This document shows, one piece after another, positions 1-41,072 of a stretch of DNA of 41,072 nucleotides. Position 1 is the first letter of the stretch; every line of letters begins with the position of its first letter. The DNA is from Kagunavirus LF7074P1. Both the position numbers and the translations under genes were made by a program. The stretch lies in the sequence record OZ035752.1; one strand, written 5' to 3'. The notes under the pieces were generated by a model, which was not told where the DNA came from, did no database searches, and saw nothing but the letters and a program-made list of their open reading frames with translations.

Positions 1-29
1 GTAACAACGAATATGGGCGAGGTAGAGGA

Positions 30-1280
30 ATGAGTATTCAGCTATCCGCCCCTCAGGCACTGTTCCTGAATTGTGACAATAAATACAAGGCCTACGTCGG
101 TGGCTTCGGCAGCGGCAAGACGTTTGTCGGCTGTCTTGACCTGCTTACATTTATGCTCAAGCACCCCGGTACGCGCCTCGGATACTTCGGCCCGACATAT
201 CCGGCTATCCGTGACATCTTCTACCCGACATTTGAGGAAGCCGCTAACCTGCTCGGCCTCGATGTGCTGGTTAAATCTGGCGACAAAGAAGTCGTGGTTA
301 CTCGCGGTAAGACGGTGCTCGGTACAGTTATCTGCCGTTCTATGGATAACCCAGGCTCGATAGTCGGCTTCAAAATCGCTGCTGCGGTCGTGGATGAGCT
401 TGATGTATTGAGCCGTGAGAAAGCTGAGCTGGCGTGGAACAAAATAGTCGCCCGTATGCGTCTGGTTATCCCCGGCGTAACTAACCACATCTCTGTCACC
501 ACGACACCGGAAGGGTTCAAGTTCGTCTACGCCAAGTTCAAAGAGAACCCGACGCCGAGTTACTCGATGGTGCAGGCTTCTACACACGAGAACGCGCGAT
601 TCCTGCCGCCTGACTACATTAGCTCACTGACCGAGACTTACCCCGCGCAACTGATTAACGCGTACCTGAACGGTGAGTTCGTTAACCTGACATCCGGCAG
701 CGTGTATTATGCGTATGACCGTCGCAAGCACCGCAGCAAAGAGACAATTCAACCTGGCGATACACTGTACATCGGGCAGGACTTCAACGTTACGAAGAAC
801 GCCAGCGCCGTGTATGTGCAACGTAAAGACGGCTGGCACGCGGTGGCAGAACTGAAAGGTCTGTTTGATACGCCGGACACCGTGCGTGTAATTACTGAGA
901 AGTGGAAGTCGCAGGGCCACCGCATAGTCGTTTACCCGGACGCCAGCGGCAAGAACCGCAAGACCAACTCGGCGTCAATCTCAGATATTGCGTTACTCCA
1001 GCAGGCCGGTTTCGATGTTCGCGCTAAATCCGCCAACCCTCCGGTTAAAGACCGTGTTTTAGCCGTGAATACTGCACTGGAAAAAGGTAAGCTGTGGGTT
1101 AATGACCACTTATGCCCCGAGATAGCGAAGACGCTGGAGCAGCAGGCATACGATGATAACGGAGAGCCAGCTAAAGACGGCATCATTGACCATATGGCGG
1201 ATGCTCTCGGCTATCCTGTAGTTTACGAGATGCCGGTGGCTAAACCAGTAATCAACATCCCGGTGACTTTCGCACTTTAA
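30..1280 (+). CDS. terL: terminase large subunit
   Basis: 416-aa ORF; Walker A P-loop GGFGSGKTF near N-terminus; RBS GAGGA before ATG; portal-sized ORF follows; TerS-like ORF at right end of window. Confidence 0.85.
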   Translation: MSIQLSAPQALFLNCDNKYKAYVGGFGSGKTFVGCLDLLTFMLKHPGTRLGYFGPTYPAIRDIFYPTFEEAANLLGLDVLVKSGDKEVVVTRGKTVLGTVICRSMDNPGSIVGFKIAAAVVDELDVLSREKAELAWNKIVARMRLVIPGVTNHISVTTTPEGFKFVYAKFKENPTPSYSMVQASTHENARFLPPDYISSLTETYPAQLINAYLNGEFVNLTSGSVYYAYDRRKHRSKETIQPGDTLYIGQDFNVTKNASAVYVQRKDGWHAVAELKGLFDTPDTVRVITEKWKSQGHRIVVYPDASGKNRKTNSASISDIALLQQAGFDVRAKSANPPVKDRVLAVNTALEKGKLWVNDHLCPEIAKTLEQQAYDDNGEPAKDGIIDHMADALGYPVVYEMPVAKPVINIPVTFAL

Positions 1281-1291
1281 GAGGACAACAA

Positions 1292-2785
1292 ATGGTTTCC
1301 GCAAACATTAACGCAGGGCAAGGGCAGAACGTTAAAACCCGCCACCGCCAGTACGAAGAGTATTTCCCTAAGTGGCAGAAGGTGCGACATGCGCTTTCTG
1401 GCGACCTGACATCGTATCTACGTGACGTCAGTAAGAACGAGCCGGACCCGGTTTACGGTCTCCAGCGTCAGGCTGAATACGAAGCGGGGGCAATTTGCTA
1501 CAACTTCACCAAGCGAACGCTTTCAGGCATGGTCGGCAGCGTAATGCGCAAAGACCCCGAGATGATTATTCCGTCTCAGATGGAATACCTGACCACTAAC
1601 TGTGACGGGTCGGGCGTTGGCCTGTGGCAGCACGCACAGGATACTCTGTATGAGATTGATGCTGTTGGTCGCGGTGGTTTGCTGGTTGACGCCCCCGCGG
1701 TAGAAGTAGCTACCATGGCAGAGCAAAACGAGGGTTTACTAAACCCAACAATCGCTTTCTACACCGCAGAGAATATCATAAACTGGCGTCTCCAGCGCGT
1801 CGGGTCTGTTAATCGTGTGGTTATGGTTGTATTGCGTGAGGAATACGAGTACACCGATGGCGCGAATGAGTTCCGCCCCAACTACGGCGAGCAATACCGA
1901 GTCCTTGATATTTTCGAAGGCCAGTATCGCCAGCGTCTGTACCGCTTTAACCAGAAAGGTGCACTGACGGAAGGTGGCTATATCGAAATATTCCCGAAAC
2001 TCGGTAATATTCCGGTCGGGGTGATTCCGTTCACGTTCATCGGCGCGGGAAATAACGACTCAACCCCTGACGATGCACCTTTGCTGCCGTTGGCTGAACT
2101 TAATATCGGGCACTACCGCAACAGCGCGGACAATGAGGAGTCCAGCTTCGTCGTAGGCCAGCCTACTCTGTTCATCGCCCCCGGTGAGAACATGAGCATG
2201 GGACAATGGAAAGAAGCCAACCCTCGCGGAGTGCGTATGGGGTCACGTTCTGGCCATAACATCGGTTACGGCGGCAATGCGTTTCTGGTCCAGGCCGGTG
2301 AGAACAACCTAGCCAAGCAGAACATGTTGGATAAAGAGAACCAGGCAATCCAGATTGGTGCACAGCTTATTACCCCGACGCAGCAAATCACCGCGGAATC
2401 GGCACGCCTGCAACGCGGCGCTGATACGTCCGTTATGGCAACAATCGCACGTAACGTAAGCATGGCGTATACCGATGCGTTGCGCTGGGTCGCGGGTATG
2501 CTTGGGCTTAGCGACAGCACTGAAATTGAGTTCAAACTGAACATGGAGTTCTTCCTGCAACCAATGACCGCTCAGGACCGCGCGCAGTGGATGGCGGATA
2601 TTAACGCGGGCCTGTTACCGGCTACCGCTTACTATGCTGCGTTGCGTAAGGCGGGGGTAACTGACTGGACAGACGAGGACATTAAGAACGCTATCGAGGA
2701 TGCGCCTCTGCCATTAGGTGCTGTTGCTCAGGTGGCTGGGGAGATTCCGCAGTCGGCGCAGCAAAAAGACCCCACCCAGCAGTAA
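1292..2785 (+). CDS. portal protein (putative)
   Basis: 497-aa ORF 11 nt downstream of terL with RBS AGAGGA; size and synteny typical of portal; no diagnostic motif verified. Confidence 0.65.
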   Translation: MVSANINAGQGQNVKTRHRQYEEYFPKWQKVRHALSGDLTSYLRDVSKNEPDPVYGLQRQAEYEAGAICYNFTKRTLSGMVGSVMRKDPEMIIPSQMEYLTTNCDGSGVGLWQHAQDTLYEIDAVGRGGLLVDAPAVEVATMAEQNEGLLNPTIAFYTAENIINWRLQRVGSVNRVVMVVLREEYEYTDGANEFRPNYGEQYRVLDIFEGQYRQRLYRFNQKGALTEGGYIEIFPKLGNIPVGVIPFTFIGAGNNDSTPDDAPLLPLAELNIGHYRNSADNEESSFVVGQPTLFIAPGENMSMGQWKEANPRGVRMGSRSGHNIGYGGNAFLVQAGENNLAKQNMLDKENQAIQIGAQLITPTQQITAESARLQRGADTSVMATIARNVSMAYTDALRWVAGMLGLSDSTEIEFKLNMEFFLQPMTAQDRAQWMADINAGLLPATAYYAALRKAGVTDWTDEDIKNAIEDAPLPLGAVAQVAGEIPQSAQQKDPTQQ

Positions 2786-2795
2786 GTTCACATAT

Positions 2796-2816
2796 AGCCC
2801 CGAAAGGGGCTTTCTT
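2796..2816 (+). terminator. terminator-like hairpin
   Basis: AGCCCC-GAAA-GGGGCT stem-loop followed by TTCTT; same stem-loop recurs at 4364-4381. Confidence 0.45.
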
Positions 2817-2821
2817 ATAGT

Positions 2822-3898
2822 ATGCTATTAACTTTAGCGCCACAGGGTTTATCTATGAGCTTACTTACATCACTAATCAGCCACCAGATATGGCTGCAAC
2901 GAACCGCATCCGGTGAGGTGAAAGACCTCGCGCCGTTCATTAAGGAGATGCGGGACGAAATCAAACGGCAGGTGCTGCTATTCGGCGACGGCGGTCGCAG
3001 CACTGCGCGACTGAATAAACTGTTACGTGACCTTGAAGAAGCACTGACAGGACTTACTGGTGACTGGCAAACAAAGCTGGCAGAAGACCTCAAGGAACTG
3101 GCGGTGTATGAAGCTGAGTGGAACGTAAAGACCCTGACCGCCAACGTAGATGCGGAATTTGTTACGCCCACCGCCGAACAGGTGTGGGCCGCTGCTGAGT
3201 TTCAGCCATTATCATTGAGTGGCAAGCCAGTTGATTTCACTAAACTGATGTCAGGTTGGGGTGAAACGGAAGTAGCACGTCTTGTAACCGGCGTTAAGAT
3301 GGGCTTTGTACAAGGTCAAACAACACGGCAGATTGTTAAGAATGTAGTAGGCGCCGGTGGGCTGGCTGACATCTCTGAGCGTAACGCCGCTACCGTCATC
3401 CGCACCGCGCTGTCTCACGTGTCCAACGAAGCCCGTAACGAGACGTACCGCCAGAACGACGACATCATCGAGAAGTACGAGTGGGTGTCAACGCTGGACA
3501 GCCGTACCAGTACGATTTGCAGAGCCAGAGACGGAATGACGTGGGAAATTGGTAAAGGGCCGATGCCCCCTGCCCATCCGAACTGCCGGTCGTGCACGGC
3601 TCCGGTAATCAGTTCCGAGTTCGACTTCCTCGATAAAGGCGCAAAACGCGCGGCTAAGGGCGCCGAAGGCGGTACTCAGGTAAGTGCGGACACCACCTAT
3701 TACGAGTTCCTGAAACAACAACCGGCATGGTTTCAGGACCAGGCGCTCGGCCCTGTTCGCGGTAAGATTTTCCGTAACAGCGGTATATCGCCGGAAGAGT
3801 TTCGCGTAATATCTGTAGATGGTTTCGGGAACCCGCTGACGCTTAAGCAGATGGCGGAACTCGATAAACGTGTTGCTGATTATCTGAAAGGGGAATAA
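2822..3898 (+). CDS. minor head / head morphogenesis protein (putative)
   Basis: 358-aa ORF directly after portal (position of Mu F / SPP1 gp7-type genes); in-frame alternative ATG at 2855; stop overlaps next start (TAATG). Confidence 0.5.
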   Translation: MLLTLAPQGLSMSLLTSLISHQIWLQRTASGEVKDLAPFIKEMRDEIKRQVLLFGDGGRSTARLNKLLRDLEEALTGLTGDWQTKLAEDLKELAVYEAEWNVKTLTANVDAEFVTPTAEQVWAAAEFQPLSLSGKPVDFTKLMSGWGETEVARLVTGVKMGFVQGQTTRQIVKNVVGAGGLADISERNAATVIRTALSHVSNEARNETYRQNDDIIEKYEWVSTLDSRTSTICRARDGMTWEIGKGPMPPAHPNCRSCTAPVISSEFDFLDKGAKRAAKGAEGGTQVSADTTYYEFLKQQPAWFQDQALGPVRGKIFRNSGISPEEFRVISVDGFGNPLTLKQMAELDKRVADYLKGE

Positions 3899-4359
3899 TG
3901 ATGGGCTTTTTCAAAGTAACTGACGTACCGTCTCGTCGCGTAGTCCAGTACGCCCGCGTGTCTGGCTCTGGCGAGAACGTGGTGTTTATTGAAGACGAAA
4001 GTGTACTCGGAACACCAGTGGACGATATGCCGTTTGCGGACAAGACCGGTATTGCGCTGCCAGCGGCAGGTATGCTTTATGAGATTCAGTACCTGGCGGA
4101 TGCTGGTGATGTGTATTTCTCCGTACAACCGCAGGACGCTGAACTGGCAGACGGCAGCGCAAATATCGCTGTCGAAGTTAAGGCGGGCAAAGCACCATAT
4201 GCGCTGACCTGGTACAAAGACGGGAAGGAAGTGGTAAACGCCCCGGAAGAGGCTCTGTCTCTGACGGTTAACGCAGTTGGTGAATACTTCGTTAAAGTCA
4301 CTGATGCCGATGGTATAGAGGCCGTAAGTAAAGCAGCGAAGGTTACTAAGCCAGAATAA
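3898..4359 (+). CDS. hypothetical virion-associated protein
   Basis: 153-aa ORF, RBS GGGGA, start overlaps upstream stop; C-terminal beta-rich segment (YALTWYKDGKEVV..GEYFVKVTDADG) resembles Ig-like domains; strong terminator follows. Confidence 0.5.
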   Translation: MMGFFKVTDVPSRRVVQYARVSGSGENVVFIEDESVLGTPVDDMPFADKTGIALPAAGMLYEIQYLADAGDVYFSVQPQDAELADGSANIAVEVKAGKAPYALTWYKDGKEVVNAPEEALSLTVNAVGEYFVKVTDADGIEAVSKAAKVTKPE

Positions 4360-4363
4360 ACTG

Positions 4364-4384
4364 AAGCCCCGAAAGGGGCTTTTT
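4364..4384 (+). terminator. intrinsic terminator
   Basis: AAGCCCC-GAAA-GGGGCTT stem-loop followed by TTTT. Confidence 0.7.
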
Positions 4385-4423
4385 AGTGCCTGTGATTATT
4401 CCAGTTATTCCACTCAATTGTAA

Positions 4424-4477
4424 ATGTTGGAATAAACTATTCGAATAGTTGACTTTTCACCAAAAATGTGCTAAGCT
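4424..4477 (+). promoter_or_regulatory. promoter-like element with upstream palindromic site
   Basis: half-sites GAATAA (4430-4435), CTATTC (4437-4442), GAATAG (4443-4448) including perfect palindrome AACTATTCGAATAGTT (4435-4450) abutting -35 TTGACT (4449-4454); 17-bp spacer; TGc-TAAGCT extended -10-like (4469-4477). Confidence 0.4.
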
Positions 4478-4657
4478 CCACCTGAGCTTGTGAAGTATGA
4501 ACAAGCGACCGCGGCGCGGGCAGGTAACGGAGCGGGACGTAAGTCCTGAGTGTAGTTACGCTGACGCGTTCGGAAGGGCCATACTCTATTGCTTGTGTAA
4601 AAAGTAACTGGTTTACTGAGATTACGCCGTTTCTATGTTTAAATGATAAGGACTAGC

Positions 4658-4683
4658 GCCCCGCTTTAAGGCGGGGCTTTACT
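4658..4683 (+). terminator. terminator-like hairpin upstream of Rz-like gene
   Basis: GCCCCGC-TTTAAG-GCGGGGC stem-loop followed by TTTACTT. Confidence 0.5.
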
Positions 4684-4701
4684 TATCGAGAAAGGGGAAA
4701 C

Positions 4702-5088
4702 ATGAATCTTAAAGCAACTGTCGTAGCGGGAGCATGTTTCATCATCCTGGCTTACGCACACGGCATCTACCAGTATCGCAGCGGCTGGAACGGAGGCCGG
4801 GCGAATCTCGTTTCGCAGCAACAGCAGAAAGCACAGGCTGAGTTAGCTAAGAAAACACAACGGCAGCGGCAGGATGAATCGAAGGCCGCCGCCGCTGATA
4901 ACGAAGGCAAGACGAAATCAGAGGTAATCACCCGTGAAGTCGTTAAGTACATTAAAACGCCTGGCCGCAGCGTGTGCACTTTTGACCCTGAGCGCGTGCA
5001 GCTCAAGTCCCGCGCCGTCGCAAACGCCAATTCCATCCCCGGATACGACGATGATGCAGCCGCCGTGCAAACTGGCACTGCCAAGTAA
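4702..5088 (+). CDS. Rz-like inner-membrane spanin (putative)
   Basis: 128 aa; RBS AAAGGGGAAA; single N-terminal TM segment (TVVAGACFIILAYAHGIY) then Q/A/K/E-rich region; overlapped by +1-frame lipoprotein ORF. Confidence 0.6.
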   Translation: MNLKATVVAGACFIILAYAHGIYQYRSGWNGGRANLVSQQQQKAQAELAKKTQRQRQDESKAAAADNEGKTKSEVITREVVKYIKTPGRSVCTFDPERVQLKSRAVANANSIPGYDDDAAAVQTGTAK

Positions 5089-5197
5089 CGACGCGGACGA
5101 GGATTTAGCTATTGACGTCCAGAACGCAGAATGTGTACGGCAACTGAGACTTAAAGTGTTCATGTTGCAGGATTACGTGAGGAATATTCTGGAATAG
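4934..5197 (+). CDS. Rz1-like outer-membrane lipoprotein spanin (putative)
   Basis: 87 aa; GTG start with RBS GAGGT 8 nt upstream; signal peptide with lipobox LSAC; Pro-rich mature region with second Cys; starts inside and extends past Rz-like ORF in another frame. Confidence 0.6.
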   Translation: MKSLSTLKRLAAACALLTLSACSSSPAPSQTPIPSPDTTMMQPPCKLALPSNDADEDLAIDVQNAECVRQLRLKVFMLQDYVRNILE

Positions 5198-5206
5198 TTG
5201 CCTTGT

Positions 5207-5253
5207 ATGTTGGAATAATTTATTCTTGACATGTAAATCCGGGTGGCCCGGAT
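5207..5253 (+). promoter_or_regulatory. promoter-like element / palindromes upstream of scaffold gene
   Basis: block ATGTTGGAATAAtTTATTC (palindrome GAATAA-t-TTATTC 5213-5225) homologous to 4424-4442, followed by TTGACA (5226-5231) and inverted repeat ATCCGGG-tgg-CCCGGAT (5237-5253). Confidence 0.35.
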
Positions 5254-5276
5254 TCCAACGTCCAGGGGACATACTG

Positions 5277-5903
5277 ATGAGCGAAGAAGTGAAAGACGAA
5301 ACTATCGAACAACAAGAGACTAAGACCACGTTTACCAAAGAAGAAGTTGACGCGCTGGTATCCGGTCTTAAAGCTAACAACGAGAAACTCTTGTCTGAAA
5401 AGAAAGCTGCCGCCGCTGCCGCGAAAGAAGCCGCAGATGCGAAGCTGAAAGCCGAACAGGAACGCGCAAAACAGAACGGCGAACTTGAGGCATTCGAGAA
5501 AACGTTGCGCAGTCAGTATGAGCCAGTACTCGCCGAGAAAGACGGTAAGATTAGCAAAATGGCTGAGCGTATCCTCGGCGCAGAACGTAAATCAGTTATC
5601 AGCCAGTTGTCTGGCATGTTGATTGATGCGAGCGCAGCGGATATTATCGCTATGATGGTCAAGACCGAATTTGACGGCGATGACGTTGTGACCAAGTTCA
5701 CAGGTGCAGATGGTAATGTCATCACCACCGACGCAGAGCAATTTAAAAAGTATCTGCGTGAGCACAAAGCATTTTCGCATCTGATTAAAGCAGATGCAGC
5801 AACCGGCGGCGGGGCTTCCGGTAACAAAAATTCTACTGGCGGGGCCGGTGGTGCGGACGTAATCCAGCAAAAACTTAACGCCAAATACGGCAAACGAGGA
5901 TAA
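5277..5903 (+). CDS. scaffolding protein (putative)
   Basis: 208 aa from ATG 5277 (RBS GGGGA); Ala/Lys/Glu-rich coiled-coil-like sequence; immediately upstream of capsid gene; ORF-track start 5226 is a TTG without RBS. Confidence 0.55.
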   Translation: MSEEVKDETIEQQETKTTFTKEEVDALVSGLKANNEKLLSEKKAAAAAAKEAADAKLKAEQERAKQNGELEAFEKTLRSQYEPVLAEKDGKISKMAERILGAERKSVISQLSGMLIDASAADIIAMMVKTEFDGDDVVTKFTGADGNVITTDAEQFKKYLREHKAFSHLIKADAATGGGASGNKNSTGGAGGADVIQQKLNAKYGKRG

Positions 5904-5909
5904 CAGAAT

Positions 5910-6878
5910 ATGTCTCTGTCAGATATGAAGGTTTATAACGACGATATCGTCGGTACCACTATCGAACTGCTTGGCCAGAAAACTGACCAGTTTAACGCAG
6001 CCTCCGGTGGCGCAATTGTACTGTCTACCGCTTCATGGCGCGGTGACTTCTCCCGTGAGTCTTTCTTTAACCAGATTGCCTCCGCTAAACGCCGCGTTGA
6101 CCGTTACGCCGATATCGCGTCTCAGGCAGCTACCGCGCTGACTCAGGGCGAGCATGTAGGCGTTAAAGTCGCTGGCGGCTTCGGACCGGTACTGTTCGAG
6201 CCTGCGCAAATGACCTGGCTGAACGAAGACCCGGCGAGCGCGATTCGTGCTATCTCCGAAGGGTTCTCTGACGCACTGTTAGCTGACCAGCTTAACACCG
6301 CTGTTGGTGCCGCCGTTGCCGCGGTATCAGGTCAGACTGCACTGGTTAACGATGTATCCGCGACCGCTGGCTTGACCCTGAACGTGCTGAACAACAGCCA
6401 CGCTAAATTCGGCGACCAGTCTCAGTTGTTGGTCACTGACATCATGACCGGCGCGGCCTACCACACTCTGGTGGACAAAGCGCTGACCAACGCAAACCAG
6501 TTGTTCGTTGCTGGCAACGTTATGGTTGTCGATGTTCTCGGCAAGCGTTACGTAATCTCTGACATTCCTGCGCTGTACGAGGCCGGTACTCCGAACAAGA
6601 CTAAGGTCCTGTCCGTAGTTGCAAACGGCATCATCGTTGATAATGCTTCTGACATTATCAGCAACATTGACACCAGCAACGGTAACACCCGCATCCAGAC
6701 CACCTGGCAGGCGGACTACAGCTTCGGCCTGAAACTGAAAGGCTACAGCTGGGACGTTACCAACGGCGGTAAATCTCCGCTGGACGCAGAACTGTTCACC
6801 GCGACTAACTGGGTCAAAGCTGTTGCCGAGAACAAGCACACCCTCGGTACTCTGGCAATCGCCGACGCGGACAAGTGA
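5910..6878 (+). CDS. major capsid protein (putative)
   Basis: 322-aa ORF after scaffold-like gene and followed by strong terminator; assignment by position only. Confidence 0.6.
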   Translation: MSLSDMKVYNDDIVGTTIELLGQKTDQFNAASGGAIVLSTASWRGDFSRESFFNQIASAKRRVDRYADIASQAATALTQGEHVGVKVAGGFGPVLFEPAQMTWLNEDPASAIRAISEGFSDALLADQLNTAVGAAVAAVSGQTALVNDVSATAGLTLNVLNNSHAKFGDQSQLLVTDIMTGAAYHTLVDKALTNANQLFVAGNVMVVDVLGKRYVISDIPALYEAGTPNKTKVLSVVANGIIVDNASDIISNIDTSNGNTRIQTTWQADYSFGLKLKGYSWDVTNGGKSPLDAELFTATNWVKAVAENKHTLGTLAIADADK

Positions 6879-6897
6879 TACCGTTAGTGGTAAAAAC

Positions 6898-6919
6898 AAA
6901 GGGGCTTCGGCCCCTTTTT
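6898..6919 (+). terminator. intrinsic terminator
   Basis: AAAGGGGC-TTCG-GCCCCTTT stem-loop followed by TTTTT, directly after capsid gene. Confidence 0.8.
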
Positions 6920-6935
6920 ACTAGGAGAAATTAAA

Positions 6936-7103
6936 GTGGAAATTAAATACGTACCAATGCCAATTACCATCGAGCAGAAGCGCGAGTATAACCGTCAGGG
7001 GTTCCGTGTGGTAGATGCTCGTTTCGCACCAGAAGGCACCGTGGTAGAATCGGCTAAAGAAGAGACACCACGCCGCCAGCGCCGGGCGAAATCAGAGGAA
7101 TAA
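6936..7103 (+). CDS. hypothetical small protein (55 aa)
   Basis: not in ORF track (<60 aa); GTG start with RBS AGGAG 9 nt upstream; fills gap between terminator and next gene. Confidence 0.35.
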   Translation: MEIKYVPMPITIEQKREYNRQGFRVVDARFAPEGTVVESAKEETPRRQRRAKSEE

Positions 7104-7106
7104 TTT

Positions 7107-7619
7107 ATGCCGCTAATCGTGGAAGATGGGTCGATAGTACCTGATGCCGACAGTTACATTAGTCTGACTGACGCCCGCGCGTTAGCGGCTAATTATGGTC
7201 TGGAGTTACCGGCAGACGATACTGCCGCAGAGGTGGCCTTACGTAACGGTGCTACTTATGTCGGGCTTGCAGAACCGCAGATGTGCGGTCGTCGGGTATC
7301 CGCTGAACAGTCTCTGGCGTATCCACGCACCGGTGTTACGTTGAATGGTTTCCCCGTAGCGAACAATGTCATTCCGAAGCAGGTGATTCTTGCGCAGGTA
7401 ATCGCCGCTGCTACATATGGCGCAGGTACTGAGGTGCGGGCTAACTCTGACGGACGTTCGGTACAGACCGAGCGCGTAGAGGGCGCAGTAACCGTCACCT
7501 ACTTCAATAACGGCAACAGTGGTTCTACAACCGCGATTACCGCCGCTGACGACGCCTTACGCCCGTTACTGTGTGGTGGTCTTAACAATGGCTTCTCGTT
7601 TAATGTGTACCGGGGTTAA
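7107..7619 (+). CDS. head-tail connector region protein (putative)
   Basis: 170-aa ORF, RBS AGGA; located between capsid and tail genes. Confidence 0.5.
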   Translation: MPLIVEDGSIVPDADSYISLTDARALAANYGLELPADDTAAEVALRNGATYVGLAEPQMCGRRVSAEQSLAYPRTGVTLNGFPVANNVIPKQVILAQVIAAATYGAGTEVRANSDGRSVQTERVEGAVTVTYFNNGNSGSTTAITAADDALRPLLCGGLNNGFSFNVYRG

Positions 7620-7621
7620 AA

Positions 7622-8236
7622 ATGGCGAAGACTAAATCAGAGATGTTCACCCTTATCGGTGCGAACCTCCCCGATAACACCACCGGACTTATTACCCCGG
7701 CAGCATTGCGCGAGGTAATGACGCAGATGGCGGACTCGCCTATTTACGCCACTCCTGGTGTTAAAGAGGTTGAAGTTCTCCGCGCCGCGTCGACAGTAAC
7801 ACAAGCGCCTGCCGCAGTAGCTACGGCATTGCAGGTATCGTTCGGCTCTGCCCAGGGAAGCGCATCTGACCCGGTAATGATTAATGCTGCGGGGCTGGTT
7901 ACGTTCAACACAGCGGGTAACTACGCCGTTCGCATCAAGTTACAGGCGGGCCGTACAGGGGCCAGCGGTACATCTATCCTGCTATCGCGCATCCTCGTCA
8001 ACGGTGCTCAGTACGGCTCACCCGCCGCCACGAAACTGGTAAGCGCCGACGTAACAATACCGATTGAGTCCCGCGTCGTTATTAACCCCACCGCAGGCCA
8101 GACGTTTGCCGTTCAGATTATGCGAGATAGCGCCGGAAGCAGCTACGGCGGCGTGTACCCACAAGCCGCTACCGTAACCGCATGGGGCACAGCACCGTCC
8201 GCGCTACTGGTTATTTCGAGACTGGAGGCAGCGTAA
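7622..8236 (+). CDS. hypothetical structural protein
   Basis: 204-aa ORF tightly packed in head-tail joining region. Confidence 0.5.
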   Translation: MAKTKSEMFTLIGANLPDNTTGLITPAALREVMTQMADSPIYATPGVKEVEVLRAASTVTQAPAAVATALQVSFGSAQGSASDPVMINAAGLVTFNTAGNYAVRIKLQAGRTGASGTSILLSRILVNGAQYGSPAATKLVSADVTIPIESRVVINPTAGQTFAVQIMRDSAGSSYGGVYPQAATVTAWGTAPSALLVISRLEAA

Positions 8237-8595
8237 TGAGCACCGCTTTCAGTAAACGTATGCAAGGCGTGGGTACGCGCCTGCTAACCAAATTCGGTAG
8301 CACGGTATCTCTGATTCGCGCTGGTTCAAAAGTATGGGATGAAGTTCTCGGTGAGTACGTCTGGTCTGCGGATGAAGTGTTGCCGTTGAAGGCCGTTCCG
8401 GTTCCGGTAAACGCGGGACTGGTAAACGGTACGACGATTCAGGCTGGCGACATGATTGTTAAAGCCGATTACAGCGTCGTTCCGAAGATGGAAGACAAGG
8501 TGCAATTCGGCGGCGAGCAATGGTCCATCGTAGCTATTGAGAAGAAGATGGTTAACGATGACGTCGTGGCGTACTTTATTCAGGTGAGAAAATGA
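8236..8595 (+). CDS. hypothetical structural protein
   Basis: 119 aa from ATG 8236 overlapping upstream stop (TAATG); ORF-track start 8182 lies inside previous gene. Confidence 0.5.
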   Translation: MSTAFSKRMQGVGTRLLTKFGSTVSLIRAGSKVWDEVLGEYVWSADEVLPLKAVPVPVNAGLVNGTTIQAGDMIVKADYSVVPKMEDKVQFGGEQWSIVAIEKKMVNDDVVAYFIQVRK

Positions 8596-8987
8596 GTTTC
8601 GCGCTCGATGTCTCTAAGTTCGTGGAAAAGGCGAAGAAGAACCCTGAGAAGGTGATGCGTCAGGTGTCTATCAAGCTGTTTTCCGCTATTATAAAGGCGA
8701 GTCCGGTAGACACGGGCCGCTTTCGTATGAACTGGATGGCATCTGGCGGTACTCCTGCTTCCGGGATTACGGACGCTACGGATAAATCAGGAAACACAGC
8801 AACCGGAAACGCTACGAGTTTCGTGCTGAAAGCCGCTGACTGGCATGAGTTCACGCTGACAAATAATCTGCCGTATGCGCAACGGCTGGAGTATGGTTGG
8901 TCGCAACAGGCGCCAGCCGGGGTTGTCAGGACTAATGTGTCTCGCTTCCAGCAACTCATTAACGAAGAAGCCAACAAGGTGAAATGA
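8592..8987 (+). CDS. tail-completion-type protein (HK97 gp10-like, putative)
   Basis: 131 aa; ATGA overlap with upstream gene; motif SPVDTGRFR recalled from HK97 gp10-family proteins (memory only). Confidence 0.45.
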   Translation: MSFALDVSKFVEKAKKNPEKVMRQVSIKLFSAIIKASPVDTGRFRMNWMASGGTPASGITDATDKSGNTATGNATSFVLKAADWHEFTLTNNLPYAQRLEYGWSQQAPAGVVRTNVSRFQQLINEEANKVK

Positions 8988-9400
8988 TGGGCTACTTTGA
9001 GGACTTAACAAAAGCGTTCGATGTTCCGCTGGTAGCCTTCGGAACCGCCAACGGCATCAAGGTCGCGCTTGAAAACATCTACGCGCCGACGTCAACCGAT
9101 ACGCCATATCTGGCAAGTTACATGTTACTGGCGGATACCGAGCAAGCAGATTTGTTCTTCACGGAACAACGCGCGGGTGTTTATCAGGTCGACATTAACT
9201 ACGCATCGGTGAAAGGTAGCGCGCCAATCAATAAAATGGCAGACTTACTTAACACGGCATTCAAAGCAGGTAAGTCATTTTCTCGTAACGACATCTGCGC
9301 CGAGGTTCAATCGGTTAGCCTGGGGCCGCTGATTGTAGAAAACGGATGGGCCAAACGACCATTGTCAATTAACTTTATTGCATTCACCAAGAGGCTGTGA
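8984..9400 (+). CDS. hypothetical structural protein (tail terminator position)
   Basis: 138-aa ORF, ATGA overlap, immediately upstream of major tail gene. Confidence 0.45.
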   Translation: MMGYFEDLTKAFDVPLVAFGTANGIKVALENIYAPTSTDTPYLASYMLLADTEQADLFFTEQRAGVYQVDINYASVKGSAPINKMADLLNTAFKAGKSFSRNDICAEVQSVSLGPLIVENGWAKRPLSINFIAFTKRL

Positions 9401-10569
9401 ATATGGCTACAACTCCTTTTAAGGGCGCGAATACTGCGCAATTCTATGTGGCAGAAACTACCCCTGGCGTAACACCGACTAACCCGGTCTGGTCGCCATT
9501 GCGTAACACAGGTGGCGTTCCTGCCATTACCCGCGACACGCTGACCTCCAACGAACTGGACGGCAGCCGTGAAACTACGTCAATCCGCACCGGTAACAAG
9601 CAGGTTAGCGGAGAATACGCTATTGAGCTTAGCTCGAAAAGCCAGGACGACTGGCTGGCGGGTGCTTTAGGCTCTACATGGCAATCCGGTAGTTCTCTGA
9701 CCGGGCTATCAATTACCGTCGCGCCTGCAGGCAAGACCTTTACCCGTGCCGAAGGTAGCTTTATTTCTGACGGCGTTGAAGTGGGCGACCTGATTGCGTT
9801 TACCGACTTAACCGGTGACAACGCAAAACCGTTTATCGTAACTGCAGTAGAGGCGCTGGTAGTGACCGGGGCGGGTATCCAGCATACCCTGACCACAGAG
9901 ACAGTAACTACCGCCGCTAAGACAGGGGATAAACTGGAAACGGGAAGCCAGTGCAAGACGTTCTCTATTCTCACCTGGTACAAAGGCCAGTGCGGCGGGA
10001 CTGACGCGTACACACTAACCAAAGGCGTGGAAGTTTCTGGTTTTACCATCGAACAGGCTGTTAACGCTATGGTAACTGGCAGCTTCCCGTTCATCGGTCG
10101 CAGTCAGGAGATTCTCACCACGCAGCCGTCTGGTTCTGATTTCTCCTCTGTTACGTTTGGTGACGAGCCATTCTCCTCGGTCGATGTTTCTGTGTTCGAC
10201 GGTTCTACGCCGTTGCGTTGCGACAGCCTGACCATCACCAACGACAACAGCGCGTCCGCACAGTTCGAACTCGGCAACACTAACGTAGCGTTTGTGGAGC
10301 GTAGCCGAGCAGCTAACACCTTCTCCATCTCCGGTAAGCTGTACGACATGGCGATGATTCAGAAGTTTATCAACGAGCAGCAGGTGGAGATTAACTCTAT
10401 TCTGGCTGGGGTAAACGGGGCTATGTCTTTCAGTTTGAAACGTGCAGAACTTACGGCGGTTACACCTGAGATTGGAGGACCTGAGTCAATCACTCAGTCT
10501 ATTGAAGGCCAGGCTACTGGCAACCAGTACCAGTCGTCTATTGTTATTCAGCGTATCACATACGCATAA
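9397..10569 (+). CDS. major tail protein (putative)
   Basis: 390 aa; RBS AAGAGG; last plus-strand gene before chaperone/tape-measure block; followed by strong terminator. Confidence 0.5.
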   Translation: MNMATTPFKGANTAQFYVAETTPGVTPTNPVWSPLRNTGGVPAITRDTLTSNELDGSRETTSIRTGNKQVSGEYAIELSSKSQDDWLAGALGSTWQSGSSLTGLSITVAPAGKTFTRAEGSFISDGVEVGDLIAFTDLTGDNAKPFIVTAVEALVVTGAGIQHTLTTETVTTAAKTGDKLETGSQCKTFSILTWYKGQCGGTDAYTLTKGVEVSGFTIEQAVNAMVTGSFPFIGRSQEILTTQPSGSDFSSVTFGDEPFSSVDVSVFDGSTPLRCDSLTITNDNSASAQFELGNTNVAFVERSRAANTFSISGKLYDMAMIQKFINEQQVEINSILAGVNGAMSFSLKRAELTAVTPEIGGPESITQSIEGQATGNQYQSSIVIQRITYA

Positions 10570-10573
10570 AACT

Positions 10574-10600
10574 AAGGCCCCGTTTGGGGCCTTTTTTTTT
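10574..10600. terminator. bidirectional intrinsic terminator
   Basis: AAGGCCCC-GTTT-GGGGCCTT stem-loop followed by T9; between convergent genes; exact reverse-complement copy at 23108-23127. Confidence 0.8.
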
Positions 10601-11153
10601 ACAAACCTAATCTTAAAGCAATGCCTATAGCGTTCGATTTAACGTAACCCGGTATGATGTAGGTGTCATAATCTTTTACACCATCAATATCGTACAGGTA
10701 ACCGCGGCTGTCCCCTTCAAACGTATGGCCGTCTCTGTGCAAGCGGACGATTCTCACATCATGCCCCGCGGCAACGATAGGGGCTACTTCGCTGGCGAAC
10801 CCGCCATCAGACACCACAAAAACTTCGTCGCCGTCGGGCAAGTTTCCGGCAAGATACTTACCGAAATAATCATCACCGAATACCGGTTTAATGAATTGCT
10901 CGGAAATGGCAATCATGAACTGACGCCGAGACAACCCGTTAAGGAAACCCTCTGGCTTTTCTTTCCGAGCCCGGTCGTCGTAGCCGTCGAGAAACTCGCG
11001 GTAAGCATCCTGGCCTAACGCAGCCATAGCAATATTGAACATCGGATTCTTGAAACTGGCGACACCCTTCGCAAAGCCCATTTCTACCAGCGCCCTAGCA
11101 AGTGTGTCTTTCCCGCAGCCCGCAGGACCATTAAGAATAATTACCTTAGCCAT
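10599..11153 (-). CDS. P-loop kinase (dNMP kinase-like)
   Basis: 184 aa; Walker A GPAGCGKDT at residues 8-16, resembling T4 dNMP kinase GxxxSGKDT; start overlaps upstream stop (TAATG). Confidence 0.65.
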   Translation of the reverse strand: MAKVIILNGPAGCGKDTLARALVEMGFAKGVASFKNPMFNIAMAALGQDAYREFLDGYDDRARKEKPEGFLNGLSRRQFMIAISEQFIKPVFGDDYFGKYLAGNLPDGDEVFVVSDGGFASEVAPIVAAGHDVRIVRLHRDGHTFEGDSRGYLYDIDGVKDYDTYIIPGYVKSNAIGIALRLGL

Positions 11154-11638
11154 TATTTATCACTCCCATGTGGTTTTAAGTGTGTAGAGTTCCCGTTACA
11201 GTCGTATTCAGTAACTGCGTGAGTGGTTATGCCGAGTTCGCGGAAATGCTTTATTACCGCTGGAGAGTCGTCGAATGCACACAAGATTCTCTCCGGCCCA
11301 ATAGCACGCAACACCTCTTCTTTAATTACGATGTCTTTTCTGTTGTCGTGTTTGCTGCGCATGATTAACTGATAAAATTCGACGCGGTGGCGCTGCAACC
11401 ACATTCTGGTTTCTTTTTCCGCGTCATCACTACGGCCTGTTAAGATAATAACGGCATAGCGACGATTAAGGGCGTTACACAGTTCGATGTTATCTTTAAT
11501 GGGTGCATCGTCTTTGCACGCCATGTTAAATGGTTTCCACGCCCAGGTTTCGCCGTAGTTATCTTTCGGCAGCAGGTGTAAACGATGAGCACCATCTGCC
11601 AATGTCCCGTCTAAATCGAAAATCACAATATCTTTCAT
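11153..11638 (-). CDS. HAD-superfamily phosphatase
   Basis: 161 aa; N-terminal motif I FDLDGTLAD (DxDxT); ATGA overlap with upstream gene. Confidence 0.65.
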   Translation of the reverse strand: MKDIVIFDLDGTLADGAHRLHLLPKDNYGETWAWKPFNMACKDDAPIKDNIELCNALNRRYAVIILTGRSDDAEKETRMWLQRHRVEFYQLIMRSKHDNRKDIVIKEEVLRAIGPERILCAFDDSPAVIKHFRELGITTHAVTEYDCNGNSTHLKPHGSDK

Positions 11639-12771
11639 CCAAGCATCTCCGGTGAAATAGTTAAACGTGCGACCTCGCCATATTCGGCGCTATAAGTAAT
11701 TACGTTTGCACTGCGGCCCGACATCCACCCACCGCGGGAGGCATATGCATCTTTAGCCGCGAGAGTGCGGTGTTGCTCAACAATCATGTTACGGCTTTCT
11801 ACAATCTTTTGGTGGTGCAGGTGACCCACGTGGGCGTAGCTGTAAACACTCTCTCCGAACGCTTTGCGGAACTTGGCGATCATAACCGGTTCGATAGCGT
11901 CGAATCGTGCTTTATGCCCATGATGGAAGAACAGCGTCGTTTTGCCGTGTTGCACCATCTTGTAAACATCCGGCGACGTATCGACGAACACACGCGGCTC
12001 ATTGTCGTACAGCGTACTAAACATCTCAGCTAACCAAATCATTCCGCTTTCGTCGTGGTTACCTTGCACGATAAGCAAGCGAACATTTTTATGTTTAACG
12101 AGAGCCATATCAATGACACGGCGGACCATACGAATCATGTAGCGTACAAGTTTCTGATAGCGGGTGTCAGCGTCAAGAACATGGCCACTTGCGGGTGTAA
12201 CGGCATCCAGACTATCGAAGTGCGCGAAGTCACCTAGCAGGTTAATAACTCCTGTTCCCGCATCTGGCGCTTTCTGAAACGCTGCGTCGAACCATCGAGA
12301 GAACAGGTCTTCTGCGATTTTCATATCCCAGTCGTCGCCGCTCTCGTCGGCCCATGCCAGCATACCGAGATGAAAATCAGATACAGTGTAAAGATTGAGT
12401 AGCTTGTCGTCACGTTTGGTGCGCACGGCTTTAACCGGCGCAACGGGGGTAATCTCTGACTTCATGCCCTCAATTACGGCTTTCATAGCCTCTAACTGTT
12501 TCTCTTTATCCGGCTCGGAAATCACCCACGTCATCACCTCTTCGCCATTAGCCTTTACGCAAGCGGATATTCTTTTAGCAGAGAACCCTTCCGCTATGCG
12601 TTTGGATATTACTGGGTCGTTCCCGTGACCTATGCCCTTCTTGGCTAATCGTGCTTTACGGATACGAATTACGCGGTCTGAGATGCCGTATTTACGGGCG
12701 ATGTCTATATTCCTCATCCCGGCGCTCAATTCTTCCTGTAACTGTTCGTCGGTTATTTTCTTCTGGGCCAT
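11635..12771 (-). CDS. HTH-fused calcineurin-like metallophosphoesterase (SbcD/Mre11-like motifs)
   Basis: 378 aa from ATG 12771 (RBS GAGGAAG); N-terminal HTH (NIDIARKYGISDRVIRIRKARL); motifs SDFHLG, LLGDFAHFD, QGNHDE, HHGH, GHLHH; ORF-track start 12876 would overlap the imm-like gene. Confidence 0.65.
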   Translation of the reverse strand: MAQKKITDEQLQEELSAGMRNIDIARKYGISDRVIRIRKARLAKKGIGHGNDPVISKRIAEGFSAKRISACVKANGEEVMTWVISEPDKEKQLEAMKAVIEGMKSEITPVAPVKAVRTKRDDKLLNLYTVSDFHLGMLAWADESGDDWDMKIAEDLFSRWFDAAFQKAPDAGTGVINLLGDFAHFDSLDAVTPASGHVLDADTRYQKLVRYMIRMVRRVIDMALVKHKNVRLLIVQGNHDESGMIWLAEMFSTLYDNEPRVFVDTSPDVYKMVQHGKTTLFFHHGHKARFDAIEPVMIAKFRKAFGESVYSYAHVGHLHHQKIVESRNMIVEQHRTLAAKDAYASRGGWMSGRSANVITYSAEYGEVARLTISPEMLG

Positions 12772-12809
12772 GCTTACTTCCTCGTGTTTAGGATTTGTCC
12801 TATAGTAGC

Positions 12810-13016
12810 CTACTTCTCTTTCACGTTCGAGTTGCAAGCCCAGATTAAAATAAAGACCCACGGCAGCAGAACCCAACCAAGAAACAGATTAGCCATGAAT
12901 ATCGCTAACTTCGCTTTATGGTTACGGAAGTACGCAACCAGGAAAGGCGCGAAATAAGCGAGCAGTGCAAACAGAATTAAGGAAACTGGTAAACTGGACA
13001 TTTTAAACCCCTTCAT
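12810..13016 (-). CDS. superinfection-immunity-like small membrane protein
   Basis: 68 aa; two hydrophobic helices; YFAPFLVAYFRNHKAKLAIFMANLFLGWVLLPWVFILIWA resembles Imm_superinfect-type proteins (memory only); first gene after promoter. Confidence 0.55.
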   Translation of the reverse strand: MKGFKMSSLPVSLILFALLAYFAPFLVAYFRNHKAKLAIFMANLFLGWVLLPWVFILIWACNSNVKEK

Positions 13017-13031
13017 TGTTGGTGTAAGTGA

Positions 13032-13060
13032 ATAGTACCCTATTATATTGGGGTGTGCAA
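13032..13060 (-). promoter_or_regulatory. sigma70-like promoter with palindromic operator
   Basis: minus-strand TTGCAC-17 bp-TACTAT; operator AATAG-N4-CTATT at 13031-13044; near-identical to plus-strand promoter at 35040-35068. Confidence 0.55.
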
Positions 13061-13168
13061 GTAATGTGATAGAATAAGTTTGCGCCTAGTGTCGCACACG
13101 AAAAGCGGGTGGTTCCCGTCTGGCGCATTTATCGTTAACCTGTAACCTCTTAACCAAAGGATTAAAGA

Positions 13169-13585
13169 ATGAAACTTTCTGATTTTTATTTCGAAGAGAA
13201 AGCACTGGTAGGCAAGAAGATGCCCATTCTGCTGCCAAACGGCGAAGACTCCGGTGAATGGCTTAACGTTGTAAGTCCCGATGCGGATGTCGCCGTTAAA
13301 GCGGGGCGTGCTTTCATTATTGCGTACCGTCGCGGGTTGGCGCGTTTCGAAGAACTGGAAAAAGCCGCCAAAGAATCCGGCGACTATACTGAATATAACC
13401 TGGCTATTAACGAACTGGCGGAAGACCTCAACCGGCAACTCGCGGCAGAAGTCGTAAACGGCTGGAGCTTTGATGAGCCTTTCTCTAAAGAAGCATTTAA
13501 CAAATTGCTGGACCAGTTCAAGGCATTAGGCACACAGGTAGCAGCGTTCCATAACGCTGAGCGCAAAGCATTACAGGAAAAGTAG
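13169..13585 (+). CDS. tail assembly chaperone (G-like)
   Basis: 138-aa acidic protein upstream of tape measure; RBS AAGGA; slippery run near its 3' end. Confidence 0.6.
   Translation: MKLSDFYFEEKALVGKKMPILLPNGEDSGEWLNVVSPDADVAVKAGRAFIIAYRRGLARFEELEKAAKESGDYTEYNLAINELAEDLNRQLAAEVVNGWSFDEPFSKEAFNKLLDQFKALGTQVAAFHNAERKALQEK
13575..13582 (+). other. putative -1 programmed frameshift site
   Basis: AGGAAAAG run (zero-frame GAA AAG) one codon before the G-like stop. Confidence 0.4.
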
Positions 13586-13950
13586 ACGCGCTGTACAGGT
13601 TCGCCACCTATGAGTTTGTGGATAAGCATAAAATCAGAGAGTTTGATTCTATAGCCGACGGACACGAACAGGCGCTTATCGCGATGGGTGTAATCGATAA
13701 GAAAAAACGTGCAGCGCGACGGGGTGGGCCAGAATGCCCGCCCCTTTTTATATCCACCTTCGAGACGTACTGCGACATTAAGTTTACGCGACACGTGCGC
13801 GAGGACGCTGTAGTATTGTTCGCAAGAGAATCCGTTACGTGGCAAGACCTGAAAGCCTATCTCGATGTTACGCAAAAACAGCTTAGCCTGTTCGAGATAG
13901 ACATTATCATGGGCTTAGAAGCAATCTTTGAAGGTAGAAATCATGGCTGA
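13576..13950 (+). CDS. tail assembly chaperone GT extension (via -1 frameshift)
   Basis: -1 frame open from the end of the G-like gene to 13950, ending inside the tape-measure start; typical G/GT layout; ORF track lists this frame from GTG 13618. Confidence 0.45.
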   Translation, partial: GKVDALYRFATYEFVDKHKIREFDSIADGHEQALIAMGVIDKKKRAARRGGPECPPLFISTFETYCDIKFTRHVREDAVVLFARESVTWQDLKAYLDVTQKQLSLFEIDIIMGLEAIFEGRNHG

Positions 13951-16216
13951 TACCGCTAGCTTGATCGTACGAGTATCATCGACCGGCGTCGATAAAACCA
14001 CATCACAACTGAACGGGCTTACCAAAGCCGCGGGGGCCGCCGCCGCTGCCGTTGTCAGTCTGGAAACTGCCAAACAGGTGTTCAGTGCGCTGGTGGACTC
14101 CCAGCGCAACTTCGATAAGCTGAACTCCGGCCTCATCACAATGACCGGGAGCGCCGAGAACGCTGCTAAGGCATTCAGCGTCCTGCAACAGTTCGCAAAA
14201 GAAACTCCGTATGGCCTCAATCAGGCGGTAGAGGGGTTTACCAAGCTCGTGGCGCTAGGTCTTAACCCCAGCAAAGAGGCGTTAATATCCTACGGCAACA
14301 CCGCGGCGGCTATGGGTAAAGACCTTAATCAGATGATTGAGGCGGTTGCCGACGCCAGTACCTTTGAGTTTGAGCGACTGAAAGAGTTCGGTATCAAGTC
14401 TTCCCAACAGGCGGATACCGTTTCGTTCACGTTCCGCGGCGTCACCACCACGGTTAAAAAGAACTCCGAAGAGATTCAGAAATACCTGCTAAACATCGGC
14501 AACACCGATTTCGCCGGGGCGATGGAGACGCGCTCTAAGACGTTAGACGGTCAGTTGTCGAGCCTGGCGGACTCCTTTGATGGCCTTGTACTTGCGGTAG
14601 CGCAATCCGGTTTCGGCGACGCCGTAGGTGAGCAAGCCGCGAAGGCAGAAGACGCTATTTCGGCACTCACCGACGCCATTGCGTCTAATGAGATAGCCGC
14701 CACGCTCCAGGATTGGGTGACACTGTTCAATGAATCATTCAAGTTTATTTCTGATGCCTTAAACGACCTGGCATACGATACCGAGGACAAATCCGCGGAT
14801 ATGTCAGACTCGCTGGGTACTATACCGGATGCTATCCGTGAATGGTTGCCTGACATCCAGCAGACGTTTCACGAGGTTATTGCGTGGTTCCAGCGCATTG
14901 ACGATTACGCCGTAGCGTTAGGTCAGACCCTCGCAGACGTGTTTGATCCGAGCAAAACGGCAGCACTCACATTTAAAAACCTGACCGCAGAAGCTGACGC
15001 CGCATACGCCGCCAGCATAAAACGCGCCGAGGCCGAATCACAGGCCATCACCAACAGGTCTAAGCAGCGTAAGAAAGAAATTGAGGAACAGCGCAAGCAG
15101 TACAACGAGCGTAAGAAGCAAGAAATAGACTTAGCCAGCCTTGTTAATAAAAAGGGCGGAACTGGTGGGGCAGGAAATGCCAACGACAAAGACGCGAAAG
15201 CCGCCGCTAAGAAAGCGGAGCAATTGCGCAAACAAGCCCAGGATTACCTCGACACTTTGGCCCGTCAGAACAACGACGAGTTAAAGGCTATCGACGCGCA
15301 GGAACAGCAGAAACTGGCTAAGGCAAAAGAGTTCTACAGCCAGGGCGCGTTGTCCCTGAAAGAATATGAACAAGCTAAAACAGCTATCGTCCTCGAAGCC
15401 GGGCAAAAACGACAAGATGAACTGGATAAACGCCAGAAAGAAGCCCAGGAAAAGCAACAGAAAGGTGACGACTTCATGGCTCAGATTATGGGTCAGAACG
15501 CTACTGAGCTTGAGCTTCTCGACATCCAGGAACAGCAGAAACTGGCGGTAGCGGATAAGTACCGCGAGCAGGGTTTTATTAGCGAGAAGCAGTATCAGGC
15601 CGCTCTTAACGCCATCAACGAGCAATACGCAACCAAACGTGCCGATGCAACGGCAACGGCCTTTGGTAACATGGCCTCAAACATCGGGTCTGCGTTGGGT
15701 GAGGCTTCTGGCGCGTACAAGGCATTCGCTATCGTACAGGCAACTATCGCCACGTACACCGCAGCTATTGAGGCGTACAAGTCAACGGCAGCTATCCCTG
15801 TAGTTGGCCCGTTCCTGGCCCCTGTAGCCGCTGCCGCTGCCGTTGGTGCAGGTATGGCGCAGGTTTCCGCTATCCGGTCCGCGCGTGAACAGGGCGGACA
15901 GTTATCCGCAGGGCAGGCTTCCACCATCGCAGAACGCGGTAAACCAGAAGTTATTATGCCGGCTGGCGCATCTCGTGTTCGCACAGCACAGCAGATGAAA
16001 GAAATTATGGGGCAAAACGGGTCTTCTTCCGGCCCGTCTAATGTTACTATCGTAAACAACACGAGTTCTCAAATCGGCAACGTATCCACTGAGCAAGATG
16101 ACGAAGGCCGTTTGCGAATCATCATCGAGGAGCAGGTGGCTGCCTCTTTGCAGAATAGCAACAGCAAGATTAGCAAGGCCCGCAAAGCCACAAGAAATGC
16201 GCCGGGGTTTAAATAA
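13943..16216 (+). CDS. tail tape measure protein
   Basis: 757 aa from ATG 13943 (RBS AAGG; track start 13928 is TTG); Ala/Gln/Glu/Lys-rich repetitive sequence; follows chaperones. Confidence 0.8.
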   Translation: MADTASLIVRVSSTGVDKTTSQLNGLTKAAGAAAAAVVSLETAKQVFSALVDSQRNFDKLNSGLITMTGSAENAAKAFSVLQQFAKETPYGLNQAVEGFTKLVALGLNPSKEALISYGNTAAAMGKDLNQMIEAVADASTFEFERLKEFGIKSSQQADTVSFTFRGVTTTVKKNSEEIQKYLLNIGNTDFAGAMETRSKTLDGQLSSLADSFDGLVLAVAQSGFGDAVGEQAAKAEDAISALTDAIASNEIAATLQDWVTLFNESFKFISDALNDLAYDTEDKSADMSDSLGTIPDAIREWLPDIQQTFHEVIAWFQRIDDYAVALGQTLADVFDPSKTAALTFKNLTAEADAAYAASIKRAEAESQAITNRSKQRKKEIEEQRKQYNERKKQEIDLASLVNKKGGTGGAGNANDKDAKAAAKKAEQLRKQAQDYLDTLARQNNDELKAIDAQEQQKLAKAKEFYSQGALSLKEYEQAKTAIVLEAGQKRQDELDKRQKEAQEKQQKGDDFMAQIMGQNATELELLDIQEQQKLAVADKYREQGFISEKQYQAALNAINEQYATKRADATATAFGNMASNIGSALGEASGAYKAFAIVQATIATYTAAIEAYKSTAAIPVVGPFLAPVAAAAAVGAGMAQVSAIRSAREQGGQLSAGQASTIAERGKPEVIMPAGASRVRTAQQMKEIMGQNGSSSGPSNVTIVNNTSSQIGNVSTEQDDEGRLRIIIEEQVAASLQNSNSKISKARKATRNAPGFK

Positions 16217-16716
16217 TGAGCGACTTATATTTCCCACGTAGCCTTAAGCCAATTGTATCGAAAGGCTACTCAATGACCAGACGTAACAACGTCTGGAGTG
16301 TAGATTTAGCCGGTGGCGGGGTGCGTCAGGGCCGTGACACGTATTACGACGTGTTCCCTGTTAGCGTAACCCTGATTACATCCGCAATGGGGCGACAGGC
16401 GTTTCTGTCGTTCCTCGAAAAAGTAGACGGCGGTGCGTCAAGTTTCTGGATGGCGCACGACTTCGGCATGGGCATCGAAGATTATCAGGTAACCATTACG
16501 TCCACTATCGCCGAGTCCACCGAAGACGGGATTAACTGGACAATCACCTTCACGGCAACCGCCGAGAAATCGCCGTTCCAGGACCTTGAGAACCAGTGCC
16601 TGATTAACAATCTGCCGGATTTGTACGGTTGCTATGGTGACGGGCTGGGGTGTTTCCTTAAAGCCTACGGAACTGCACAATCAACGTTTCCACGAATTTG
16701 GGACCCGATGCAATGA
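16216..16716 (+). CDS. minor tail protein (M-like position)
   Basis: 166-aa ORF starting at tape-measure stop (TAATG); position. Confidence 0.5.
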   Translation: MSDLYFPRSLKPIVSKGYSMTRRNNVWSVDLAGGGVRQGRDTYYDVFPVSVTLITSAMGRQAFLSFLEKVDGGASSFWMAHDFGMGIEDYQVTITSTIAESTEDGINWTITFTATAEKSPFQDLENQCLINNLPDLYGCYGDGLGCFLKAYGTAQSTFPRIWDPMQ

Positions 16717-17228
16717 GCCAGGAATCAGTAGAAGCATCCTATCGCCGTAAGCTGGCGTCTAACCCGGACGGCGAGATGGACTACATCACGTTGCAAATCA
16801 GCCACCCGTTGCTATCAAAGACGTACTATCTTGTGCGCGGGCTACAGGAACTTACGGCAACACTGGAGACAGGCGAAACTATCACGTTTGAGCCAACCCC
16901 GATGGAGGCGTCGGGGGCCGCTAACAATAGTGATATGGACCAGACGACGACGTTTACTCTACCGGATATTCTCAATCAACTGGACGATGAGATGGATAAA
17001 ATCCCGATGAGCAATACTGAGTTGCCGAAGTTCGTATTCCGCCGTTACGTCAGCACCGACCTGTCTTACCCGGCTGACGGCCCCGTCGTGTACGAGTTAC
17101 AGGCCATCAACCAGGAGAAAGGCGAGTTTTCTGCGGATGTTGGTACGCCTATGCTGAACCAACGAAGCACTGGTATACTGATGACACCTAAAGAGATACC
17201 GTTATTACGCGGCCTGTTGACCACATGA
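16698..17228 (+). CDS. minor tail protein (L-like position)
   Basis: 176-aa ORF overlapping neighbours; position. Confidence 0.5.
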   Translation: MGPDAMSQESVEASYRRKLASNPDGEMDYITLQISHPLLSKTYYLVRGLQELTATLETGETITFEPTPMEASGAANNSDMDQTTTFTLPDILNQLDDEMDKIPMSNTELPKFVFRRYVSTDLSYPADGPVVYELQAINQEKGEFSADVGTPMLNQRSTGILMTPKEIPLLRGLLTT

Positions 17229-17590
17229 ATATTAACGACTACACGGGCATACCTTACGACTTTCGCAAGCGCAATTGCTGGCATCACGTGCGCATTGTCC
17301 GCGCGGATGCCGGGCTAGATACTCCGGCGTTCGACGTTACAAGCCCGACGGCAATTAACGAAGCGTTTGACGAAGGCCACCGCAACACAAAAGGGCTTAC
17401 GAAAATTGATAAGCCTGAAAACTTCTGTGCGGTGCTTATGGGGTATCGCCGTGGGGGTCGTATCGTGTGGCACGCAGGAGTTTACTTCGACGGGATGGTC
17501 AGCCATTGCGAGCTTGCCTCACGTCAGGTACGGCTTGACAGGCTGGCGGACCTCAGAGACACGTACACGGAGATTGAATTTTGGCGATAA
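17225..17590 (+). CDS. tail protein with NlpC/P60-like Cys-His motif (K-like)
   Basis: 121 aa; Cys in RNCWHH and His in WHAGVY; ATGA overlap. Confidence 0.5.
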   Translation: MNINDYTGIPYDFRKRNCWHHVRIVRADAGLDTPAFDVTSPTAINEAFDEGHRNTKGLTKIDKPENFCAVLMGYRRGGRIVWHAGVYFDGMVSHCELASRQVRLDRLADLRDTYTEIEFWR

Positions 17591-20136
17591 TCCTGCACTA
17601 CACGCGAAACGCTGATGGAGCTTTCGACCGTACAAAACACGTCGGGATGCCGATGGAGTTTGTCGTTAACCGTATCCCTGACGGCGTGCCGGTGCGCGTC
17701 TACCTCGGCGAGATTGGTGATGATACCGACGTAACTGACGACTTCGACGCACTCAAAGACGAAGACGCTGTGTACCACATTATTGAGGGTGCGGGTAGCG
17801 GGGCGCTCGGTGCGGTTAGTAAGGTGTTTGGTTTTATCCTTAAGCCAATCGCCAAGTTGTTTGGCCTGAACACGGCCGCCAACGCCAACTACACGGCGAC
17901 TAACAACCAGACAACATCGCCTAATAACAGTCTCACAGACCGCTCAAACAAACCACGCCCTTACGAGCGCTCTTATGACATCTGCGGGACTGTGCAGACA
18001 ATCCCTAACGACCTGATGCAGACGTATAAAGCGTTCAACTCCACGGGTGCTTTGCTGGAGTATTCGTATTATGACGCGGGGCGCGGGCATCTGCATATTG
18101 AGGCTGATGGCGTAACGGAAGGCGACACCCTGATAAGCGACATCACAGGCTCCTCTGTAGCCGTGTATGCGCCGTATACTTCCCCGAACAACACCGCATC
18201 GCCCCAACTACAAATCGGCGACGTCATTGACCAGAAACTCTATGTGACATACTCCAACGACGACGTTGACGGTATTGTGCTGAAAGCGCCAAACGACATC
18301 GGAGCTAACCCAAGCGCCGACGGCACGGCTAAACGTATTTCAAACACCGGCTACATTTATGACCCGTCCGGCGACTCTGCTTTTTCTGAGTTTCTTAGCG
18401 TCGGTGATGTCGCGGTGTTGAGCAACTTTGACGTTGCTGATGTCACTAACCTGAACGGCTCGTTTGAGGTTTTATACGTTGACGACTTCGAAGTAAGATT
18501 AGCCGTAAACGGGGCGTCTAACTGGGCCGCGTTGACTAGCGGGCAGACGTACACGCTAACAGAGCGTTCAGATACGTTTATCGGCCCGAGCAACACCTAC
18601 GACGTATCCCTTACAGACTGGTATTACATGGTGCGTGGGGAAGTCGACCGTGTGCTCGCTAACGTAGCCGGGCAGAACGGCCTCTACAAATACGACGGCG
18701 GCTACAACCGCACCAGCGTAACCGTAGAACTCCAGTACCAGATGATTGATTCTCAGCGTAACCCGTTGAGCGATATCTACACGGTACAGGCCACAATTAC
18801 CGGTAACAATACCGACTACGTCGGCACGTCTATTTACGGGCAGTTACCGACAGCATCGCGCTTCCGCGCCCGTATGCGCCGTATAACGAATTTCGATAAG
18901 GATTACGACGGAACGGTAAGTGACGAAATAACATTCATCAACCTGTACGGGCAATCACTTGACACCACCCCCCACTACGGCAATAGGACAACGGTGCATT
19001 GCGCCCGTAAACAGACGCCGCGTGCGGCCAGTATAGACAACCCGGAACTGCGCATGATTGCAACCGAGATGTGTTACAAATATCTAGGTAACGGCGTATT
19101 TGATAGCGTAATGACACCGAACACCCGGGCCGTGCAGTCGCTAATCAGACTGGCTCGAGACCCTGCGGTGGGTAATCTGGAACTGACAACGGCAAATATG
19201 GATAAGTTACTCGCTGTGCAGGAAGAAATTGAGTCCTATTTTGGCAGCGAATTAGCCGGACAATTCTGCTACACGTTCGACGACTACGACACCACGATGC
19301 AGGACGTCGTTCAGACTATAGCGGAAGCCGTGTTCTGTACTGCGTACCGTAAAGGCGCGGATATTATGCTGCGATTCGACCGTCCGGTTGCGGGGCCTGA
19401 AATGGTGTTCACCCACCGCAGCAAAACTACCGGTACAGAGAAATGGACCCGCACGTTCAACGATTCGACAACCTACGATAGCCTGTCGTTCTCGTACATC
19501 GACCCGGATACTAATGTACAGGAAACGATTTATATCCCGGAAGAACTCGGGGCAAATACAGAGGAATACGAATCGAAGGGCGTACGTAACTATCAGCAGG
19601 CGTATTGGCTGGCGTGGCGTCGCTATCAGCGCAATGCGTTAAGTAAAGTTGTCGTAGAGTTTGAAGCTACCGAAGAAGGTGCGCTCGCTACTCCAGGCGG
19701 TGTAATCAGCGTAGTTAAAGGCTCGCGTATTGCGCCACAGGACGGCTATGTTATTGCCGTTAATGGGCTTACGCTGACACTGTCGCAGCCTGTTACGTTC
19801 ACCCCCGGCGATGACCACTCCATCATTCTTAAGAAGCGCGACGGCTCTGTGCAGAGTATCTCTGTTATCAAAGGAAGCCACGACCGCGAAGTGATTATGC
19901 TTTCTGCCCCAGAGGAAGCAATCTACACAGGGAATAGCGCACTAAAAACTGAGTTTTCATTCGGCAACGAAGCAAGGCATAATGCTCAGAAGATAGTTGT
20001 TTCTTCAATCGACCCTGGCGACGACCGCACGGTCAAGATTACTGGCTACAACTATGACGACGGATTCTACAAATACGACGGCGTCGCGCCATACGGCAGC
20101 GGTTTCTCCGACGGATTCAGCAATGGTTTTAATTAA
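17581..20136 (+). CDS. tail tip / central fibre protein (J-like, putative)
   Basis: 851-aa ORF (TTG at 17581, first ATG 17647) between K-like gene and tailspike. Confidence 0.55.
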   Translation: MAIILHYTRNADGAFDRTKHVGMPMEFVVNRIPDGVPVRVYLGEIGDDTDVTDDFDALKDEDAVYHIIEGAGSGALGAVSKVFGFILKPIAKLFGLNTAANANYTATNNQTTSPNNSLTDRSNKPRPYERSYDICGTVQTIPNDLMQTYKAFNSTGALLEYSYYDAGRGHLHIEADGVTEGDTLISDITGSSVAVYAPYTSPNNTASPQLQIGDVIDQKLYVTYSNDDVDGIVLKAPNDIGANPSADGTAKRISNTGYIYDPSGDSAFSEFLSVGDVAVLSNFDVADVTNLNGSFEVLYVDDFEVRLAVNGASNWAALTSGQTYTLTERSDTFIGPSNTYDVSLTDWYYMVRGEVDRVLANVAGQNGLYKYDGGYNRTSVTVELQYQMIDSQRNPLSDIYTVQATITGNNTDYVGTSIYGQLPTASRFRARMRRITNFDKDYDGTVSDEITFINLYGQSLDTTPHYGNRTTVHCARKQTPRAASIDNPELRMIATEMCYKYLGNGVFDSVMTPNTRAVQSLIRLARDPAVGNLELTTANMDKLLAVQEEIESYFGSELAGQFCYTFDDYDTTMQDVVQTIAEAVFCTAYRKGADIMLRFDRPVAGPEMVFTHRSKTTGTEKWTRTFNDSTTYDSLSFSYIDPDTNVQETIYIPEELGANTEEYESKGVRNYQQAYWLAWRRYQRNALSKVVVEFEATEEGALATPGGVISVVKGSRIAPQDGYVIAVNGLTLTLSQPVTFTPGDDHSIILKKRDGSVQSISVIKGSHDREVIMLSAPEEAIYTGNSALKTEFSFGNEARHNAQKIVVSSIDPGDDRTVKITGYNYDDGFYKYDGVAPYGSGFSDGFSNGFN

Positions 20137-20148
20137 AGAGGACTCTAT

Positions 20149-23103
20149 ATGTCAAGCGGATGCGGTGACGTTTTAAGCCTGGCGGATTTACAAACCGCCA
20201 AGAAACATCAGATTTTCGAGGCCGAGGTTATCACTGGCAAATCCGGCGGTGTCGCCGGTGGTGCCGATATTGATTACGCGACAAATCAGGTTACTGGACA
20301 GACACAGAAGACGTTACCTGCCGTGTTGCGTGATGCTGGTTTTAAACTGGCAGATTTTGATTTCACGTCAGGCGGTACACTATCCGCTAACGACCGAAAC
20401 ACCGCAGTTTTGTGGCCGTCGTCCTCTGGCGGTGACGGGGATTGGTACTATTGGTTGGGTGCTCTACCAAAAATTATCCCAGCGTCATCTTCTCCGCAGT
20501 CCACCGGTGGCGTGGCAGATGGGGCGTGGCAGCCTGTCGGGTCGGTCATACTGCGGCAGCAAATATCAGATGTAAACGGTGCAATTCTGTACCCAGATTT
20601 ACATGTGGCGCGATGGAAGGACGAATACGACCCGCGCGCATGGGGCGCCGTGGGCGACGGCGTAACTGATGATACTCAATCTATTTTTAATGTATTAGCA
20701 GCTTCCCCCAACAATTGGATTATAGACGGCAGGGGTTTGACTTATAAAGTTTCCCAATTACCTGACATTAGTAAATTTAATAATGCTGCATTCGTTTACG
20801 AGCGCGTAGCCGGGCAACCGCTTACTTATGTAGCTGATGGCTTCTTTAACGGCTCACTAACTAAGGTGACGGATACCCCGTTCTACAACGCATGGACGCA
20901 GGATAAAACTTTCGTCTACGACCATGTTATTTACGCCCCGTTTATGGCGGGCGAACGACATGGTGTTAAAAACTTACATGTAGCTTGGGTTCGCTCTGGA
21001 GACGACGGGCAGACTTGGTCAATGCCTGAGTGGTTGACTCCAATCCATGCTGACTATAATGCTAGTGTTTCTACGGACAGAGTTAACTACCACTGCATGA
21101 GCATGGGTACGTGCGGCAACCGATTATATGCAGTTATAGAAACTCGCTACTTATCTAATATGCGGATGAAGAAGGCAGAACTTTGGTCACGCCCAATGCC
21201 GTATTTTAGACACCCAACCGGCGGAATAACTATTAGTTCTGGCTCCACTACTGCTACCATTGTCATAGAAAATCATGGCCTAAAAGCAGGAGATGCGGTT
21301 AACTTCTCTAATACATCGGCAACTGGCGTATCGGGTAATATGACGGTTTCGTCTATAATTAACCGAAATACGTTCACTGTTACGCTCTCAAGCCCGGCGA
21401 GTTCCACCATAAACAATGCGGGTGTTACCTGGAACTTCGCAACGCGATTCTGGGACAGCCCGTGGGAAATTACCGAATTGCCTGAGGTAGCATACTCCAC
21501 TAATGCTGATTTGTGTGTCACGGAGACACATAGTTTTGCGGTTATAGATGATGTTAACTACACTATCGCTGTCGGCTATCACAACGGCGATGTGTCCCCT
21601 AGGCGTCTCGGTGTCTTGTATTTTAGTAACGTGTATGACAATCCTGGCGTATTCGTTCGTCGCACTGTCGCTCAGGCATACGCTGATAACGCTTCTGAGC
21701 CGTGCGTGAAAAGTTATGGTGGTGTGTTATACCTTACCACACGCGGCACATTACCTACTTCCCCTGGCTCTACACTGGCGATGAGCGCCGATTCTGGGCA
21801 AAACTGGAGCTACTTGCGATTTCCGAACAATGTACATCACTCCAATCTTCCGTTCGCTAAAGTAGGTGACTATCTCTACATCTTTGGTACAGAACGTGCC
21901 TTTGGTGAGTGGGAAGGTGGCGAGCAGGACAGCCGCTATGAAGGTTCGTATCCGAGGACCTTTATGTGCAAAGTTAATGTGTCGTCCTGGCCTTCATCTT
22001 TAGATGATGTTCAGTGGTTTAATATTACCGACCAAATATACCAGGGTCATATCGTTAACTCTGCTGTCGGCGTCGGCTCGGTCTGTGTTAAAGATGGCTG
22101 GTTGTACTATATCTTTGGTGGGGAAGACTTCTTCTCTCCCTGGAGCATAGGGGATAACAGTGCGAAGTTATGGTACAAACATGATGGGCATCCGGCTGAC
22201 TTATATAGCTACCGGATAAAGATTGAAGACCACCCGTACGTATCACGTGATTTCAAATACGGAGCAACTCCTAACCGTACAATACCTGTCGCCATGGGGG
22301 TAGATGGTGTACGCCATGTAGAAGCACCTTTAACGTTTGACAATGATGTAAGCGTGTACTCCCTGCATGTAACGGGGCTGGAATACGATGGTACACAACA
22401 GTCTGCCGTGCGCGCACGGTTTGATGGTGATTACGGGCTGATTTCAAAAACAGTCCCCACTAAAACCCCATCGGGTCAAAGACTGATAGTTAGCGGTGGT
22501 GATGGTGCATCCAGTTCCGATGGTGCGTTGCTGCAACTGTACGGGGCAAACCATGCAACGCCTAACAGGGCTATTATGTATGCGTCAGGAGGCTTCTACT
22601 CATACAACAATTTTCTTCCTTACTTAGACTCGCAAGTGTCTTTAGGTTCGGCAGGTAATAGGTGGACTACGGTGTACGCGGCCACCGGTACGATAAACAC
22701 GTCTGATGGTACACTTAAGACGGACAAAGAGGAAATTGAGGGACAACTCCTTACCGCATGGGAGGATATACATGTAATATCTTTTAAGTGGCTTGAAAGC
22801 CTAGCAATCAAGGGTGACACTGCAAGGATACACTTCGGTGTGATAGCCCAAGATGTGCGAGACATCTTGGTCAACCATGGGCTTATGGAGAAAGATTCTA
22901 CCGATTGTAAATATGCTTTCTTGTGCTACGACTCAATTGAAGCTGCGTATGATATTGATGAAGATGGCCAGACTGTACAAGTATCCCCTCCCGGCGGCAG
23001 ATGGGGGGTTAGGGCGGACCAGATGTTCTTCATAGAGATTGCCTATCAGCGTAAGAAGATGCGCGAGTTCGAGAAGAGGCTGGCAGCACTAGAAGATAAA
23101 TAA
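20149..23103 (+). CDS. tailspike with sialidase-like Asp-boxes and C-terminal intramolecular chaperone-like domain
   Basis: 984 aa; RBS AGAGGA; Asp-boxes SGDDGQTW (20995-21018) and SADSGQNW (21784-21807); GAVGDGVTDD motif; C-terminal TSDGTLK segment (about 22699-22719) as in autoproteolytic S74-type chaperone domains. Confidence 0.75.
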   Translation: MSSGCGDVLSLADLQTAKKHQIFEAEVITGKSGGVAGGADIDYATNQVTGQTQKTLPAVLRDAGFKLADFDFTSGGTLSANDRNTAVLWPSSSGGDGDWYYWLGALPKIIPASSSPQSTGGVADGAWQPVGSVILRQQISDVNGAILYPDLHVARWKDEYDPRAWGAVGDGVTDDTQSIFNVLAASPNNWIIDGRGLTYKVSQLPDISKFNNAAFVYERVAGQPLTYVADGFFNGSLTKVTDTPFYNAWTQDKTFVYDHVIYAPFMAGERHGVKNLHVAWVRSGDDGQTWSMPEWLTPIHADYNASVSTDRVNYHCMSMGTCGNRLYAVIETRYLSNMRMKKAELWSRPMPYFRHPTGGITISSGSTTATIVIENHGLKAGDAVNFSNTSATGVSGNMTVSSIINRNTFTVTLSSPASSTINNAGVTWNFATRFWDSPWEITELPEVAYSTNADLCVTETHSFAVIDDVNYTIAVGYHNGDVSPRRLGVLYFSNVYDNPGVFVRRTVAQAYADNASEPCVKSYGGVLYLTTRGTLPTSPGSTLAMSADSGQNWSYLRFPNNVHHSNLPFAKVGDYLYIFGTERAFGEWEGGEQDSRYEGSYPRTFMCKVNVSSWPSSLDDVQWFNITDQIYQGHIVNSAVGVGSVCVKDGWLYYIFGGEDFFSPWSIGDNSAKLWYKHDGHPADLYSYRIKIEDHPYVSRDFKYGATPNRTIPVAMGVDGVRHVEAPLTFDNDVSVYSLHVTGLEYDGTQQSAVRARFDGDYGLISKTVPTKTPSGQRLIVSGGDGASSSDGALLQLYGANHATPNRAIMYASGGFYSYNNFLPYLDSQVSLGSAGNRWTTVYAATGTINTSDGTLKTDKEEIEGQLLTAWEDIHVISFKWLESLAIKGDTARIHFGVIAQDVRDILVNHGLMEKDSTDCKYAFLCYDSIEAAYDIDEDGQTVQVSPPGGRWGVRADQMFFIEIAYQRKKMREFEKRLAALEDK

Positions 23104-23107
23104 AACT

Positions 23108-23130
23108 AAGGCCCCAAACGGGGCCTTTTC
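23108..23130. terminator. bidirectional intrinsic terminator
   Basis: AAGGCCCC-AAAC-GGGGCCTT followed by TTTTC; between convergent tailspike and replication genes. Confidence 0.75.
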
Positions 23131-23131
23131 T

Positions 23132-23269
23132 CTACTCTTCTGATAGCTTCTCCAGTACAAACGCCAGTTGTGCATTAGCGGCATCCCTCTGTTGTCGTAG
23201 TCGTAGAACCTCCTCTTCAAGTTCCTTGATACGTTTTTGCAATGCCGGAATCGAGGCTATGATGTTCAT
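23132..23269 (-). CDS. hypothetical small coiled-coil protein (45 aa)
   Basis: not in ORF track; ATGA start/stop overlap with upstream TOPRIM gene; ends at terminator. Confidence 0.35.
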   Translation of the reverse strand: MNIIASIPALQKRIKELEEEVLRLRQQRDAANAQLAFVLEKLSEE

Positions 23270-23781
23270 TTAACAAATTTCCTCGCAAGGTAGGTTATCT
23301 CTTCTTCACAAAGCTCATCAAGGTCGTTTGACACAAATCCTCTGGAGAATGTTCTGCTAAATTTTAAACCAGCTTTATCATTATCTCCGGCGCACACCCA
23401 ATCATACGGCAAAAGTGACATTTGCTGCCGTAGGTCTGCAGGTATACCCGACCCCAGTGCGCTTACTGCATGGAATCCGCAATTCATCAAGGCGACAGCT
23501 TTGAATATGCTTTCTGTAACAAATACTACACCGTCGCTTGGTAAATATTCCAACCCCCATAAGCAAGGTCTTGTTGTTCGGGTAAAATACCGCGCATCCT
23601 TTGGGTTCTTGCAGTTCTTTTCAGCATGTGGCTTGTAATGCTGGTACCCGCGTAGCCTACCGTCAAAACCCCACAAGTAGAATGTGGCAACGCCATGGGC
23701 TAAGACTACACGGAGACGGTCGGCGTCAAACCCACGCGCCAGCAGATGCGCCTTAAGTAGTAACTCCTCGCAATCCATCAT
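23266..23781 (-). CDS. TOPRIM-domain protein
   Basis: 171 aa; TESIFKA (Glu) and GDNDKAG (DxD) motifs; ATGA overlap with helicase gene. Confidence 0.55.
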   Translation of the reverse strand: MMDCEELLLKAHLLARGFDADRLRVVLAHGVATFYLWGFDGRLRGYQHYKPHAEKNCKNPKDARYFTRTTRPCLWGLEYLPSDGVVFVTESIFKAVALMNCGFHAVSALGSGIPADLRQQMSLLPYDWVCAGDNDKAGLKFSRTFSRGFVSNDLDELCEEEITYLARKFVK

Positions 23782-25208
23782 TTCTTACCTCGTCTCTTCA
23801 TATAATTAAGTAGTTCATCCTGTACAGACCTTTTCTCGTCTGTGCGCGCGGCGACAACTTCATCAAGAGTATCTCGGGCTATTATTTGATAAATGAATAC
23901 AGACCGTTTGTACCCAGACTGCATCTGCCTTACCGGACCTATGCGCTCGATAACCTGCAGATAATGTTCCAGGTTCCACCCCTGACTCATAAAGGCCATG
24001 TGATGTCCGCCGTGTTGTAGCGACAGCCCGTGGCCCGCGGAGGCCGGGTGTATCAGGAGCATAGGTATCTCCCCACGGTTCCACGCGTCCATCTGCTTAT
24101 TACCCTTAGCACCTTTGGCAAACGCCTGTGCCTGCGGGAATCGCTTAAGGATGCGCTCCAGTTCGTGCTTGAACTGATAGGCTACCAGTAATGGCGCACC
24201 CTGCAACTCCTCAACAATGGACTCAAGCGCATCCAGTTTCGTGTCGTGCACCTTCTCCCAGTCTTTCGTTGCTTCGCCATCAGGCCCCGACACATACACG
24301 GCACCAGATGCAATTTGCAGGCACTTAGACGTCTTCGCCGCAGCGTTAGCCGCTTCAACTTCTCCGCTCTCCAGCTCCGCGAATAGCTTCTCCTCCATAT
24401 CGAGGTACGCCTGCCGCGCTTTCTTCGGCAGGTCGATTTCAACCGGTACGATAACAGGCGCTTCACACCCAAACCACTCTGCGGCGTCAATCGTGAGACT
24501 AATGTCTTTCATCTTCTGGTGGATTTCATTATCCGCACCAGGACGCGCATGATACTCCCGCGCCATCGCCGACTTACCTTTTTGCACAGAGTTGAACCAG
24601 CGGTCGGTGAACGCAGTGTACGATGAACCGAGGCGCTCGCCAGCGTCGATAAACCAGTTCTGGCCCCACAGGTCTTTGAGGCCGTTAGGCGACGGTGTGC
24701 CCGTCAGATTGATGAAACGCTTAACTTTACCGAACGCCACTTTGCTGAGCGCCTTTGCCCGCTTGCTACCACCAGAACGGCTACGGAATGACTTCAGTTT
24801 CGTACTCTCATCCGCAACGATAACCGTAAAAGGCCAGTCGTCTTTGCCGTAGTAGTCAATCAGCCACTCGATAACTTCGTAGTTGGTACACACCACGTTA
24901 GCATCTGACTCCAGCGCCGCGATGCGGCGCTTCTCTGAACCTGTTGCATCTACGACACTCAGACATGGGAAGTCCCAACGTGCCTGTTCTGCAGGCCACG
25001 TACCGGAAGCAACACGTAAAGGAGCCAGAATTAACACGCGGTCGTCATCATTAAGTTGGCCGTTGCGGAACAGTCGGTTGAGTACCCACAACGTTGCGGA
25101 ACTTTTGCCCGCGCCCATCGAAGCCCAAATATTACAGCGAGGATGCCGCAGCATGAATGAAGTCATGAGCTTTTGGTACTCTCGACGGATAAATTTAGAC
25201 ATAATCAA
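23778..25208 (-). CDS. SF2 helicase (SNF2-like)
   Basis: 476 aa; motif I ASMGAGKSS; motif II VADEST. Confidence 0.75.
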   Translation of the reverse strand: MIMSKFIRREYQKLMTSFMLRHPRCNIWASMGAGKSSATLWVLNRLFRNGQLNDDDRVLILAPLRVASGTWPAEQARWDFPCLSVVDATGSEKRRIAALESDANVVCTNYEVIEWLIDYYGKDDWPFTVIVADESTKLKSFRSRSGGSKRAKALSKVAFGKVKRFINLTGTPSPNGLKDLWGQNWFIDAGERLGSSYTAFTDRWFNSVQKGKSAMAREYHARPGADNEIHQKMKDISLTIDAAEWFGCEAPVIVPVEIDLPKKARQAYLDMEEKLFAELESGEVEAANAAAKTSKCLQIASGAVYVSGPDGEATKDWEKVHDTKLDALESIVEELQGAPLLVAYQFKHELERILKRFPQAQAFAKGAKGNKQMDAWNRGEIPMLLIHPASAGHGLSLQHGGHHMAFMSQGWNLEHYLQVIERIGPVRQMQSGYKRSVFIYQIIARDTLDEVVAARTDEKRSVQDELLNYMKRRGKK

Positions 25209-25399
25209 CCCTTAATGTAGAGTACCAGCTCTTTACGCCCGAACGCCGTAACGTTACCCGTTACATCTTCGATAACCAGTTTACCGTTTGACTCGACGTA
25301 CACCGTATCAACGGCAACAGGGTGGCGGGTCTTAACGTTGAAAATCATATCGCCAGGTACGATGTCACGTGCTGGTTTGCGGTCATATTCGTGTTTCAT
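25205..25399 (-). CDS. hypothetical protein (64 aa)
   Basis: RBS AAGGA; ATGA overlap with helicase gene. Confidence 0.5.
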   Translation of the reverse strand: MKHEYDRKPARDIVPGDMIFNVKTRHPVAVDTVYVESNGKLVIEDVTGNVTAFGRKELVLYIKG

Positions 25400-25429
25400 T
25401 TCTCAATTCCTTATATTGTTGGTGTGTGA

Positions 25430-25717
25430 TTAACTATAATAGCCCGCTATTAGGTCGTCAACCTGTTTAAACGAACCAACGACAAAAACATTTGCACCAC
25501 GTTTACGCATCCGCTCGTGCTCTCGTAACTGGTGCGGGTCCGGCTTCGTGTTTTCGTCTTTCTTAACCTCGACGAACCAGATGATGCCACCAGGGAGAAT
25601 TACCAGCAGGTCGGGGGCGCCCGCTCTATTTTCGTACGACAATTTGCGTACGAGGCCTCCCAGGGCCTCGAATCGCTCTTTTGCGTATTTCTGCACGCGC
25701 CCCTCAGGCGTACTCAT
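25430..25717 (-). CDS. VRR-NUC domain nuclease (putative)
   Basis: 95 aa; PD-(D/E)xK-type residues in APDLLVI..FVEVKK. Confidence 0.6.
   Translation of the reverse strand: MSTPEGRVQKYAKERFEALGGLVRKLSYENRAGAPDLLVILPGGIIWFVEVKKDENTKPDPHQLREHERMRKRGANVFVVGSFKQVDDLIAGYYS
25433..25461 (-). promoter_or_regulatory. sigma70-like promoter with palindromic operator
   Basis: minus-strand TTGACG-17 bp-TATAGT; operator AATAG-N4-CTATT at 25438-25451; overlaps 3' end of VRR-NUC gene. Confidence 0.5.
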
Positions 25718-25798
25718 CTATACACCCCTCCCGTTTCGTATGCGCGATACCGCAGCGAGGGCAGATTCGACAGTCTTCTTCATATAACCAGTAAATTT

Positions 25799-25930
25799 TC
25801 ATTCCAGCACCCACAGATAAATTGCGATGAATATACCCAATACGGCAACCATCATGCCGTACTGACCCTCATGACAGTAAACACCGGCGGCGAATCCAGC
25901 CAGTACCGCGATAATCAGTTTACTTAGCAT
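25799..25930 (-). CDS. hypothetical small hydrophobic protein (43 aa)
   Basis: not in ORF track; start overlaps last codons of polymerase gene; two hydrophobic stretches. Confidence 0.3.
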   Translation of the reverse strand: MLSKLIIAVLAGFAAGVYCHEGQYGMMVAVLGIFIAIYLWVLE

Positions 25931-28169
25931 ATCGCTTCATCTCCGCACCTTCAGCTACAAGAGGGAACCCCTCCGCCCATTCCGGTAATTCGCACATCAA
26001 TCGTTCCAGTTCTGCTACATTATATTCCGGTGAATCTGGTGTCTCGCAGATAATCTCATCGTGTACGTGAAGTACAATCGGGTAGCCGTTTGCTTCTACG
26101 TTCAGCAGGGCATTAGCCAGCAAATCGCGGCACAGCGCCTGAGTGCAGTTTTCCACCAGTTTGCCTGAGTACGTGTACTGGAATCCCCACTGACGAGTTA
26201 ACTGGTTCTCCCCCTGATACTTGATGCGCACGTTAGTAGAAACTTTCCCGTCTTCGTCCGTCTCTTTCGATACGCTCAATCCGACGCCAGGGTAAGACAT
26301 TACGCGGCCTGACGGCAACGTCATACGCAACCACCAACCAGCGACTTTGTTGCCGTTGTTGTCTGTCTCCACGTTACGCGAAAACTTAACGCCGCGCGGC
26401 CCCGCGGTGAACTCTTTACCGGGATTGCGGATAGCCGCCATAGCTGCGTCTTCAATATCTCGCCAGAAAGCTACTGTTTCAGGATGAGACTCGCGCCACA
26501 TACGCTTGATAGCGTCGCAGGTACGCCACACTTTCTTGTCCAGAATATATGATGGTCGGTCATCTTTTTCACCGGGACGTGGTGGTCTCTTGGCTTCCTG
26601 AATACGCGCCCACTCATAACCCCGCGCGGTAGCGGCCCATATATGGCCTGGGAAAGTACCGTCCATTGTTTTAGCCATATCAACAAGGTTTAAGCCGAGG
26701 TTTTTAGCAAACTGAACGAAAGCACCGACACCACCTGCATAGCCGAGGCCCAATTCACATGCTTTACCAATCTGGCGCAGGTCACTACGGCTTTCGAGAA
26801 TGTAATCAGGGTCCATGCCAAACATCTTACCTGCAGTTACGCAGTAAATATCCAATCCCGCACGGAAGGTATCTAGCGCGGTTTCTTCTCCTGCCAGCCA
26901 TGCCAACCCGCGTCCTTCGACGTTAGAGTAATCGGCGACTACAAACTTATGTCCGGCTTCCGGTATGATGCAACTACGCACCGTCGACGCCGTTAGCTTG
27001 GCTACATCAAAACGGCGATGCGCACGACCTTTAAACAACAGGTCGATTCCGTAGGACAATGGGTGTGTTACTCTCCACCAGTCCTTCTCTGACATCCAGT
27101 CATAACGTACTTTCTTCTTTTTATTCTTCGGGTCGTCGTGATAGTACCCGCGCGCCAGGTTCTGCGGCTGGAAGCCTTTACCCGCAAACCGTAATGTACG
27201 CTTTGCCCCACCGTACTGGATGCAACCGCGGCGTCGGTCGTCCGACGAGCGACCTAACAGCAGCGGGTTATATTTCGTTGACGCGGTAGACGCGGCCCCG
27301 AGTCGCATCTCGATAATCGCGCTGGCGTCGTCCGGTAAATCGTCGTCAGCAAGCAGGTCGTTAAGCGTTGACTTCTGTGCGTTGTGAATACGGTGTGCCG
27401 GTGCGAGTTCACGCAGAATCGGAAGGAAGTCCTTTCCGGTAAGCGAGCCGCCGTATTTACGTTGGGCTTCTTCCTGTAACTGTGCTTTGTGCTTCTCCAC
27501 GGCTTCAATCGCGGCTTCCGCCAGTGCCACGTCAACCTTAAACCCGCGGTCATTTATTAACTGATCCAGTTCCAGTACCCGGTCCTCGAATTCAGAGTTA
27601 CCCCAACGCGGCAGCTTATAGAAGACTTCACGCATCGCAGTGATGTCGCTCACAGCGTACTTGATGAACAGAGCCCACTCGTCAGGGTGAGTTTCTGCGG
27701 TGTAGCGGCGGATTTTGTAGTTCTTTGGCGTCGGTTTAGAGAAACGCTTAATCAGCGCCTTGCCGCGTTTATCTTTCGCGTTGTCCGCGGATACACCCAG
27801 CACTTCGCACAACGCATCAAGTGAACCAGGCAGCGCGTGACGAAACGCCCAAATCATCGTATCAATGGTGTTGCTTACCGGAATATCAAAGCCCCAGCAG
27901 TGTTTCATGATGAGCCTGTCGAACATTGAGCCGTTATGCCACACCATCTTGATGCGACTGTTTGGCTTCACCAGACGGCGTAACGCGCGGTGCAAATCCC
28001 CCGGCATGTCGCTGCCGTCTGTGCAATCCCATACCCGCACAGGCTCGTCGTCAAAAGCATATGTACAAATAAGGACTTCGGTAGTTGGATGCTCAGCGTA
28101 AGCGTAGGAACCAACTTTCTTCAAATCGGCTTCGGAGAATGTTTCAAAGTCTAAGAACAGGTAACTCAT
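25920..28169 (-). CDS. family A DNA polymerase with 3'-5' exonuclease domain
   Basis: 749 aa; Exo I LDFETFS; motif A VADYSNVEGR; motif B RQIGKACELGLGYAGG; motif C VHDEII. Confidence 0.9.
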   Translation of the reverse strand: MSYLFLDFETFSEADLKKVGSYAYAEHPTTEVLICTYAFDDEPVRVWDCTDGSDMPGDLHRALRRLVKPNSRIKMVWHNGSMFDRLIMKHCWGFDIPVSNTIDTMIWAFRHALPGSLDALCEVLGVSADNAKDKRGKALIKRFSKPTPKNYKIRRYTAETHPDEWALFIKYAVSDITAMREVFYKLPRWGNSEFEDRVLELDQLINDRGFKVDVALAEAAIEAVEKHKAQLQEEAQRKYGGSLTGKDFLPILRELAPAHRIHNAQKSTLNDLLADDDLPDDASAIIEMRLGAASTASTKYNPLLLGRSSDDRRRGCIQYGGAKRTLRFAGKGFQPQNLARGYYHDDPKNKKKKVRYDWMSEKDWWRVTHPLSYGIDLLFKGRAHRRFDVAKLTASTVRSCIIPEAGHKFVVADYSNVEGRGLAWLAGEETALDTFRAGLDIYCVTAGKMFGMDPDYILESRSDLRQIGKACELGLGYAGGVGAFVQFAKNLGLNLVDMAKTMDGTFPGHIWAATARGYEWARIQEAKRPPRPGEKDDRPSYILDKKVWRTCDAIKRMWRESHPETVAFWRDIEDAAMAAIRNPGKEFTAGPRGVKFSRNVETDNNGNKVAGWWLRMTLPSGRVMSYPGVGLSVSKETDEDGKVSTNVRIKYQGENQLTRQWGFQYTYSGKLVENCTQALCRDLLANALLNVEANGYPIVLHVHDEIICETPDSPEYNVAELERLMCELPEWAEGFPLVAEGAEMKRYAK

Positions 28170-28189
28170 TATTTTCGACCCTTAGTAAA

Positions 28190-28208
28190 AAGGCCCAATG
28201 AAGGGCCT
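28190..28208 (-). terminator. terminator-like hairpin
   Basis: AAGGCCC-n6-GGGCCTT; on minus strand followed by TTTTT; between SSB-like and polymerase genes. Confidence 0.5.
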
Positions 28209-28228
28209 TAGTTAAATTGATTCAGATA

Positions 28229-28855
28229 TTATCGGCGACGACGTTCGCGGCGCGGTGCTTCATCCTCTTCATCGTCTTCAAGGTCATCGACGCTTGCGGC
28301 TACTTTAGAACCGCCAAACGCTTTACCTTCACCAACGTATTTAATAGCCAGCAGGTTAACGCCGAGGACTTTGTATTTCTGGCTGAACCAGATTTCAACG
28401 CTTACGTTAGCGACGCAGCCGCTGTAAACCTGTTCACCTTCAATCTGTTCGCCGTCTACGTTGAAGTCCTGCTCTACCTGAGTCTCACCTTTTTTAGAGG
28501 TTACAATCAGCGGCTGCTTCTGTGCCTTCGCTTTGAAGTAGAAGCCTTCTGGGAAGTCTTCAAACGGGTTATCACGCTCAGCAATGTCTTTAATCGCGCA
28601 TTTATCCATGTGCTTACCTTCGCCGTAGTTGGACTTCATCCATTTCTCGGCAGCAGCTGCGCCTAACGCTTCTTCAACTACAGCGTAAACAGTGTCGTAG
28701 AGTGCATCGATTTGAGCGTGGTCAGACGGCAGGATGATAGTCGCGCTGTACTGGCCTTTAGTGATTGAGCCATCATCGTTTTCACGGTCTTTTTCGCGTT
28801 CGAATACGTTAACCCATGCAGTGTTTACTTTACGCAGATTTAATTTCAGTCCCAC
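28229..28855 (-). CDS. ssDNA-binding protein (gp2.5/DUF2815-like, putative)
   Basis: 208 aa, GTG start; acidic C-terminal stretch DDLEDDEEDE; between Cas4-like exonuclease and polymerase. Confidence 0.5.
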   Translation of the reverse strand: MGLKLNLRKVNTAWVNVFEREKDRENDDGSITKGQYSATIILPSDHAQIDALYDTVYAVVEEALGAAAAEKWMKSNYGEGKHMDKCAIKDIAERDNPFEDFPEGFYFKAKAQKQPLIVTSKKGETQVEQDFNVDGEQIEGEQVYSGCVANVSVEIWFSQKYKVLGVNLLAIKYVGEGKAFGGSKVAASVDDLEDDEEDEAPRRERRRR

Positions 28856-28920
28856 AGTTCAGCCCTCATTAAGTTTAGATTTTCAGTTTACTCCGGGAAG
28901 CTGCCCGGCCAGTGATTAGA

Positions 28921-28949
28921 ACTATAATAGCTAACTATTCAGGTGTCAA
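28921..28949 (-). promoter_or_regulatory. sigma70-like promoter with palindromic operator
   Basis: minus-strand TTGACA-17 bp-TATAGT; operator AATAG-N4-CTATT at 28926-28939. Confidence 0.55.
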
Positions 28950-28953
28950 CACT

Positions 28954-30225
28954 TTATTCTAAATCGTCTTCACTTACCTGATTCCACTCAGGCCGTTTAT
29001 CATCTGCCGTTGCGACACATGGTGTGCCGTGGTTACGAGTTACGTGTTTCTCCAGCGCAGCCCATAGCTCTGAGCCCTTATGCTGCTTCTCAGCCTCGGT
29101 CGGGGACATTAGGACTTCTTTATGGAGCATTTCGACACCAAGCTCAAATCGAGACAGGGTGTCCATAAGCGCCTGCTTATCTTTCCACGCGCGATTTCCT
29201 GGGCGGCCCTCAACCAGCTTGTACCCCGGCACTTTCTTACCGGAATGCAATGCGGCGGTCATCGCTTTCTCAACCTTGTCGATGTGCTGGCGTAACAGCG
29301 GCAACTTCTCATACTCAACTACGAGTTGCTCCGTCGTCAGTTCCAGCGCAAAGTCGTCTTCCAGTTCTTCCGCCAGTACAGAATTAACCGTCTTTGTACG
29401 TGCGGCACACTGTTCAGAGAACCGGCACCACTGGCAACCATCGACCGACGGTTTAAAGTCCGACGCTTTCAGGTTCTTCTTTCCACGGAAATAAGCATCA
29501 AGCGCTAACAGTGCCCGTTTCTGTGCGAACTTAGCGAACAGTTCCAGACCTTCGACAGAGATGTCCCACTCTGACGCACCCCCTGCGTACGGCTGGAAGA
29601 TGACCAGGCGCACTACTGTGATGTTATAACGTCTCTTGAGTCGGCGATAAACACCGAGAGCGTAAAGCATAAGCTGTTTGTTTTCTTTCGCTTCGACACG
29701 ATGTCGTCCTGTTTTCAGGTCGCCAATAATGAGCATGTGCTCGTCGGTGTTCGCCAGTTCCTGAACGGCAACAATGTCGGCGGTTCCGAATGTCTCAACG
29801 CCTTCGTAGCCTGGATGCAATACCTCAGTAAGATTGACACGCATCTCGAGTTTGGCGTAAGTCGCCACGTCTATAATCGCCTTGCAGTAGTCGGTATACT
29901 TGCGCACCTGCTCAATCATGTCAGCCGTGATTAGTACAGCGCCTTTCATCGGACTAATTAGCGCCTTAATCTGGCCTTTACCCTCGTCCAGCACGTAAGC
30001 ACCGACTTCACGCTCTAACGGCAGCGCAGTGCCTTTGATGTACTGGTTAAGGTGCATCTCAGCTATGGTGTGGCACGCAGTACCTGTAACGGCGGCTTTA
30101 CCAGACGTGTTGGGAATATCTTTTTCACAGGCCAGTGACGCGGCGCAGCTTAGCCACTTTTTAGCGCCTGATGGTGACAGTAAGGCGTGCACATCATTAT
30201 TGCCGCCACGTTCTTTTAGAATCAT
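28954..30225 (-). CDS. PD-(D/E)xK exonuclease with C-terminal Cys cluster (DUF2800/Cas4-like)
   Basis: 423 aa; IGDLKTG; C-terminal CQWCRFSEQC. Confidence 0.65.
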   Translation of the reverse strand: MILKERGGNNDVHALLSPSGAKKWLSCAASLACEKDIPNTSGKAAVTGTACHTIAEMHLNQYIKGTALPLEREVGAYVLDEGKGQIKALISPMKGAVLITADMIEQVRKYTDYCKAIIDVATYAKLEMRVNLTEVLHPGYEGVETFGTADIVAVQELANTDEHMLIIGDLKTGRHRVEAKENKQLMLYALGVYRRLKRRYNITVVRLVIFQPYAGGASEWDISVEGLELFAKFAQKRALLALDAYFRGKKNLKASDFKPSVDGCQWCRFSEQCAARTKTVNSVLAEELEDDFALELTTEQLVVEYEKLPLLRQHIDKVEKAMTAALHSGKKVPGYKLVEGRPGNRAWKDKQALMDTLSRFELGVEMLHKEVLMSPTEAEKQHKGSELWAALEKHVTRNHGTPCVATADDKRPEWNQVSEDDLE

Positions 30226-30584
30226 CCTAAACTCTCCAAATACAAGTTTAATGCCTGTAGCTGTTCTTCTGTGGGGATGAAAGAATCATCGCGGTGTAAG
30301 TCGCTTAACTGTTGCAACATTCCTGCGAACTGACGTCTTGCGTCAACAGCGACCATGTGATGCTTTTCACTTTTGTATATTAATGTTTTCGGGTAATCCT
30401 CAAGCCTGCCAGACGATTTATTCACGCGGAGCGCGCGAGCTTCGTGCGCAATGTGGATGTACTTTTTGCCGTTTTGTAGCACAGTAGCTACACCGCTGTT
30501 CTTTCTGCGGTCACCGACGGTGTAAACTTTGTCGCCGCTGCGCAAATTAAGCCACCATTTATCAGTCATACCCTGTTCTCCCAC
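30222..30584 (-). CDS. hypothetical protein (120 aa)
   Basis: ORF with start/stop overlaps in early operon. Confidence 0.5.
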   Translation of the reverse strand: MGEQGMTDKWWLNLRSGDKVYTVGDRRKNSGVATVLQNGKKYIHIAHEARALRVNKSSGRLEDYPKTLIYKSEKHHMVAVDARRQFAGMLQQLSDLHRDDSFIPTEEQLQALNLYLESLG

Positions 30585-30838
30585 TGATCAATTAAATGTC
30601 GTGTCTTATGGTCGCAGTGCATAGCCCAGCTGTACATCGGCTCAAAGACATAAAAGTCAGGCTTGGCGAATGTCGTGCGCTTAATCTGCGACACGTGACG
30701 GCCTATATCTTTAGACAGCGGTACTTTGCCTAAGTACGCCATCTCTTCCATCTGGTGTGCACCGGACGGCGCACGCAATAACCATAGCGCCTCTGTGGTA
30801 TCCCGCCGGTCAACGGCGCGGTATAGTTGGTAAATCAT
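30566..30838 (-). CDS. hypothetical protein (90 aa)
   Basis: RBS GAGGG; overlaps downstream ORF. Confidence 0.5.
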   Translation of the reverse strand: MIYQLYRAVDRRDTTEALWLLRAPSGAHQMEEMAYLGKVPLSKDIGRHVSQIKRTTFAKPDFYVFEPMYSWAMHCDHKTRHLIDQWENRV

Positions 30839-30858
30839 AATCCCGACCCTCAGTTAAA

Positions 30859-30874
30859 GCGGCCCGAAGGCCGC
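30859..30874 (-). other. intergenic stem-loop
   Basis: GCGGCC-CGAA-GGCCGC between first and second genes of leftward operon; weak U-tract on minus strand. Confidence 0.4.
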
Positions 30875-30881
30875 GGGATAG

Positions 30882-31391
30882 TTATTCTTCTTCGAAATAC
30901 TTGTTCTTGATTGCTGTCAGGCGCTCCAGATACTCAGCCAGGTCTTCGTCTTTAATCGCTGCAATCTTCATCTTCTTACCGGTAAACTCTTCCAGCAGTT
31001 CGTCAGAATCGTCGCACGCGGCATCGCTTGGGCCTTCGTTAATCGCATCGTCGATAGCCTGAATCTGGTCGCGCAGAGACTGGTAATCGACTTCTTCTTT
31101 CTCTTCTTCCGGCTCTGGCGTTGGCTCCTCTACTTTAGCTTTACGCGGCTTGCGTTTCGGCTTCTCTTCTTCCGCAGGTTTAGTGTCAACGAGGTCCTCG
31201 CCTTCGACCGGGATTTCTTTCCCGACGCCAGTGCCTGGGTCGACTTCAAGCACCTCTCCGGTAACCGATACATCTACAAGCATTTCACCTACACACTCAG
31301 TTGACGGCATCGGTCGTTTCGCGCTGTTCGCAGCAATCAGTTCATGCGCAACTACGAAACGTTCCAGTAATACTAAGAATTTCTCTAACAT
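30882..31391 (-). CDS. acidic early protein (hypothetical)
   Basis: 169 aa; Glu/Asp-rich C-terminal half; first gene after promoter 31423-31451; leader contains AAACGAGAGGAG. Confidence 0.6.
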   Translation of the reverse strand: MLEKFLVLLERFVVAHELIAANSAKRPMPSTECVGEMLVDVSVTGEVLEVDPGTGVGKEIPVEGEDLVDTKPAEEEKPKRKPRKAKVEEPTPEPEEEKEEVDYQSLRDQIQAIDDAINEGPSDAACDDSDELLEEFTGKKMKIAAIKDEDLAEYLERLTAIKNKYFEEE

Positions 31392-31422
31392 TATTTATTC
31401 TCCTCTCGTTTGGTATGGGCTA

Positions 31423-31451
31423 ACTATAATAGCGAACTATTCACTTGTCAA
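31423..31451 (-). promoter_or_regulatory. sigma70-like promoter with palindromic operator
   Basis: minus-strand TTGACA-17 bp-TATAGT; operator AATAG-N4-CTATT at 31428-31441. Confidence 0.55.
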
Positions 31452-31470
31452 TGGGCTTTTCTAAAATAAT

Positions 31471-31484
31471 TAATATGGTACTAT
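31471..31484 (+). promoter_or_regulatory. extended -10 promoter-like element
   Basis: TGgTACTAT with operator-like AATAT-N4-CTATT; about 30 nt upstream of HTH gene. Confidence 0.35.
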
Positions 31485-31515
31485 TCACATATCAACTGAC
31501 TAAGGAGTAATTGAC

Positions 31516-31731
31516 ATGCAACCATCTGAACTAGGCATCCGTGTAGAGCAACGCCGTAAAGAACTCGGTATCTCCCAGCGCCATCTGGCTGTCCTGGCCG
31601 GTGTTTCCCAAGGCGCGATTAACCAGCTGGCACTTGGAGTAACTCAGGACGTCCGCCCGGCGACGCTGTTTAAACTGGCGGAAGTGCTGGAAGTAGACGC
31701 CAAGTGGCTGGCGTTCGGTGAAGGGGCTTAA
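31516..31731 (+). CDS. XRE-family HTH transcriptional regulator (Cro/CI-like)
   Basis: 71 aa; RBS AAGGAG 8 nt upstream; HTH ELGISQRHLAVLAGVSQGAINQ. Confidence 0.75.
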   Translation: MQPSELGIRVEQRRKELGISQRHLAVLAGVSQGAINQLALGVTQDVRPATLFKLAEVLEVDAKWLAFGEGA

Positions 31732-31745
31732 CGCCCCTTTCTTTT
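31721..31745 (+). terminator. intrinsic terminator
   Basis: AAGGGGC-TTAAC-GCCCCTT followed by TCTTTTT; overlaps stop codon of HTH gene. Confidence 0.6.
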
Positions 31746-31748
31746 TAC

Positions 31749-33956
31749 CTATTCCAAATCCTCTTCTGTCACCACCAGCATTTCATTCGGTTCGTATATT
31801 GTCTTCGGTCTTAGTCTATCCCCTATTCTTTCAGGTATACGATACGTTCTCGGTACTACTTCGCCATTAGCATCACAGCCTAGCATTAGTTCACCATCTT
31901 TCAGCATTTTATCAAGATGGGTGTTAGTCACAGAAAAGTCACCGGAACGGGCCACTATCTGCTGCTGAGTAAAACCGCGACCTGTGTCATCTGACTGTTG
32001 CAGGTCTTCCAGTGCCGAAAGTATCGACTCCTTCCTTACTTCATCCCTGCCGCGTTTAACTTCTTCCTTTACTTTTTGTTTACCTTCGTTAGTTAACCCT
32101 TCTTCCCGCTCTTTCTCCTCGTCAGTTTTGAACGGCTCGAAGCCCCACGGCATCAGAACAAGCGCCTTGTGTGGTTCCGGCAGGTCGAGGTTTACGATTG
32201 TGCCGTATTCCTCTGTGCTGCCCAAGAACTCAACAGCACGGTACTCTTTCGGCGGTGGTGCTTCACGGAACTGTACAGACTCAAGTACCATGCCAACCGT
32301 TTTCTGTTGAGGCCCGTGCTTAAATTTCGAGTGGTATACGTTTATCTGACGGTCGGTTGCACGTTCTATTGTCAGTTCCACATCGACACCCGCATACAGC
32401 GCCCCGCTGCCACGGGCTTTCTTTCCGCCCTTCGGTGTATGGTGGACGACGCCCACCGCGGCTTTAGTTGCGTCACGTACTTCTTTAAGGATGGCGATAA
32501 CTTTACCCATGCCGATTGCCGTTGATGAACTGTTCTCGTCGAACTTATCAATCGTCATGGCCAGTGTCTGGTTAAGGGTGTCGAACGCAACCATCCCAAT
32601 TGGCTCGTCACCCGCAGTTTCTCGCATTAGCTTAATCAGGCTTTTCAGTTTGCCAACTTCGCCCATATCGATGACATGTACATAATCTTTACCTTCCTCG
32701 CCGTATTTAGCCGCGAGTGCATCAATACGGGTGCGTGTGGCAGCACCGCCCTCACCGTCAATATAGAAATGGTGGCAACGCTGTGTATCAGCGCCTGCAA
32801 ACCGGTACCCGGCGGCGCTCAGGTACATCATACCCAGCGTATAGAATGATTTATATGTGCCGGATTCCCCGACGATGTCCCAGATGCAATCCGACGGCAT
32901 GTACCCTTCAACGACGAAATCAGCCTTTACCGGTTCAGGTAACTCGTCATCGTCTTCAAGGTCTTCCAGTGTACAAGTTACAGGCTCCTCGTTCTCTGTG
33001 CGGTGCAGTTCTTCAATCTCTTCATCCGGTAAATCAGGCAGAGCCGCACGAATGCTGTTAATACTGATAGGTTGCTTGTCTACGTTAAGCTCGTCCGGAA
33101 GGCCGCACATACGCAGGGCCAAATGTTGTCGGCGGTTAAGCTCAGTGCAAGCACCGTTGTTTGTGTGCTGGCACACGAAGCGCACTTCTTTACCGTCGAG
33201 CATGATGCTGGTGGAGCCTTTGCCGGTGTGCAGGTGTTCGTTAGGGCAAGGCACTTCGTACCCGCGACCGGAAGATAAAGCGTCAAGGCCAAGCTCCGCT
33301 TCGCAGAAATGCGCTATATCCGCGTTAAGCCCATGCTCATCGGCAGCAAGGGTCTTAGCTTCACGCTTACGCAACCCCATTTCTTCGGCTTTCTTGATGT
33401 ACCGCTCGGCACGGATAACACGCCCTTCTGTAACCGTTATCTTCGACTCTTTATGCGGCAGGTAGATAAGGCGGTTGCCATCTTCTGTGCAGTGGTCGCG
33501 CAATGCTTCGTCTATTTCTAACTCAGCACAAATAGCACGTTGCACCATCCACGCGTCGTTAGAGTTAAACGGCGTGCGGGCCGGTACAAGAACGCGGAAA
33601 GCGTAGTCACCGTTTTTACACGCGTGCTGGTGCGACGCCGTTGTGTGCAGAATATTGAAGAACGGCGCGTTCTTGAATTTGCGGGTGAGGTCGCGGTACT
33701 GGGTACGGTTTAGATGGTCGAAATCGAACTTAACCACACTGTCTTCCAGAATCGCGTTCTTACGGCGACCGCCAACCGGCGCAATAGCTTTCTGCTTAAT
33801 CTTGGCCGCGTCGTACTCTTCCTTAGTCCATGACGGGTCTACGGACAGACGCTTCGATGTATCGCAGACATACTCTACAAACTGCTCCAGTGGCATTTCA
33901 CGGGCTACCGGGTTTTTATCGAAAGTGTTACGCAGCGTTGCAAAAACAATATTCAT
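31749..33956 (-). CDS. primase-polymerase / helicase (AEP-like N-terminus, Cys cluster, P-loop ATPase)
   Basis: 735 aa; VVKFDFDH (hhhDxD-like); CPNEH..C..H..C cluster; Walker A GESGTYKS. Confidence 0.65.
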   Translation of the reverse strand: MNIVFATLRNTFDKNPVAREMPLEQFVEYVCDTSKRLSVDPSWTKEEYDAAKIKQKAIAPVGGRRKNAILEDSVVKFDFDHLNRTQYRDLTRKFKNAPFFNILHTTASHQHACKNGDYAFRVLVPARTPFNSNDAWMVQRAICAELEIDEALRDHCTEDGNRLIYLPHKESKITVTEGRVIRAERYIKKAEEMGLRKREAKTLAADEHGLNADIAHFCEAELGLDALSSGRGYEVPCPNEHLHTGKGSTSIMLDGKEVRFVCQHTNNGACTELNRRQHLALRMCGLPDELNVDKQPISINSIRAALPDLPDEEIEELHRTENEEPVTCTLEDLEDDDELPEPVKADFVVEGYMPSDCIWDIVGESGTYKSFYTLGMMYLSAAGYRFAGADTQRCHHFYIDGEGGAATRTRIDALAAKYGEEGKDYVHVIDMGEVGKLKSLIKLMRETAGDEPIGMVAFDTLNQTLAMTIDKFDENSSSTAIGMGKVIAILKEVRDATKAAVGVVHHTPKGGKKARGSGALYAGVDVELTIERATDRQINVYHSKFKHGPQQKTVGMVLESVQFREAPPPKEYRAVEFLGSTEEYGTIVNLDLPEPHKALVLMPWGFEPFKTDEEKEREEGLTNEGKQKVKEEVKRGRDEVRKESILSALEDLQQSDDTGRGFTQQQIVARSGDFSVTNTHLDKMLKDGELMLGCDANGEVVPRTYRIPERIGDRLRPKTIYEPNEMLVVTEEDLE

Positions 33957-34081
33957 TTCTTTTTCTCCGCGCGTTCTAAGGCTTCCTGCATACGACGCAT
34001 TGCGCGGTTCATCTTTACCGGTGCGAAGAAATCAGCGCCGTGTTTCTGGCGGCGCAACTGTGGAACTATTAACTTCGTCAT
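33953..34081 (-). CDS. hypothetical small basic protein (42 aa)
   Basis: not in ORF track; RBS AAGGA; stop overlaps primase start (ATGA). Confidence 0.35.
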   Translation of the reverse strand: MTKLIVPQLRRQKHGADFFAPVKMNRAMRRMQEALERAEKKK

Positions 34082-34150
34082 TGTATAATCCTTGTGCTTA
34101 CTTTGATGATTTGTGCTTCGGCCCCGACGTTCTAGCGTTGGGGTTTCTTT

Positions 34151-34441
34151 TTACCGTTTAGCCAACTCTTCCAGCAAATTTTTATACTCTTCAAAATATT
34201 CCTCGACCAAATCATCGCCGAAATAGAAGTCGATATACTCGAGATTATCTCTTACGTTAAGCGACGCAGACATGGTGCTTAGTTGGCGTAAGCTAATTAG
34301 CTTCATTTCTGTTTCTACACAGAAAGGCCGGTAGGTATCGAGGTGGCAAGAGATGTTGAAGCATAAAGCGAACTCTCCCGCCACGGAGTGAACCATATAC
34401 ACTTCGTTTTCTGCTTTATTGTGGAAAATTACACCTTTCAT
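34151..34441 (-). CDS. hypothetical protein (96 aa)
   Basis: ORF with ATGA overlap to upstream HTH gene. Confidence 0.5.
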   Translation of the reverse strand: MKGVIFHNKAENEVYMVHSVAGEFALCFNISCHLDTYRPFCVETEMKLISLRQLSTMSASLNVRDNLEYIDFYFGDDLVEEYFEEYKNLLEELAKR

Positions 34442-34620
34442 TTCACATTCTCCTTAATCCATTCTTCAACTTTATTACGGTCAAATGTACCTGGTAAACG
34501 GCGACCCATAACCTTAATACAACAATCAGGGAATTTACCACTGCGCAACCAGTTATTAATTGTCTGACGTGTTACCCCAATACGCTCGGCTACTTCATTC
34601 TGGGTCATGTAATGTTGCAT
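34438..34620 (-). CDS. small HTH DNA-binding protein (Cro/excisionase-like)
   Basis: 60 aa from ATG 34620 (RBS AGGAG 8 nt upstream); HTH VAERIGVTRQTINNWL; ORF-track start 34734 lacks RBS and would overlap promoters. Confidence 0.55.
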   Translation of the reverse strand: MQHYMTQNEVAERIGVTRQTINNWLRSGKFPDCCIKVMGRRLPGTFDRNKVEEWIKENVK

Positions 34621-34651
34621 TTTTATATCTCCTGTTTGTTTGGTGAAGCTG

Positions 34652-34680
34652 AGTATAGGATAGCGGGAATGTAAAAGCAA
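34652..34680 (-). promoter_or_regulatory. sigma70-like promoter (leftward early operon)
   Basis: minus-strand TTGCTT-17 bp-TATACT, about 30 nt upstream of HTH gene. Confidence 0.45.
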
Positions 34681-34717
34681 CCAATCCCTGCAATATTTAA
34701 TCTTTACAAAAAAGTTA

Positions 34718-34747
34718 TTGAAAGTTCTTGACACATGTTTGTATAAT
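34718..34747 (+). promoter_or_regulatory. sigma70-like promoter (rightward)
   Basis: TTGAAA-18 bp-TATAAT; divergent from 34652-34680. Confidence 0.55.
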
Positions 34748-34774
34748 GGTTTTGGGACTTGTATATATTACGGA

Positions 34775-34806
34775 GTTGACGAACCCTCCCTGAGGGATTC
34801 GTCAAC
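34775..34806 (+). other. long hairpin / inverted repeat in leader
   Basis: GTTGACGAA-CCCTC-cct-GAGGG-a-TTCGTCAAC, 14 bp stem with one bulge, about 20 nt after predicted start site. Confidence 0.6.
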
Positions 34807-34946
34807 CCCTCCCAGACAGCTGAGATGCTTGTTTTAGGGTTTAAGGATAAGTGTATCTAAATCTCATTTAAAGAAGTAACCCACTGAAATATCTACTGTT
34901 TCTTAATGTGCCGTAGATTCGCAACCGTAAAAATGTAACGATTATT

Positions 34947-34972
34947 GGGCAGGCTTAAGGCCTGCCCTTTAG
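34947..34972 (+). terminator. terminator-like hairpin
   Basis: GGGCAGGC-TTAAG-GCCTGCCC followed by TTTAGTT. Confidence 0.5.
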
Positions 34973-35039
34973 TTACCAAGTAATAAGAATAAAGGCACAA
35001 CCTTCCCCGAAGAATCACAACGGCAACGTAACTAATCTC

Positions 35040-35068
35040 TTGCACACCCCAACATAATAGGATACTAT
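35040..35068 (+). promoter_or_regulatory. sigma70-like promoter with palindromic operator
   Basis: TTGCAC-17 bp-TACTAT; operator AATAG-N4-CTATT at 35056-35069; leader AAACGAGACAGAGGAG. Confidence 0.55.
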
Positions 35069-35102
35069 TCACTTATCGAAACGAGACAGAGGAGTGAGGG
35101 TT

Positions 35103-35285
35103 ATGTTTAAGAATGGTCAGTTGGTGAAAACAAAGCGCAGCCGGCAACACGTAATAGTTACCAAAGACGAGGATGAATATGGTGTTGTCGCCGTATTTAG
35201 CCTTATACGGAGGAAACATGGTTATGTTCGTCACGATAATTTAGAACTCATCGGCAACAATTTTAAATTCAAAGGGGCGAAGTGA
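35103..35285 (+). CDS. hypothetical early protein (60 aa)
   Basis: ATG 35103 with RBS GGAG 8 nt upstream (track start 35094 is GTG). Confidence 0.5.
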   Translation: MFKNGQLVKTKRSRQHVIVTKDEDEYGVVAVFSLIRRKHGYVRHDNLELIGNNFKFKGAK

Positions 35286-35476
35286 TGGGAGAATTAATTT
35301 ACGACGTATACGTCGACGGGGTCATAACAGAGACGACAAGTAATAAAGATTACGCAATAAAGCGGTATGTGTATTATGCCGCAGTGGTAGGAAGGATGGT
35401 AGAAGTGCGGGAGCAAACGGCATCGAATCATGATGCTCGTGCCGACGACTCTGAGGGAGGTTGCCGTGTTAAGTAA
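35285..35476 (+). CDS. hypothetical early protein (63 aa)
   Basis: ATG overlapping upstream stop (TGATG); RBS GGGG. Confidence 0.5.
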   Translation: MGELIYDVYVDGVITETTSNKDYAIKRYVYYAAVVGRMVEVREQTASNHDARADDSEGGCRVK

Positions 35477-35609
35477 ATACCGCATAGTTAGCGAGGAGTG
35501 GGTTACGTTGACGCGTTGTGAAAGCGTAAAGCAGGCTCGCTACTACATCGAGCATGGTTGCACCCGACGCGAGAAATCTAAAGTTATCGGAGTTATTAGC
35601 TATGAATAG
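35466..35609 (+). CDS. hypothetical small protein (47 aa)
   Basis: not in ORF track; GTG start with RBS GGGAGG. Confidence 0.35.
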   Translation: MLSKYRIVSEEWVTLTRCESVKQARYYIEHGCTRREKSKVIGVISYE

Positions 35610-35766
35610 CCGCACGTTTATTTTGAGAGAAGCATTTGAACGGTGGGCTGTGGTCGAGGGTCTGCCGGTTAACAAGGGTTCGAAGAAAGAGTACCTGAAC
35701 GTTAAGACGCGTCTCGCGTGGCGGGCGTGGAAAGCTGGTGTGTTGTCTGTTGCGAATCCGAGGTGA
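35602..35766 (+). CDS. hypothetical protein (54 aa)
   Basis: ATG 35602 overlapping upstream stop; track frame starts at 35554. Confidence 0.4.
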   Translation: MNSRTFILREAFERWAVVEGLPVNKGSKKEYLNVKTRLAWRAWKAGVLSVANPR

Positions 35767-35769
35767 GAT

Positions 35770-35970
35770 ATGAGCGAGTGGATTAAGTGTAGTGAGATGC
35801 TGCCAGGTAATGGGTATACGGATAAAGAGTTCCTGGTGTATGAAACGTTAAATAACGCAGTTCAGCACGATTATTACATAGTTCCTGATGACGGGAGAAA
35901 GCCTTTCTGGAATCACTACGATAAGTACGTGACGCACTGGATGCCGTTACCCGAGCCGCCAGAAGTGTGA
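35770..35970 (+). CDS. hypothetical protein with C-terminal THWMPLPEPP motif (DUF551-like)
   Basis: 66 aa; RBS GGTGAG; C-terminal W-x-P-L-P-x-P-P recalled from DUF551 phage proteins. Confidence 0.5.
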   Translation: MSEWIKCSEMLPGNGYTDKEFLVYETLNNAVQHDYYIVPDDGRKPFWNHYDKYVTHWMPLPEPPEV

Positions 35971-36104
35971 TGTTCAATAGTTTGGGATCTTACTGAGTGA
36001 CTTACGCTGCTACACAGCAGCGTACAACTTTAACTTAGTGTCGTCAAAAGGCGACACTTTCATCAAACGCAACAATCGAAGCGACTATTGCAGGAGATGC
36101 AACA

Positions 36105-36278
36105 ATGATTACTAAAGAACAGGCTGAACGACTAATCACGTTAATCGACACGATGATTGACGTAAAAACCGATTTAGCAACGGCAACAGAGGAATCCGCT
36201 ACCTGGTCGCTTGAAGAAAGAGAAGCAGAAGCGGAAAGGGAGTTACTGGCGTTCATCGACTCTATAACACACCAATAA
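36105..36278 (+). CDS. hypothetical small protein (57 aa)
   Basis: not in ORF track; RBS GGAG 10 nt upstream; preferred over antisense ORF 36044-36256. Confidence 0.4.
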   Translation: MITKEQAERLITLIDTMIDVKTDLATATEESATWSLEEREAEAERELLAFIDSITHQ

Positions 36279-36285
36279 AATTTAC

Positions 36286-36314
36286 TTGCACACTAAGATA
36301 GAATAGGCTACTAT
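36286..36314 (+). promoter_or_regulatory. sigma70-like promoter with palindromic operator
   Basis: TTGCAC-17 bp-TACTAT; operator GAATAG-N4-CTATTC at 36301-36316; leader AAACGAGAGGGGAG. Confidence 0.55.
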
Positions 36315-36345
36315 TCATTTACACAAACGAGAGGGGAGACAGAAT

Positions 36346-36474
36346 ATGAAAGATTATAGCGAAGTAACTTTAGGCGAGTTGCAGGACGAGTACGAAGATA
36401 TGCTCTACCCGTTCATCTGCGACGGGGACTACAACGGCGTCTATAACGGGGTGAGCGAAGAATATGAACACTAA
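36346..36474 (+). CDS. hypothetical small protein (42 aa)
   Basis: not in ORF track; RBS GGGGAG; overlaps next start. Confidence 0.4.
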   Translation: MKDYSEVTLGELQDEYEDMLYPFICDGDYNGVYNGVSEEYEH

Positions 36475-36922
36475 AAACGAAATATTCGAGTACCTGATCG
36501 ACCAACTACGGCAGCAGGTAAATAACAGCCGGAGCGAAGACCTGGCGCATGAGGTGCAGTCACTTAAGAATCAGTTACGTGATGCGTCGGCGCAGATTAA
36601 GGAGTTGCGTCTGGCGCTGGTCAAAGCTACGGGTGACGTGGAGGCGTACAAACTTATCCGCAAACAGGAGCAATCCGGTTGCCGTAAGGAAGACGTTCAG
36701 GAATGCGACCACAATTGGATTATCGCTCCCGGATTGTTTATTGCCGAAGGTCACAAGGATAACGTGCCAGGTAGTCGGTTTTGCCGTGAATGTGGTGCGC
36801 GTGAGTGGGACGACAAGGAATATAAACCTAAAAACGATACGCAGAAATGCAAACACGAGTGGAGTAGGTACATTGTACACCCTCACAGAAAGATATGTTT
36901 AGTATGCGGGGTGGAGGAATGA
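36464..36922 (+). CDS. hypothetical protein with C-terminal Cys/His-rich region
   Basis: 152 aa; N-terminal coiled-coil-like; C-terminal C..C...H..C..C pattern. Confidence 0.55.
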   Translation: MNTKNEIFEYLIDQLRQQVNNSRSEDLAHEVQSLKNQLRDASAQIKELRLALVKATGDVEAYKLIRKQEQSGCRKEDVQECDHNWIIAPGLFIAEGHKDNVPGSRFCRECGAREWDDKEYKPKNDTQKCKHEWSRYIVHPHRKICLVCGVEE

Positions 36923-37122
36923 CCAGCATCTTATTTATCTGGGTGCTGTCCACGGGTCAGATGCAACTAGCGGCATCAGAAACGTTTTACTCGATGGAGG
37001 CGTGCCAGTCCGCGGCACGCGCCGCAGAGAACGCACACTTCCTGTTTCAGGGCGACAAGCCCAACGATTCAGAGGTGCGCGCTATCTGCTCACCTAAGCG
37101 ACTTGGTAAACAGGAGAAGTGA
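36919..37122 (+). CDS. hypothetical protein with N-terminal hydrophobic segment (67 aa)
   Basis: ATG 36919 with RBS GGAGG; ILFIWVLSTG hydrophobic N-terminus. Confidence 0.5.
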   Translation: MTSILFIWVLSTGQMQLAASETFYSMEACQSAARAAENAHFLFQGDKPNDSEVRAICSPKRLGKQEK

Positions 37123-37124
37123 TT

Positions 37125-37328
37125 GTGGCGCAGAGATATTTATTACAAGGCGGTTTAATTGGACCGCACGATGCAGGTGATTGGGTTGGCTATGAAGATT
37201 ACGCAAAACTTGAGGCCGCCGTTATCGCATTACTTGCGGACATAAACCGACGCTACCCTGGAGAAGGGTTTAAGTGCCCGTTAATACTTAAACTCGCGGA
37301 GATTGTGGAACATGAGCCTGGCAACTGA
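37125..37328 (+). CDS. hypothetical protein
   Basis: GTG 37125 with RBS AGGAG 8 nt upstream (track start GTG 37119 too close to RBS). Confidence 0.45.
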   Translation: MAQRYLLQGGLIGPHDAGDWVGYEDYAKLEAAVIALLADINRRYPGEGFKCPLILKLAEIVEHEPGN

Positions 37329-37605
37329 CATCCTTAAACGCAGCGGCCTTGCGCCGCTGTCGCCGAGAGCTAAAACACAGATATACAAGCGCCGCCGTAA
37401 TGCACTGTACCCCGAGATTCAGGCCAGGCGCAAAGCGGTCCGCGCCTGTGGATTCCAGAACGGGAAGGCCGTGAATCTCGGTGAGTTTAAAACGCAGGAA
37501 CGTGCAGCTATCGCTAATCGGCTATTTAATTACTGGAAATCGCTGGGGTACGTGGATATTCCGACGAAACCACAGAGACGACAATACATCTGGCGGCATA
37601 AATAA
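37312..37605 (+). CDS. hypothetical basic protein
   Basis: ATG 37312 (track start 37303 is TTG). Confidence 0.5.
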   Translation: MSLATDILKRSGLAPLSPRAKTQIYKRRRNALYPEIQARRKAVRACGFQNGKAVNLGEFKTQERAAIANRLFNYWKSLGYVDIPTKPQRRQYIWRHK

Positions 37606-37635
37606 ACCGTTATTAAGATAATTCCTACCCGTGGT

Positions 37636-37675
37636 ATCCTCCAGTTACTGCATACTTAATACGCACCTGGAGGAT
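37636..37675 (+). promoter_or_regulatory. SD-sequestering inverted repeat upstream of holin gene
   Basis: ATCCTCCAG (37636-37644) complementary to CTGGAGGAT (37667-37675), which contains the GGAGGA RBS of the TTG start at 37681. Confidence 0.45.
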
Positions 37676-37680
37676 TCATC

Positions 37681-37989
37681 TTGGATAAATTTACTGAAAC
37701 AGTGACAGGCTGGCTTCTCGCCGCCGCGCTCGCCGGAGGGGTCATCGGACTACGACAACATAAGTCCGTTATTTCTGGCCCTATCGACGGATTCTGCTTT
37801 ATTGCTACTGGTTTCGCCTGCGCTGTATTTGGCGCACCTCTCGCGGCTCAATGGTTCGGTATCACGGGCGACCGTGAAATCGCTGGCCTTGGCTTCATCA
37901 TCGCTATTCTCTGGATGCCTATCTATTCCCGTCTCTCCAGTATCGTCGCTGGAGAATACATCGCACGTCGAGGAGGCACAGATGAATGA
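37681..37989 (+). CDS. holin (putative)
   Basis: 102 aa, TTG start; multiple hydrophobic segments; upstream of endolysin. Confidence 0.55.
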   Translation: MDKFTETVTGWLLAAALAGGVIGLRQHKSVISGPIDGFCFIATGFACAVFGAPLAAQWFGITGDREIAGLGFIIAILWMPIYSRLSSIVAGEYIARRGGTDE

Positions 37990-38254
37990 GTTATTCTGGT
38001 TCGGCGGTATGCTGGCAATCGGCGGCACATCGCTGTTTAATGTATACCATCCGAGCGTGGATGACGGGCTATTTGGTCGGGTGCTCTATATCCTGACTGC
38101 TATCGTCTGCGCTGCCGGATGTATCCACCTGTTACAGGGCAGCATGTCGCCGACGCTGCCTGAGACATTAATCACATTAGTTGCGCTGCGTCAGATTCGT
38201 CAGGCGTGGCTGTCATACGGAGGACATAAGCGTGTCTCGAAACATTTCAGATAA
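37982..38254 (+). CDS. small membrane protein (second holin/antiholin-like)
   Basis: 90 aa from ATG 37982 (RBS GGAGG); hydrophobic segments; overlaps holin end and endolysin start. Confidence 0.45.
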   Translation: MNELFWFGGMLAIGGTSLFNVYHPSVDDGLFGRVLYILTAIVCAAGCIHLLQGSMSPTLPETLITLVALRQIRQAWLSYGGHKRVSKHFR

Positions 38255-38720
38255 TGGATTGCATTTTACCGCCGCGTTTGAGGGGTTCCGCGGAACTGCG
38301 TATCGTGCTACGCCATCGGAAAAATACTTAACTATAGGCTACGGTCATTACGGGCCGGACGTGGCCCCAGGCAAGACCATCACGCCAGGGCAAGGCCTCC
38401 TGTTACTGAACCGTGATATGGCTAAGGCCGTAGCTGCGGTTGACGCAGCGGCGCACCATTCGCTAACACAGGCGCAGTTTGATGCAGTGTGCGACCTGGT
38501 CTATAACGCGGGGGCCGGCGTTATTTCGGCTACTACCGGTACAGGTAAGGCACTGCGCTCCGGTGATATCGCGACGTTACGGGCTAAACTGGCGCTGTTC
38601 ATCAACCAGAACGGCAAACCGTTACTGGGCCTTCGCCGCCGTACCGCCGGTCGCCTGGCGCTGTTTGACGGTAAACCGTGGCAAGAGGCGGAGGCTATCG
38701 GGCGCGCGGTGAAAGGTTGA
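38232..38720 (+). CDS. endolysin (lysozyme-like)
   Basis: 162 aa from GTG 38232 (RBS GGAGG 8 nt upstream); FTAAFEGFRG..YLTIGYGH resembles T4-lysozyme catalytic region. Confidence 0.7.
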   Translation: MSRNISDNGLHFTAAFEGFRGTAYRATPSEKYLTIGYGHYGPDVAPGKTITPGQGLLLLNRDMAKAVAAVDAAAHHSLTQAQFDAVCDLVYNAGAGVISATTGTGKALRSGDIATLRAKLALFINQNGKPLLGLRRRTAGRLALFDGKPWQEAEAIGRAVKG

Positions 38721-38786
38721 CACCCAAGACTAATCCGATGATACTTAAATCACCTCCTGTTCCATCCCTCTGCTCTCCAGTTTTAT

Positions 38787-38818
38787 CCCGGCCCTGACCC
38801 AGCCGGGATTTTTTTTAT
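38787..38818 (+). terminator. intrinsic terminator
   Basis: CCCGGC-n9-GCCGGG stem followed by ATTTTTTTTAT. Confidence 0.85.
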
Positions 38819-38838
38819 CTATTTTCTGCAATGACTAG

Positions 38839-38867
38839 TTGACTATTATCCTAGACCCTACTATATT
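38839..38867 (+). promoter_or_regulatory. sigma70-like promoter
   Basis: TTGACT-17 bp-TATATT; leader CGACAACGAGAACGGAG similar to other early leaders. Confidence 0.55.
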
Positions 38868-38900
38868 TACTTCATCGACAACGAGAACGGAGTAGAGAAG

Positions 38901-39050
38901 ATGAAAATCACAGATACCGAAGCATTCGAAGACGCGCAACTGATGGCGCGCATTGCCGTTAGTCACCGGGGTGGGAGCATTCCCGCGGACTCGTTCTGGT
39001 TCGCTGCGATGCAGACACTGAAAGCAGCTTATGCAGGAGAGAAGAAATGA
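38901..39050 (+). CDS. hypothetical small protein (49 aa)
   Basis: not in ORF track; RBS GGAG; ATGA overlap with next gene. Confidence 0.4.
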   Translation: MKITDTEAFEDAQLMARIAVSHRGGSIPADSFWFAAMQTLKAAYAGEKK

Positions 39051-39241
39051 AAAATATAGTCCCAGAAGTCGGTAAAGGTTGCTTCGTTGTTTCTTATTTC
39101 GATGGGGACGAGTACGTTGATTGCGGCCAGTTTCATCAATCTGGTGATGCTGGTGCTTACGCCGCGAAGTTAGTAGGTACTACGCCACTGGAAGACATTC
39201 GTATTGTATTCAATATGGAACTTGCAGGAGATAAGAAATGA
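39047..39241 (+). CDS. hypothetical protein (64 aa)
   Basis: ORF with ATGA overlaps on both sides. Confidence 0.5.
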   Translation: MKNIVPEVGKGCFVVSYFDGDEYVDCGQFHQSGDAGAYAAKLVGTTPLEDIRIVFNMELAGDKK

Positions 39242-39396
39242 GCGAACACGGTGAAGTAAGCCAACCATTACGAGTAGGCCGTAAAGTCAGTCACACCCCG
39301 TTCCCGACACGCGAGGAACTGATGAAACGTAATAGTTTCCCGGGGCCGGACAAGAACAAGTATCTCAATCGCATGTGGGGAGAGCGTAAAGAATGA
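39238..39396 (+). CDS. hypothetical small protein (52 aa)
   Basis: not in ORF track; start/stop overlap coupling. Confidence 0.4.
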   Translation: MSEHGEVSQPLRVGRKVSHTPFPTREELMKRNSFPGPDKNKYLNRMWGERKE

Positions 39397-39566
39397 CTAA
39401 CAACGAATACGAGAAACTTAGCGTCGAATCTGCGACCGGTGAATCAGAAATAGCATGGATTGACGCCCACATTGAGCACTACTTACGGCAAGTAGACGCC
39501 CTTATGGAACGCCGCCGCGAGCTGATTAACCGCTTCAACCTGAACAAAGGTGACACCAATGCCTAA
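39393..39566 (+). CDS. hypothetical small protein (57 aa)
   Basis: not in ORF track; ATGA overlap. Confidence 0.4.
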   Translation: MTNNEYEKLSVESATGESEIAWIDAHIEHYLRQVDALMERRRELINRFNLNKGDTNA

Positions 39567-39762
39567 AATCACAATCGCATCACTCGAGCGCCGTATTCTG
39601 GTGCTTGAGTCAGAGAAACAGACGTTAGGCGGACAACTGTCAATTAACGGTGAGTTTCAGCTGGAGGCGTTTAAGTTGTTGCTCGGGAAATTGAAGGAAG
39701 AAGAGCAGAAGCTACTACTCTCCCCTGAGTTCGATTACGGTGTTGATGATGAAAGCGCCTGA
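39559..39762 (+). CDS. hypothetical protein
   Basis: ATG 39559 with RBS GGTGA (track start 39550 is GTG). Confidence 0.45.
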   Translation: MPKITIASLERRILVLESEKQTLGGQLSINGEFQLEAFKLLLGKLKEEEQKLLLSPEFDYGVDDESA

Positions 39763-39931
39763 ACCCGTAGTTATCGATGGCGTCCTGTGGAAACCATACT
39801 CGGTTAACCACATCGACGCCGACGGGAAGAAGTTCAGCTTCTACATTTTTGCAATTAGCCGTGAGCACGCCGCTTGTGTGGTTGATGATATACGAGAAAC
39901 AGCGTGGCTTGGCGATGAGATAGTGGGGTGA
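39746..39931 (+). CDS. hypothetical protein
   Basis: ORF overlapping upstream stop; start uncertain (GTG 39740 / ATG 39746). Confidence 0.4.
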   Translation: MMKAPEPVVIDGVLWKPYSVNHIDADGKKFSFYIFAISREHAACVVDDIRETAWLGDEIVG

Positions 39932-39933
39932 GT

Positions 39934-40104
39934 ATGTTCAGTGACATTAACACGGCAATCGAAGAAGCAATCTGGCGCCGCTACAACGGCGAGCAACAAC
40001 GGCACTTTTGCCTGGTGCAACGCGGTGACATGGTTGCCGTAGTGCAGGACCGCGATAACAAATATCCGAATGCGATGTGGACAACGAGGAATTTTGTAGG
40101 ATGA
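39934..40104 (+). CDS. hypothetical small protein (56 aa)
   Basis: not in ORF track; stop overlaps next ATG. Confidence 0.4.
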   Translation: MFSDINTAIEEAIWRRYNGEQQRHFCLVQRGDMVAVVQDRDNKYPNAMWTTRNFVG

Positions 40105-40337
40105 TTACCAGCATTCCGAACCTGATTAAAGAATACGGCACGATGGCGGAGACATGCCGACAAACCGGCATCAACGAAATGACGATTGCGAAGTACAGCA
40201 AAGACGTTGATTGTGAGCGGCATGTAATTTATAACAACCGTCTGATGACGCACGTTAAGACAAGCCCGGTGTTATTCACGCGCCGGGGTATCACTAAAAC
40301 AGAGCAACGAATCGCTAAAGAGGAGAGCGGGGAATGA
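40101..40337 (+). CDS. hypothetical protein with HTH-like segment
   Basis: 78 aa from ATG 40101 (track 40077); TMAETCRQTGINEMTIAKY resembles a helix-turn-helix. Confidence 0.45.
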   Translation: MITSIPNLIKEYGTMAETCRQTGINEMTIAKYSKDVDCERHVIYNNRLMTHVKTSPVLFTRRGITKTEQRIAKEESGE

Positions 40338-40435
40338 GACTGCTAACCATTCCGAATGCCTGGGCTATTGCCGTAGCTAACGACCATTACGGCGGCGATG
40401 GTAAAAGAGCACCACGACATGGCCTATACAACTGA
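40334..40435 (+). CDS. hypothetical small protein (33 aa)
   Basis: ATGA overlap with upstream gene; ends just before terminator hairpin. Confidence 0.25.
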   Translation: MRLLTIPNAWAIAVANDHYGGDGKRAPRHGLYN

Positions 40436-40438
40436 TAC

Positions 40439-40460
40439 AAGCCCTCTACGGAGGGCTTTT
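40439..40460 (+). terminator. intrinsic terminator
   Basis: AAGCCCTC-TACG-GAGGGCTT followed by TTCTGT. Confidence 0.6.
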
Positions 40461-40461
40461 C

Positions 40462-40491
40462 TGTACATCCCGCCCAATCCCCTTATATAAT
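40462..40491 (+). promoter_or_regulatory. promoter-like element upstream of terS
   Basis: TGTACA-18 bp-TATAAT (perfect -10 at 40486-40491). Confidence 0.4.
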
Positions 40492-40497
40492 CCCTTT

Positions 40498-40539
40498 AGA
40501 CGCGTAGGGCGCGTCTGATGCGCTCTGATGGTCAGACGC
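40498..40539 (+). repeat. overlapping inverted/direct repeats upstream of terS
   Basis: AGACGCG-TAGGG-CGCGTCT (40498-40516) shares arm with GCGTCTGA-n13-TCAGACGC (40511-40539); tandem GTCTGATG/CTCTGATG. Confidence 0.5.
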
Positions 40540-40556
40540 ATACGAAAGGGGATTCT

Positions 40557-41072
40557 ATGAAGCTGAAACTCAAGCAGCCATCGCCAGAGGTGGTGCAAGC
40601 TGCACATGAAGAAGCTGTTAGCGCAAACCGTCGACGTAAACGACCGCGCGGTAAACAGAGCCTTTATCAATCGTCCCGTAATTCCGCCGCGTTGTGGGAC
40701 CCGGACTATTGCGACGAATTGATTCGTTTCTTCGACCGCACGTCATGGGAGTCTATGCCGACCGGTGCACACGGAGACTACAAAGCTGTCATTGCGGACA
40801 AGCCACCGTCACTGGCCCGCTTTGCATTGCACATCGGCGTCACTATCCCGATTATTAAGTTGTGGCTGCGTGAGATTCCAGCTTTTGCAGAAGCATATGA
40901 AACAGCACAGGCGCTGGAAGAGGCATACTTCACTGAGACGGGGGCCGCGGGTATCTCCGCTACGTTTGCTGCCGCGAAGCTGGGCCTCGGTAAAGAGAAA
41001 CCAGTTGAATCTACAGAAGAAACAGCACCGACTGAGATTATTTTCAGTGTTGCAGAGCCTGTAGGTAAAATC
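40557..41072 (+). CDS. terS: terminase small subunit (partial, continues beyond window end)
   Basis: open frame of 172 codons from ATG 40557 (RBS AAAGGGGA) with no stop before window end; WDPDYCDELIRFF...PIIKLWLREIPAFAEAYETAQ resembles Terminase_2-type small subunits; would precede terL on a circular map. Confidence 0.65.
   Translation, partial: MKLKLKQPSPEVVQAAHEEAVSANRRRKRPRGKQSLYQSSRNSAALWDPDYCDELIRFFDRTSWESMPTGAHGDYKAVIADKPPSLARFALHIGVTIPIIKLWLREIPAFAEAYETAQALEEAYFTETGAAGISATFAAAKLGLGKEKPVESTEETAPTEIIFSVAEPVGKI

What the first reader, a model, noticed from the sequence alone, without database searches (positions are those of the whole stretch)
4424..4683. Promoter-to-terminator unit without long ORF between virion genes (candidate sRNA or 36-aa peptide), with duplicated operator block
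Between the terminator at 4364-4384 and the Rz-like gene there are about 340 bp with no ORF of 60 aa or more on either strand. It contains a palindrome-rich site (perfect 16-bp palindrome AACTATTCGAATAGTT at 4435-4450) abutting a -35 TTGACT, an extended -10-like TGcTAAGCT, and about 180 nt later a GC-rich terminator-like hairpin (4658-4683). The only coding possibility is a 36-codon ORF (4497-4607, MNKRPRRGQVTERD...) with a weak RBS. The block ATGTTGGAATAA..TATTC recurs at 5207-5225 directly upstream of TTGACA before the scaffold gene, suggesting two copies of an activator- or repressor-controlled late-type promoter.
Basis: seen in the sequence. Interest (0 to 1): 0.45.

Follow-up and report, generated by a model that had tools for sequence, protein, structure and literature searches.

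The report
Structured leader RNA before phage spanins
This gap between head genes of an E. coli Kagunavirus phage holds a conserved promoter with repeated protein-binding motifs and a folded, non-coding RNA of about 220 nt that most likely leads into the spanin, scaffold and capsid genes; the 36-codon ORF is not a gene.

Summary
The window is a Kagunavirus (Guernseyvirinae) genome.

Homologous spacers occur in Kagunavirus, Jerseyvirus and Cornellvirus, plus one uncultured variant. Comparison shows four things.
- **ORF:** the 36-codon ORF is not conserved. Its ATG is absent outside Kagunavirus, and indels break the frame within it.
- **RNA:** the plus-strand RNA keeps the same helices through compensatory changes. 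96.7% of cells are paired, and 14 pairs changed on both sides against 5.7±1.1 in shuffles. Rfam has no match.
- **Hairpin:** the "terminator" GC stem is the tip of a long hairpin that ends one base before the Rz start codon. A U-tract follows it only in Kagunavirus.
- **Operator:** GGAATA/TATTCC half-sites cluster at only two places in 41 kb. One lies exactly 26 nt upstream of a conserved extended −10 (TGnTAnnCT). The other lies before the scaffold gene.

Best reading (confidence 0.55): a regulator-controlled promoter and a structured 5′ leader for the Rz/Rz1–scaffold–capsid transcription unit, with partial attenuation in Kagunavirus. A free-standing sRNA remains possible (0.2). No transcript data were available, so the promoter, read-through and function are inferred. 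I rate it a new member of a known kind, of moderate interest.

The parts
4364..4384 (+). Intrinsic terminator ending the upstream unit (Hoc-like head decoration gene, 3898-4359)
   Evidence: AAGCCCCGAAAGGGGCTTTTT. The same stem is listed on the minus strand. Annotated as a terminator in Shashou. PHROG assignment of the upstream gene.
4396..4411 (.). Distal operator: two direct repeats TTATTCC-AG-TTATTCC, centred about -80.5 from the predicted start
   Evidence: Exact match is unique in the window. Invariant across Kagunavirus, Jerseyvirus and Cornellvirus.
4429..4450 (.). Proximal operator: conserved inverted repeat GGAATAAACTATTC (4429-4442, centre about -48.5). Kagunavirus adds a third half-site, GAATAG, which makes the 16-bp palindrome at 4435-4450.
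   Evidence: The repeat lies exactly 26 nt upstream of TGnTAnnCT in all three clades.
4449..4477 (+). Putative sigma-70 promoter: -35 TTGACT (4449-4454), 17-bp spacer, extended -10 TGcTAAGCT (4469-4477)
   Evidence: Read from the sequence. TGnTAnnCT is conserved (TGTTACGCT in Jerseyvirus, TGATAACCT in Cornellvirus). The -35 is degenerate in relatives: GTAGAC and GTGGAT. Activity was not tested.
4484..4701 (+). Non-coding structured leader RNA, about 218 nt, from the predicted start to the base before the Rz ATG
   Evidence: No Rfam family and no tRNA. Covariation. Invariant G-U pairs fix the plus strand.
4486..4506 (+). P1, a 5'-proximal hairpin (GCUUGU / ACAAGC)
   Evidence: A hairpin at the same place has an unrelated sequence in other clades: ACGCU/AGCGU in Jerseyvirus, UUCGU/ACGAA in Cornellvirus, AAGAUGC/GCAUCUU in L178.
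4509..4573 (+). P2-P3, a long bipartite hairpin with a GUAA apical loop at 4539-4542
   Evidence: The covariance model built from Kagunavirus finds Jerseyvirus copies at E about 1e-5. Examples of pair changes: C-G to U-A in 8 of 20 distinct sequences, A-U to C-G/G-C in 8 of 20. Fold z-score is -2.76.
4570..4580 (+). Conserved block UUCGGAAGGGCC. Its last seven bases (4574-4580) are predicted to be single-stranded. Role unknown.
   Evidence: Identical in Kagunavirus and Jerseyvirus. CGGAAGGG is also present in Cornellvirus.
4497..4607 (+). 36-codon ORF, rejected as a gene
   Evidence: No ATG in Jerseyvirus or Cornellvirus. 1-nt indels in L141, L147 and L133, and helix-preserving changes in L136, shift the frame. 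Variable sites fall on codon positions 1 and 2. No PHROG hit.
4629..4701 (+). Long 3' hairpin. P6 is GUUUCU (4629-4634) paired with GGAAAC (4696-4701). P5 is 4645-4687, with outer stem GAUAAG/CUUAUC. The GC stem is 4658-4677, followed by UUUACUUAUC (4678-4687). The structure encloses part of the Rz Shine-Dalgarno sequence (4691-4697).
   Evidence: Fold z-scores are -3.83 (Kagunavirus), -3.10 (Jerseyvirus) and -3.35 (Cornellvirus). All 22 variants fold, at -14 to -31 kcal/mol. The outer stem is replaced by UAUACG/CGUAUA or GUAAUG/UGUUAC in other clades. GC-stem variants are GCCCCGC, GCCCAGC, GCCCUGC, GCCCGGC and GCCCGAC, each with a matching partner.
4702..5197 (+). Rz-like i-spanin (4702-5088) with embedded o-spanin (4934-5197)
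   Evidence: phrog_2536, Rz-like spanin, E = 2.8e-56. Annotations in relatives.
5181..5226 (.). Second operator array: GGAATATTCTGGAATAG (5181-5197) and GGAATAATTTATTC (5212-5225).
   Evidence: This stretch is 88% identical to Cornellvirus over 5201-5250 while flanking sequence is about 50-70%.
5236..5254 (+). Conserved hairpin AAUCCGGG-UGG-CCCGGAUU, 24 nt upstream of the scaffold ATG (5278)
   Evidence: The flanking pairs covary: ACACCGGG/CCCGGUGU in Jerseyvirus, AGCCGGG/CCCGGCU in Cornellvirus. Fold.
6899..6921 (+). Strong terminator after the major capsid gene (5910-6878), the likely end of the unit
   Evidence: AAAGGGGCTTCGGCCCCTTTTT. The same stem is listed on the minus strand.

Best explanation
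Window 4396-4701 is a conserved regulatory module of Guernseyvirinae siphophages.

Proposed parts and how they work:
1. An array of GGAATA/TATTCC half-sites sits upstream of the promoter: a direct pair centred near -80 and an inverted pair near -48. It is probably bound by a phage-encoded DNA-binding protein.
2. An extended -10 sigma-70 promoter follows. It has a good -35 only in Kagunavirus.
3. Transcription should start near 4484 and produce a non-coding, highly folded leader of about 218 nt.
4. The leader consists of a 5' hairpin (P1), a long bipartite hairpin (P2-P3), a linker with conserved single-stranded blocks, and a long 3' hairpin (P5/P6).
5. The base of the 3' hairpin ends one nucleotide before the Rz start codon and partly covers its ribosome-binding site.
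6. The transcript most likely continues through Rz/Rz1, the scaffold gene and the major capsid gene to the strong terminator at 6899-6921.
7. The leader probably acts in cis. Candidate roles are 5' hairpin protection of the mRNA, a structure that limits Rz translation, and possibly an RNase III target.
8. In Kagunavirus only, the GC stem followed by UUUACUUAUC probably stops a fraction of transcripts (attenuation). That would release an RNA of about 195-200 nt as a by-product.
9. The 36-codon ORF is not a gene.

Shown here: conservation, covariation, breakage of the ORF, uniqueness of the operator motif, and the strand. Inferred: promoter activity and start site, protein binding, read-through, and every functional role of the leader.
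For: Origin and synteny: Kagunavirus, with the module between the Hoc-like gene and its terminator and the Rz gene.

Operator and promoter:
- Architecture is conserved in 3 genera and found in 48 viral-contig (IMG/VR) loci, with a fixed 26-nt distance to TGnTAnnCT.
- Only two GGAATA clusters exist in 41 kb.
- The -35 is poor in Jerseyvirus and Cornellvirus, which fits dependence on an activator.

RNA structure:
- The Kagunavirus-built covariance model finds Jerseyvirus copies.
- 96.7% of cells are paired, against 26-42% when partners are slid by 1-3 columns.
- 14 pairs changed on both sides against 5.7±1.1 in shuffles, with 0 of 500 shuffles reaching the observed value.
- P1, P3, P5 and the GC stem are rebuilt with different sequences in each clade and in L178.
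- The 3' domain is stable relative to shuffles, with z from -3.1 to -3.8 in three clades.

Not a conserved terminator: the tail is CUUAGCGUAUAAAG in Jerseyvirus and ACUGUUACG in Cornellvirus.

Operon logic: strong terminators lie at 4364-4384 and 6899-6921. No consensus promoter lies between the hairpin and Rz. The scaffold and capsid genes therefore need input from this promoter, or from the weak one at 5198-5226.

Position: the leader is always directly upstream of the spanin gene. Other Guernseyvirinae-like phages have unrelated long spacers at the same position.
Against: - No transcript data. The start site, read-through and promoter activity are all untested.
- The -10 hexamer matches consensus at only 3 of 6 positions, and the consensus scan does not list the promoter.
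- The alignment used for pair counting was fitted to the model, which favours the structure.
- Effective diversity is three clades plus one variant. The model detects Cornellvirus only marginally (E = 0.81).
- Occlusion of the ribosome-binding site is clear in Kagunavirus and the L165/L178 type but weak in Jerseyvirus full-context folds and in L009-type Cornellvirus.
- In Kagunavirus the hairpin plus UUUACUU could be an efficient terminator, which would favour a discrete sRNA.
- The purpose of the conserved single-stranded blocks is unexplained by a simple stabiliser model.
Confidence: 0.55

Rival explanations
1. A free-standing phage small RNA gene. The promoter at 4449-4477 makes a discrete RNA of about 195-200 nt. 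It ends at the hairpin (by termination in Kagunavirus, by processing in other genera) and acts in trans on host or phage targets or proteins.
For: - Promoter, folded RNA and hairpin form a compact unit.
- Conserved single-stranded blocks (UUCGGAAGGGCC, UAUUGCUU, GAUUACGCCGU) could be seed or protein-binding sites.
- The module has been exchanged as a block between genera: 94-100% identity over 4351-4800 in ER11.
Against: - The U-tract is absent in Jerseyvirus and Cornellvirus.
- The 3' hairpin runs up to the Rz start codon and includes part of its Shine-Dalgarno sequence.
- The RNA is never found apart from the spanin gene.
- There is no similarity to any Rfam sRNA or to E. coli genomes.
- There is no long U tail of the kind that, from established knowledge, Hfq-dependent sRNAs carry.
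Confidence: 0.2
2. An antitermination leader. Either it resembles lambda PR'-6S RNA-tR' (a short terminated transcript unless a phage factor modifies RNA polymerase at the promoter), or it resembles HK022 put (the nascent two-hairpin RNA itself makes polymerase resistant to terminators).
For: - Same layout as lambda: a promoter, roughly 200 nt of non-coding RNA, a terminator-like hairpin, then Rz/Rz1 and head genes.
- A -10-like hexamer sits at the start of the transcript in Kagunavirus (TGAGCT, 4483-4488) and Jerseyvirus (TACGCT) and could cause sigma-dependent pausing.
- Two adjacent hairpins lie right after the start, as in put.
Against: - No Q-like or N-like protein is annotated or found among the 20 small proteins scanned against Pfam.
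- The -10-like repeat is absent in Cornellvirus and L178.
- No U-tract, and so no terminator to overcome, exists in Jerseyvirus or Cornellvirus.
- No further intrinsic terminator lies before 6899.
- The covariance model finds nothing in the HK022 genome.
- The protein-binding array lies at -48 and -80, not where, from established knowledge, Q-binding elements sit.
Confidence: 0.1
3. The unit encodes the 36-aa peptide MNKRPRRGQVTERD... (4497-4607), as annotated in several GenBank records.
For: - It is annotated as a hypothetical protein in relatives.
- One reading frame across ...AFGRA.LYC... stays open in Kagunavirus and Jerseyvirus.
Against: - No start codon is present in Jerseyvirus or Cornellvirus. 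The Jerseyvirus annotation uses a GTG without a Shine-Dalgarno sequence.
- Frame-shifting indels occur in L141, L147 and L133, and L136 switches frame while keeping the helices.
- Within-genus changes fall on codon positions 1 and 2.
- The Kagunavirus peptide matches no PHROG, including the family of the Jerseyvirus ORF.
- The open frame is expected in G+C-rich helices.
Confidence: 0.03

Closest known systems
Lambda late leader (PR' - 6S RNA - tR', read through with Q)
   Same: A promoter is followed by roughly 200 nt of non-coding RNA and a terminator-like hairpin, placed directly upstream of lysis genes (here only Rz/Rz1) and head genes. A -10-like hexamer lies at the transcript start in two clades.
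   Different: No Q homologue was found. The U-tract is missing in two of three genera. The RNA secondary structure itself is conserved, which Q-type systems do not require. The repeats lie upstream of -35 (at -48 and -80), not at a Q-binding position.
HK022 put RNAs (cis-acting antiterminator RNA)
   Same: A pair of stable hairpins is transcribed immediately after a phage promoter and is conserved by structure.
   Different: No sequence or structure match in HK022. Little needs antitermination downstream. The activity cannot be tested here.
RNase III-processed phage leaders (lambda N leader, T7 intercistronic sites) and 5' stabiliser hairpins (ompA, T4 gene 32 type)
   Same: Long imperfect hairpins lie in an untranslated leader next to a ribosome-binding site. 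A hairpin sits within a few nucleotides of the predicted 5' end at both this site and the second site (5236-5254).
   Different: Cleavage or stabilisation is not shown. There is no sequence relationship. This comparison rests on established knowledge, not on a test here.
Phage early-to-late switch regulators with upstream arrays (phi29 p4, Mu C/Mor)
   Same: Repeated half-sites lie upstream of a promoter that lacks a good -35 in most relatives. A related motif (GAATAGT) sits inside the spacer of six other promoters in the genome, as expected for one protein that represses some promoters and activates another.
   Different: The binding protein is unknown. The half-site spacing differs between the two kinds of site. 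The second array (5181-5226) overlaps a weak promoter rather than lying upstream of one.

Membership tests
Intrinsic (Rho-independent) terminator | G+C-rich hairpin | tested here: met
   4658-4677 has 8 pairs, 7 of them G-C. It is conserved with compensatory changes.
Intrinsic (Rho-independent) terminator | U-rich tract immediately 3' of the hairpin | tested here: inconclusive
   Kagunavirus has UUUACUUAUC, which the scan accepts. This tract pairs with GAUAAG...UAG upstream as part of a longer stem.
Intrinsic (Rho-independent) terminator | U-tract conserved in homologues | tested here: not met
   Jerseyvirus has CUUAGCGUAUAAAG and Cornellvirus has ACUGUUACG.
Sigma-70 extended -10 promoter | TGn followed by a -10 hexamer with A at -11 and T at -7 | tested here: met
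   TGcTAAGCT at 4469-4477. TGnTAnnCT is present in all three clades at a fixed distance from the operator.
Sigma-70 extended -10 promoter | Transcription initiation in vivo or in vitro | not testable with these tools
   No transcript data. The one Kagunavirus RNA-seq paper found gives only gene-level classes.
Lambda-type Q antitermination unit | Q-family antiterminator gene in the genome | tested here: not met
   None is annotated in MT711525. No Q or N Pfam family was found in the 20 small proteins scanned. The scan was not exhaustive.
Lambda-type Q antitermination unit | -10-like pause element in the initial transcribed region | tested here: inconclusive
   TGAGCT in Kagunavirus and TACGCT in Jerseyvirus are present. 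Cornellvirus and L178 have none.
HK022 put RNA | Similarity to putL/putR | tested here: not met
   The model of this RNA finds no match in the HK022 genome at E up to 10. The reverse search, a put model against this RNA, was not possible.
HK022 put RNA | Cis-acting terminator read-through dependent on the RNA | not testable with these tools
   Needs in vitro transcription or reporter assays.
Small protein gene | Conserved ORF with a start codon, a ribosome-binding site and a coding substitution pattern | tested here: not met
Any Rfam 15 family | Covariance-model match | tested here: not met
   0 hits at gathering score over the whole window. The best E-value hits on 4380-4720 are 0.87-1.1 and unrelated.
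Conserved structured RNA (generic) | Base pairs kept through compensatory changes, on one strand | tested here: met
   One search gives 14 pairs with double changes, 0 of 500 shuffles as high, slid controls at 26-42% paired, and invariant G-U pairs on the plus strand. Caveats: the alignment was fitted to the model and there are few clades.
RNase III-processed leader | Long imperfect double-stranded stem (about two helical turns) | tested here: met
   The predicted hairpin at 4629-4701 has about 27 pairs.
RNase III-processed leader | Cleavage by RNase III | not testable with these tools
   Needs comparison of an rnc mutant with wild type, or in vitro cleavage.

The most novel reading that the evidence does not exclude
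The leader is a previously undescribed functional RNA class of Guernseyvirinae. It could be a factor-independent or regulator-assisted cis-acting switch that sets how much transcription and translation enters the spanin-scaffold-capsid unit. It could instead be a trans-acting sRNA released by attenuation or processing. Either way it would be coupled to a new phage regulator that reads GAATA arrays, both here (activation) and in the spacers of six other promoters (repression), forming the early-to-late switch of this phage group.
Probability: 0.2. Interest if true: 0.6.

Novelty: new member of a known kind. Interest (0 to 1): 0.4.

Why it matters
Guernseyvirinae (Kagunavirus, Jerseyvirus) are among the phages most often isolated for therapy and biocontrol against E. 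coli K1 and Salmonella. In the papers I could search, their transcriptional programme is essentially uncharacterised.

- **Annotation:** the finding removes a spurious "hypothetical protein" that is annotated in many GenBank records.
- **Candidate RNA family:** it defines a conserved structured RNA that is absent from Rfam.
- **Candidate switch:** it points to a compact, testable control region for the most highly expressed structural genes, made of an operator array and a promoter.

If the leader or the operator sets the ratio of spanin to capsid proteins or their timing, it would be useful for engineering these phages. It would not change general concepts of phage gene regulation.

Tried and rejected
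- **Rfam.** The gathering-score scan of the whole window and the E-value scan of 4380-4720 gave nothing meaningful.
- **tRNA/tmRNA.** None found. The "tRNA-Ser" annotated near the homologous site in phage templet lies on the other strand over the upstream terminator and looks spurious.
- **Peptide.** Rejected.
- **Host mimicry or prophage origin.** No blastn match in 5,426 E. coli genomes.
- **put-like similarity.** No hit in HK022.
- **Long-range helix AGUAUG/CAUACU from the single-sequence fold.** Rejected, because CAUACUC varies within Kagunavirus without compensation.
- **Anti-terminator pairing for the GC stem.** None found by inspection.
- **Second site as a TTGACA-based sigma-70 promoter.** Rejected, because no -10 lies at 16-18 bp in any clade.
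- **Extending the family.**
  - Relatives with 58-87% capsid identity lack both the operator and the RNA, or carry unrelated spacers.
It returned only five more Kagunavirus-type copies.
- **MAFFT/RNAalifold across clades.** It mis-registers the outer stems. I therefore used per-sequence folds and a covariance-model alignment instead.
- **Literature.**
  - One Kagunavirus RNA-seq paper (PMC12645636) has no coverage or expression table for this region.
  - Genome papers report only PHIRE/ARNold predictions.
  - No open-access paper on the MB78 promoters was found.
Full report
**What the window is.** The 351 bases around the finding are 95-100% identical to about 180 phage records. All are Guernseyvirinae: Kagunavirus of E. 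coli, some Salmonella phages, and Raoultella and Shigella phages. The window is nearly identical to Kagunavirus LF7074P1 and fKuEco01. The region lies between a Hoc-like, Ig-domain head decoration gene (3898-4359) with its terminator (4364-4384) and the Rz-like i-spanin (4702-5088; phrog_2536, E = 2.8e-56). The embedded o-spanin, the scaffold gene (5278-5903) and the major capsid gene (5910-6878) follow. A strong plus-strand terminator follows the capsid gene at 6899-6921.

**Observation check.**
- The 16-bp palindrome is at 4435-4450 and TTGACT is at 4449-4454.
- TGcTAAGCT is at 4469-4477, so the spacer is 17 bp.
- The GC hairpin at 4658-4677 is followed by TTTACTTATC.
- The 36-codon ORF is at 4497-4607, and no ORF of 60 aa or more lies on either strand.
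- The duplicated block is 19 nt at 89% identity, at 4424-4442 and 5207-5225.

Taken singly these are weak. About 0.6 palindromes of this length are expected in 41 kb by my calculation. The -10 matches only 3 of 6 positions, so the consensus scan does not report the promoter. The single-sequence fold of the whole RNA has a z-score of only -1.66. The case rests on comparison with relatives.

**Relatives.** Homologous spacers were collected from several sources:
- annotated phage records for Kagunavirus, Jerseyvirus (including the old MB78 fragment X87092) and Cornellvirus;
- 48 viral-contig loci found with an operator-promoter pattern;
- 80 loci around capsid homologues down to 58% identity.

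Three clades share the module. A fourth variant, L178, has a re-arranged version. More distant relatives either lack a spanin at this position or have long, unrelated spacers in front of it. Some Jerseyvirus genomes (ER11, FSL SP-101) carry the Kagunavirus-type module. It is 94-100% identical over 4351-4800, against 80-86% upstream and 45-80% downstream. The block has therefore been exchanged between genera.

**DNA level: operator and promoter.** All three clades share the same order of elements:
1. ATTATTCCAnTTATTCC;
2. 17 bp;
3. GGAATAnnnTATTC;
4. exactly 26 bp;
5. TGnTAnnCT.

With a start predicted at 4484, the inverted repeat is centred at -48.5 and the direct pair at -80.5. Jerseyvirus has GTAGAC and Cornellvirus GTGGAT at that place. 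A conserved extended -10, a weak -35 and upstream repeats are the usual signature of an activator-dependent promoter. This is an inference.

In the whole 41-kb window, GGAATA/TATTCC hexamers cluster only twice, at 4397-4442 and 5181-5225. GGAATAnnnTATTC occurs without mismatch only at these two places.

**The second site.**
- It is among the best conserved stretches of the region, at 88% identity to Cornellvirus.
- Its TTGACA has no -10 at 16-18 bp in any clade.
- A weak TTGCCT-17-TATTCT overlapping the inverted repeat is conserved.
- That promoter would start a transcript 2-4 nt before a conserved hairpin (5236-5254) whose flanking pairs covary.

The binding protein is unknown. The genome encodes three small HTH proteins: HTH_3, HTH_17 and NinH-like.

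**The ORF.** Jerseyvirus and Cornellvirus have no ATG at the homologous place. The Jerseyvirus ORF annotated in GenBank starts at a GTG without a Shine-Dalgarno sequence. Within Kagunavirus:
- L141 and L147 have a 1-nt deletion and L133 a 1-nt insertion;
- L136 replaces helix segments with compensating sequences and thereby changes frame;
- the variable patch GCC-ATA-CTC changes at codon positions 1 and 2.

The Kagunavirus peptide matches no PHROG, not even the family built from the Jerseyvirus ORF. The reading frame that stays open is what G+C-rich helices produce. The peptide is rejected.

**The RNA.** Per-clade consensus folds and single folds agree on the 5' half:
- P1, a 5'-proximal hairpin. 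It is GCUUGU/ACAAGC in Kagunavirus, ACGCU/AGCGU in Jerseyvirus, UUCGU/ACGAA in Cornellvirus and AAGAUGC/GCAUCUU in L178.
- P2-P3, a long bipartite hairpin with an apical stem-loop. The loop is often a GUAA tetraloop.

A covariance model built only from eight Kagunavirus sequences finds all Jerseyvirus copies at E from 4e-6 to 1.5e-4. On the resulting alignment of 20 distinct sequences:
- 96.7% of cells are paired, against 87.1% in shuffles and 26-42% when partners are slid by 1-3 columns;
- 14 of 29 pairs show changes on both sides, against 5.7±1.1 in shuffles, with 0 of 500 shuffles reaching the observed value.

Two invariant G-U pairs and several G-U/G-C alternations would be A-C mismatches on the other strand, so the plus strand is the functional one.

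Caveats: the alignment is fitted to the model, the sequences fall into few clades, and Cornellvirus is only marginally detected (E = 0.81). Rfam has no match, E. coli genomes have none, and HK022 has none.

**The terminator-like hairpin.** The GC stem at 4658-4677 is conserved with textbook compensation. Variants are GCCCCGC, GCCCAGC, GCCCUGC, GCCCGGC and GCCCGAC, each with the matching 3' strand. It is the tip of a longer hairpin.
- The outer stem is GAUAAG/CUUAUC in Kagunavirus, UAUACG/CGUAUA in Jerseyvirus and GUAAUG...UGUUAC in Cornellvirus.
- All 22 distinct variants fold, at -14 to -31 kcal/mol.
- In isolation the 3' domain folds into one hairpin closed by GUUUCU/GGAAAC in Kagunavirus or GUAU/AUAC in Jerseyvirus.
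- That closing helix ends at the base before the Rz AUG and covers part of the Shine-Dalgarno region.
- Z-scores are -3.83, -3.10 and -3.35 in the three clades.

The U-rich tail exists only in Kagunavirus (UUUACUUAUC), and there it is itself the 3' strand of the outer stem. Jerseyvirus has CUUAGCGUAUAAAG and Cornellvirus ACUGUUACG. The conserved feature is therefore a long hairpin next to the ribosome-binding site, not a terminator.

**Most likely mechanism.** Two strong terminators bracket the segment 4385-6921. No consensus promoter lies between the hairpin and Rz. The promoter at 4449-4477, perhaps helped by the weak one at 5198-5226, must therefore supply Rz/Rz1, scaffold and capsid mRNA, so most transcripts must pass the hairpin.

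I read the unit as a regulated promoter plus a structured 5' leader. Three roles for the leader are inferred, not shown:
1. The 5' hairpin would protect the mRNA.
2. The compact folding would keep Rho off a 218-nt untranslated stretch.
3. The 3' hairpin would restrain Rz translation and could be an RNase III site.

In Kagunavirus the partial U-tract probably adds attenuation, which would release an RNA of about 195-200 nt.

**Rivals.**
- *Free-standing sRNA.* This is the main rival. Conserved single-stranded blocks and block-wise exchange between genera favour it. The missing U-tract in two genera and the constant fusion to the Rz ribosome-binding site count against it.
- *Lambda-PR'-like or put-like antitermination unit.* The resemblance in layout is real. 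However, no Q-like or N-like protein is annotated or found among 20 small proteins, there is little to antiterminate, and the pause-like hexamer is not conserved in all clades.

**Novelty and scores.** I found no description of this RNA or of the GGAATA array in the searchable literature. One Kagunavirus genome paper reports a different repeated motif as "phage promoters". That motif corresponds to six other promoter-like repeats in this window. I rate the finding as a new member of a known kind: a phage cis-regulatory leader with an operator-controlled promoter. Interest is 0.4. The most novel reading still open is a new functional RNA class coupled to a GAATA-reading early-to-late switch protein, at about 0.2 probability.

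Noticed in passing
window 13029-13048(+), 28922-28941(-), 31424-31443(-), 31468-31487(-), 35052-35071(-), 36298-36317(-): There are six copies of a 20-nt block, TGAATAGTAnCCTATTATnT, against 0.01 expected. Each forms the spacer plus -10 of a sigma-70-like promoter, for example TTGACAccTGAATAGTTAGCTATTATAGT. Three copies share the downstream sequence GGGGTGTGCAAG. This is the PHIRE 'phage promoter' motif reported for fBC-Eco01. It shares GAATAGT with both operator arrays of the finding, so one regulator might read all of them.
   Followed up: partly
window 5198-5254: A weak promoter-like TTGCCT-17-TATTCT overlaps the second operator and is conserved in three genera. It is followed by a conserved hairpin, AAUCCGGG-UGG-CCCGGAUU, with covarying flanks, 24 nt before the scaffold start codon. 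This may be a second regulated start, or a stabiliser or translational operator for scaffold-capsid mRNA.
   Followed up: partly
L005 (Salmonella phage ER11) against window 4351-4800: A Jerseyvirus genome carries the Kagunavirus-type promoter, leader and first 100 nt of Rz at 94-100% identity. Flanking genes are 45-86% identical. This indicates recombinational exchange of the module between genera.
   Followed up: partly
L178 1261-1765 (IMGVR_UViG_3300045988_077398): This is a fourth variant. The GGAATA array is inverted and lies upstream of a terminator, about 190 bp from a consensus TATAAT. The leader has a different P1 (AAGAUGC/GCAUCUU) and a different P2-P3 (CAGGGAC...GGCC GUAA GGCC...GUCCCUG; fold z-score -6.2). 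Its 3' hairpins are of the Cornellvirus type.
   Followed up: partly
L008 1199-1483 (Klebsiella phage 37P2): The equivalent 284-nt spacer before the spanin gene carries a different repeat: TTGCGAG six times, including the palindrome GACTCGCAAAATTTTGCGAGTC. This suggests the same architecture with a different regulator specificity.
   Followed up: no
L002 1435-1512 (phage templet, NC_073180): A 'tRNA-Ser' is annotated on the minus strand across the end of the Hoc-like gene and its terminator. It is probably a false prediction. ARAGORN finds no tRNA in the window.
   Followed up: partly
L003 (X87092, Salmonella phage MB78) 1640-2311: The 1990s record annotates ribosomal frameshifting (p26/p28) in the homologue of the scaffold gene. 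It also has an extra G in the conserved GGAAGGG block, probably a sequencing error.
   Followed up: no
window 5278 against L001 3421: The scaffold gene of the window starts with ATGAGCGAAGAAG.... Most relatives start with ATGAATCGTTTTTTACG... at the same place, so the N-terminus has been replaced.
   Followed up: no
window 4395-4424 (-): The consensus scan lists a minus-strand promoter-like site, TTTACA-18-AATAAT with an upstream TG, inside the operator array. It points into the bidirectional terminator at 4364-4384. It is probably a by-product of the A+T-rich repeats.
   Followed up: no

What the first reader, a model, noticed from the sequence alone, without database searches (positions are those of the whole stretch)
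4702..5197. Rz/Rz1-like spanin pair located in the head-gene region, far from the holin-endolysin cassette
ORF 4702-5088 has a single N-terminal TM segment followed by a charged periplasmic-type region. Another frame (4934-5197, GTG start with good RBS) encodes a lipoprotein signal peptide with lipobox LSAC and a Pro-rich mature part that starts inside and runs past the first ORF, the classic overlapped spanin layout. Holin and endolysin are at 37681-38720 with no spanin next to them. So the lysis functions appear split, and the spanins sit between morphogenesis genes behind their own promoter-like element (4424-4477) and a terminator-like hairpin (4658-4683).
Basis: partly seen in the sequence, partly recalled or inferred. 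Interest (0 to 1): 0.45.

Follow-up and report, generated by a model that had tools for sequence, protein, structure and literature searches.

The report
Known spanin pair of a Kagunavirus
The two overlapping genes are a real inner-membrane/outer-membrane spanin pair that sits among head genes far from the holin and endolysin, but this layout is already annotated and published for this phage group, so the finding is correct and ordinary.

Summary
The window is a complete Kagunavirus (Guernseyvirinae) genome. ORF 4702-5088 (128 aa, N-terminal TM helix) and the +1-frame ORF 4934-5197 (87 aa, lipobox LSAC, Cys22) exist as described and overlap by 155 nt. PHROGs call both Rz-like spanins (2.8e-56; 7.4e-30). 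Both frames and the lipobox Cys are kept in all 38 related loci examined. Only this ORF in the whole window carries a credible lipoprotein signal. Holins and endolysin lie at 37681-38720.

All of this is known. K1H, K1ind and Sciku records annotate the pair at the same position. Kongari et al. 2018 list the 'Jersey' overlapped spanin family with a 155-bp overlap. Genome papers state that the spanins are separate from the holin/endolysin genes. Verdict: confirmed, already known, low interest.

The less ordinary part is the upstream 'promoter + hairpin'. The promoter (4449-4477) is conserved. It is followed by an unannotated ~100-nt RNA core (4481-4583) with covariation support and no Rfam match. 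This leader is more conserved than the spanin genes. Some relatives carry a second copy at the head of the operon that contains the holin and endolysin genes. Its function is not established; it could be a cis leader, an antiterminator or an sRNA.

The parts
4364..4381 (+). GC-rich hairpin/terminator after the Hoc-like head decoration gene (3898-4359)
   Evidence: hairpin AAGCCCCGAAAGGGGCTT; annotated as a terminator at the equivalent place in Sciku; Hoc-like identity
4435..4450 (.). perfect 16-bp palindrome AACTATTCGAATAGTT overlapping the -35; its centre is at -41.5 if transcription starts at 4484 (inferred)
   Evidence: GAATAGTT 5 copies in the window against 1.3 expected, 0/100 shuffles; present in most relatives
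4449..4477 (+). sigma-70-type promoter: -35 TTGACT (4449-4454), 17-nt spacer, extended -10 TG (4469-4470), -10 TAAGCT (4472-4477)
   Evidence: the TG and TAnGCT are invariant in every sequence type, including diverged and paralogous copies; not reported by the simple scan because it matches only 8 of 12
4481..4583 (+). conserved structured RNA core of the leader: P1 hairpin 4486-4506, long three-helix hairpin 4509-4573, conserved tail AAGGGCC 4574-4580
   Evidence: six sequence types fold independently to the same shape; CM 126 bits; 95.6% of cells paired against 27-41% when slid; 9 pairs with compensatory changes; conserved G-U pairs fix the strand; no Rfam match
4497..4607 (+). 36-aa ORF inside the leader, annotated as a hypothetical protein in some records; judged non-coding
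   Evidence: its ATG is deleted or changed in the diverged and paralogous copies; no PHROG hit
4658..4677 (+). GC-rich hairpin GCCCCGC-TTTAAG-GCGGGGC at the end of the leader, followed by TTTACTTATC (weak U-tract); leaky terminator or 5'-UTR stem
   Evidence: compensatory stem changes (GCCCTGC/GCAGGGC, GCCCGGC/GCCGGGC) and an even poorer tail (TTAGCGTAT) in diverged relatives; not annotated as a terminator by CPT in Sciku
4702..5088 (+). i-spanin (Rz-like), 128 aa; TM helix at about residues 3-21 (nt 4708-4764); periplasmic Cys92
   Evidence: (phrog_2536, 2.8e-56)
4934..5197 (+). o-spanin (Rz1-like lipoprotein), 87 aa, GTG start, +1 frame; lipobox LSAC (nt 4988-4999), lipidated Cys22, Ser at +2; mature 66 aa with Cys45 and Cys67
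   Evidence: (phrog_5672 7.4e-30; phrog_1267 6.1e-20)
5192..5254 (+). conserved intergenic element before the scaffold gene (ATG 5277): GAATAGTT half-site fused to a -35-like TTGCCT (5198-5203), -10-like TATTCT (5221-5226), hairpin 5236-5254
   Evidence: 98.7% median identity; TTGCCT/TATTCT kept where TTGACA at 5228 is not; compensatory changes in the hairpin. Promoter function is inferred
37681..37989 (+). holin (first of two)
   Evidence: phrog_2359, 1.4e-29; equivalent Sciku gene annotated as antiholin/holin class I
37982..38254 (+). second holin/antiholin
   Evidence: phrog_2508, 6.6e-33; ATG at 37982
38232..38720 (+). endolysin (lysozyme family), GTG start behind the SD GGAGGA at 38219-38224
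   Evidence: (phrog_33703 3.9e-48; phrog_7 4.8e-40)

Best explanation
4702-5088 and 4934-5197 encode the two-component spanin of a Kagunavirus and belong to the 'Jersey' family of overlapped spanins.

Shown here: the sequence features, the family matches, the conservation and the genome position.

Inferred from the established lambda Rz/Rz1 model: the i-spanin is anchored in the inner membrane by its N-terminal helix, with a mostly helical periplasmic domain. The o-spanin is exported, lipidated on Cys22 and sorted to the outer membrane because residue +2 is Ser rather than Asp. The two bind through their periplasmic C-terminal parts and accumulate as complexes threaded through the peptidoglycan. 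Once the holins (37681-38254) release the endolysin (38232-38720) and the wall is degraded, the complexes fuse or disrupt the outer membrane, which is the last step of lysis. Spanins are inert until the wall is gone, so they need no physical or regulatory linkage to the holin. That is why they can sit in the morphogenesis cluster.

Expression (inferred): from the conserved extended -10 promoter at 4449-4477, through a ~218-nt structured leader and a leaky hairpin, and/or by read-through from the upstream head genes.
For: ORFs and layout.

Family: phrog_2536 (2.8e-56), phrog_5672 (7.4e-30) and phrog_1267 (6.1e-20), all 'Rz-like spanin'.

Conservation: both frames and the lipobox Cys are kept in 38 of 38 loci while the signal peptide diverges. 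Periplasmic Cys residues are conserved. One relative (L039) has an almost separated arrangement.

Uniqueness: this is the only credible lipoprotein signal in the genome.

Existing annotation: the same genes are annotated i-spanin/o-spanin or Rz-like spanin in Sciku, K1H, K1ind1/2 and others, between the Hoc-like and scaffold genes.

Literature: the Jersey spanin family lists K1G, K1H, K1ind1-3 and SETP3 and reports 'overlap by 155 bp' (PMC6139136). The separation from holin/endolysin is stated for Schulenberg (PMC6763661), Golestan (PMC7203180) and fBC-Eco01 (PMC9825357).

Lysis cassette: confirmed at 37681-38720.
Against: I found no genetic or biochemical test of this spanin family in the papers I read; function rests on features and analogy.

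Pfam and NCBIfam give nothing above threshold. DUF2514 scores E 0.025 and P2 Rz1/LysC scores 13.7 bits against a cut-off of 27. The pair is therefore not a sequence-level member of the lambda Rz or P2 LysC families.

The AF2 single-sequence model is low-confidence beyond the first ~65 residues.

The GC hairpin between promoter and genes could reduce expression from the dedicated promoter.
Confidence: 0.93

Rival explanations
1. The pair is a membrane protein plus lipoprotein with a non-lysis role, for example superinfection exclusion or receptor masking like T5 Llp or Cor. That would explain why it sits away from the lysis cassette.
For: Position inside the structural operon, far from holin and endolysin. 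No experimental test of the family was found in the papers read. No Pfam or NCBIfam spanin model is matched.
Against: The overlapped i/o architecture, the Pro-rich short mature lipoprotein and the conserved periplasmic Cys residues are the spanin signature. PHROG spanin families match strongly. No other spanin candidate exists in the genome, and a phage of a Gram-negative host normally needs one. The family was curated as spanins. A separate Imm-like superinfection immunity gene is annotated elsewhere in the relative Sciku.
Confidence: 0.04
2. Only the 128-aa ORF is a gene; the +1-frame 87-aa ORF is a chance open frame.
For: GTG start; embedded or overlapping ORFs are often artefacts.
Against: The frame is open in 38 of 38 relatives. 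The lipobox Cys is retained through different signal peptides and different start positions. The 36-aa part beyond the i-spanin stop is the most conserved stretch. Independent PHROG hits reach 7.4e-30.
Confidence: 0.01
3. On expression: the promoter at 4449-4477 does not serve the spanins. It makes a stand-alone ~195-nt small RNA that ends at the 4658-4677 hairpin. The spanins are then transcribed only by read-through from upstream head-gene transcripts or from weak leakage.
For: The leader is a covarying structured RNA that is more conserved than the genes around it (median 97.6% against ~92.5%). It ends in a conserved GC hairpin. A promoter-RNA-hairpin module of the same build occurs at a second locus. 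This is analogous to the lambda pR'-6S RNA-tR' arrangement.
Against: The U-tract after the hairpin is poor (3 U in this phage, 2 U in diverged relatives). CPT did not annotate it as a terminator in Sciku. The hairpin-to-SD spacing is conserved and mirrors the hairpin before the scaffold gene, which fits a 5'-UTR element. The Hoc-like gene upstream ends in its own terminator, so read-through from upstream is also impeded.
Confidence: 0.25
4. On expression: the leader RNA is a cis-acting processive antiterminator that works like HK022 put. It would let polymerase starting at 4484 pass the 4658 hairpin and the later terminators of the structural operon (about 6898 and 10574).
For: It starts within a few nt of the putative +1 and consists of two stem-loops with bulges. 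Some relatives carry two paralogous copies per genome, each just downstream of a promoter at the head of a long operon with internal terminators. These are the properties described for putL/putR (PMC9378689).
Against: The covariance model finds no similarity in the HK022 immunity region (best 7.1 bits, E 1.3). There is no functional data. This window has only one copy. The resemblance is architectural only.
Confidence: 0.2

Closest known systems
'Jersey' family of overlapped two-component spanins (Kongari et al. 2018; phages Jersey, SETP3, K1G, K1H, K1ind1-3 and others)
   Same: Same genes. The window is 95-99.5% identical in DNA to K1H/K1ind over this region. It shares the 155-nt overlap, the position between the Hoc-like and scaffold genes, and the annotation.
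   Different: Nothing material; strain-level substitutions only.
Lambda Rz/Rz1
   Same: Type II inner-membrane protein plus outer-membrane lipoprotein encoded in overlapping frames; periplasmic Cys residues; presumed C-terminal interaction and membrane fusion after wall degradation.
   Different: In lambda, Rz1 is fully embedded in Rz and the pair is the last part of the S-R-Rz cassette. Here the o-spanin runs past the i-spanin stop and the pair lies about 8 kb (circular map) from the endolysin. There is no significant sequence similarity.
P2 LysB/LysC
   Same: Overlapped architecture.
   Different: The P2 pair sits in the lysis cassette. The NCBIfam P2_Rz1 model scores only 13.7 bits against a cut-off of 27.
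T4 PseT.3/PseT.2 spanins
   Same: Spanin genes located away from the holin (t) and endolysin (e) genes. This shows that unlinked lysis genes are an established arrangement (my own knowledge; not tested here).
   Different: T4 has a separated rather than overlapped gene architecture, and the sequences are unrelated.
HK022 putL/putR RNAs (comparison for the leader only)
   Same: Promoter-proximal position, two stem-loops with bulges, up to two paralogous copies per genome, terminators downstream.
   Different: No detectable sequence or structure homology. The core is longer (~95 nt against ~70 nt). Function is untested.
Lambda pR'-6S RNA-tR' / StxS module (comparison for the leader only)
   Same: A promoter, a ~200-nt short transcript ending in a hairpin, then lysis genes followed by head genes (my own knowledge of lambda).
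   Different: No Q-like protein was identified. The hairpin has a weak U-tract. Only the spanins, not the holin or endolysin, follow it.

Membership tests
Two-component spanin (i-spanin + o-spanin) | i-spanin: a single N-terminal transmembrane helix, with the rest periplasmic, charged and helical | tested here: met
   Hydrophobic stretch at about residues 3-21 (KD 1.94); 19 K/R and 12 D/E afterwards. AF2 helix 3-64 at moderate or low confidence. No dedicated TMHMM-type tool was available.
Two-component spanin (i-spanin + o-spanin) | o-spanin: signal peptidase II signal with a lipobox Cys and no Asp at +2 (outer-membrane sorting) | tested here: met
   MKSLSTLKR-LAAACALLT-LSAC, Cys22, +2 Ser; matches a PROSITE PS51257-like rule. 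The Cys is kept in 38 of 38 relatives. LipoP/SignalP were not available.
Two-component spanin (i-spanin + o-spanin) | o-spanin gene embedded in, overlapping or directly following the i-spanin gene | tested here: met
   +1 frame, 155-nt overlap, extends 109 nt beyond the i-spanin stop.
Two-component spanin (i-spanin + o-spanin) | short, Pro-rich mature o-spanin; periplasmic Cys residues available for intermolecular disulfides | tested here: met
   Mature 66 aa with 8 Pro; Cys45 and Cys67. i-spanin Cys92 is conserved in relatives.
Two-component spanin (i-spanin + o-spanin) | required for outer-membrane disruption; complements lambda Rz/Rz1 | not testable with these tools
   Needs genetics. I found no report for this family in the papers read.
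'Jersey' spanin family (Kongari 2018) / PHROG 2536 + 5672/1267 | sequence membership | tested here: met
   phrog_2536 2.8e-56 over the full length; phrog_5672 7.4e-30; phrog_1267 6.1e-20. 99.5% DNA identity to K1H, a listed member.
Lambda Rz (Pfam PF03245) / P2 LysC (NCBIfam NF038368) | HMM score above the curated cut-off | tested here: not met
   PF03245 is not among the hits at E<=1. NF038368 scores 13.7 bits against a cut-off of 27. The pair works like these families but is not a sequence-level member.
Canonical lysis cassette (holin-endolysin-spanin contiguous) | spanin adjacent to the endolysin | tested here: not met
   Endolysin ends at 38720 and the spanins start at 4702. No lipoprotein-signal ORF lies near the endolysin.
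HK022 put antiterminator RNA (for leader 4481-4583) | sequence/structure homology to putL/putR | tested here: not met
   CM R1 on HK022 24000-31000: best 7.1 bits, E 1.3.
HK022 put antiterminator RNA (for leader 4481-4583) | promotes terminator read-through in cis without protein factors | not testable with these tools
   Needs transcription assays.
Any Rfam family (for leader 4380-4720) | covariance-model score at or above the gathering threshold | tested here: not met
   0 hits at gathering. The best hits at E<=10 are 16 bits or less, well below each family's threshold.

The most novel reading that the evidence does not exclude
The spanin genes are headed by a previously undescribed, strongly conserved structured RNA (core 4481-4583, full leader about 4484-4680). 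It is transcribed from a conserved extended -10 promoter whose upstream 16-bp palindrome would be centred at -41.5 from the inferred start. In several relatives a paralogous promoter-plus-RNA copy heads the other rightward operon, the one carrying the holins and endolysin. The physically split lysis genes could therefore be coordinated, and the terminator-studded late operon read through, by one new phage RNA element. It could be a put-like cis antiterminator, or a regulatory leader or sRNA.
Probability: 0.3. Interest if true: 0.55.

Novelty: already known. Interest (0 to 1): 0.12.

Why it matters
As a spanin finding it matters little. It confirms that a first-pass reader can recognise an overlapped spanin pair from raw sequence, and that unlinked lysis genes are normal in Guernseyvirinae. 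Anyone engineering these therapeutic K1/UPEC phages should remember that the lysis functions lie at two loci.

The by-product is more useful. An unannotated noncoding leader with covariation support lies just upstream. It is more conserved than the neighbouring genes, is absent from Rfam and from E. coli genomes, and is present in 186 of the sequenced phage records searched. It gives a concrete, testable handle on how late and lysis transcription is organised in this phage group, whose regulation is essentially unstudied.

Tried and rejected
- **Pfam and NCBIfam on both proteins:** nothing above threshold. Only PHROGs recognise the family.
- **AF2 without an alignment on the i-spanin:** low confidence; useful only for the N-terminal helix.
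- **The 36-aa ORF 4497-4607** (annotated as a hypothetical protein in Sciku and others): rejected as coding. Its ATG is missing in diverged and paralogous copies and it has no PHROG hit.
- **TGTTGGAATAA repeat (4425, 5208):** two copies are not significant on their own (12 of 100 shuffles).
- **TTGACA at 5228 as a -35:** rejected. It has no -10 at 16-18 nt and is not conserved in L036/L041.
- **MAFFT plus RNAalifold on the leader (A3):** misaligned the inner helices and gave a poor consensus. I replaced it with per-sequence folding and a covariance-model alignment.
- **tRNA/tmRNA:** none.
- **Genome-wide pattern scan of 185,579 species genomes:** only GC-rich chance matches plus two phage-like contaminant contigs.
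- **Antiterminator stem between helix P4 and the hairpin:** rejected because the P4 sequence varies while the hairpin does not.
- **Sigma-dependent pause element in P1:** not conserved across sequence types (my own reading of the sequences).
- **Regulator candidates among the small proteins at 35-37.6 kb:** all fall in PHROGs of unknown function.
- **Kagunavirus time-course RNA-seq paper (PMC12645636):** does not mention spanins or holins. It places capsid genes and the lysozyme in one broad 'middle' class, so it cannot separate the two units.

Full report
**What the window is.** The 1.1 kb around the finding is 100% identical to Kagunavirus LF7074P3 and 99.9% identical to LF7074P1, a 41,071-bp record. 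195 phage records match it, all of them Escherichia, Salmonella, Shigella or Raoultella siphoviruses of the Guernseyvirinae. The window is therefore a whole Kagunavirus genome.

**Observation.**
- The 128-aa product of 4702-5088 has one N-terminal hydrophobic helix (about residues 3-21, mean Kyte-Doolittle 1.94) followed by a charged region. A single-sequence AlphaFold model, low-confidence overall, makes residues 3-64 one continuous helix.
- The 87-aa product of 4934-5197 starts at GTG, 8 nt after AGAGGT, and lies in the +1 frame. It overlaps the first ORF by 155 nt and runs 109 nt beyond it.
- It has a basic n-region, a hydrophobic core, the lipobox LSAC with Cys22, Ser at +2, and a 66-aa mature part with eight prolines and two further cysteines.

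**Is it more than chance?** PHROGs assigns the first protein to phrog_2536 (Rz-like spanin, 2.8e-56, full length). It assigns the second to phrog_5672 and phrog_1267 (Rz-like spanin, 7.4e-30 and 6.1e-20).

In 38 related loci from IMG/VR, with i-spanin identity between 62% and 99%, the +1 frame is always open and always carries a lipobox cysteine. The signal peptide itself changes (LSAC, LASC shifted by one residue, LSGC, LNGC, ITGC) and the start codon moves. In one relative (L039) the o-spanin begins only 14 nt before the i-spanin stop, so the arrangement there is almost 'separated'.

A scan of every possible start codon in the window for a lipoprotein signal returns this ORF as the only credible candidate. 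The others are an internal start inside the second holin and an out-of-frame ORF inside a tail gene.

**The lysis cassette.** 37681-37989 and 37982-38254 are holins (phrog_2359 and phrog_2508). 38232-38720 is a lysozyme-type endolysin with a GTG start behind GGAGGA. Nothing spanin-like follows it. The lysis functions are indeed split. On the circular map the spanins lie about 7 kb downstream of the endolysin, between the Hoc-like decoration gene (3898-4359) and the scaffold gene (5277-5903).

**Already known.**
- The same two genes at the same position are annotated 'putative spanin' or 'Rz-like spanin' in K1H, K1ind1 and K1ind2 (GenBank 2010 records and RefSeq). In phage Sciku they are annotated 'i-spanin'/'o-spanin', with reference to the K1G proteins.
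- The curated spanin survey of Kongari et al. 2018 defines a 'Jersey' family of overlapped spanins. [quoted passage not shown] That is the same number I measured here.
- The Golestan and fBC-Eco01 papers report the same split (PMC7203180; PMC9825357).

**Mechanism.** The sequence features, family matches, conservation and position are shown by the calls above. The following is inferred from the lambda Rz/Rz1 paradigm:
- The i-spanin is anchored in the inner membrane.
- The o-spanin is lipidated on Cys22 and sent to the outer membrane, because residue +2 is Ser rather than Asp.
- The two associate across the periplasm and are held in check by the intact murein.
- They act only after holin-triggered endolysin release.

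Because they are harmless until then, linkage to the holin is not required. T4 also keeps its spanin genes away from t and e (my own knowledge).

The pair is not a sequence-level member of the lambda Rz Pfam family or the P2 LysC NCBIfam family. It works like them but forms its own family. I found no experimental test of this family in the papers I read.

**The 'own promoter and terminator'.**
- *Promoter.* The simple promoter scan does not flag 4449-4477, because TTGACT-17-TAAGCT matches only 8 of 12 positions. However, the -35, the TG of an extended -10 and TAnGCT are invariant across all relatives, including very diverged and paralogous copies. I regard it as a real promoter (inference).
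- *Palindrome.* A perfect 16-bp palindrome, AACTATTCGAATAGTT (4435-4450), overlaps the -35. It would be centred at -41.5 if transcription starts at G4484. Its half-site GAATAGTT is over-represented in the window: 5 copies against 1.3 expected, reached in 0 of 100 shuffles. It recurs fused to a -35-like TTGCCT just after the o-spanin stop (5192-5203), and in the spacers of minus-strand promoters. It corresponds to the repeated motif that the fBC-Eco01 paper found with PHIRE.
- *Hairpin.* The hairpin 4658-4677 lies between this promoter and the spanin ribosome-binding site. Its stem shows compensatory changes in relatives. Its tail has only three U residues here and two in diverged relatives, and CPT did not annotate it as a terminator in Sciku. 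It is at best a leaky terminator and may be a 5'-UTR stem.

**The leader is a conserved structured RNA.**
- *Conservation.* The 277 nt from 4425 to 4701 are 95-99% identical in 178 of 186 matching phage records, including Salmonella Jerseyviruses. Across 37 loci the leader's median identity to the window is 97.6%, against about 92.5% for the spanin coding segments. In Jerseyvirus-like loci it is 97-98% where the spanin segments are 50-87%.
- *Not coding.* The 36-aa ORF inside it is not conserved.
- *Structure.* Six different sequence types, including paralogs, fold independently to one architecture, and the unconstrained minimum-free-energy structure equals the constrained one. That architecture is a 5' hairpin (4486-4506) followed by a long hairpin of three helices (4509-4573) and the conserved tail AAGGGCC.
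- *Covariation.* One pair occurs as C:G, U:A and A:U, and the apical helix has at least five different sequences. On a covariance-model alignment of 53 hits (23 distinct rows), 95.6% of cells are paired, against 27-41% when the partners are slid. Nine pairs show changes on both sides. The covariation score is 0.242 against 0.096 in shuffles (0 of 500). The caveat is that the alignment was fitted to the model. Conserved G-U pairs argue for RNA on the + strand.
- *Distribution.* There is no Rfam match at gathering or at permissive thresholds and no tRNA or tmRNA. There is no match in 5,426 complete E. coli genomes. A scan of one genome for each of 185,579 species found only two phage-like contaminant contigs. 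There is no similarity to the HK022 put region.

**A second copy elsewhere.** Sciku and three IMG/VR genomes carry a paralogous promoter-plus-RNA copy. It lies about 11 kb away, at the head of the other + strand operon, the one that ends with the holins and endolysin.

This window has only one copy. At the equivalent locus it has a different strong promoter (TTGAAA-18-TGtTATAAT, 34718-34747). That promoter is followed by about 200 nt of noncoding, strongly folding sequence (z = -4.3) and a terminator at 34948-34972. The 3' 100 nt of this module are shared by 334 phage records.

**What the leader does is open.** The structural operon contains several strong hairpin terminators on the + strand, at 2796, 4364, about 6898 and 10574. 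A promoter-proximal, two-stem RNA present in up to two copies per genome resembles the HK022 put arrangement as described in PMC9378689. The resemblance is architectural only. A stand-alone sRNA ending at the hairpin, as in lambda pR'-6S-tR', or a stabilising or regulatory 5' UTR are equally compatible with the data. The one Kagunavirus time-course RNA-seq paper found does not resolve spanin against holin timing.

**Verdict.** Novelty: already known. The interest of the finding as stated is low. The upstream leader RNA is the only part that might repay further work.

Noticed in passing
window 4481-4583 (core), about 4484-4680 (whole leader), + strand: Unannotated conserved structured RNA directly downstream of the promoter at 4449-4477. 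It has covariation support and no Rfam match, and it is more conserved than the flanking genes (median 97.6% against ~92.5%). It is found in 186 phage records and in no E. coli genome.
   Followed up: yes
L003 (Sciku) 37503-37700; L060 11816-11920 (-); L096 12248-12352 (-); L107 8505-8609: A paralogous second copy of the same promoter and RNA heads the + strand operon that contains the holins and endolysin in some relatives. The window lacks this copy.
   Followed up: partly
window 34718-34975, + strand: At the locus where relatives have the second RNA copy, the window has a different near-consensus promoter (TTGAAA-18-TGtTATAAT). It is followed by about 200 nt of noncoding, strongly folding sequence (z = -4.3; hairpin 34781-34812) and a terminator at 34948-34972. 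Only the 3' ~100 nt are widely shared (334 phage records).
   Followed up: partly
window 4435-4450, 5192-5199, 28933-28940 (-), 31435-31442 (-): The GAATAGTT motif is over-represented (5 copies against 1.3 expected). It occurs as a perfect palindrome centred at -41.5 of the leader promoter's inferred start, as a half-site fused to a -35-like box before the scaffold gene, and in the spacer of minus-strand early promoters. This suggests one phage regulator that switches early to late transcription. It matches the PHIRE motif reported for fBC-Eco01.
   Followed up: partly
window 5198-5276: The 79-nt spacer between the o-spanin and the scaffold gene is 98.7% conserved (median). It contains a conserved promoter-like pair (TTGCCT-17-TATTCT) and a hairpin at 5236-5254 with compensatory changes in Jerseyvirus-like relatives. 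The more obvious TTGACA at 5228 is not conserved.
   Followed up: partly
window 4360-4448 and equivalent places in L004-L041: The distance between the Hoc-like gene stop and the leader promoter varies from 253 to 1117 nt among relatives, so this is an insertion hot spot. The contents of the longer versions were not examined.
   Followed up: no
window 5277-5600: The 5' part of the scaffold gene occurs as two unrelated alleles among otherwise close relatives (about 98% or about 50% identity to the window). The switch point lies right at the start codon.
   Followed up: no
window 2796-2811, 4364-4381, 6898-6917, 10574-10593, 23100-23129: Similar GC-rich hairpin terminators of the form (A)AGGCCCC-N4-GGGGCCTT punctuate the + strand structural gene cluster. 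Some look bidirectional.
   Followed up: no

What the first reader, a model, noticed from the sequence alone, without database searches (positions are those of the whole stretch)
10574..13060. Opposite-strand accessory operon inside the tail module: Imm-like protein, HTH-metallophosphoesterase, HAD phosphatase, P-loop kinase
Four tightly coupled minus-strand genes (12810-13016, 11635-12771, 11153-11638, 10599-11153) interrupt an otherwise plus-strand structural module, between the putative major tail gene and the G/GT chaperones. They have their own operator-bearing promoter (13032-13060) and end at a bidirectional terminator. A P-loop kinase beside a DxDxT HAD phosphatase, plus an Mre11/SbcD-like metallophosphoesterase fused to an HTH, is the domain inventory of nucleic-acid end-healing enzymes (T4 Pnkp is kinase plus HAD phosphatase; bacterial Pnkp uses a calcineurin-like phosphoesterase), here split into separate genes with no ligase visible. 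Alternative reading: T5-like host-DNA degradation and dNMP salvage. Either would be a host-takeover or anti-defence cassette co-transcribed with a superinfection-exclusion-type membrane protein.
Basis: partly seen in the sequence, partly recalled or inferred. Interest (0 to 1): 0.8.

Follow-up and report, generated by a model that had tools for sequence, protein, structure and literature searches.

The report
Leftward nuclease and nucleotide-enzyme operon in tail module
A K1G-like E. coli phage carries, backwards inside its tail genes, a real four-gene operon (membrane 'immunity' protein, DNA-binding nuclease-like phosphoesterase, phosphatase, dNMP kinase) that most likely turns over DNA and manages nucleotide pools rather than repairing broken RNA or DNA ends; the genes are already annotated in relatives but have never been tested.

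Summary
Four translationally coupled minus-strand genes lie between the tail-tube and tail-chaperone genes of a complete Kagunavirus genome. A conserved promoter (13060-13032) and a hairpin terminator (10574-10593) bound them. The domain calls hold: Imm_superinfect protein, HTH-fused metallophosphoesterase with all five motifs, DxDxT HAD phosphatase, P-loop kinase.

The preferred end-healing interpretation is poorly supported. The kinase belongs to the T4 gp1 dNMP-kinase family (same PHROG as T4 gp1, best fold match 1DEK), not to polynucleotide kinases. The genome has no ligase.

The HAD lies between the Pnkp 3'-phosphatase domain and T5 Dmp, a dNMP phosphatase in the same PHROG. The phosphoesterase folds most like the PolD-DP1, Mre11 and SbcD nucleases, the same classes reported for T5 A1, the host-DNA-degrading protein.

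The operon is a composite. Imm plus phosphoesterase occur at this position in all sampled Guernseyvirinae. HAD plus kinase is a mobile pair present in about 15% of them, and it follows a phosphoesterase again in Webervirus and Ahphunavirus.

Best reading: a T5-like DNA-degradation and nucleotide-pool module, not proven. Modest interest.

Side finding: an int-alpA-type structured RNA leads the downstream tail genes.

The parts
13032..13060 (-). Leftward promoter of the operon: -35 TTGCAC (13060-13055), 17-nt spacer, -10 TACTAT (13037-13032)
   Evidence: Both hexamers are invariant in the alignment of the window, K1G, Bas74 and SETP3. The SETP3 record annotates a promoter at the homologous place. 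The consensus scan finds an overlapping alternative, ATCACA-N17-TATAAT, at 13070-13042. No operator-like inverted repeat was found. No transcription start site has been mapped.
12810..13016 (-). Imm-like small membrane protein (68 aa from 13016; more likely 63 aa from the ATG at 13001), with two hydrophobic helices
   Evidence: PF14373 Imm_superinfect E 9e-13 (48 bits against a cutoff of 27.9) and phrog_1039 E 5e-23. The Shine-Dalgarno AAGGGG lies before the ATG at 13001. Homologues sit at the same position in K1G, Bas74 and SETP3.
11635..12771 (-). HTH-fused metallophosphoesterase (378 aa): N-terminal three-helix HTH (about 8-44), beta-hairpin (63-87), helix (89-106), calcineurin-like core (121-378)
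11153..11638 (-). Standalone HAD phosphatase of the Pnkp-phosphatase/Dmp clade (161 aa), start overlapping the phosphoesterase stop (ATGA)
   Evidence: PF25109 HAD_PNKP E 8e-20 (71.9 bits against 27.6) and phrog_415 E 3e-66. Best solved relatives are Pnkp1 4XRP and T4 Pnkp 1LTQ. hhalign against a T4-type PseT: 97.6%, E 5e-12. T5 Dmp is in the same PHROG. Residues D8, D10, T12, R19, T67, R69, D102, K106, D123 and D124 are present.
10599..11153 (-). T4 gp1-type deoxynucleoside monophosphate kinase homologue (184 aa), P-loop GPAGCGKDT, start overlapping the HAD stop (TAATG)
   Evidence: phrog_139 E 4e-46. T4 gp1 hits the same PHROG over the same profile region, E 2e-65. AlphaFold2 model pLDDT 94. 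Foldseek top match 1DEK (T4 dNMP kinase), then animal phosphomevalonate kinase. hhalign against T4 gp1 is weak (45%, E 2e-4).
10574..10593 (.). Hairpin terminator shared by the convergent tail-tube gene and the leftward operon
   Evidence: 8-bp stem with 6 G-C pairs; T10 follows on the plus strand and AGTTTTAT on the minus strand. The GGCCCC...GGGGCC hairpin is conserved in Bas74 and present twice in SETP3, flanking the Ant gene.

Best explanation
This is an independently transcribed leftward operon, built from two parts and set inside the tail module of a K1G-like Kagunavirus.

Part 1 is conserved in all Guernseyvirinae examined. It consists of an Imm-family two-helix membrane protein, inferred to hinder DNA entry by superinfecting phages, and an HTH-tethered metallophosphoesterase. 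That enzyme is inferred to be a metal-dependent DNase with an Mre11/PolD-DP1-like fold, playing a role like the T5 A1 protein, which degrades the host chromosome.

Part 2 is a mobile pair found in about 15% of relatives. It consists of a Pnkp/Dmp-clade HAD phosphatase and a T4 gp1-type dNMP kinase, translationally coupled to the phosphoesterase. These are inferred to sort the mononucleotide products. The kinase would push 5'-dNMPs towards dNDP and dNTP for the phage's own family-A polymerase. The phosphatase would remove phosphates from nucleotides or 3'-phosphorylated products that the kinase cannot use.

Shown here: gene structure, family and fold assignments, intact catalytic motifs, synteny, and the absence of a ligase. 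Inferred: every enzymatic activity, the substrate (host DNA), and the functional coupling of the three enzymes.
For: Kinase: it shares PHROG 139 with the characterised T4 gp1, and its best fold match is 1DEK.

HAD: it shares PHROG 415 with the characterised T5 dNMP phosphatase Dmp and with a HAD translationally coupled to nrdB in a T4-like phage that also has a true pseT. It keeps all HAD and Pnkp-phosphatase catalytic residues.

Recurrent gene order: phosphoesterase, HAD, kinase in Webervirus Sin4, and a non-homologous phosphoesterase, HAD, kinase in Ahphunavirus CF7 after an exonuclease and endonuclease VII. Other neighbours are nucleotide enzymes too: phosphoesterase, then a deoxyribosyltransferase-like protein, then a MazG-like protein in a Vibrio phage; and HAD followed by a MazG-like protein in Drulisvirus.

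No ligase.
Against: No activity has been measured for any of the four proteins or for any close homologue.

Homology of the phosphoesterase to T5 A1 is not demonstrable (hhalign 17%, motif III only).

Foldseek does not discriminate nucleases from cyclic-nucleotide phosphodiesterases: Rv0805 is its top hit.

The phosphoesterase stands alone in T1, SETP3 and Bas74. In three distant phages it sits among tail and lysis genes. So its link to nucleotide enzymes is recurrent but not general.

The HAD core is closer to the Pnkp 3'-phosphatase domain (E 5e-12) than to Dmp (E 2.5e-6, N-terminal part only).

A co-expressed dNMP phosphatase and dNMP kinase would work against each other unless their specificities differ.

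How the phage's own DNA would escape the nuclease is unexplained.
Confidence: 0.45

Rival explanations
1. Phage DNA replication/recombination nuclease with unrelated cargo. The HTH-phosphoesterase would be an Mre11-like end-processing or proofreading-type exonuclease that acts on the phage's own DNA (concatemer formation, recombination-dependent replication, repair). The HAD and kinase would be independent nucleotide-metabolism cargo that happen to sit in the same DNA-metabolism neighbourhood.
Against: No Rad50/SbcC-like partner is encoded in the genome. In Guernseyvirinae and several distant phages the gene sits in tail or lysis modules, away from the replication genes. The 4-nt ATGA coupling to the HAD gene, and the same gene order in two other families, suggest more than chance co-location.
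Confidence: 0.2
2. Split nucleic-acid end-healing system. The HAD would remove 3'-phosphates and the kinase would phosphorylate 5'-OH ends of RNA or DNA. Those ends could be made by host defence nucleases or by the phosphoesterase itself, and a host ligase would seal them.
For: The HAD is a Pnkp-clade phosphatase. PF25109 scores E 8e-20, the best solved relatives are Pnkp1 and T4 Pnkp, and hhalign against PseT gives 97.6% over the whole domain with all catalytic residues present. A metallophosphoesterase nuclease, P. putida MPE, is known to leave a mixture of 3'-PO4 and 3'-OH ends (PMC7826289), which would create a need for a 3'-phosphatase.
Confidence: 0.15
3. Superinfection-exclusion pair. 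Imm would block entry of competitor DNA at the membrane, and the DNA-binding phosphoesterase would destroy competitor or non-self DNA that gets in. HAD and kinase would be later add-ons.
For: Imm and the phosphoesterase are the invariant, co-transcribed core at this locus throughout Guernseyvirinae. The locus is a swap hot-spot of moron type, bounded by terminators, as the Ant insertion in SETP3 shows. Distant homologues also sit at the edges of tail modules, where exclusion genes commonly lie.
Against: Outside Guernseyvirinae the phosphoesterase is not linked to an Imm gene. No mechanism for discriminating self from non-self DNA is visible. Imm function is inferred from Pfam membership only.
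Confidence: 0.08
4. Counter-defence phosphodiesterase cassette. The phosphoesterase would hydrolyse cyclic (oligo)nucleotide immune signals. The HAD and kinase would buffer nucleotide pools against nucleotide-depleting defences.
For: The Foldseek top hit is the cyclic-nucleotide phosphodiesterase Rv0805 (E 6e-8). The nucleotide enzymes alongside could offset dNTP depletion.
Confidence: 0.07

Closest known systems
Bacteriophage T5 pre-early operon: A1 (host-DNA degradation) and Dmp (5'-dNMP phosphatase)
   Same: One operon combines a small two-helix membrane protein, a DNA-binding function, a metallophosphatase that resembles the Mre11 and PolD-DP1 nucleases, and a HAD phosphatase. T5 Dmp and the window HAD fall in the same PHROG (415).
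   Different: A1 and the window phosphoesterase are not demonstrably homologous. A2 is a separate protein and is unrelated to the fused HTH. The T5 membrane protein is not Imm-family. Dmp matches the window HAD only over the N-terminal part. T5 excretes the breakdown products, whereas here a dNMP kinase is co-transcribed, which points to reuse.
T4 gp1 deoxynucleoside monophosphate kinase (PDB 1DEK)
   Same: Same PHROG over the same profile region, a GKD-type P-loop, and the best structural match.
   Different: Only about 18% identity. The protein is 184 aa against 241 aa and lacks the gp1 insertions. Substrate range is unknown.
T4 Pnkp (PseT) and Capnocytophaga Pnkp1 3'-phosphatase domains
   Same: HAD_PNKP Pfam family. 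The match covers the whole domain (97.6%, E 5e-12). The equivalents of T4 D165, D167, R176, S211, R213, D254, K258, D277 and D278 are all present.
   Different: It is a standalone protein with no fused polynucleotide-kinase domain. It carries a cap insert of about 14 residues that PseT lacks and T5 Dmp shares. Its neighbours are nucleotide-pool enzymes, not ligases.
Mre11/SbcD and archaeal PolD DP1 nucleases (calcineurin-like phosphoesterase superfamily)
   Different: No Rad50/SbcC or polymerase partner is encoded. The protein has its own N-terminal HTH and beta-hairpin module and a family-specific TPxSGHxLDxDxR loop. Pfam Metallophos scores fall below the gathering cutoff.
The same block as annotated in K1G, fKuEco01, RP180 and other Kagunavirus records
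   Same: Identical gene order at 92-98% DNA identity. Existing labels include 'putative deoxynucleotide kinase', 'polynucleotide kinase/phosphatase', 'metallophosphoesterase similar to PolD small subunit' and 'superinfection immunity protein'.
   Different: Those are annotation labels only. No publication found here analyses or tests the block.

Membership tests
T4 gp1-type dNMP kinase family | Falls in the same profile family as the characterised T4 gp1 | tested here: met
   Window kinase: phrog_139, E 3.8e-46, profile positions 82-241. T4 gp1: phrog_139, E 1.8e-65, profile positions 83-261.
T4 gp1-type dNMP kinase family | Fold most similar to the gp1 structure; GKD-type P-loop | tested here: met
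   Foldseek rank 1 is 1DEK (E 1.9e-5, TM 0.65) with a model of pLDDT 94. The P-loop reads GPAGCGKDT. Direct hhalign against gp1 is weak (45%).
T4 gp1-type dNMP kinase family | Phosphorylates 5'-dNMPs | not testable with these tools
   Needs an enzyme assay.
Polynucleotide 5'-kinase (T4 Pnkp kinase domain) | Sequence or fold relationship of the kinase to Pnkp kinase domains | tested here: not met
   The kinase hits no Pnkp PHROG or Pfam family. No Pnkp chain appears among the top 50 Foldseek matches.
HAD_PNKP / Pnkp 3'-phosphatase clade | Pfam PF25109 above the gathering score, with a DxDxT nucleophile motif | tested here: met
   71.9 bits against a cutoff of 27.6. The motif reads F-D8-L-D10-G-T12.
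HAD_PNKP / Pnkp 3'-phosphatase clade | Residues matching the T4 Pnkp phosphatase active site (D165, D167, R176, S211, R213, D254, K258, D277, D278; that these residues are essential is taken from my own knowledge of the literature) | tested here: met
   D8, D10, R19, T67, R69, D102, K106, D123 and D124 correspond in the alignments to 1LTQ and PseT.
HAD_PNKP / Pnkp 3'-phosphatase clade | Fused to a polynucleotide kinase domain, as in a bifunctional Pnkp | tested here: not met
   The protein is a 161-aa standalone. It belongs to phrog_415 rather than the full-length Pnkp phrog_505, which it matches only at profile positions 162-292.
T5 Dmp-type dNMP phosphatase | Same profile family as T5 Dmp | tested here: met
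   T5 Dmp: phrog_415, E 3.6e-57. Window HAD: phrog_415, E 2.7e-66. The direct relationship covers only the N-terminal part (BLASTP 26.6 bits; hhalign 88.8% over 67 columns).
Calcineurin-like metallophosphoesterase superfamily | Five conserved metal-binding motifs | tested here: met
   D132-x-H134, G180-D181, G237-N-H-D240, H284/H286 and G316-H-x-H319 are invariant or nearly invariant in 63 sequences.
Calcineurin-like metallophosphoesterase superfamily | Pfam Metallophos or Metallophos_2 above the gathering score | tested here: not met
Mre11/SbcD nuclease | Nuclease-type fold as the closest solved structures | tested here: inconclusive
Mre11/SbcD nuclease | Rad50/SbcC ATPase partner encoded alongside | tested here: not met
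   None in the window or in annotated relatives.
Lhr-associated MPE ssDNA endonuclease (P. putida MPE) | Close structural or sequence similarity to 6NVO | tested here: not met
RNA/DNA repair (healing and sealing) system | A ligase (Rnl or DNA ligase) or Hen1 encoded with the healing enzymes | tested here: not met
   No ligase is annotated in the near-identical fKuEco01. Every window ORF of 250 aa or more has another assignment. No ligase lies next to the pair in four other phage families.
Imm_superinfect (T4 Imm-like) | Pfam PF14373 above the gathering score, in a small protein with two hydrophobic helices | tested here: met
   48.3-48.6 bits against a cutoff of 27.9. Two hydrophobic stretches are visible in the sequence.
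Imm_superinfect (T4 Imm-like) | Excludes superinfecting phage DNA | not testable with these tools
   Needs a plating assay on cells that express the protein.
T5 A1 host-DNA-degradation protein | Detectable homology to A1 | tested here: inconclusive
   hhalign 17%, E 1.4e-3, 19 columns around motif III (NHD..S.WL). A1 is in a different PHROG (1745) and has no Pfam hit.
int-alpA RNA (Rfam RF02996), side finding | Score at or above the Rfam gathering threshold | tested here: not met
   31.8 bits against 35.8. The match covers the full model; E is 3.7e-5 in a 201-nt search and 7.5e-3 genome-wide.
int-alpA RNA (Rfam RF02996), side finding | Conserved secondary structure supported by covariation | tested here: met
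   RNAalifold on 10 representatives recovers the outer stem and two hairpins. 9 of 16 pairs carry compensatory double changes. Hairpin 2 was fixed by the search pattern and is uninformative.

The most novel reading that the evidence does not exclude
The HTH-metallophosphoesterase family (phrog_704), present in about 4% of sequenced phage genomes, would be the so far unidentified host-chromosome DNase of T1-like, Jersey-like and related siphophages, a functional analogue of T5 A1. Together with the Pnkp/Dmp-type HAD and the gp1-type kinase it would form a portable three-gene 'degrade, dephosphorylate, rephosphorylate' cassette. That cassette would move between phage families and edit the dNMP pool through complementary substrate specificities.
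Probability: 0.25. Interest if true: 0.55.

Novelty: new member of a known kind. Interest (0 to 1): 0.33.

Why it matters
If the reading is right, a widespread and uncharacterised phage protein family gets a testable role. That family carries labels as varied as 'DNA repair exonuclease', 'DNA polymerase II small subunit' and 'transcriptional regulator'. The proposed role is host-DNA breakdown, and it links to the current work on T5 A1.

The analysis also corrects a common misannotation. The standalone HAD genes labelled '3'-phosphatase, 5'-polynucleotide kinase' have no kinase domain and share a family with the T5 dNMP phosphatase.

Natural variants with and without the HAD-kinase pair exist (the K1G clade against Bas74). 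They offer a ready comparison for testing what the pair contributes.

For the genome at hand, the block is an ordinary, already annotated feature of Kagunavirus phages.

Tried and rejected
- Solved structures by sequence: single-sequence and profile HMMER searches with the kinase and the phosphoesterase gave only generic P-loop or HTH hits.
- NCBIfam gave nothing useful.
- PADLOC defence models gave no hit for any of the four proteins.
- T5 A1 homology: inconclusive.
- T5 A2 against the HTH module: negative.
- T5.005 as an Imm homologue: negative.
- The CF7 phosphoesterase (phrog_221) is not detectably homologous to the window protein, so the shared gene order is analogy, not orthology.
- The 76-aa ORF that replaces HAD plus kinase in Bas74 and SETP3 is not a remnant of the kinase.
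- Operator: no inverted repeat was found.
- Literature searches for Kagunavirus or Drexlerviridae phosphoesterases and for T1 host-DNA degradation found nothing relevant.
- The K1B4 transcriptome paper gives only a coarse class for Imm, 'late' together with the methylase and polymerase, unlike the flanking tail genes.
- I had recalled T5 Dmp as an HD-domain enzyme. The PHROG scan showed it is in the HAD family instead.
- A universal link between the phosphoesterase and nucleotide enzymes was rejected after three further contexts lacked them.


Full report
What the window is. The 41,072-bp window is essentially a complete Kagunavirus genome (Guernseyvirinae, K1G-like siphophage). The region around the finding is 98.5% identical to Kagunavirus LF7074P1 and 92-98% identical to fKuEco01, K1G, K1ind1-3 and RP180. 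In all, 343 phage records match it.

Observation. The four minus-strand ORFs exist at the stated coordinates. They lie between the plus-strand tail-tube gene (PF18906, E 5e-41) and the two tail-chaperone ORFs (PF08748, PF23812), and GC skew changes sign across them. They are tightly coupled. The phosphoesterase stop and the HAD start share ATGA. The HAD stop and the kinase start share TAATG. A GAGGAAG ribosome-binding site precedes the phosphoesterase ATG at 12771. Imm probably starts at 13001, not 13016, because a ribosome-binding site precedes that ATG and K1G annotates 63 aa.

The terminator at 10574-10593 is a strong hairpin followed by T10 on the plus strand and a weaker T-tract on the minus strand. 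It is conserved in Bas74 and SETP3. Both hexamers are invariant in an alignment that reaches SETP3, and that record annotates a promoter at the same place. The claimed operator is not supported.

The kinase. Pfam sees only a P-loop, but PHROG 139 ('deoxynucleoside monophosphate kinase') matches at E 4e-46. I fetched the experimentally characterised T4 gp1, and it falls in the same PHROG over the same profile region (E 2e-65). A confident AlphaFold2 model (pLDDT 94) has T4 dNMP kinase 1DEK as its best solved match, followed by animal phosphomevalonate kinase, which shares the GKD P-loop. No Pnkp kinase appears in the top 50. Direct profile-to-sequence comparison with gp1 is weak (45%). So it is a distant member of the gp1 family and not a polynucleotide kinase.

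The HAD. It scores well above threshold for PF25109 HAD_PNKP. Its best solved relatives are the phosphatase domains of Pnkp1 and T4 Pnkp. It carries the DxDGT motif and counterparts of the T4 Pnkp phosphatase residues. It is nonetheless a standalone protein in PHROG 415, and the characterised T5 deoxynucleoside-5'-monophosphatase Dmp belongs to the same PHROG (E 4e-57). Profile comparison places the core closer to PseT (97.6%, E 5e-12, whole domain) than to Dmp (88.8%, E 2.5e-6, N-terminal 67 columns). The Dmp match includes a cap insert that PseT lacks. Sequence alone therefore does not fix the specificity: 3' or 5', mononucleotide or polynucleotide.

Context favours nucleotides. In a T4-like phage that also has a true pseT, this HAD is translationally coupled to nrdB. 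In Drulisvirus a MazG-like pyrophosphohydrolase follows it. In T1, Webervirus and Ahphunavirus it pairs with the gp1-type kinase.

A 2026 preprint describes T5 A1 as a metallo-phosphatase that resembles the same two nuclease classes. A1 is necessary and sufficient for host-DNA degradation and is encoded in one operon with Dmp. Homology between A1 and the window protein could not be shown.

Synteny. Imm plus phosphoesterase occupy this position, on the opposite strand, in K1G, Bas74 and SETP3. The distal end of the operon varies. It holds HAD plus kinase in the K1G clade: about 52-56 records at 80% identity or more, against 331 or more for the phosphoesterase. It holds a 76-aa ORF in Bas74. In SETP3 it holds that ORF plus an Ant gene between two copies of the terminator. 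The recombination junction lies exactly at the phosphoesterase stop codon.

The order phosphoesterase, HAD, kinase recurs in Webervirus Sin4, in the DNA-metabolism region. Ahphunavirus CF7 has the same order with a non-homologous phosphoesterase, after an exonuclease and endonuclease VII. In a Vibrio phage the phosphoesterase follows SSB and precedes a deoxyribosyltransferase-like and a MazG-like enzyme. In T1, however, it stands alone. In three distant phages it lies among tail and lysis genes, once directly upstream of the tape-measure gene.

Interpretation. The end-healing reading needs a polynucleotide kinase and normally a ligase. The kinase is gp1-type, and no ligase is encoded. The better-supported reading is a DNA-degradation and nucleotide-pool module of the T5 A1/Dmp and T4 gp1 kind, joined to an Imm-type exclusion protein. 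The family and fold assignments are solid. The activities, the substrate and the coupling are inferred. I put the main reading at 0.45. The rivals are a replication/recombination nuclease with unrelated cargo (0.2), end-healing with a host ligase (0.15), an exclusion nuclease (0.08) and a counter-defence phosphodiesterase (0.07).

Novelty. The block is already annotated with equivalent labels in many records, and nothing in it is categorically new. No experimental work on it was found.

Side finding. The 152-bp intergenic region to the right of Imm is conserved far better than the flanking proteins. It contains a full-length, slightly sub-threshold match to the Rfam int-alpA RNA at 13079-13143 (+). 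The invariant core is shared exactly with 68 viral contigs: Guernseyvirinae-sized ones and 11-19-kb elements of the classical int-alpA type. The structure is supported by compensatory changes in 9 of 16 pairs. A conserved extended -10 (TGnTAGAAT, 13067-13075) sits just upstream. So this RNA is probably the 5' leader of the downstream tail genes.

Noticed in passing
window 13079-13143 (+): Full-length match to the Rfam int-alpA RNA (RF02996): 31.8 bits against a gathering score of 35.8, and the only copy in the genome. Its core, CGAAAAGCGGG-loop-CCCGYCTGG, is shared exactly with 68 viral contigs, both Guernseyvirinae-sized ones and 11-19-kb integrative-element-like ones. RNAalifold recovers an outer stem plus two hairpins, with compensatory changes in 9 of 16 pairs. 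The function of int-alpA RNAs is, to my knowledge, unknown. Here the motif would be the 5' leader of the tail chaperone and tape-measure genes of a virulent phage.
   Followed up: partly
window 13067-13075 (+): A conserved extended -10 element, TGnTAGAAT, is present in all Kagunavirus copies, with only the n varying. It ends 4 nt before the int-alpA-like motif and lies back-to-back with the leftward promoter. It suggests a rightward promoter that restarts tail-gene transcription after the terminator at 10574-10593. No -35 of good quality is present, and no transcription start site has been mapped.
   Followed up: partly
L005 (SETP3) about 5568-6261; alignment A5: In SETP3 the Ant/KilAC gene lies between two near-identical copies of the GGCCCC...GGGGCC terminator hairpin. 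That looks like a moron insertion by terminator duplication at the distal end of the same leftward operon.
   Followed up: no
window 11635-12771 (-), residues about 50-100 of the protein: The linker and beta-hairpin segment of the window phosphoesterase matches the Salmonella-phage type (P0061) rather than the K1G/SETP3 type, while the catalytic core matches K1G-type proteins. The gene looks like an intragenic mosaic.
   Followed up: no
PHROG 415, and GenBank annotations of homologues of window 11153-11638: Standalone HAD proteins of about 160 aa are widely annotated as '3'-phosphatase, 5'-polynucleotide kinase' or 'polynucleotide kinase', although they have no kinase domain. The PHROG that carries this label also contains the T5 dNMP phosphatase Dmp.
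   Followed up: yes
L084 4001-5185, L082 4001-5146, L085 4001-5281: Distant homologues of the HTH-phosphoesterase lie on the same strand inside or at the edge of tail and lysis modules in unrelated phage contigs. In L084 the gene is directly upstream of the tape-measure gene. This recurrent placement next to tail genes is unexplained.
   Followed up: no
window 13169-13585 and 13618-13950 (+); also about 8233-8987 (+): Relatives annotate programmed frameshift products for the tail chaperone pair (G/GT type) and also for the tail-completion/neck gene pair upstream (joined CDS in K1G and fKuEco01). I did not examine the slippery sites in the window.
   Followed up: no
L011 (T1) 2949-4535: In T1 an HNH homing-endonuclease gene is inserted exactly between the HAD gene (ST64) and the gp1-type kinase gene (ST62). 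That splits a pair which is translationally coupled in other phages.
   Followed up: no

What the first reader, a model, noticed from the sequence alone, without database searches (positions are those of the whole stretch)
13030..36316. Genome-wide 14-bp palindromic operator AATAG-N4-CTATT overlapping the -10 of promoters on both strands, with a shared leader
The inverted repeat AATAG-N4-CTATT occurs at six promoters: 13031-13044, 25438-25451, 28926-28939, 31428-31441, 35056-35069 and 36302-36315, plus a degenerate copy AATAT-N4-CTATT at 31471-31484. Minus-strand promoters read TTGAC(A/G)-17-TATAGT and plus-strand ones TTGCAC-17-TACTAT, so the operator overlaps the -10 or spacer in every case. 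Several transcripts share a leader AAACGAGA(n)GGAG before the start codon (31391 minus; 35103, 36346, 38901 plus). The 13060 and 35040 promoters are almost identical over about 35 bp. This looks like a single regulon controlling early/replication operons and the accessory operon. Candidate binders encoded here are the XRE HTH protein (31516-31731), the Cro-like HTH (34438-34620) and the HTH of the metallophosphoesterase (11635-12771).
Basis: seen in the sequence. Interest (0 to 1): 0.6.

Follow-up and report, generated by a model that had tools for sequence, protein, structure and literature searches.

The report
Cro-like repressor operators at phage promoters
A lytic E. coli phage (Kagunavirus) carries the same 14-bp palindrome on top of seven of its promoters, most likely the binding site of its own small 434-Cro-like repressor; this is an ordinary kind of phage gene control, but earlier papers mislabelled the motif as a "phage RNA polymerase promoter".

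Summary
All seven overlap predicted sigma-70 core promoters.

The window is the whole genome of Kagunavirus LF7074P1 (Guernseyvirinae), a lytic siphovirus with no RNA polymerase gene.

Across 29-55 related loci the half-sites are almost invariant: 0.6% of distinct sequences differ, against 6.3% in the flanks. The central N4 is hypervariable (19%). The palindrome sits at two different offsets from the -35 (-25..-12 and -19..-6). Two distant clades keep the same promoter layout but show symmetric half-site changes (TTAG-N4-CTAA, ATAC-N4-GTAT). This pattern fits a dimeric protein's operator and does not fit plain promoter consensus.

The best candidate binder is the 71-aa HTH_3 protein at 31516-31731. 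Its best PDB match is 434 Cro. It is present in every clade, sits beside two operators, and has an operator-like site in its own promoter. Binding is inferred, not shown. The excisionase-like HTH_17 protein is a weaker rival.

PHIRE had already reported the motif in relatives (PMC9825357). I rate this a new member of a known kind, of moderate interest.

The parts
13031..13044 (.). Operator O13031 (AATAGTACCCTATT). It overlaps the -10 TACTAT (13032-13037, minus strand) of the promoter with -35 TTGCAC at 13055-13060. This promoter drives the minus-strand accessory operon: Imm-like superinfection immunity protein 12810-13016, SbcD-like exonuclease 11635-12771, PNKP-type HAD phosphatase 11153-11638 and a P-loop protein 10599-11153.
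25438..25451 (.). Operator O25438 (AATAGCCCGCTATT) in the spacer of minus-strand promoter TTGACG (25456-25461)-17-TATAGT (25433-25438). The promoter drives 25205-25399, the SNF2 helicase 23778-25208 and the Toprim-like protein 23266-23781.
28926..28939 (.). Operator O28926 (AATAGCTAACTATT) in the spacer of minus-strand promoter TTGACA (28944-28949)-17-TATAGT (28921-28926). The promoter drives the Enc34/gp2.5-like ssDNA-binding protein 28229-28855, DNA polymerase A 25920-28169 and VRR-NUC 25430-25717.
31428..31441 (.). Operator O31428 (AATAGCGAACTATT) in the spacer of minus-strand promoter TTGACA (31446-31451)-17-TATAGT (31423-31428). The promoter drives 30882-31391, 30566-30838, 30222-30584 and the PD-(D/E)XK/DUF2800 exonuclease 28954-30225. 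It is divergent from the XRE gene.
31472..31485 (.). Imperfect operator AATATGGTACTATT in the XRE gene's own promoter. It spans -19..-6 if the -10 is TACTAT (31479-31484), or -2..+11 if the promoter is TTCACT (31440-31445)-16-TAAAAT (31462-31467). The imperfect half-site AATAT is kept in all 38 related loci.
35056..35069 (.). Operator O35056 (AATAGGATACTATT) overlapping the -10 TACTAT (35063-35068) of plus-strand promoter TTGCAC (35040-35045). The promoter drives the small early genes from 35103 onward.
36302..36315 (.). Operator O36302 (AATAGGCTACTATT) overlapping the -10 TACTAT (36309-36314) of plus-strand promoter TTGCAC (36286-36291). The promoter drives the genes from 36346 onward.
38834..38847 (.). 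Candidate eighth, weaker operator ACTAGTTGACTATT, whose centre is the -35 TTGACT (38839-38844) of promoter TTGACT-17-TATATT. Its 14-mer is almost invariant in 39 related loci, although the -35 alone could explain part of that.
31516..31731 (+). Candidate repressor: a 71-aa XRE/HTH_3 protein, the same length as 434 Cro and similar to it along its full length. A terminator-like hairpin follows at 31720-31740.
34438..34620 (-). Rival candidate binder: a 60-aa HTH_17 (excisionase/MerR-like) protein, the first gene of the helicase-primase operon. Its own promoter (TTGCTT-17-TATACT, read by eye from the sequence at about 34640-34670) lacks the palindrome.
31404..31411 (-). Shared leader AAACGAGA followed by GGAG. 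Further copies lie at 35079-35086(+), 36325-36332(+) and 38879-38886(+, CAACGAGA).

Best explanation
AATAG-N4-CTATT is most likely the operator of a phage-encoded dimeric repressor, the 71-aa 434-Cro-like XRE protein at 31516-31731. The proposed mechanism is as follows. Host sigma-70 RNA polymerase fires the promoters for the replication/recombination operons, the small early-gene operons and the accessory Imm/exonuclease operon. XRE is made from its own weak promoter. The conserved imperfect site in the XRE promoter would give weaker negative autoregulation. The non-contacted, variable central 4 bp may tune affinity site by site, as in 434. What is shown here: the motif, its statistics, its promoter overlap by consensus, its dyad-specific conservation, its clade-specific symmetric variants, and the family and fold of the protein. 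What is inferred: that anything binds, that the binder is XRE, that binding represses, and the timing.
For: (1) Enrichment: 6 exact sites against 0.03 expected, and the top dyad of all tested. (2) The same dyad ranks first in Bas72 (7 against 0.04) and, as TAATAG-N4-CTATTA (4 against 0.003), in Salmonella phage Jersey. (3) At orthologous promoters in 29-55 loci the fraction of distinct sequences differing from the window is 0.006 in half-sites, 0.193 in N4 and 0.063 in flanks. P25438 shows 12 N4 variants with intact half-sites in 43 of 45 loci. (4) The dyad has two registers relative to the -35 (N4 and N10), both inside the core promoter. That is expected for a separate repressor site and not for an RNA polymerase contact. 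(5) Clade L066/L075 keeps the -35, the -10 TATAGT and the leader hairpin of the SSB promoter, but its dyad is TTAG-N4-CTAA, 4 per 20 kb against 0.15 expected. This is a symmetric change at positions 2 and 13. Clade L052 has ATAC-N4-GTAT, 3 sites. (6) The XRE protein matches Pfam HTH_3 at 44 bits (cut-off 23) and 434 Cro at E 5.5e-7 over residues 6-68 of 71. Its model's top fold matches are HipB, 434 Cro, P22 C2 and SinR. From established knowledge, 434 operators are also 14-bp dyads with conserved outer bases and a non-contacted centre. (7) XRE homologs are present in all four complete genomes and in all clades with variant dyads. The promoter region upstream of XRE carries an operator-like site in Kagunavirus, L052, L056 and L066. 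(8) Clades L066, L075 and L052 have dyads but no HTH_17 homolog in the sequence held; there XRE heads the helicase-primase operon.
Against: There are no binding, start-site or expression data for this phage. The exact AATAG-N4-CTATT motif co-occurs perfectly with the HTH_17 protein: Kagunavirus and Jerseyvirus share both, at 79% identity and with a nearly identical putative recognition helix. XRE is only 51% identical between these genera and differs at several helix-3 positions. Cornellvirus and the L056 and L068 clades have XRE homologs but no clearly enriched 5-N4-5 dyad. The L066, L075 and L052 loci cover only part of their genomes, so absence of HTH_17 there is not proven. Related sequences are not independent samples, so the conservation contrast is descriptive and not a formal test. 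The structure model has only moderate confidence (pLDDT 76, no alignment).
Confidence: 0.55

Rival explanations
1. The dyad is an operator, but the binder is the 60-aa HTH_17 (excisionase/MerR-like) protein at 34438-34620, the first product of the helicase-primase operon, acting as an early repressor or modulator of the other promoters.
For: HTH_17 is present only in Kagunavirus, L041 and Jerseyvirus, which are exactly the groups with the perfect AATAG-N4-CTATT. Its HTH region is nearly identical between them (VTRQTINNW against VTRRTLNNW). Its own promoter lacks the dyad. In the K1B4 RNA-seq paper the only annotated early gene is an 'HTH domain' gene, K1B4_008, which by gene order is probably this protein (PMC12645636; the mapping is my inference).
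Against: HTH_17 is absent by tblastn and by HMM from the complete genomes of phiEap-2 and VSiP and from the L066, L075, L052 and L056 loci. Yet phiEap-2 has AATA-N6-TATT sites at orthologous promoters (8 against 0.45 expected), and L066/L075 have a clear dyad in the same architecture. From my own knowledge, small excisionase-like winged-helix proteins usually bind direct repeats as monomers or filaments and not 5-4-5 palindromes.
Confidence: 0.13
2. The dyad is not a separate operator. It is part of a phage-specific promoter consensus read by host RNA polymerase, possibly modified by a phage factor, or it is simply inherited by duplication of promoter cassettes.
For: The right half-site overlaps the -10 in class B, and the flanks of the dyad are also shared (ATAATAG...CTATTCAC). 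The 13031 and 35056 promoters are near-duplicates, and Bas72 has an extra copy at 5138 in front of an inserted gene. Each half-site is itself -10-like (AATAGT).
Against: Sigma-70 elements are asymmetric, yet here a symmetric pair is conserved while the bases between vary freely. The left half-site lies in the spacer, where RNA polymerase has no base-specific requirement. The dyad shifts by 6 bp relative to the -35 between classes. Distant clades change both half-sites symmetrically while keeping -35 and -10. Other promoter-like sites in the same genome lack the dyad.
Confidence: 0.1
3. The dyad is bound by a host (enterobacterial) transcription factor that the phage exploits.
For: The known hosts of the motif-bearing phages are all Enterobacteriaceae.
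Against: The half-site sequence changes between phage clades while the promoter architecture is kept, as expected for a co-evolving phage factor. I could recall no E. coli factor with this consensus; the OxyR half-sites ATAG/CTAT have different spacing (my own knowledge, not tested).
Confidence: 0.05
4. The motifs are promoters for a phage-encoded RNA polymerase, as labelled in the fBC-Eco01 paper.
For: PHIRE output is listed as 'Phage RNAP promoter' PP1-PP7, with consensus tgAATAGTa-ccTATTat-T (PMC9825357).
Against: No RNA polymerase domain was found in any large ORF. The five ORFs of 700 aa or more are the tape measure, a tail protein, the endosialidase tailspike, DNA polymerase A and the helicase-primase. 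The annotated relatives Bas72 and Jersey list no RNA polymerase. The motif is palindromic and sits between good sigma-70 -35 and -10 hexamers.
Confidence: 0.01

Closest known systems
Phage 434 Cro / 434 repressor with the 14-bp operators OR1-3 and OL1-3 (ACAA-N6-TTGT)
   Same: The protein has the same length (71 aa) and is alignable to 434 Cro end to end (E 5.5e-7), with an HTH_3 fold. The operator is a 14-bp dyad with conserved outer bases and a variable, presumably non-contacted centre. The sites overlap core promoters. The Gln at the start of helix 3 is invariant. Two operators lie in a divergent promoter region next to the regulator gene.
   Different: No CI partner, integrase or lysogeny module exists, so this is not a bistable switch. 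The operators are single sites scattered over at least seven promoters across 23 kb, not triplets at OR/OL. The half-site sequence differs. Binding is untested.
Lambda/P22 Cro acting as a lytic-phase repressor of early promoters
   Same: The proposed role is the same: a small repressor made early in lytic growth turns down early transcription by promoter occlusion.
   Different: Lambda Cro has a different fold. Here the regulon also covers replication, recombination and accessory operons in a strictly lytic phage.
Controller (C) proteins of restriction-modification systems with C-boxes
   Same: They are small XRE-family dimers. C.BclI, C.AhdI and C.Esp1396I are among the fold hits. They are autoregulatory, with palindromic sites at their own promoter.
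   Different: C-proteins act on one promoter with paired operators and first activate, then repress. Here there are many single sites at positions typical of repression.
PHIRE 'phage promoter' motif of Kagunavirus fBC-Eco01 (PMC9825357) and Golestan (PMC7203180)
   Same: The fBC-Eco01 motif is the same sequence element: 7 copies with consensus tgAATAGTa-ccTATTat-T.
   Different: The fBC-Eco01 paper interprets the motif as phage-RNAP promoters (the Golestan paper speaks only of PHIRE 'promoter sequences'; I did not read its sequences). Neither discusses dyad symmetry, an operator role or a regulator.

Membership tests
Cro/CI-type (XRE, Pfam HTH_3) repressor-operator system, 434-Cro-like | The regulator carries an HTH_3 domain above Pfam's curated threshold | tested here: met
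   PF01381 at 44.2 bits against a cut-off of 23, E 2e-11, residues 11-65. PHROG transcriptional regulator/repressor families also match.
Cro/CI-type (XRE, Pfam HTH_3) repressor-operator system, 434-Cro-like | Sequence and fold similarity to solved Cro/CI-type DNA-binding domains | tested here: met
   The best PDB hit by phmmer is 434 Cro (E 5.5e-7, residues 6-68), followed by 434 repressor and P22 C2. For the AF2 model (pLDDT 76), the top Foldseek hits are HipB, 434 Cro, P22 C2 and SinR, with TM 0.6-0.7.
Cro/CI-type (XRE, Pfam HTH_3) repressor-operator system, 434-Cro-like | Dyad-symmetric operator of about 14-18 bp with conserved half-sites and a less constrained centre | tested here: met
   half-sites differ at 0.6%, against 19% for N4.
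Cro/CI-type (XRE, Pfam HTH_3) repressor-operator system, 434-Cro-like | Operators overlap the RNA polymerase binding site of the regulated promoters | tested here: inconclusive
   This holds for consensus-predicted -35/-10 hexamers. No experimentally mapped start sites are available.
Cro/CI-type (XRE, Pfam HTH_3) repressor-operator system, 434-Cro-like | The regulator gene is adjacent to operators and autoregulated | tested here: inconclusive
   The gene lies 31-75 bp from two operator copies, and its own promoter holds a conserved imperfect site. Autoregulation itself was not tested.
Cro/CI-type (XRE, Pfam HTH_3) repressor-operator system, 434-Cro-like | The protein binds the operator specifically as a dimer | not testable with these tools
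   This needs EMSA, footprinting or ChIP, or at least protein-DNA co-folding, none of which is available here.
Lambdoid CI/Cro bistable immunity switch | A CI-type maintenance repressor (with an S24 peptidase or oligomerisation domain) and an integration module are present | tested here: not met
   No such ORF appears among the translated genes. The Bas72 and Jersey annotations list no integrase or CI. The papers state that no lysogeny genes were found (PMC7203180, PMC9825357).
Phage-RNA-polymerase promoters (label used in PMC9825357) | The phage encodes its own RNA polymerase | tested here: not met
   Pfam scans of the ten proteins tested, including all five ORFs of 700 aa or more, give tape measure, tail protein, endosialidase, DNA_pol_A, AAA_25 helicase-primase, SNF2 and nucleases, and no RNA polymerase domain. 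Annotated relatives have none.
Phage-RNA-polymerase promoters (label used in PMC9825357) | An asymmetric promoter motif that stands alone, without sigma-70 -35/-10 hexamers | tested here: not met
   The motif is a perfect palindrome embedded between TTGACA-17-TATAGT or TTGCAC-17-TACTAT hexamers.

The most novel reading that the evidence does not exclude
In this strictly lytic subfamily the Cro-like repressor and its scattered operators may act as an 'immunity type'. The specificity (AATAG, TTAG or ATAC half-sites) would diversify between clades so that an infected cell shuts down the early promoters of superinfecting phages of the same type but not of other types. This would be a heteroimmunity-like exclusion or carrier-state mechanism in phages that never lysogenise, coupled to the co-regulated Imm-like superinfection-immunity gene.
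Probability: 0.12. Interest if true: 0.65.

Novelty: new member of a known kind. Interest (0 to 1): 0.4.

Why it matters
Guernseyvirinae (Kagunavirus, Jerseyvirus) are among the phages most often isolated and proposed for therapy and food biocontrol against E. coli K1/UPEC and Salmonella. I found no published study of how their gene expression is regulated.

If this reading is right, a single small repressor and a 14-bp site would explain the coordinated control of the replication, early and accessory operons. It would also correct the published 'phage RNAP promoter' annotation.

It would give phage engineers a compact orthogonal repressor/operator pair, with natural specificity variants in related clades. 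Finally, it predicts a simple phenotype: XRE expressed in trans should inhibit infection.

Tried and rejected
- **Literature.** The only treatment of the motif found is the PHIRE listing. No operator, EMSA or start-site study of Guernseyvirinae turned up. The K1B4 RNA-seq paper gives only coarse timing, and its phage gene table was not among the held supplements, so my mapping of K1B4_004 and K1B4_008 to XRE and HTH_17 is inferred from gene order alone.
- **Dyad search in other clades.** Exact-dyad searches in Cornellvirus and in the L056 and L068 clades gave no clearly enriched 5-N4-5 palindrome. Reading the VSiP promoters by eye showed only half-matching sites (ATTAG-TTTA-GTATT, ATTAT-TAAA-CTATT). 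I did not pursue a de novo motif model there.
- **Recognition code.** Deriving a helix-3 to operator code from the XRE alignment failed. Kagunavirus and Jerseyvirus share the operator but differ at four helix-3 positions.
- **P13031 alignments.** The P13031 'orthologue' alignments in the IMG/VR loci are really paralogous hits to the P35056 promoter, because those loci do not reach that region. I do not count them as independent evidence.
- **Rfam.** A scan of the whole window found nothing.
- **Structure model.** It was made without an alignment and has only moderate confidence, so it supports the fold class only.
- **Alternative -10 for class B.** I considered the (T/C)ATAAT just upstream of the dyad. 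It has no conserved -35 partner except at 13031, so TTGCAC-17-TACTAT is preferred. The dyad overlaps the core promoter in either reading.

Full report
**What the window is.** A 12-kb query from the window matches Kagunavirus LF7074P1 (OZ035758.1, 41,071 bp) at 100% identity. It also matches about 466 other phage records, mainly E. coli Kagunavirus and Salmonella Jerseyvirus. The window is therefore essentially a complete genome of a lytic siphovirus of the subfamily Guernseyvirinae.

The gene layout (and the annotated relative Bas72) is as follows:
- Plus strand, 30-10569 and 13169-23103: packaging, head and tail genes, including an endosialidase tailspike.
- Minus strand, 10599-13016: an accessory operon with an Imm-like superinfection immunity protein, an SbcD-like exonuclease, a PNKP-type phosphatase and a P-loop protein.
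- Minus strand, 23266-31391: replication and recombination operons with an SNF2 helicase, VRR-NUC, DNA polymerase A, a gp2.5/Enc34-like SSB and a PD-(D/E)XK exonuclease.
- Plus strand, 31516-31731: a lone XRE gene.
- Minus strand, 31749-34620: a helicase-primase operon headed by an HTH_17 gene.
- Plus strand, from 35103: small early genes, lysis genes and a NinH-like gene.

**Check of the observation.** AATAGNNNNCTATT occurs exactly six times, at the stated coordinates, against 0.03 expected from dinucleotide shuffles. An unbiased scan of every 4-6-nt dyad with gaps 0-8 puts AATAG gap 4 first. A symmetric PWM separates the seven sites (19.1-21.9 bits) from the best shuffled score (17.2).

Oriented with transcription, the sites fall into two classes:
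- Class A (25438, 28926, 31428; minus strand): TTGAC(A/G)-N4-AATAG-N4-CTATT-ATAGT. The dyad spans -25..-12, and its last T is the first base of the -10 TATAGT.
- Class B (13031 minus; 35056 and 36302 plus; the imperfect 31472 plus): TTGCAC-N10-AATAGG-N-TACTATT. The dyad spans -19..-6 and contains the -10 TACTAT.

The 13031 and 35056 promoters are near-duplicates.

**Operator or plain promoter consensus.** Four results favour an operator.

1. Conservation pattern. I aligned each promoter (±60 bp) to 84 related sequences: four complete genomes and 80 IMG/VR loci around XRE homologs.
   - Among distinct sequences, the fraction differing from the window is 0.006 in the ten half-site columns, 0.063 in the flanks and 0.193 in the four central columns.
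   - At P25438 there are 12 different N4 sequences, with intact half-sites in 43 of 45 loci.
   - At the XRE promoter the imperfect AATAT half-site is kept in all 38 loci.
   - The sequences are related, so this is a contrast within one alignment and not a formal test. The P13031 hits in the IMG/VR loci are paralogous and are not counted.
2. Variable register. The dyad lies 4 bp after the -35 in class A and 10 bp after it in class B (7 bp in phiEap-2-like phages). This register would not vary if RNA polymerase read the dyad.
3. Clade-specific symmetric changes.
   - Clade L066/L075 (XRE 49% identical) keeps the SSB promoter's -35, its TATAGT and even the leader hairpin. In place of AATAG-N4-CTATT it has TTTAG-CGAG-CTAAT.
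   - Its core TTAG-N4-CTAA occurs 4 times per 20-kb locus against 0.15 expected, at promoters and at the XRE promoter itself. This is a paired change at positions 2 and 13.
   - Clade L052 has ATAC-N4-GTAT three times, again including the XRE promoter.
   - Jersey has TAATAG-N4-CTATTA four times against 0.003 expected.
   - phiEap-2 has a relaxed AATA-N6-TATT at eight sites, most of them at orthologous promoters, against 0.45 expected.
4. A subset of promoters. Other promoter-like sites in the window lack the dyad:
   - the helicase-primase operon promoter, TTGCTT-17-TATACT, read by eye;
   - TTGAAA-18-TATAAT at 34718;
   - TTGACA-17-GATACT at 38717.

The dyad therefore marks a regulated subset.

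**Who binds.** The window encodes several HTH proteins. The XRE protein is the best candidate:
- It is an HTH_3 protein of 71 aa whose best solved relative is 434 Cro, also 71 aa (E 5.5e-7 over residues 6-68), followed by 434 repressor and P22 C2.
- A single-sequence AF2 model (pLDDT 76) gives HipB, 434 Cro, P22 C2, SinR and R-M controller proteins as top fold matches.
- From established knowledge of the family, these proteins bind as dimers to 14-18-bp dyads. The 434 operators are 14 bp with conserved outer bases and a non-contacted centre that tunes affinity, which is the geometry seen here.
- The gene sits between O31428 and its own promoter's imperfect site.
- Homologs occur in all four complete genomes and in every clade with a variant dyad.

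The main rival is the 60-aa HTH_17 protein. It is found only in Kagunavirus and Jerseyvirus, exactly the groups with the perfect AATAG dyad. Its HTH is nearly unchanged between them, whereas XRE is only 51% identical.

Against the rival, tblastn and an HMM find no HTH_17 homolog in the complete phiEap-2 and VSiP genomes or in the L066, L075, L052 and L056 loci. In those loci XRE itself heads the helicase-primase operon. L066/L075 nevertheless have a clear dyad and phiEap-2 a relaxed one.

The other candidates are weaker. The NinH-like protein is 64-70% conserved across all four genera and so does not track the motif. The exonuclease with the N-terminal HTH is absent from phiEap-2.

I put XRE at about 0.55, HTH_17 at about 0.13, and give the rest to non-operator or host-factor readings.

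**Mechanism (inferred).** A protein bound at -25..-12 or -19..-6 of promoters with 17-bp spacers should occlude RNA polymerase, so the expected effect is repression. Class A promoters match the sigma-70 consensus at 10-11 of 12 positions and need no activator. The regulon covers three groups:
- the replication and recombination operons;
- the two rightward small-gene operons;
- the accessory operon, which begins with an Imm-type superinfection-immunity gene.

The conserved imperfection of the XRE promoter's site suggests weaker autorepression. The K1B4 RNA-seq study classes an 'HTH domain' gene as early and a 'specific DNA binding' gene next to the AAA-domain gene as middle. By gene order these are probably HTH_17 and XRE respectively, but the phage gene table was not available to confirm this.

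**Comparison with what is known.** The motif is not new as a sequence. PHIRE found seven copies in fBC-Eco01 (consensus tgAATAGTa-ccTATTat-T, called 'phage RNAP promoters') and seven 'promoters' in Golestan. That label fails. None of the ten proteins scanned, which include all five ORFs of 700 aa or more, has an RNA polymerase domain. The motif is palindromic and sits between sigma-70 hexamers. I found no paper that treats it as an operator.

The system works like 434/lambda Cro acting in lytic growth, but it is not a CI/Cro switch. There is no CI, no integrase and no clustered OR/OL triplets.

**Verdict.** This is a new member of a known kind and is of moderate interest.

Noticed in passing
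window 5213-5232, also 4395-4445; L004 11502-12681; L003 7645-7793: A second, different conserved palindrome, GGAATAATTTATTC, directly abuts a -35 TTGACA upstream of the scaffold and capsid genes. Arrays of TTATTCC/GGAATAA half-sites lie at 4395-4445. The same GAATAA-N-TTATTC dyad occurs 4 times in phiEap-2 (0.002 expected) and also in Cornellvirus VSiP. It may be a late-promoter regulator site.
   Followed up: partly
window 4448-4700: The promoter-like TTGACT-17-TAAGCT is followed by about 230 nt without an ORF and a strong hairpin plus T-run (about 4657-4682), just before the spanin gene at 4702. This layout is reminiscent of antitermination-controlled late operons.
   Followed up: no
window 34718-34975: The plus-strand promoter TTGAAA-18-TATAAT (11 of 12) points into about 200 nt with no ORF. 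The stretch contains a 9-bp-arm inverted repeat (GTTGACGAA...TTCGTCAAC, 34775-34806) and ends at a terminator at 34947-34967. It could be a small RNA or an origin region. Rfam has no match.
   Followed up: partly
window 13066-13095 (+): An extended -10-like element TGaTAGAAT, followed by AAGTTTGCGCCTAG, lies upstream of the tail-chaperone genes. It is conserved in Bas72, phiEap-2 and VSiP ('GGATAGAATAATTTTGCGGCTAGG'). It has no -35 and may be a late tail promoter that needs an activator.
   Followed up: no
window 28880-28915 (minus-strand leader of the SSB gene); L066 6790-6830: A hairpin CCGGGCAGCTTCCCGG in the 5' leader of the gp2.5/Enc34-like SSB mRNA is kept in the distant L066/L075 clade with changed stem bases (CTCGGCGGGTTCCGAG). 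It may be an mRNA-stabilising or autoregulatory element.
   Followed up: no
window 12985-13030 (-) and 25400-25432 (-): A second shared leader, ACCAACAAT(A/G)nAAGG, precedes the first genes of the 13031 and 25438 operons and is also seen in Jersey. The promoters therefore carry two leader types: this one and AAACGAGA..GGAG.
   Followed up: no
L001 5138-5151 (Bas72); fBC-Eco01 PP1/PP2: Relatives carry extra copies of the class-B promoter-plus-operator cassette in front of small minus-strand genes inserted in the structural region. This suggests that the cassette spreads together with accessory genes.
   Followed up: partly
window 31749-34620 versus L003, L004, L052, L056, L066: The helicase-primase module is inverted and only about 30% identical between Kagunavirus/Jerseyvirus and the other clades. 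In the first group it sits on the minus strand, headed by HTH_17. In the others it sits on the plus strand, directly downstream of XRE. This is a module replacement next to the regulator gene.
   Followed up: partly

What the first reader, a model, noticed from the sequence alone, without database searches (positions are those of the whole stretch)
20149..23103. Tailspike combines sialidase-type Asp-boxes with a C-terminal self-cleaving chaperone-like domain
Two canonical Asp-boxes (SGDDGQTW, SADSGQNW) point to a sialidase/endosialidase-like beta-propeller. The C-terminal about 150 residues (around TSDGTLK) look like the intramolecular chaperone domain released by autoproteolysis in endosialidases and some tail fibres. 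This predicts a sialic-acid-containing capsule or glycan as receptor (polysialic acid K1-type capsule is the textbook case) and makes the protein a candidate depolymerase.
Basis: partly seen in the sequence, partly recalled or inferred. Interest (0 to 1): 0.5.

Follow-up and report, generated by a model that had tools for sequence, protein, structure and literature searches.

The report
Known K1-capsule endosialidase tailspike (63D type)

Summary
The protein is a textbook endosialidase tailspike. It matches all four endosialidase-specific Pfam domains plus Peptidase_S74. It aligns to the phi92 endosialidase structure 4HIZ (E=0), the K1F endosialidase (E 1e-230) and the K1F chaperone domain 3GW6 (E 5e-59). 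All K1F catalytic residues checked are conserved (H350, R549, E581, R596, R647 = H271, R485, E517, R532, R583). So is the autoproteolytic Ser/Lys dyad (S852, K857). The experimentally annotated cleavage sites of phi92 and K1F align exactly with T851|S852.

The window is a whole Kagunavirus genome, about 99.6% identical over the first 25 kb compared to LF7074P1. The tailspike protein is 100% identical to that phage's. The gene is 97-99% identical in DNA to the K1H and K1G genes and 96% to the original phage 63D gene. Recombinant K1H and JSSK01 enzymes have been shown to degrade K1 capsule, and K1H enzyme runs at 93 kDa after proteolysis, against 92.8 kDa computed here for residues 1-851.

Verdict: interpretation supported, feature already known, low interest. 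The only open nuance is whether this subtype shares phi92's weak alpha-2,9 activity.

The parts
20137..20142 (+). Shine-Dalgarno sequence AGAGGA, 6 nt before the ATG. The upstream tail-protein gene stops at 20136.
   Evidence: Sequence read; ORF list.
20149..23103 (+). Tailspike/endosialidase precursor gene: 984 aa, computed 108.1 kDa.
   Evidence: The protein is 100% identical to that of Kagunavirus LF7074P1. The gene DNA is 98.7% identical to K1G 'tailspike 63D sialidase'.
20149..20568 (+). N-terminal virion-attachment (anchor) module, aa 1-~140. Residues 1-65 are 100% identical to a Kagunavirus tailspike that carries a different central module. A Tail_spike_N (PF18668) match covers aa 97-131.
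   Evidence: About 72% identity over aa 1-138 to Salmonella Jerseyvirus tailspikes.
20647..20847 (+). Endosialidase N-terminal extension, aa 167-233 (PF12218).
   Evidence: E 2e-37. The alignment to 4HIZ and 1V0E starts at aa 166/167.
20848..22227 (+). Catalytic six-bladed beta-propeller, aa 234-693 (PF12217). Conserved active-site residues are H271, R485, E517 (nt 21697-21699), R532 (21742-21744) and R583 (21895-21897).
   Evidence: E 2e-223. The K1F residue list is taken from PMC12632334.
20995..21018 (+). Asp-box 1, SGDDGQTW (aa 283-290).
   Evidence: Identical in phi92 and K1F.
21199..21447 (+). Beta-barrel domain nested inside the propeller, aa 351-433 (PF12195). In K1F this is a polysialic-acid-binding lectin-like domain.
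   Evidence: E 6e-41.
21784..21807 (+). Asp-box 2, SADSGQNW (aa 546-553).
   Evidence: Homologous boxes are SADLGENW in phi92 and SRDIGQTW in K1F. K1G has STDSGQNW.
22228..22701 (+). Stalk / tailspike domain (beta-prism plus triple beta-helix), aa 694-851 (PF12219). It ends at T851, the predicted last residue of the mature protein.
   Evidence: E 7e-75. The 4HIZ chain ends at the residue aligned to T851. The mature-peptide annotations of phi92 and K1F end at the aligned residue.
22702..23100 (+). C-terminal intramolecular chaperone / Peptidase S74 domain, aa 852-984 (15.2 kDa). The catalytic dyad is S852 (nt 22702-22704) and K857 (nt 22717-22719).
23108..23127 (.). GC-rich hairpin AAGGCCCC-AAAC-GGGGCCTT with T-rich tracts on both strands. 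It is a likely bidirectional terminator between the convergent tail (+) and replication (-) modules.
   Evidence: -15.5 kcal/mol (z -4.1) on the + strand and -17.6 kcal/mol (z -4.0) on the - strand. A near-identical copy lies at 10566-10595.

Best explanation
The gene encodes the receptor-destroying tailspike of a K1-capsule-dependent Kagunavirus, a siphophage of the 63D/K1G/K1H group. It is made as a 108-kDa precursor.

- The C-terminal 133-residue S74 chaperone domain drives trimerisation and folding of the triple-beta-helix stalk.
- Its Ser852/Lys857 dyad then cuts the chain between T851 and S852. This releases the 15-kDa chaperone and leaves a 93-kDa mature spike.
- The first ~65-140 residues dock the trimer to the tail tip.
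- The GH58-type six-bladed beta-propeller (E517, R532, R583, H271, R485), helped by the nested beta-barrel and the stalk as extra polysialic-acid binding sites, cleaves alpha-2,8-linked polysialic acid of the E. coli K1 capsule internally. The phage can then tunnel through the capsule to the outer membrane.

Shown here: the domain architecture, conservation of every catalytic and dyad residue checked, exact alignment with experimentally annotated cleavage sites, and near-identity to characterised enzymes. Inferred from homologues: trimer state, cleavage, substrate and role in infection.
For: - Pfam: End_beta_propel 741 bits, End_tail_spike 251 bits, End_beta_barrel 139 bits, End_N_terminal 127 bits, Peptidase_S74 48 bits.
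- PDB: 4HIZ at E=0 over aa 166-851; K1F endosialidase structures at E 1e-230; K1F chaperone 3GW6 at E 5e-59, with the S911A position aligned to S852 and K916 aligned to K857.
- All catalytic residues and both Asp-boxes are conserved against K1F and phi92. The residue roles come from PMC12632334 and the dyad role from PMC3742443.
- The mature-peptide annotations of phi92 gp143 (ends at residue 756) and K1F gp17 (ends at residue 910) align exactly with T851.
- Computed masses are 108.1 and 92.8 kDa. These match the 108 kDa listed for the 63D enzyme (PMC5380687) and the 93 kDa 'after proteolysis' found for purified K1H enzyme (PMC5696595).
- The gene is 97-99% identical to K1H, K1G and L AB-2017, which are recorded on O18:K1:H7 hosts.
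- Recombinant K1H enzyme degrades purified K1 capsule. Recombinant JSSK01 enzyme produces halos on its K1 host lawn and recognises K1-type capsule specifically in an agglutination test.
- Genomic context: the gene is last in the tail module, after the tape-measure and distal tail proteins.
Against: Nothing found here contradicts this explanation. Three minor caveats remain.

- No experiment was done on this exact sequence.
- The original 63D report described a homotetramer (cited in PMC5380687). That conflicts with the trimeric architecture of the homologues; 4HIZ holds 3 chains.
- One stalk residue recalled from memory as a K1F polysialic-acid contact (Q853) is Leu here, as in phi92. Processivity may therefore differ from K1F.
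Confidence: 0.97

Rival explanations
1. It is a bifunctional endosialidase like phi92 endoN92. It would cleave alpha-2,9 as well as alpha-2,8 linkages and act non-processively, giving activity on K92-type capsule in addition to K1.
For: The closest solved and characterised relative outside the Kagunavirus group is phi92 gp143: 79% identity over aa 166-851 and 85% in the propeller, against 61% for K1F. The phi92 record annotates activity on both poly-alpha-2,8 and poly-(alpha-2,8-alpha-2,9) sialic acid. The stalk position equivalent to K1F Q853 is Leu in both the window protein and phi92.
Against: Every near-identical phage that names a capsule type is recorded on a K1 host. No data on alpha-2,9 activity of the 63D, K1G or K1H enzymes were found. 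A 21% sequence difference from phi92 could easily change regioselectivity. This reading refines the main explanation and does not replace it.
Confidence: 0.25
2. It is a general exo-sialidase (GH33-type BNR/Asp-box neuraminidase) that trims terminal sialic acids from glycans, not a capsule endo-depolymerase.
For: Two Asp-boxes are present. There is a weak BNR_2 match of 14.2 bits.
Against: The BNR_2 match is far below its 31.4-bit cut-off, while the endosialidase-specific families score 127-741 bits. The best structures are all endosialidases. The endosialidase active-site residues are conserved.
Confidence: 0.01
3. It is a catalytically dead tailspike that only binds polysialic acid, like laboratory-derived binding-only endosialidase mutants.
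For: None specific to this sequence. Such mutants exist in the endosialidase literature (Jakobsson et al. 2007, listed in the references of PMC5380687).
Against: H271, R485, E517, R532 and R583 are all conserved. The protein differs from K1G's at only 8 of 984 residues, none of them a catalytic position.
Confidence: 0.02

Closest known systems
Endosialidase of coliphage 63D / K1G ORF27 'tailspike 63D sialidase' / K1H depolymerase (Kagunavirus, Guernseyvirinae)
   Same: This is the same gene in the same genomic position, with the same 984-aa length and domain order. DNA identity is 96.4% to 63D (AB015437), 98.7% to K1G and 97.3% to K1H. There are 8 amino-acid differences from K1G. The protein is 100% identical to that of Kagunavirus LF7074P1.
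   Different: Only point substitutions, for example A547 in Asp-box 2 where K1G has T. A 126-nt patch of synonymous differences from LF7074P1 lies at the 5' end.
Phage phi92 endosialidase endoN92 (gp143; PDB 4HIZ)
   Same: Same catalytic propeller, nested barrel, stalk and S74 chaperone. The cleavage motif GTINT|SDGTLKT is identical. Identity is 85% in the propeller, 71% in the stalk and 71% in the chaperone.
   Different: The N-terminal anchor is unrelated, because phi92 is a myovirus with a different baseplate adaptor: 26% identity over 42 alignable residues. The phi92 enzyme is annotated as also acting on alpha-2,8/alpha-2,9 polymer. That is untested for this subtype.
Phage K1F endosialidase endoNF (gp17; PDB 1V0E, 3GVL, 3GW6)
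   Same: Same fold and mechanism. Catalytic residues, both Asp-boxes and the Ser/Lys dyad are conserved, and the cleavage site aligns.
   Different: Only 51% identity overall. K1F has a T7-type N-terminal anchor and a longer chaperone domain with two insertions. Stalk residue Q853 is Leu here.
Peptidase S74 / intramolecular chaperone auto-processing domains in other fibres (T5 pb1 4UW8, phi29 neck appendage 3GUD, MYRF ICA domain)
   Same: Homologous C-terminal domain placed directly after a triple-beta-helix, with the Ser-x4-Lys dyad.
   Different: Those proteins carry unrelated receptor-binding or functional modules upstream. Their sequence similarity is confined to aa ~820-984.

Membership tests
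Bacteriophage endosialidase (CAZy GH58-type; Pfam PF12217/PF12218/PF12195/PF12219) | Catalytic beta-propeller domain homologous to the endoNF propeller. | tested here: met
   PF12217 covers aa 234-693 over the full profile length, 741 bits against a cut-off of 24. 4HIZ matches at E=0 and 1V0E at E 3e-230.
Bacteriophage endosialidase (CAZy GH58-type; Pfam PF12217/PF12218/PF12195/PF12219) | Two Asp-boxes at the conserved propeller positions. | tested here: met
   The boxes are at aa 283-290 and 546-553, homologous to K1F 362 and 610 and to phi92 192 and 451.
Bacteriophage endosialidase (CAZy GH58-type; Pfam PF12217/PF12218/PF12195/PF12219) | Active-site residues equivalent to K1F H350, R549, E581, R596 and R647. 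| tested here: met
   H271, R485, E517, R532 and R583 are all identical. The residue list is from PMC12632334.
Bacteriophage endosialidase (CAZy GH58-type; Pfam PF12217/PF12218/PF12195/PF12219) | Beta-barrel domain nested in the propeller, and a stalk (beta-prism plus triple beta-helix) domain. | tested here: met
   PF12195 covers aa 351-433 (139 bits) and PF12219 covers aa 694-851 (251 bits).
Bacteriophage endosialidase (CAZy GH58-type; Pfam PF12217/PF12218/PF12195/PF12219) | Endo-cleavage of alpha-2,8 polysialic acid. | not testable with these tools
   Shown experimentally for 96-97% identical enzymes: K1H (PMC5696595) and JSSK01 (PMC11641727).
Peptidase S74 / C-terminal intramolecular chaperone domain | Homologous domain at the extreme C-terminus, directly after the triple beta-helix. 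| tested here: met
   PF13884 covers aa 852-912, 48 bits against a cut-off of 22. 3GW6 matches at E 5e-59 over aa 758-984.
Peptidase S74 / C-terminal intramolecular chaperone domain | Catalytic Ser-x4-Lys dyad at the domain start. | tested here: met
   S852 and K857 align with K1F S911 and K916 and with phi92 S757 and K762. The dyad role is from PMC3742443.
Peptidase S74 / C-terminal intramolecular chaperone domain | Autoproteolytic release of the domain. | not testable with these tools
   The annotated cleavage sites of phi92 and K1F align to T851|S852. The K1H enzyme runs at 93 kDa after proteolysis, against 92.8 kDa computed here for aa 1-851.
Kagunavirus / Guernseyvirinae tailspike (position and anchor) | Shared N-terminal anchor, and position as the last gene of the tail module. 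| tested here: met
   Residues 1-65 are identical to a non-endosialidase Kagunavirus tailspike. About 72% identity over aa 1-138 to Jerseyvirus tailspikes. Synteny with K1G: tape measure, tail proteins, tailspike, then convergent helicase.

The most novel reading that the evidence does not exclude
The 63D/Kagunavirus endosialidase subtype is much closer to phi92's bifunctional enzyme than to K1F's. It might therefore share phi92's alpha-2,9 side activity and non-processive mode. That would extend the usable substrate range of these therapeutic-candidate enzymes to K92-type and alpha-2,9 polysialic acids.
Probability: 0.25. Interest if true: 0.3.

Novelty: already known. Interest (0 to 1): 0.08.

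Why it matters
Endosialidase tailspikes let phages infect K1-encapsulated E. coli, which cause neonatal meningitis, urinary infection and sepsis. The purified enzymes are used as anti-virulence therapeutics and as polysialic-acid research reagents. This copy adds no new biology. It is another natural variant of the 63D/K1H enzyme, which has already been cloned and assayed on K1 capsule and, for K1H, tested in mice. Its value is correct annotation: the phage can be predicted with high confidence to be K1-capsule dependent.

Tried and rejected
- A GH33-type exosialidase reading was rejected. BNR_2 scored 14 bits against a cut-off of 31, while the endosialidase families scored 127-741 bits.
- An inactive, binding-only spike was rejected because all catalytic residues are conserved.
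- Structure prediction, fold search and the large protein-database searches were deliberately not run.
- The full LF7074P1 record (L002) could not be read from Python. Only the tailspike gene was compared base by base.
- A literature search for '4HIZ' returned mostly irrelevant papers. One of them (PMC6116203) confirmed that 4HIZ is the phi92 endosialidase.
- No tRNA and no Rfam family were found in the window. No internal promoter or terminator signal inside the gene exceeded the shuffled expectation.

Full report
**Observation.** The coordinates 20149-23103 delimit exactly one + strand ORF of 984 codons plus a stop. An AGAGGA ribosome-binding site lies 6 nt upstream, and the preceding tail-protein gene ends at 20136. 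The strict Asp-box pattern occurs twice, SGDDGQTW at aa 283-290 and SADSGQNW at aa 546-553. About 0.07 occurrences are expected by chance. TSDGTLK is at aa 851-857.

**Identity of the protein.** Pfam assigns a complete endosialidase architecture:
- End_N_terminal, aa 167-233
- End_beta_propel, aa 234-693 (741 bits)
- End_beta_barrel nested at aa 351-433
- End_tail_spike, aa 694-851
- Peptidase_S74, aa 852-912
- a Tail_spike_N match at aa 97-131

The generic BNR_2 sialidase model is far below threshold.

Against solved structures, residues 166-851 align end to end with 4HIZ (E=0). The K1F endosialidase structures 1V0E, 3GVL and others match at E about 1e-230. 4HIZ is the phi92 endosialidase (PMC6116203). 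Residues 758-984 match the K1F intramolecular chaperone structure 3GW6 at E 5e-59. More distant S74 domains also match: T5 pb1 and the phi29 neck appendage.

**Catalytic and processing residues.** I aligned the protein with full-length K1F gp17 and phi92 gp143. The K1F residues reported as catalytic or substrate-binding are H350, R549, E581, R596 and R647 (PMC12632334). They are all conserved, as H271, R485, E517, R532 and R583. Both Asp-boxes are positionally conserved in all three proteins.

In 3GW6 the sequence TANGERK, the S911A form, aligns with T851-S852-D-G-T-L-K857. S852 and K857 correspond to K1F S911 and K916 and to phi92 S757 and K762. In bacteriophage endosialidases this Ser/Lys pair is the catalytic dyad for self-cleavage (PMC3742443).

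The GenBank mature-peptide annotations end at residue 756 in phi92 and residue 910 in K1F. Both align exactly with T851. The predicted products are 92.8 kDa (aa 1-851) and 15.2 kDa (aa 852-984), from a 108.1-kDa precursor. These figures match the 108 kDa listed for the 63D enzyme (PMC5380687). They also match the 93 kDa 'after proteolysis' seen for purified K1H depolymerase (PMC5696595).

**Where it comes from.** The first 25 kb of the window are 99.6% identical to Kagunavirus LF7074P1 (41,071 bp) and about 93-96% identical to other K1-dependent Kagunavirus siphophages.

The gene itself has these DNA identities:
- 99.5% to LF7074P1
- 99.3% to phage L AB-2017
- 98.7% to K1G, where it is annotated 'tailspike 63D sialidase'
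- 97.3% to K1H
- 96.4% to the original phage 63D endo-N-acetylneuraminidase gene

The hosts recorded for these phages are mostly E. coli O18:K1:H7. At protein level the window product is identical to the LF7074P1 product and differs from K1G's at 8 residues.

The neighbourhood is the expected one. The tape measure, distal tail proteins and the large tail protein precede the tailspike. A primase-like ORF, an SNF2-type helicase, a VRR-NUC-like nuclease and the DNA polymerase converge from the other strand. The rest of the window carries terminase, portal, capsid, replication and lysis genes, so it is a whole phage genome.

**Modularity.** The protein is a three-part mosaic.
- Residues 1-65 are 100% identical to the tailspike of a Kagunavirus whose central module is not an endosialidase. 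That tailspike also ends in its own S74 domain, 33% identical and with a TSDERAK dyad motif.
- Residues 1-138 are about 72% identical to Salmonella Jerseyvirus tailspikes.
- The catalytic, stalk and chaperone parts are closest to myovirus phi92: 85%, 71% and 71% identity. They are more distant from podovirus K1F: 61%, 39% and 49%.

This is the known pattern of endosialidase cassettes grafted onto lineage-specific anchors (reviewed in PMC5380687).

**Mechanism (committed).**
- The precursor trimerises through the C-terminal chaperone.
- Once the triple beta-helix is folded, the Ser852/Lys857 dyad cleaves T851|S852 and releases the chaperone.
- The mature trimer is held on the tail tip by the N-terminal anchor.
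- The mature trimer binds polysialic acid and cleaves alpha-2,8 linkages internally, clearing the K1 capsule for the phage.

The architecture and residue conservation are shown here. Cleavage, oligomeric state and substrate are inferred from 96-99% identical enzymes. Recombinant K1H enzyme degrades purified K1 capsule and rescues infected mice. Recombinant JSSK01 enzyme gives halos on its K1 host lawn and recognises K1 capsule specifically. From my own knowledge, K1F endosialidase is an inverting glycosidase classed in CAZy GH58, and phi92's enzyme has weak alpha-2,9 activity and is non-processive. The phi92 GenBank note supports the dual substrate.

**Rivals.** An exosialidase reading and a dead-enzyme reading are excluded by the domain scores and the conserved active site. 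The only live variant is that this subtype behaves like phi92, with an alpha-2,9 side activity and non-processive action. The higher similarity to phi92 and the shared Leu at the position of K1F stalk residue Q853 hint at this. The binding role of Q853 is recalled from memory and was not checked.

**Novelty and verdict.** Novelty: already known. Interest: low.

Noticed in passing
window 20173-20298: All 16 nucleotide differences between the window's tailspike gene and that of LF7074P1 fall within gene nt 25-150. All 16 are synonymous, and the remaining 2,805 nt are identical. The window's version of this patch matches K1H, L AB-2017 and UTI89UKE1 at 99.4%. This looks like a short recombination tract inside the anchor segment that all Kagunavirus tailspikes share.
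   Followed up: partly
window 23100-23129 and 10566-10595: The terminator hairpin after the tailspike gene, with its 5' flank (ATAAAACTAAGGCCCC-loop-GGGGCCTTTT), is repeated almost exactly at the other convergent gene junction. There only the 4-nt loop is inverted (AAAC versus GTTT). Both fold at about -15 to -18 kcal/mol and have T-rich tracts on both sides, consistent with bidirectional terminators.
   Followed up: partly
window 23266-23781 (-): A 171-aa ORF just downstream of the tailspike, on the opposite strand, matches only the middle part of a DNA primase family (phrog_849, positions 149-334 of 435). Phage K1G annotates only a 61-aa ORF at this spot. K1G also carries a cytosine methylase between the helicase and the next genes, which appears to be absent from the window.
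   Followed up: no
window 10599-12876 (-): A three-gene minus-strand island interrupts the plus-strand structural module, between the minor tail protein and the tail assembly chaperones. Its genes resemble dNMP kinase, polynucleotide kinase and DNA repair exonuclease.
   Followed up: no
window 13169-13585 and 13618-13950 (+): Two adjacent ORFs in different frames match the N- and C-terminal halves of one tail assembly chaperone family (phrog_15027). This is the usual signature of a programmed frameshift upstream of the tape measure gene.
   Followed up: no
window 25432-25475, 28920-28963, 31422-31465; also 13018-13064, 31471-31491, 35039-35075, 36282-36328: Two related families of 37-47-nt repeats lie in intergenic positions of the replication/early region. 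Read on the minus strand, the first family contains TTGACA-N17-TATAGT. They are probably a set of conserved phage promoters sharing a GAATAGT spacer motif.
   Followed up: no
window 34000-36400: This is the lowest-GC stretch of the window (0.41), with a sign change of GC skew near 35000. It holds only small ORFs (45-100 aa) on both strands. It is probably the divergent early/regulatory region.
   Followed up: no
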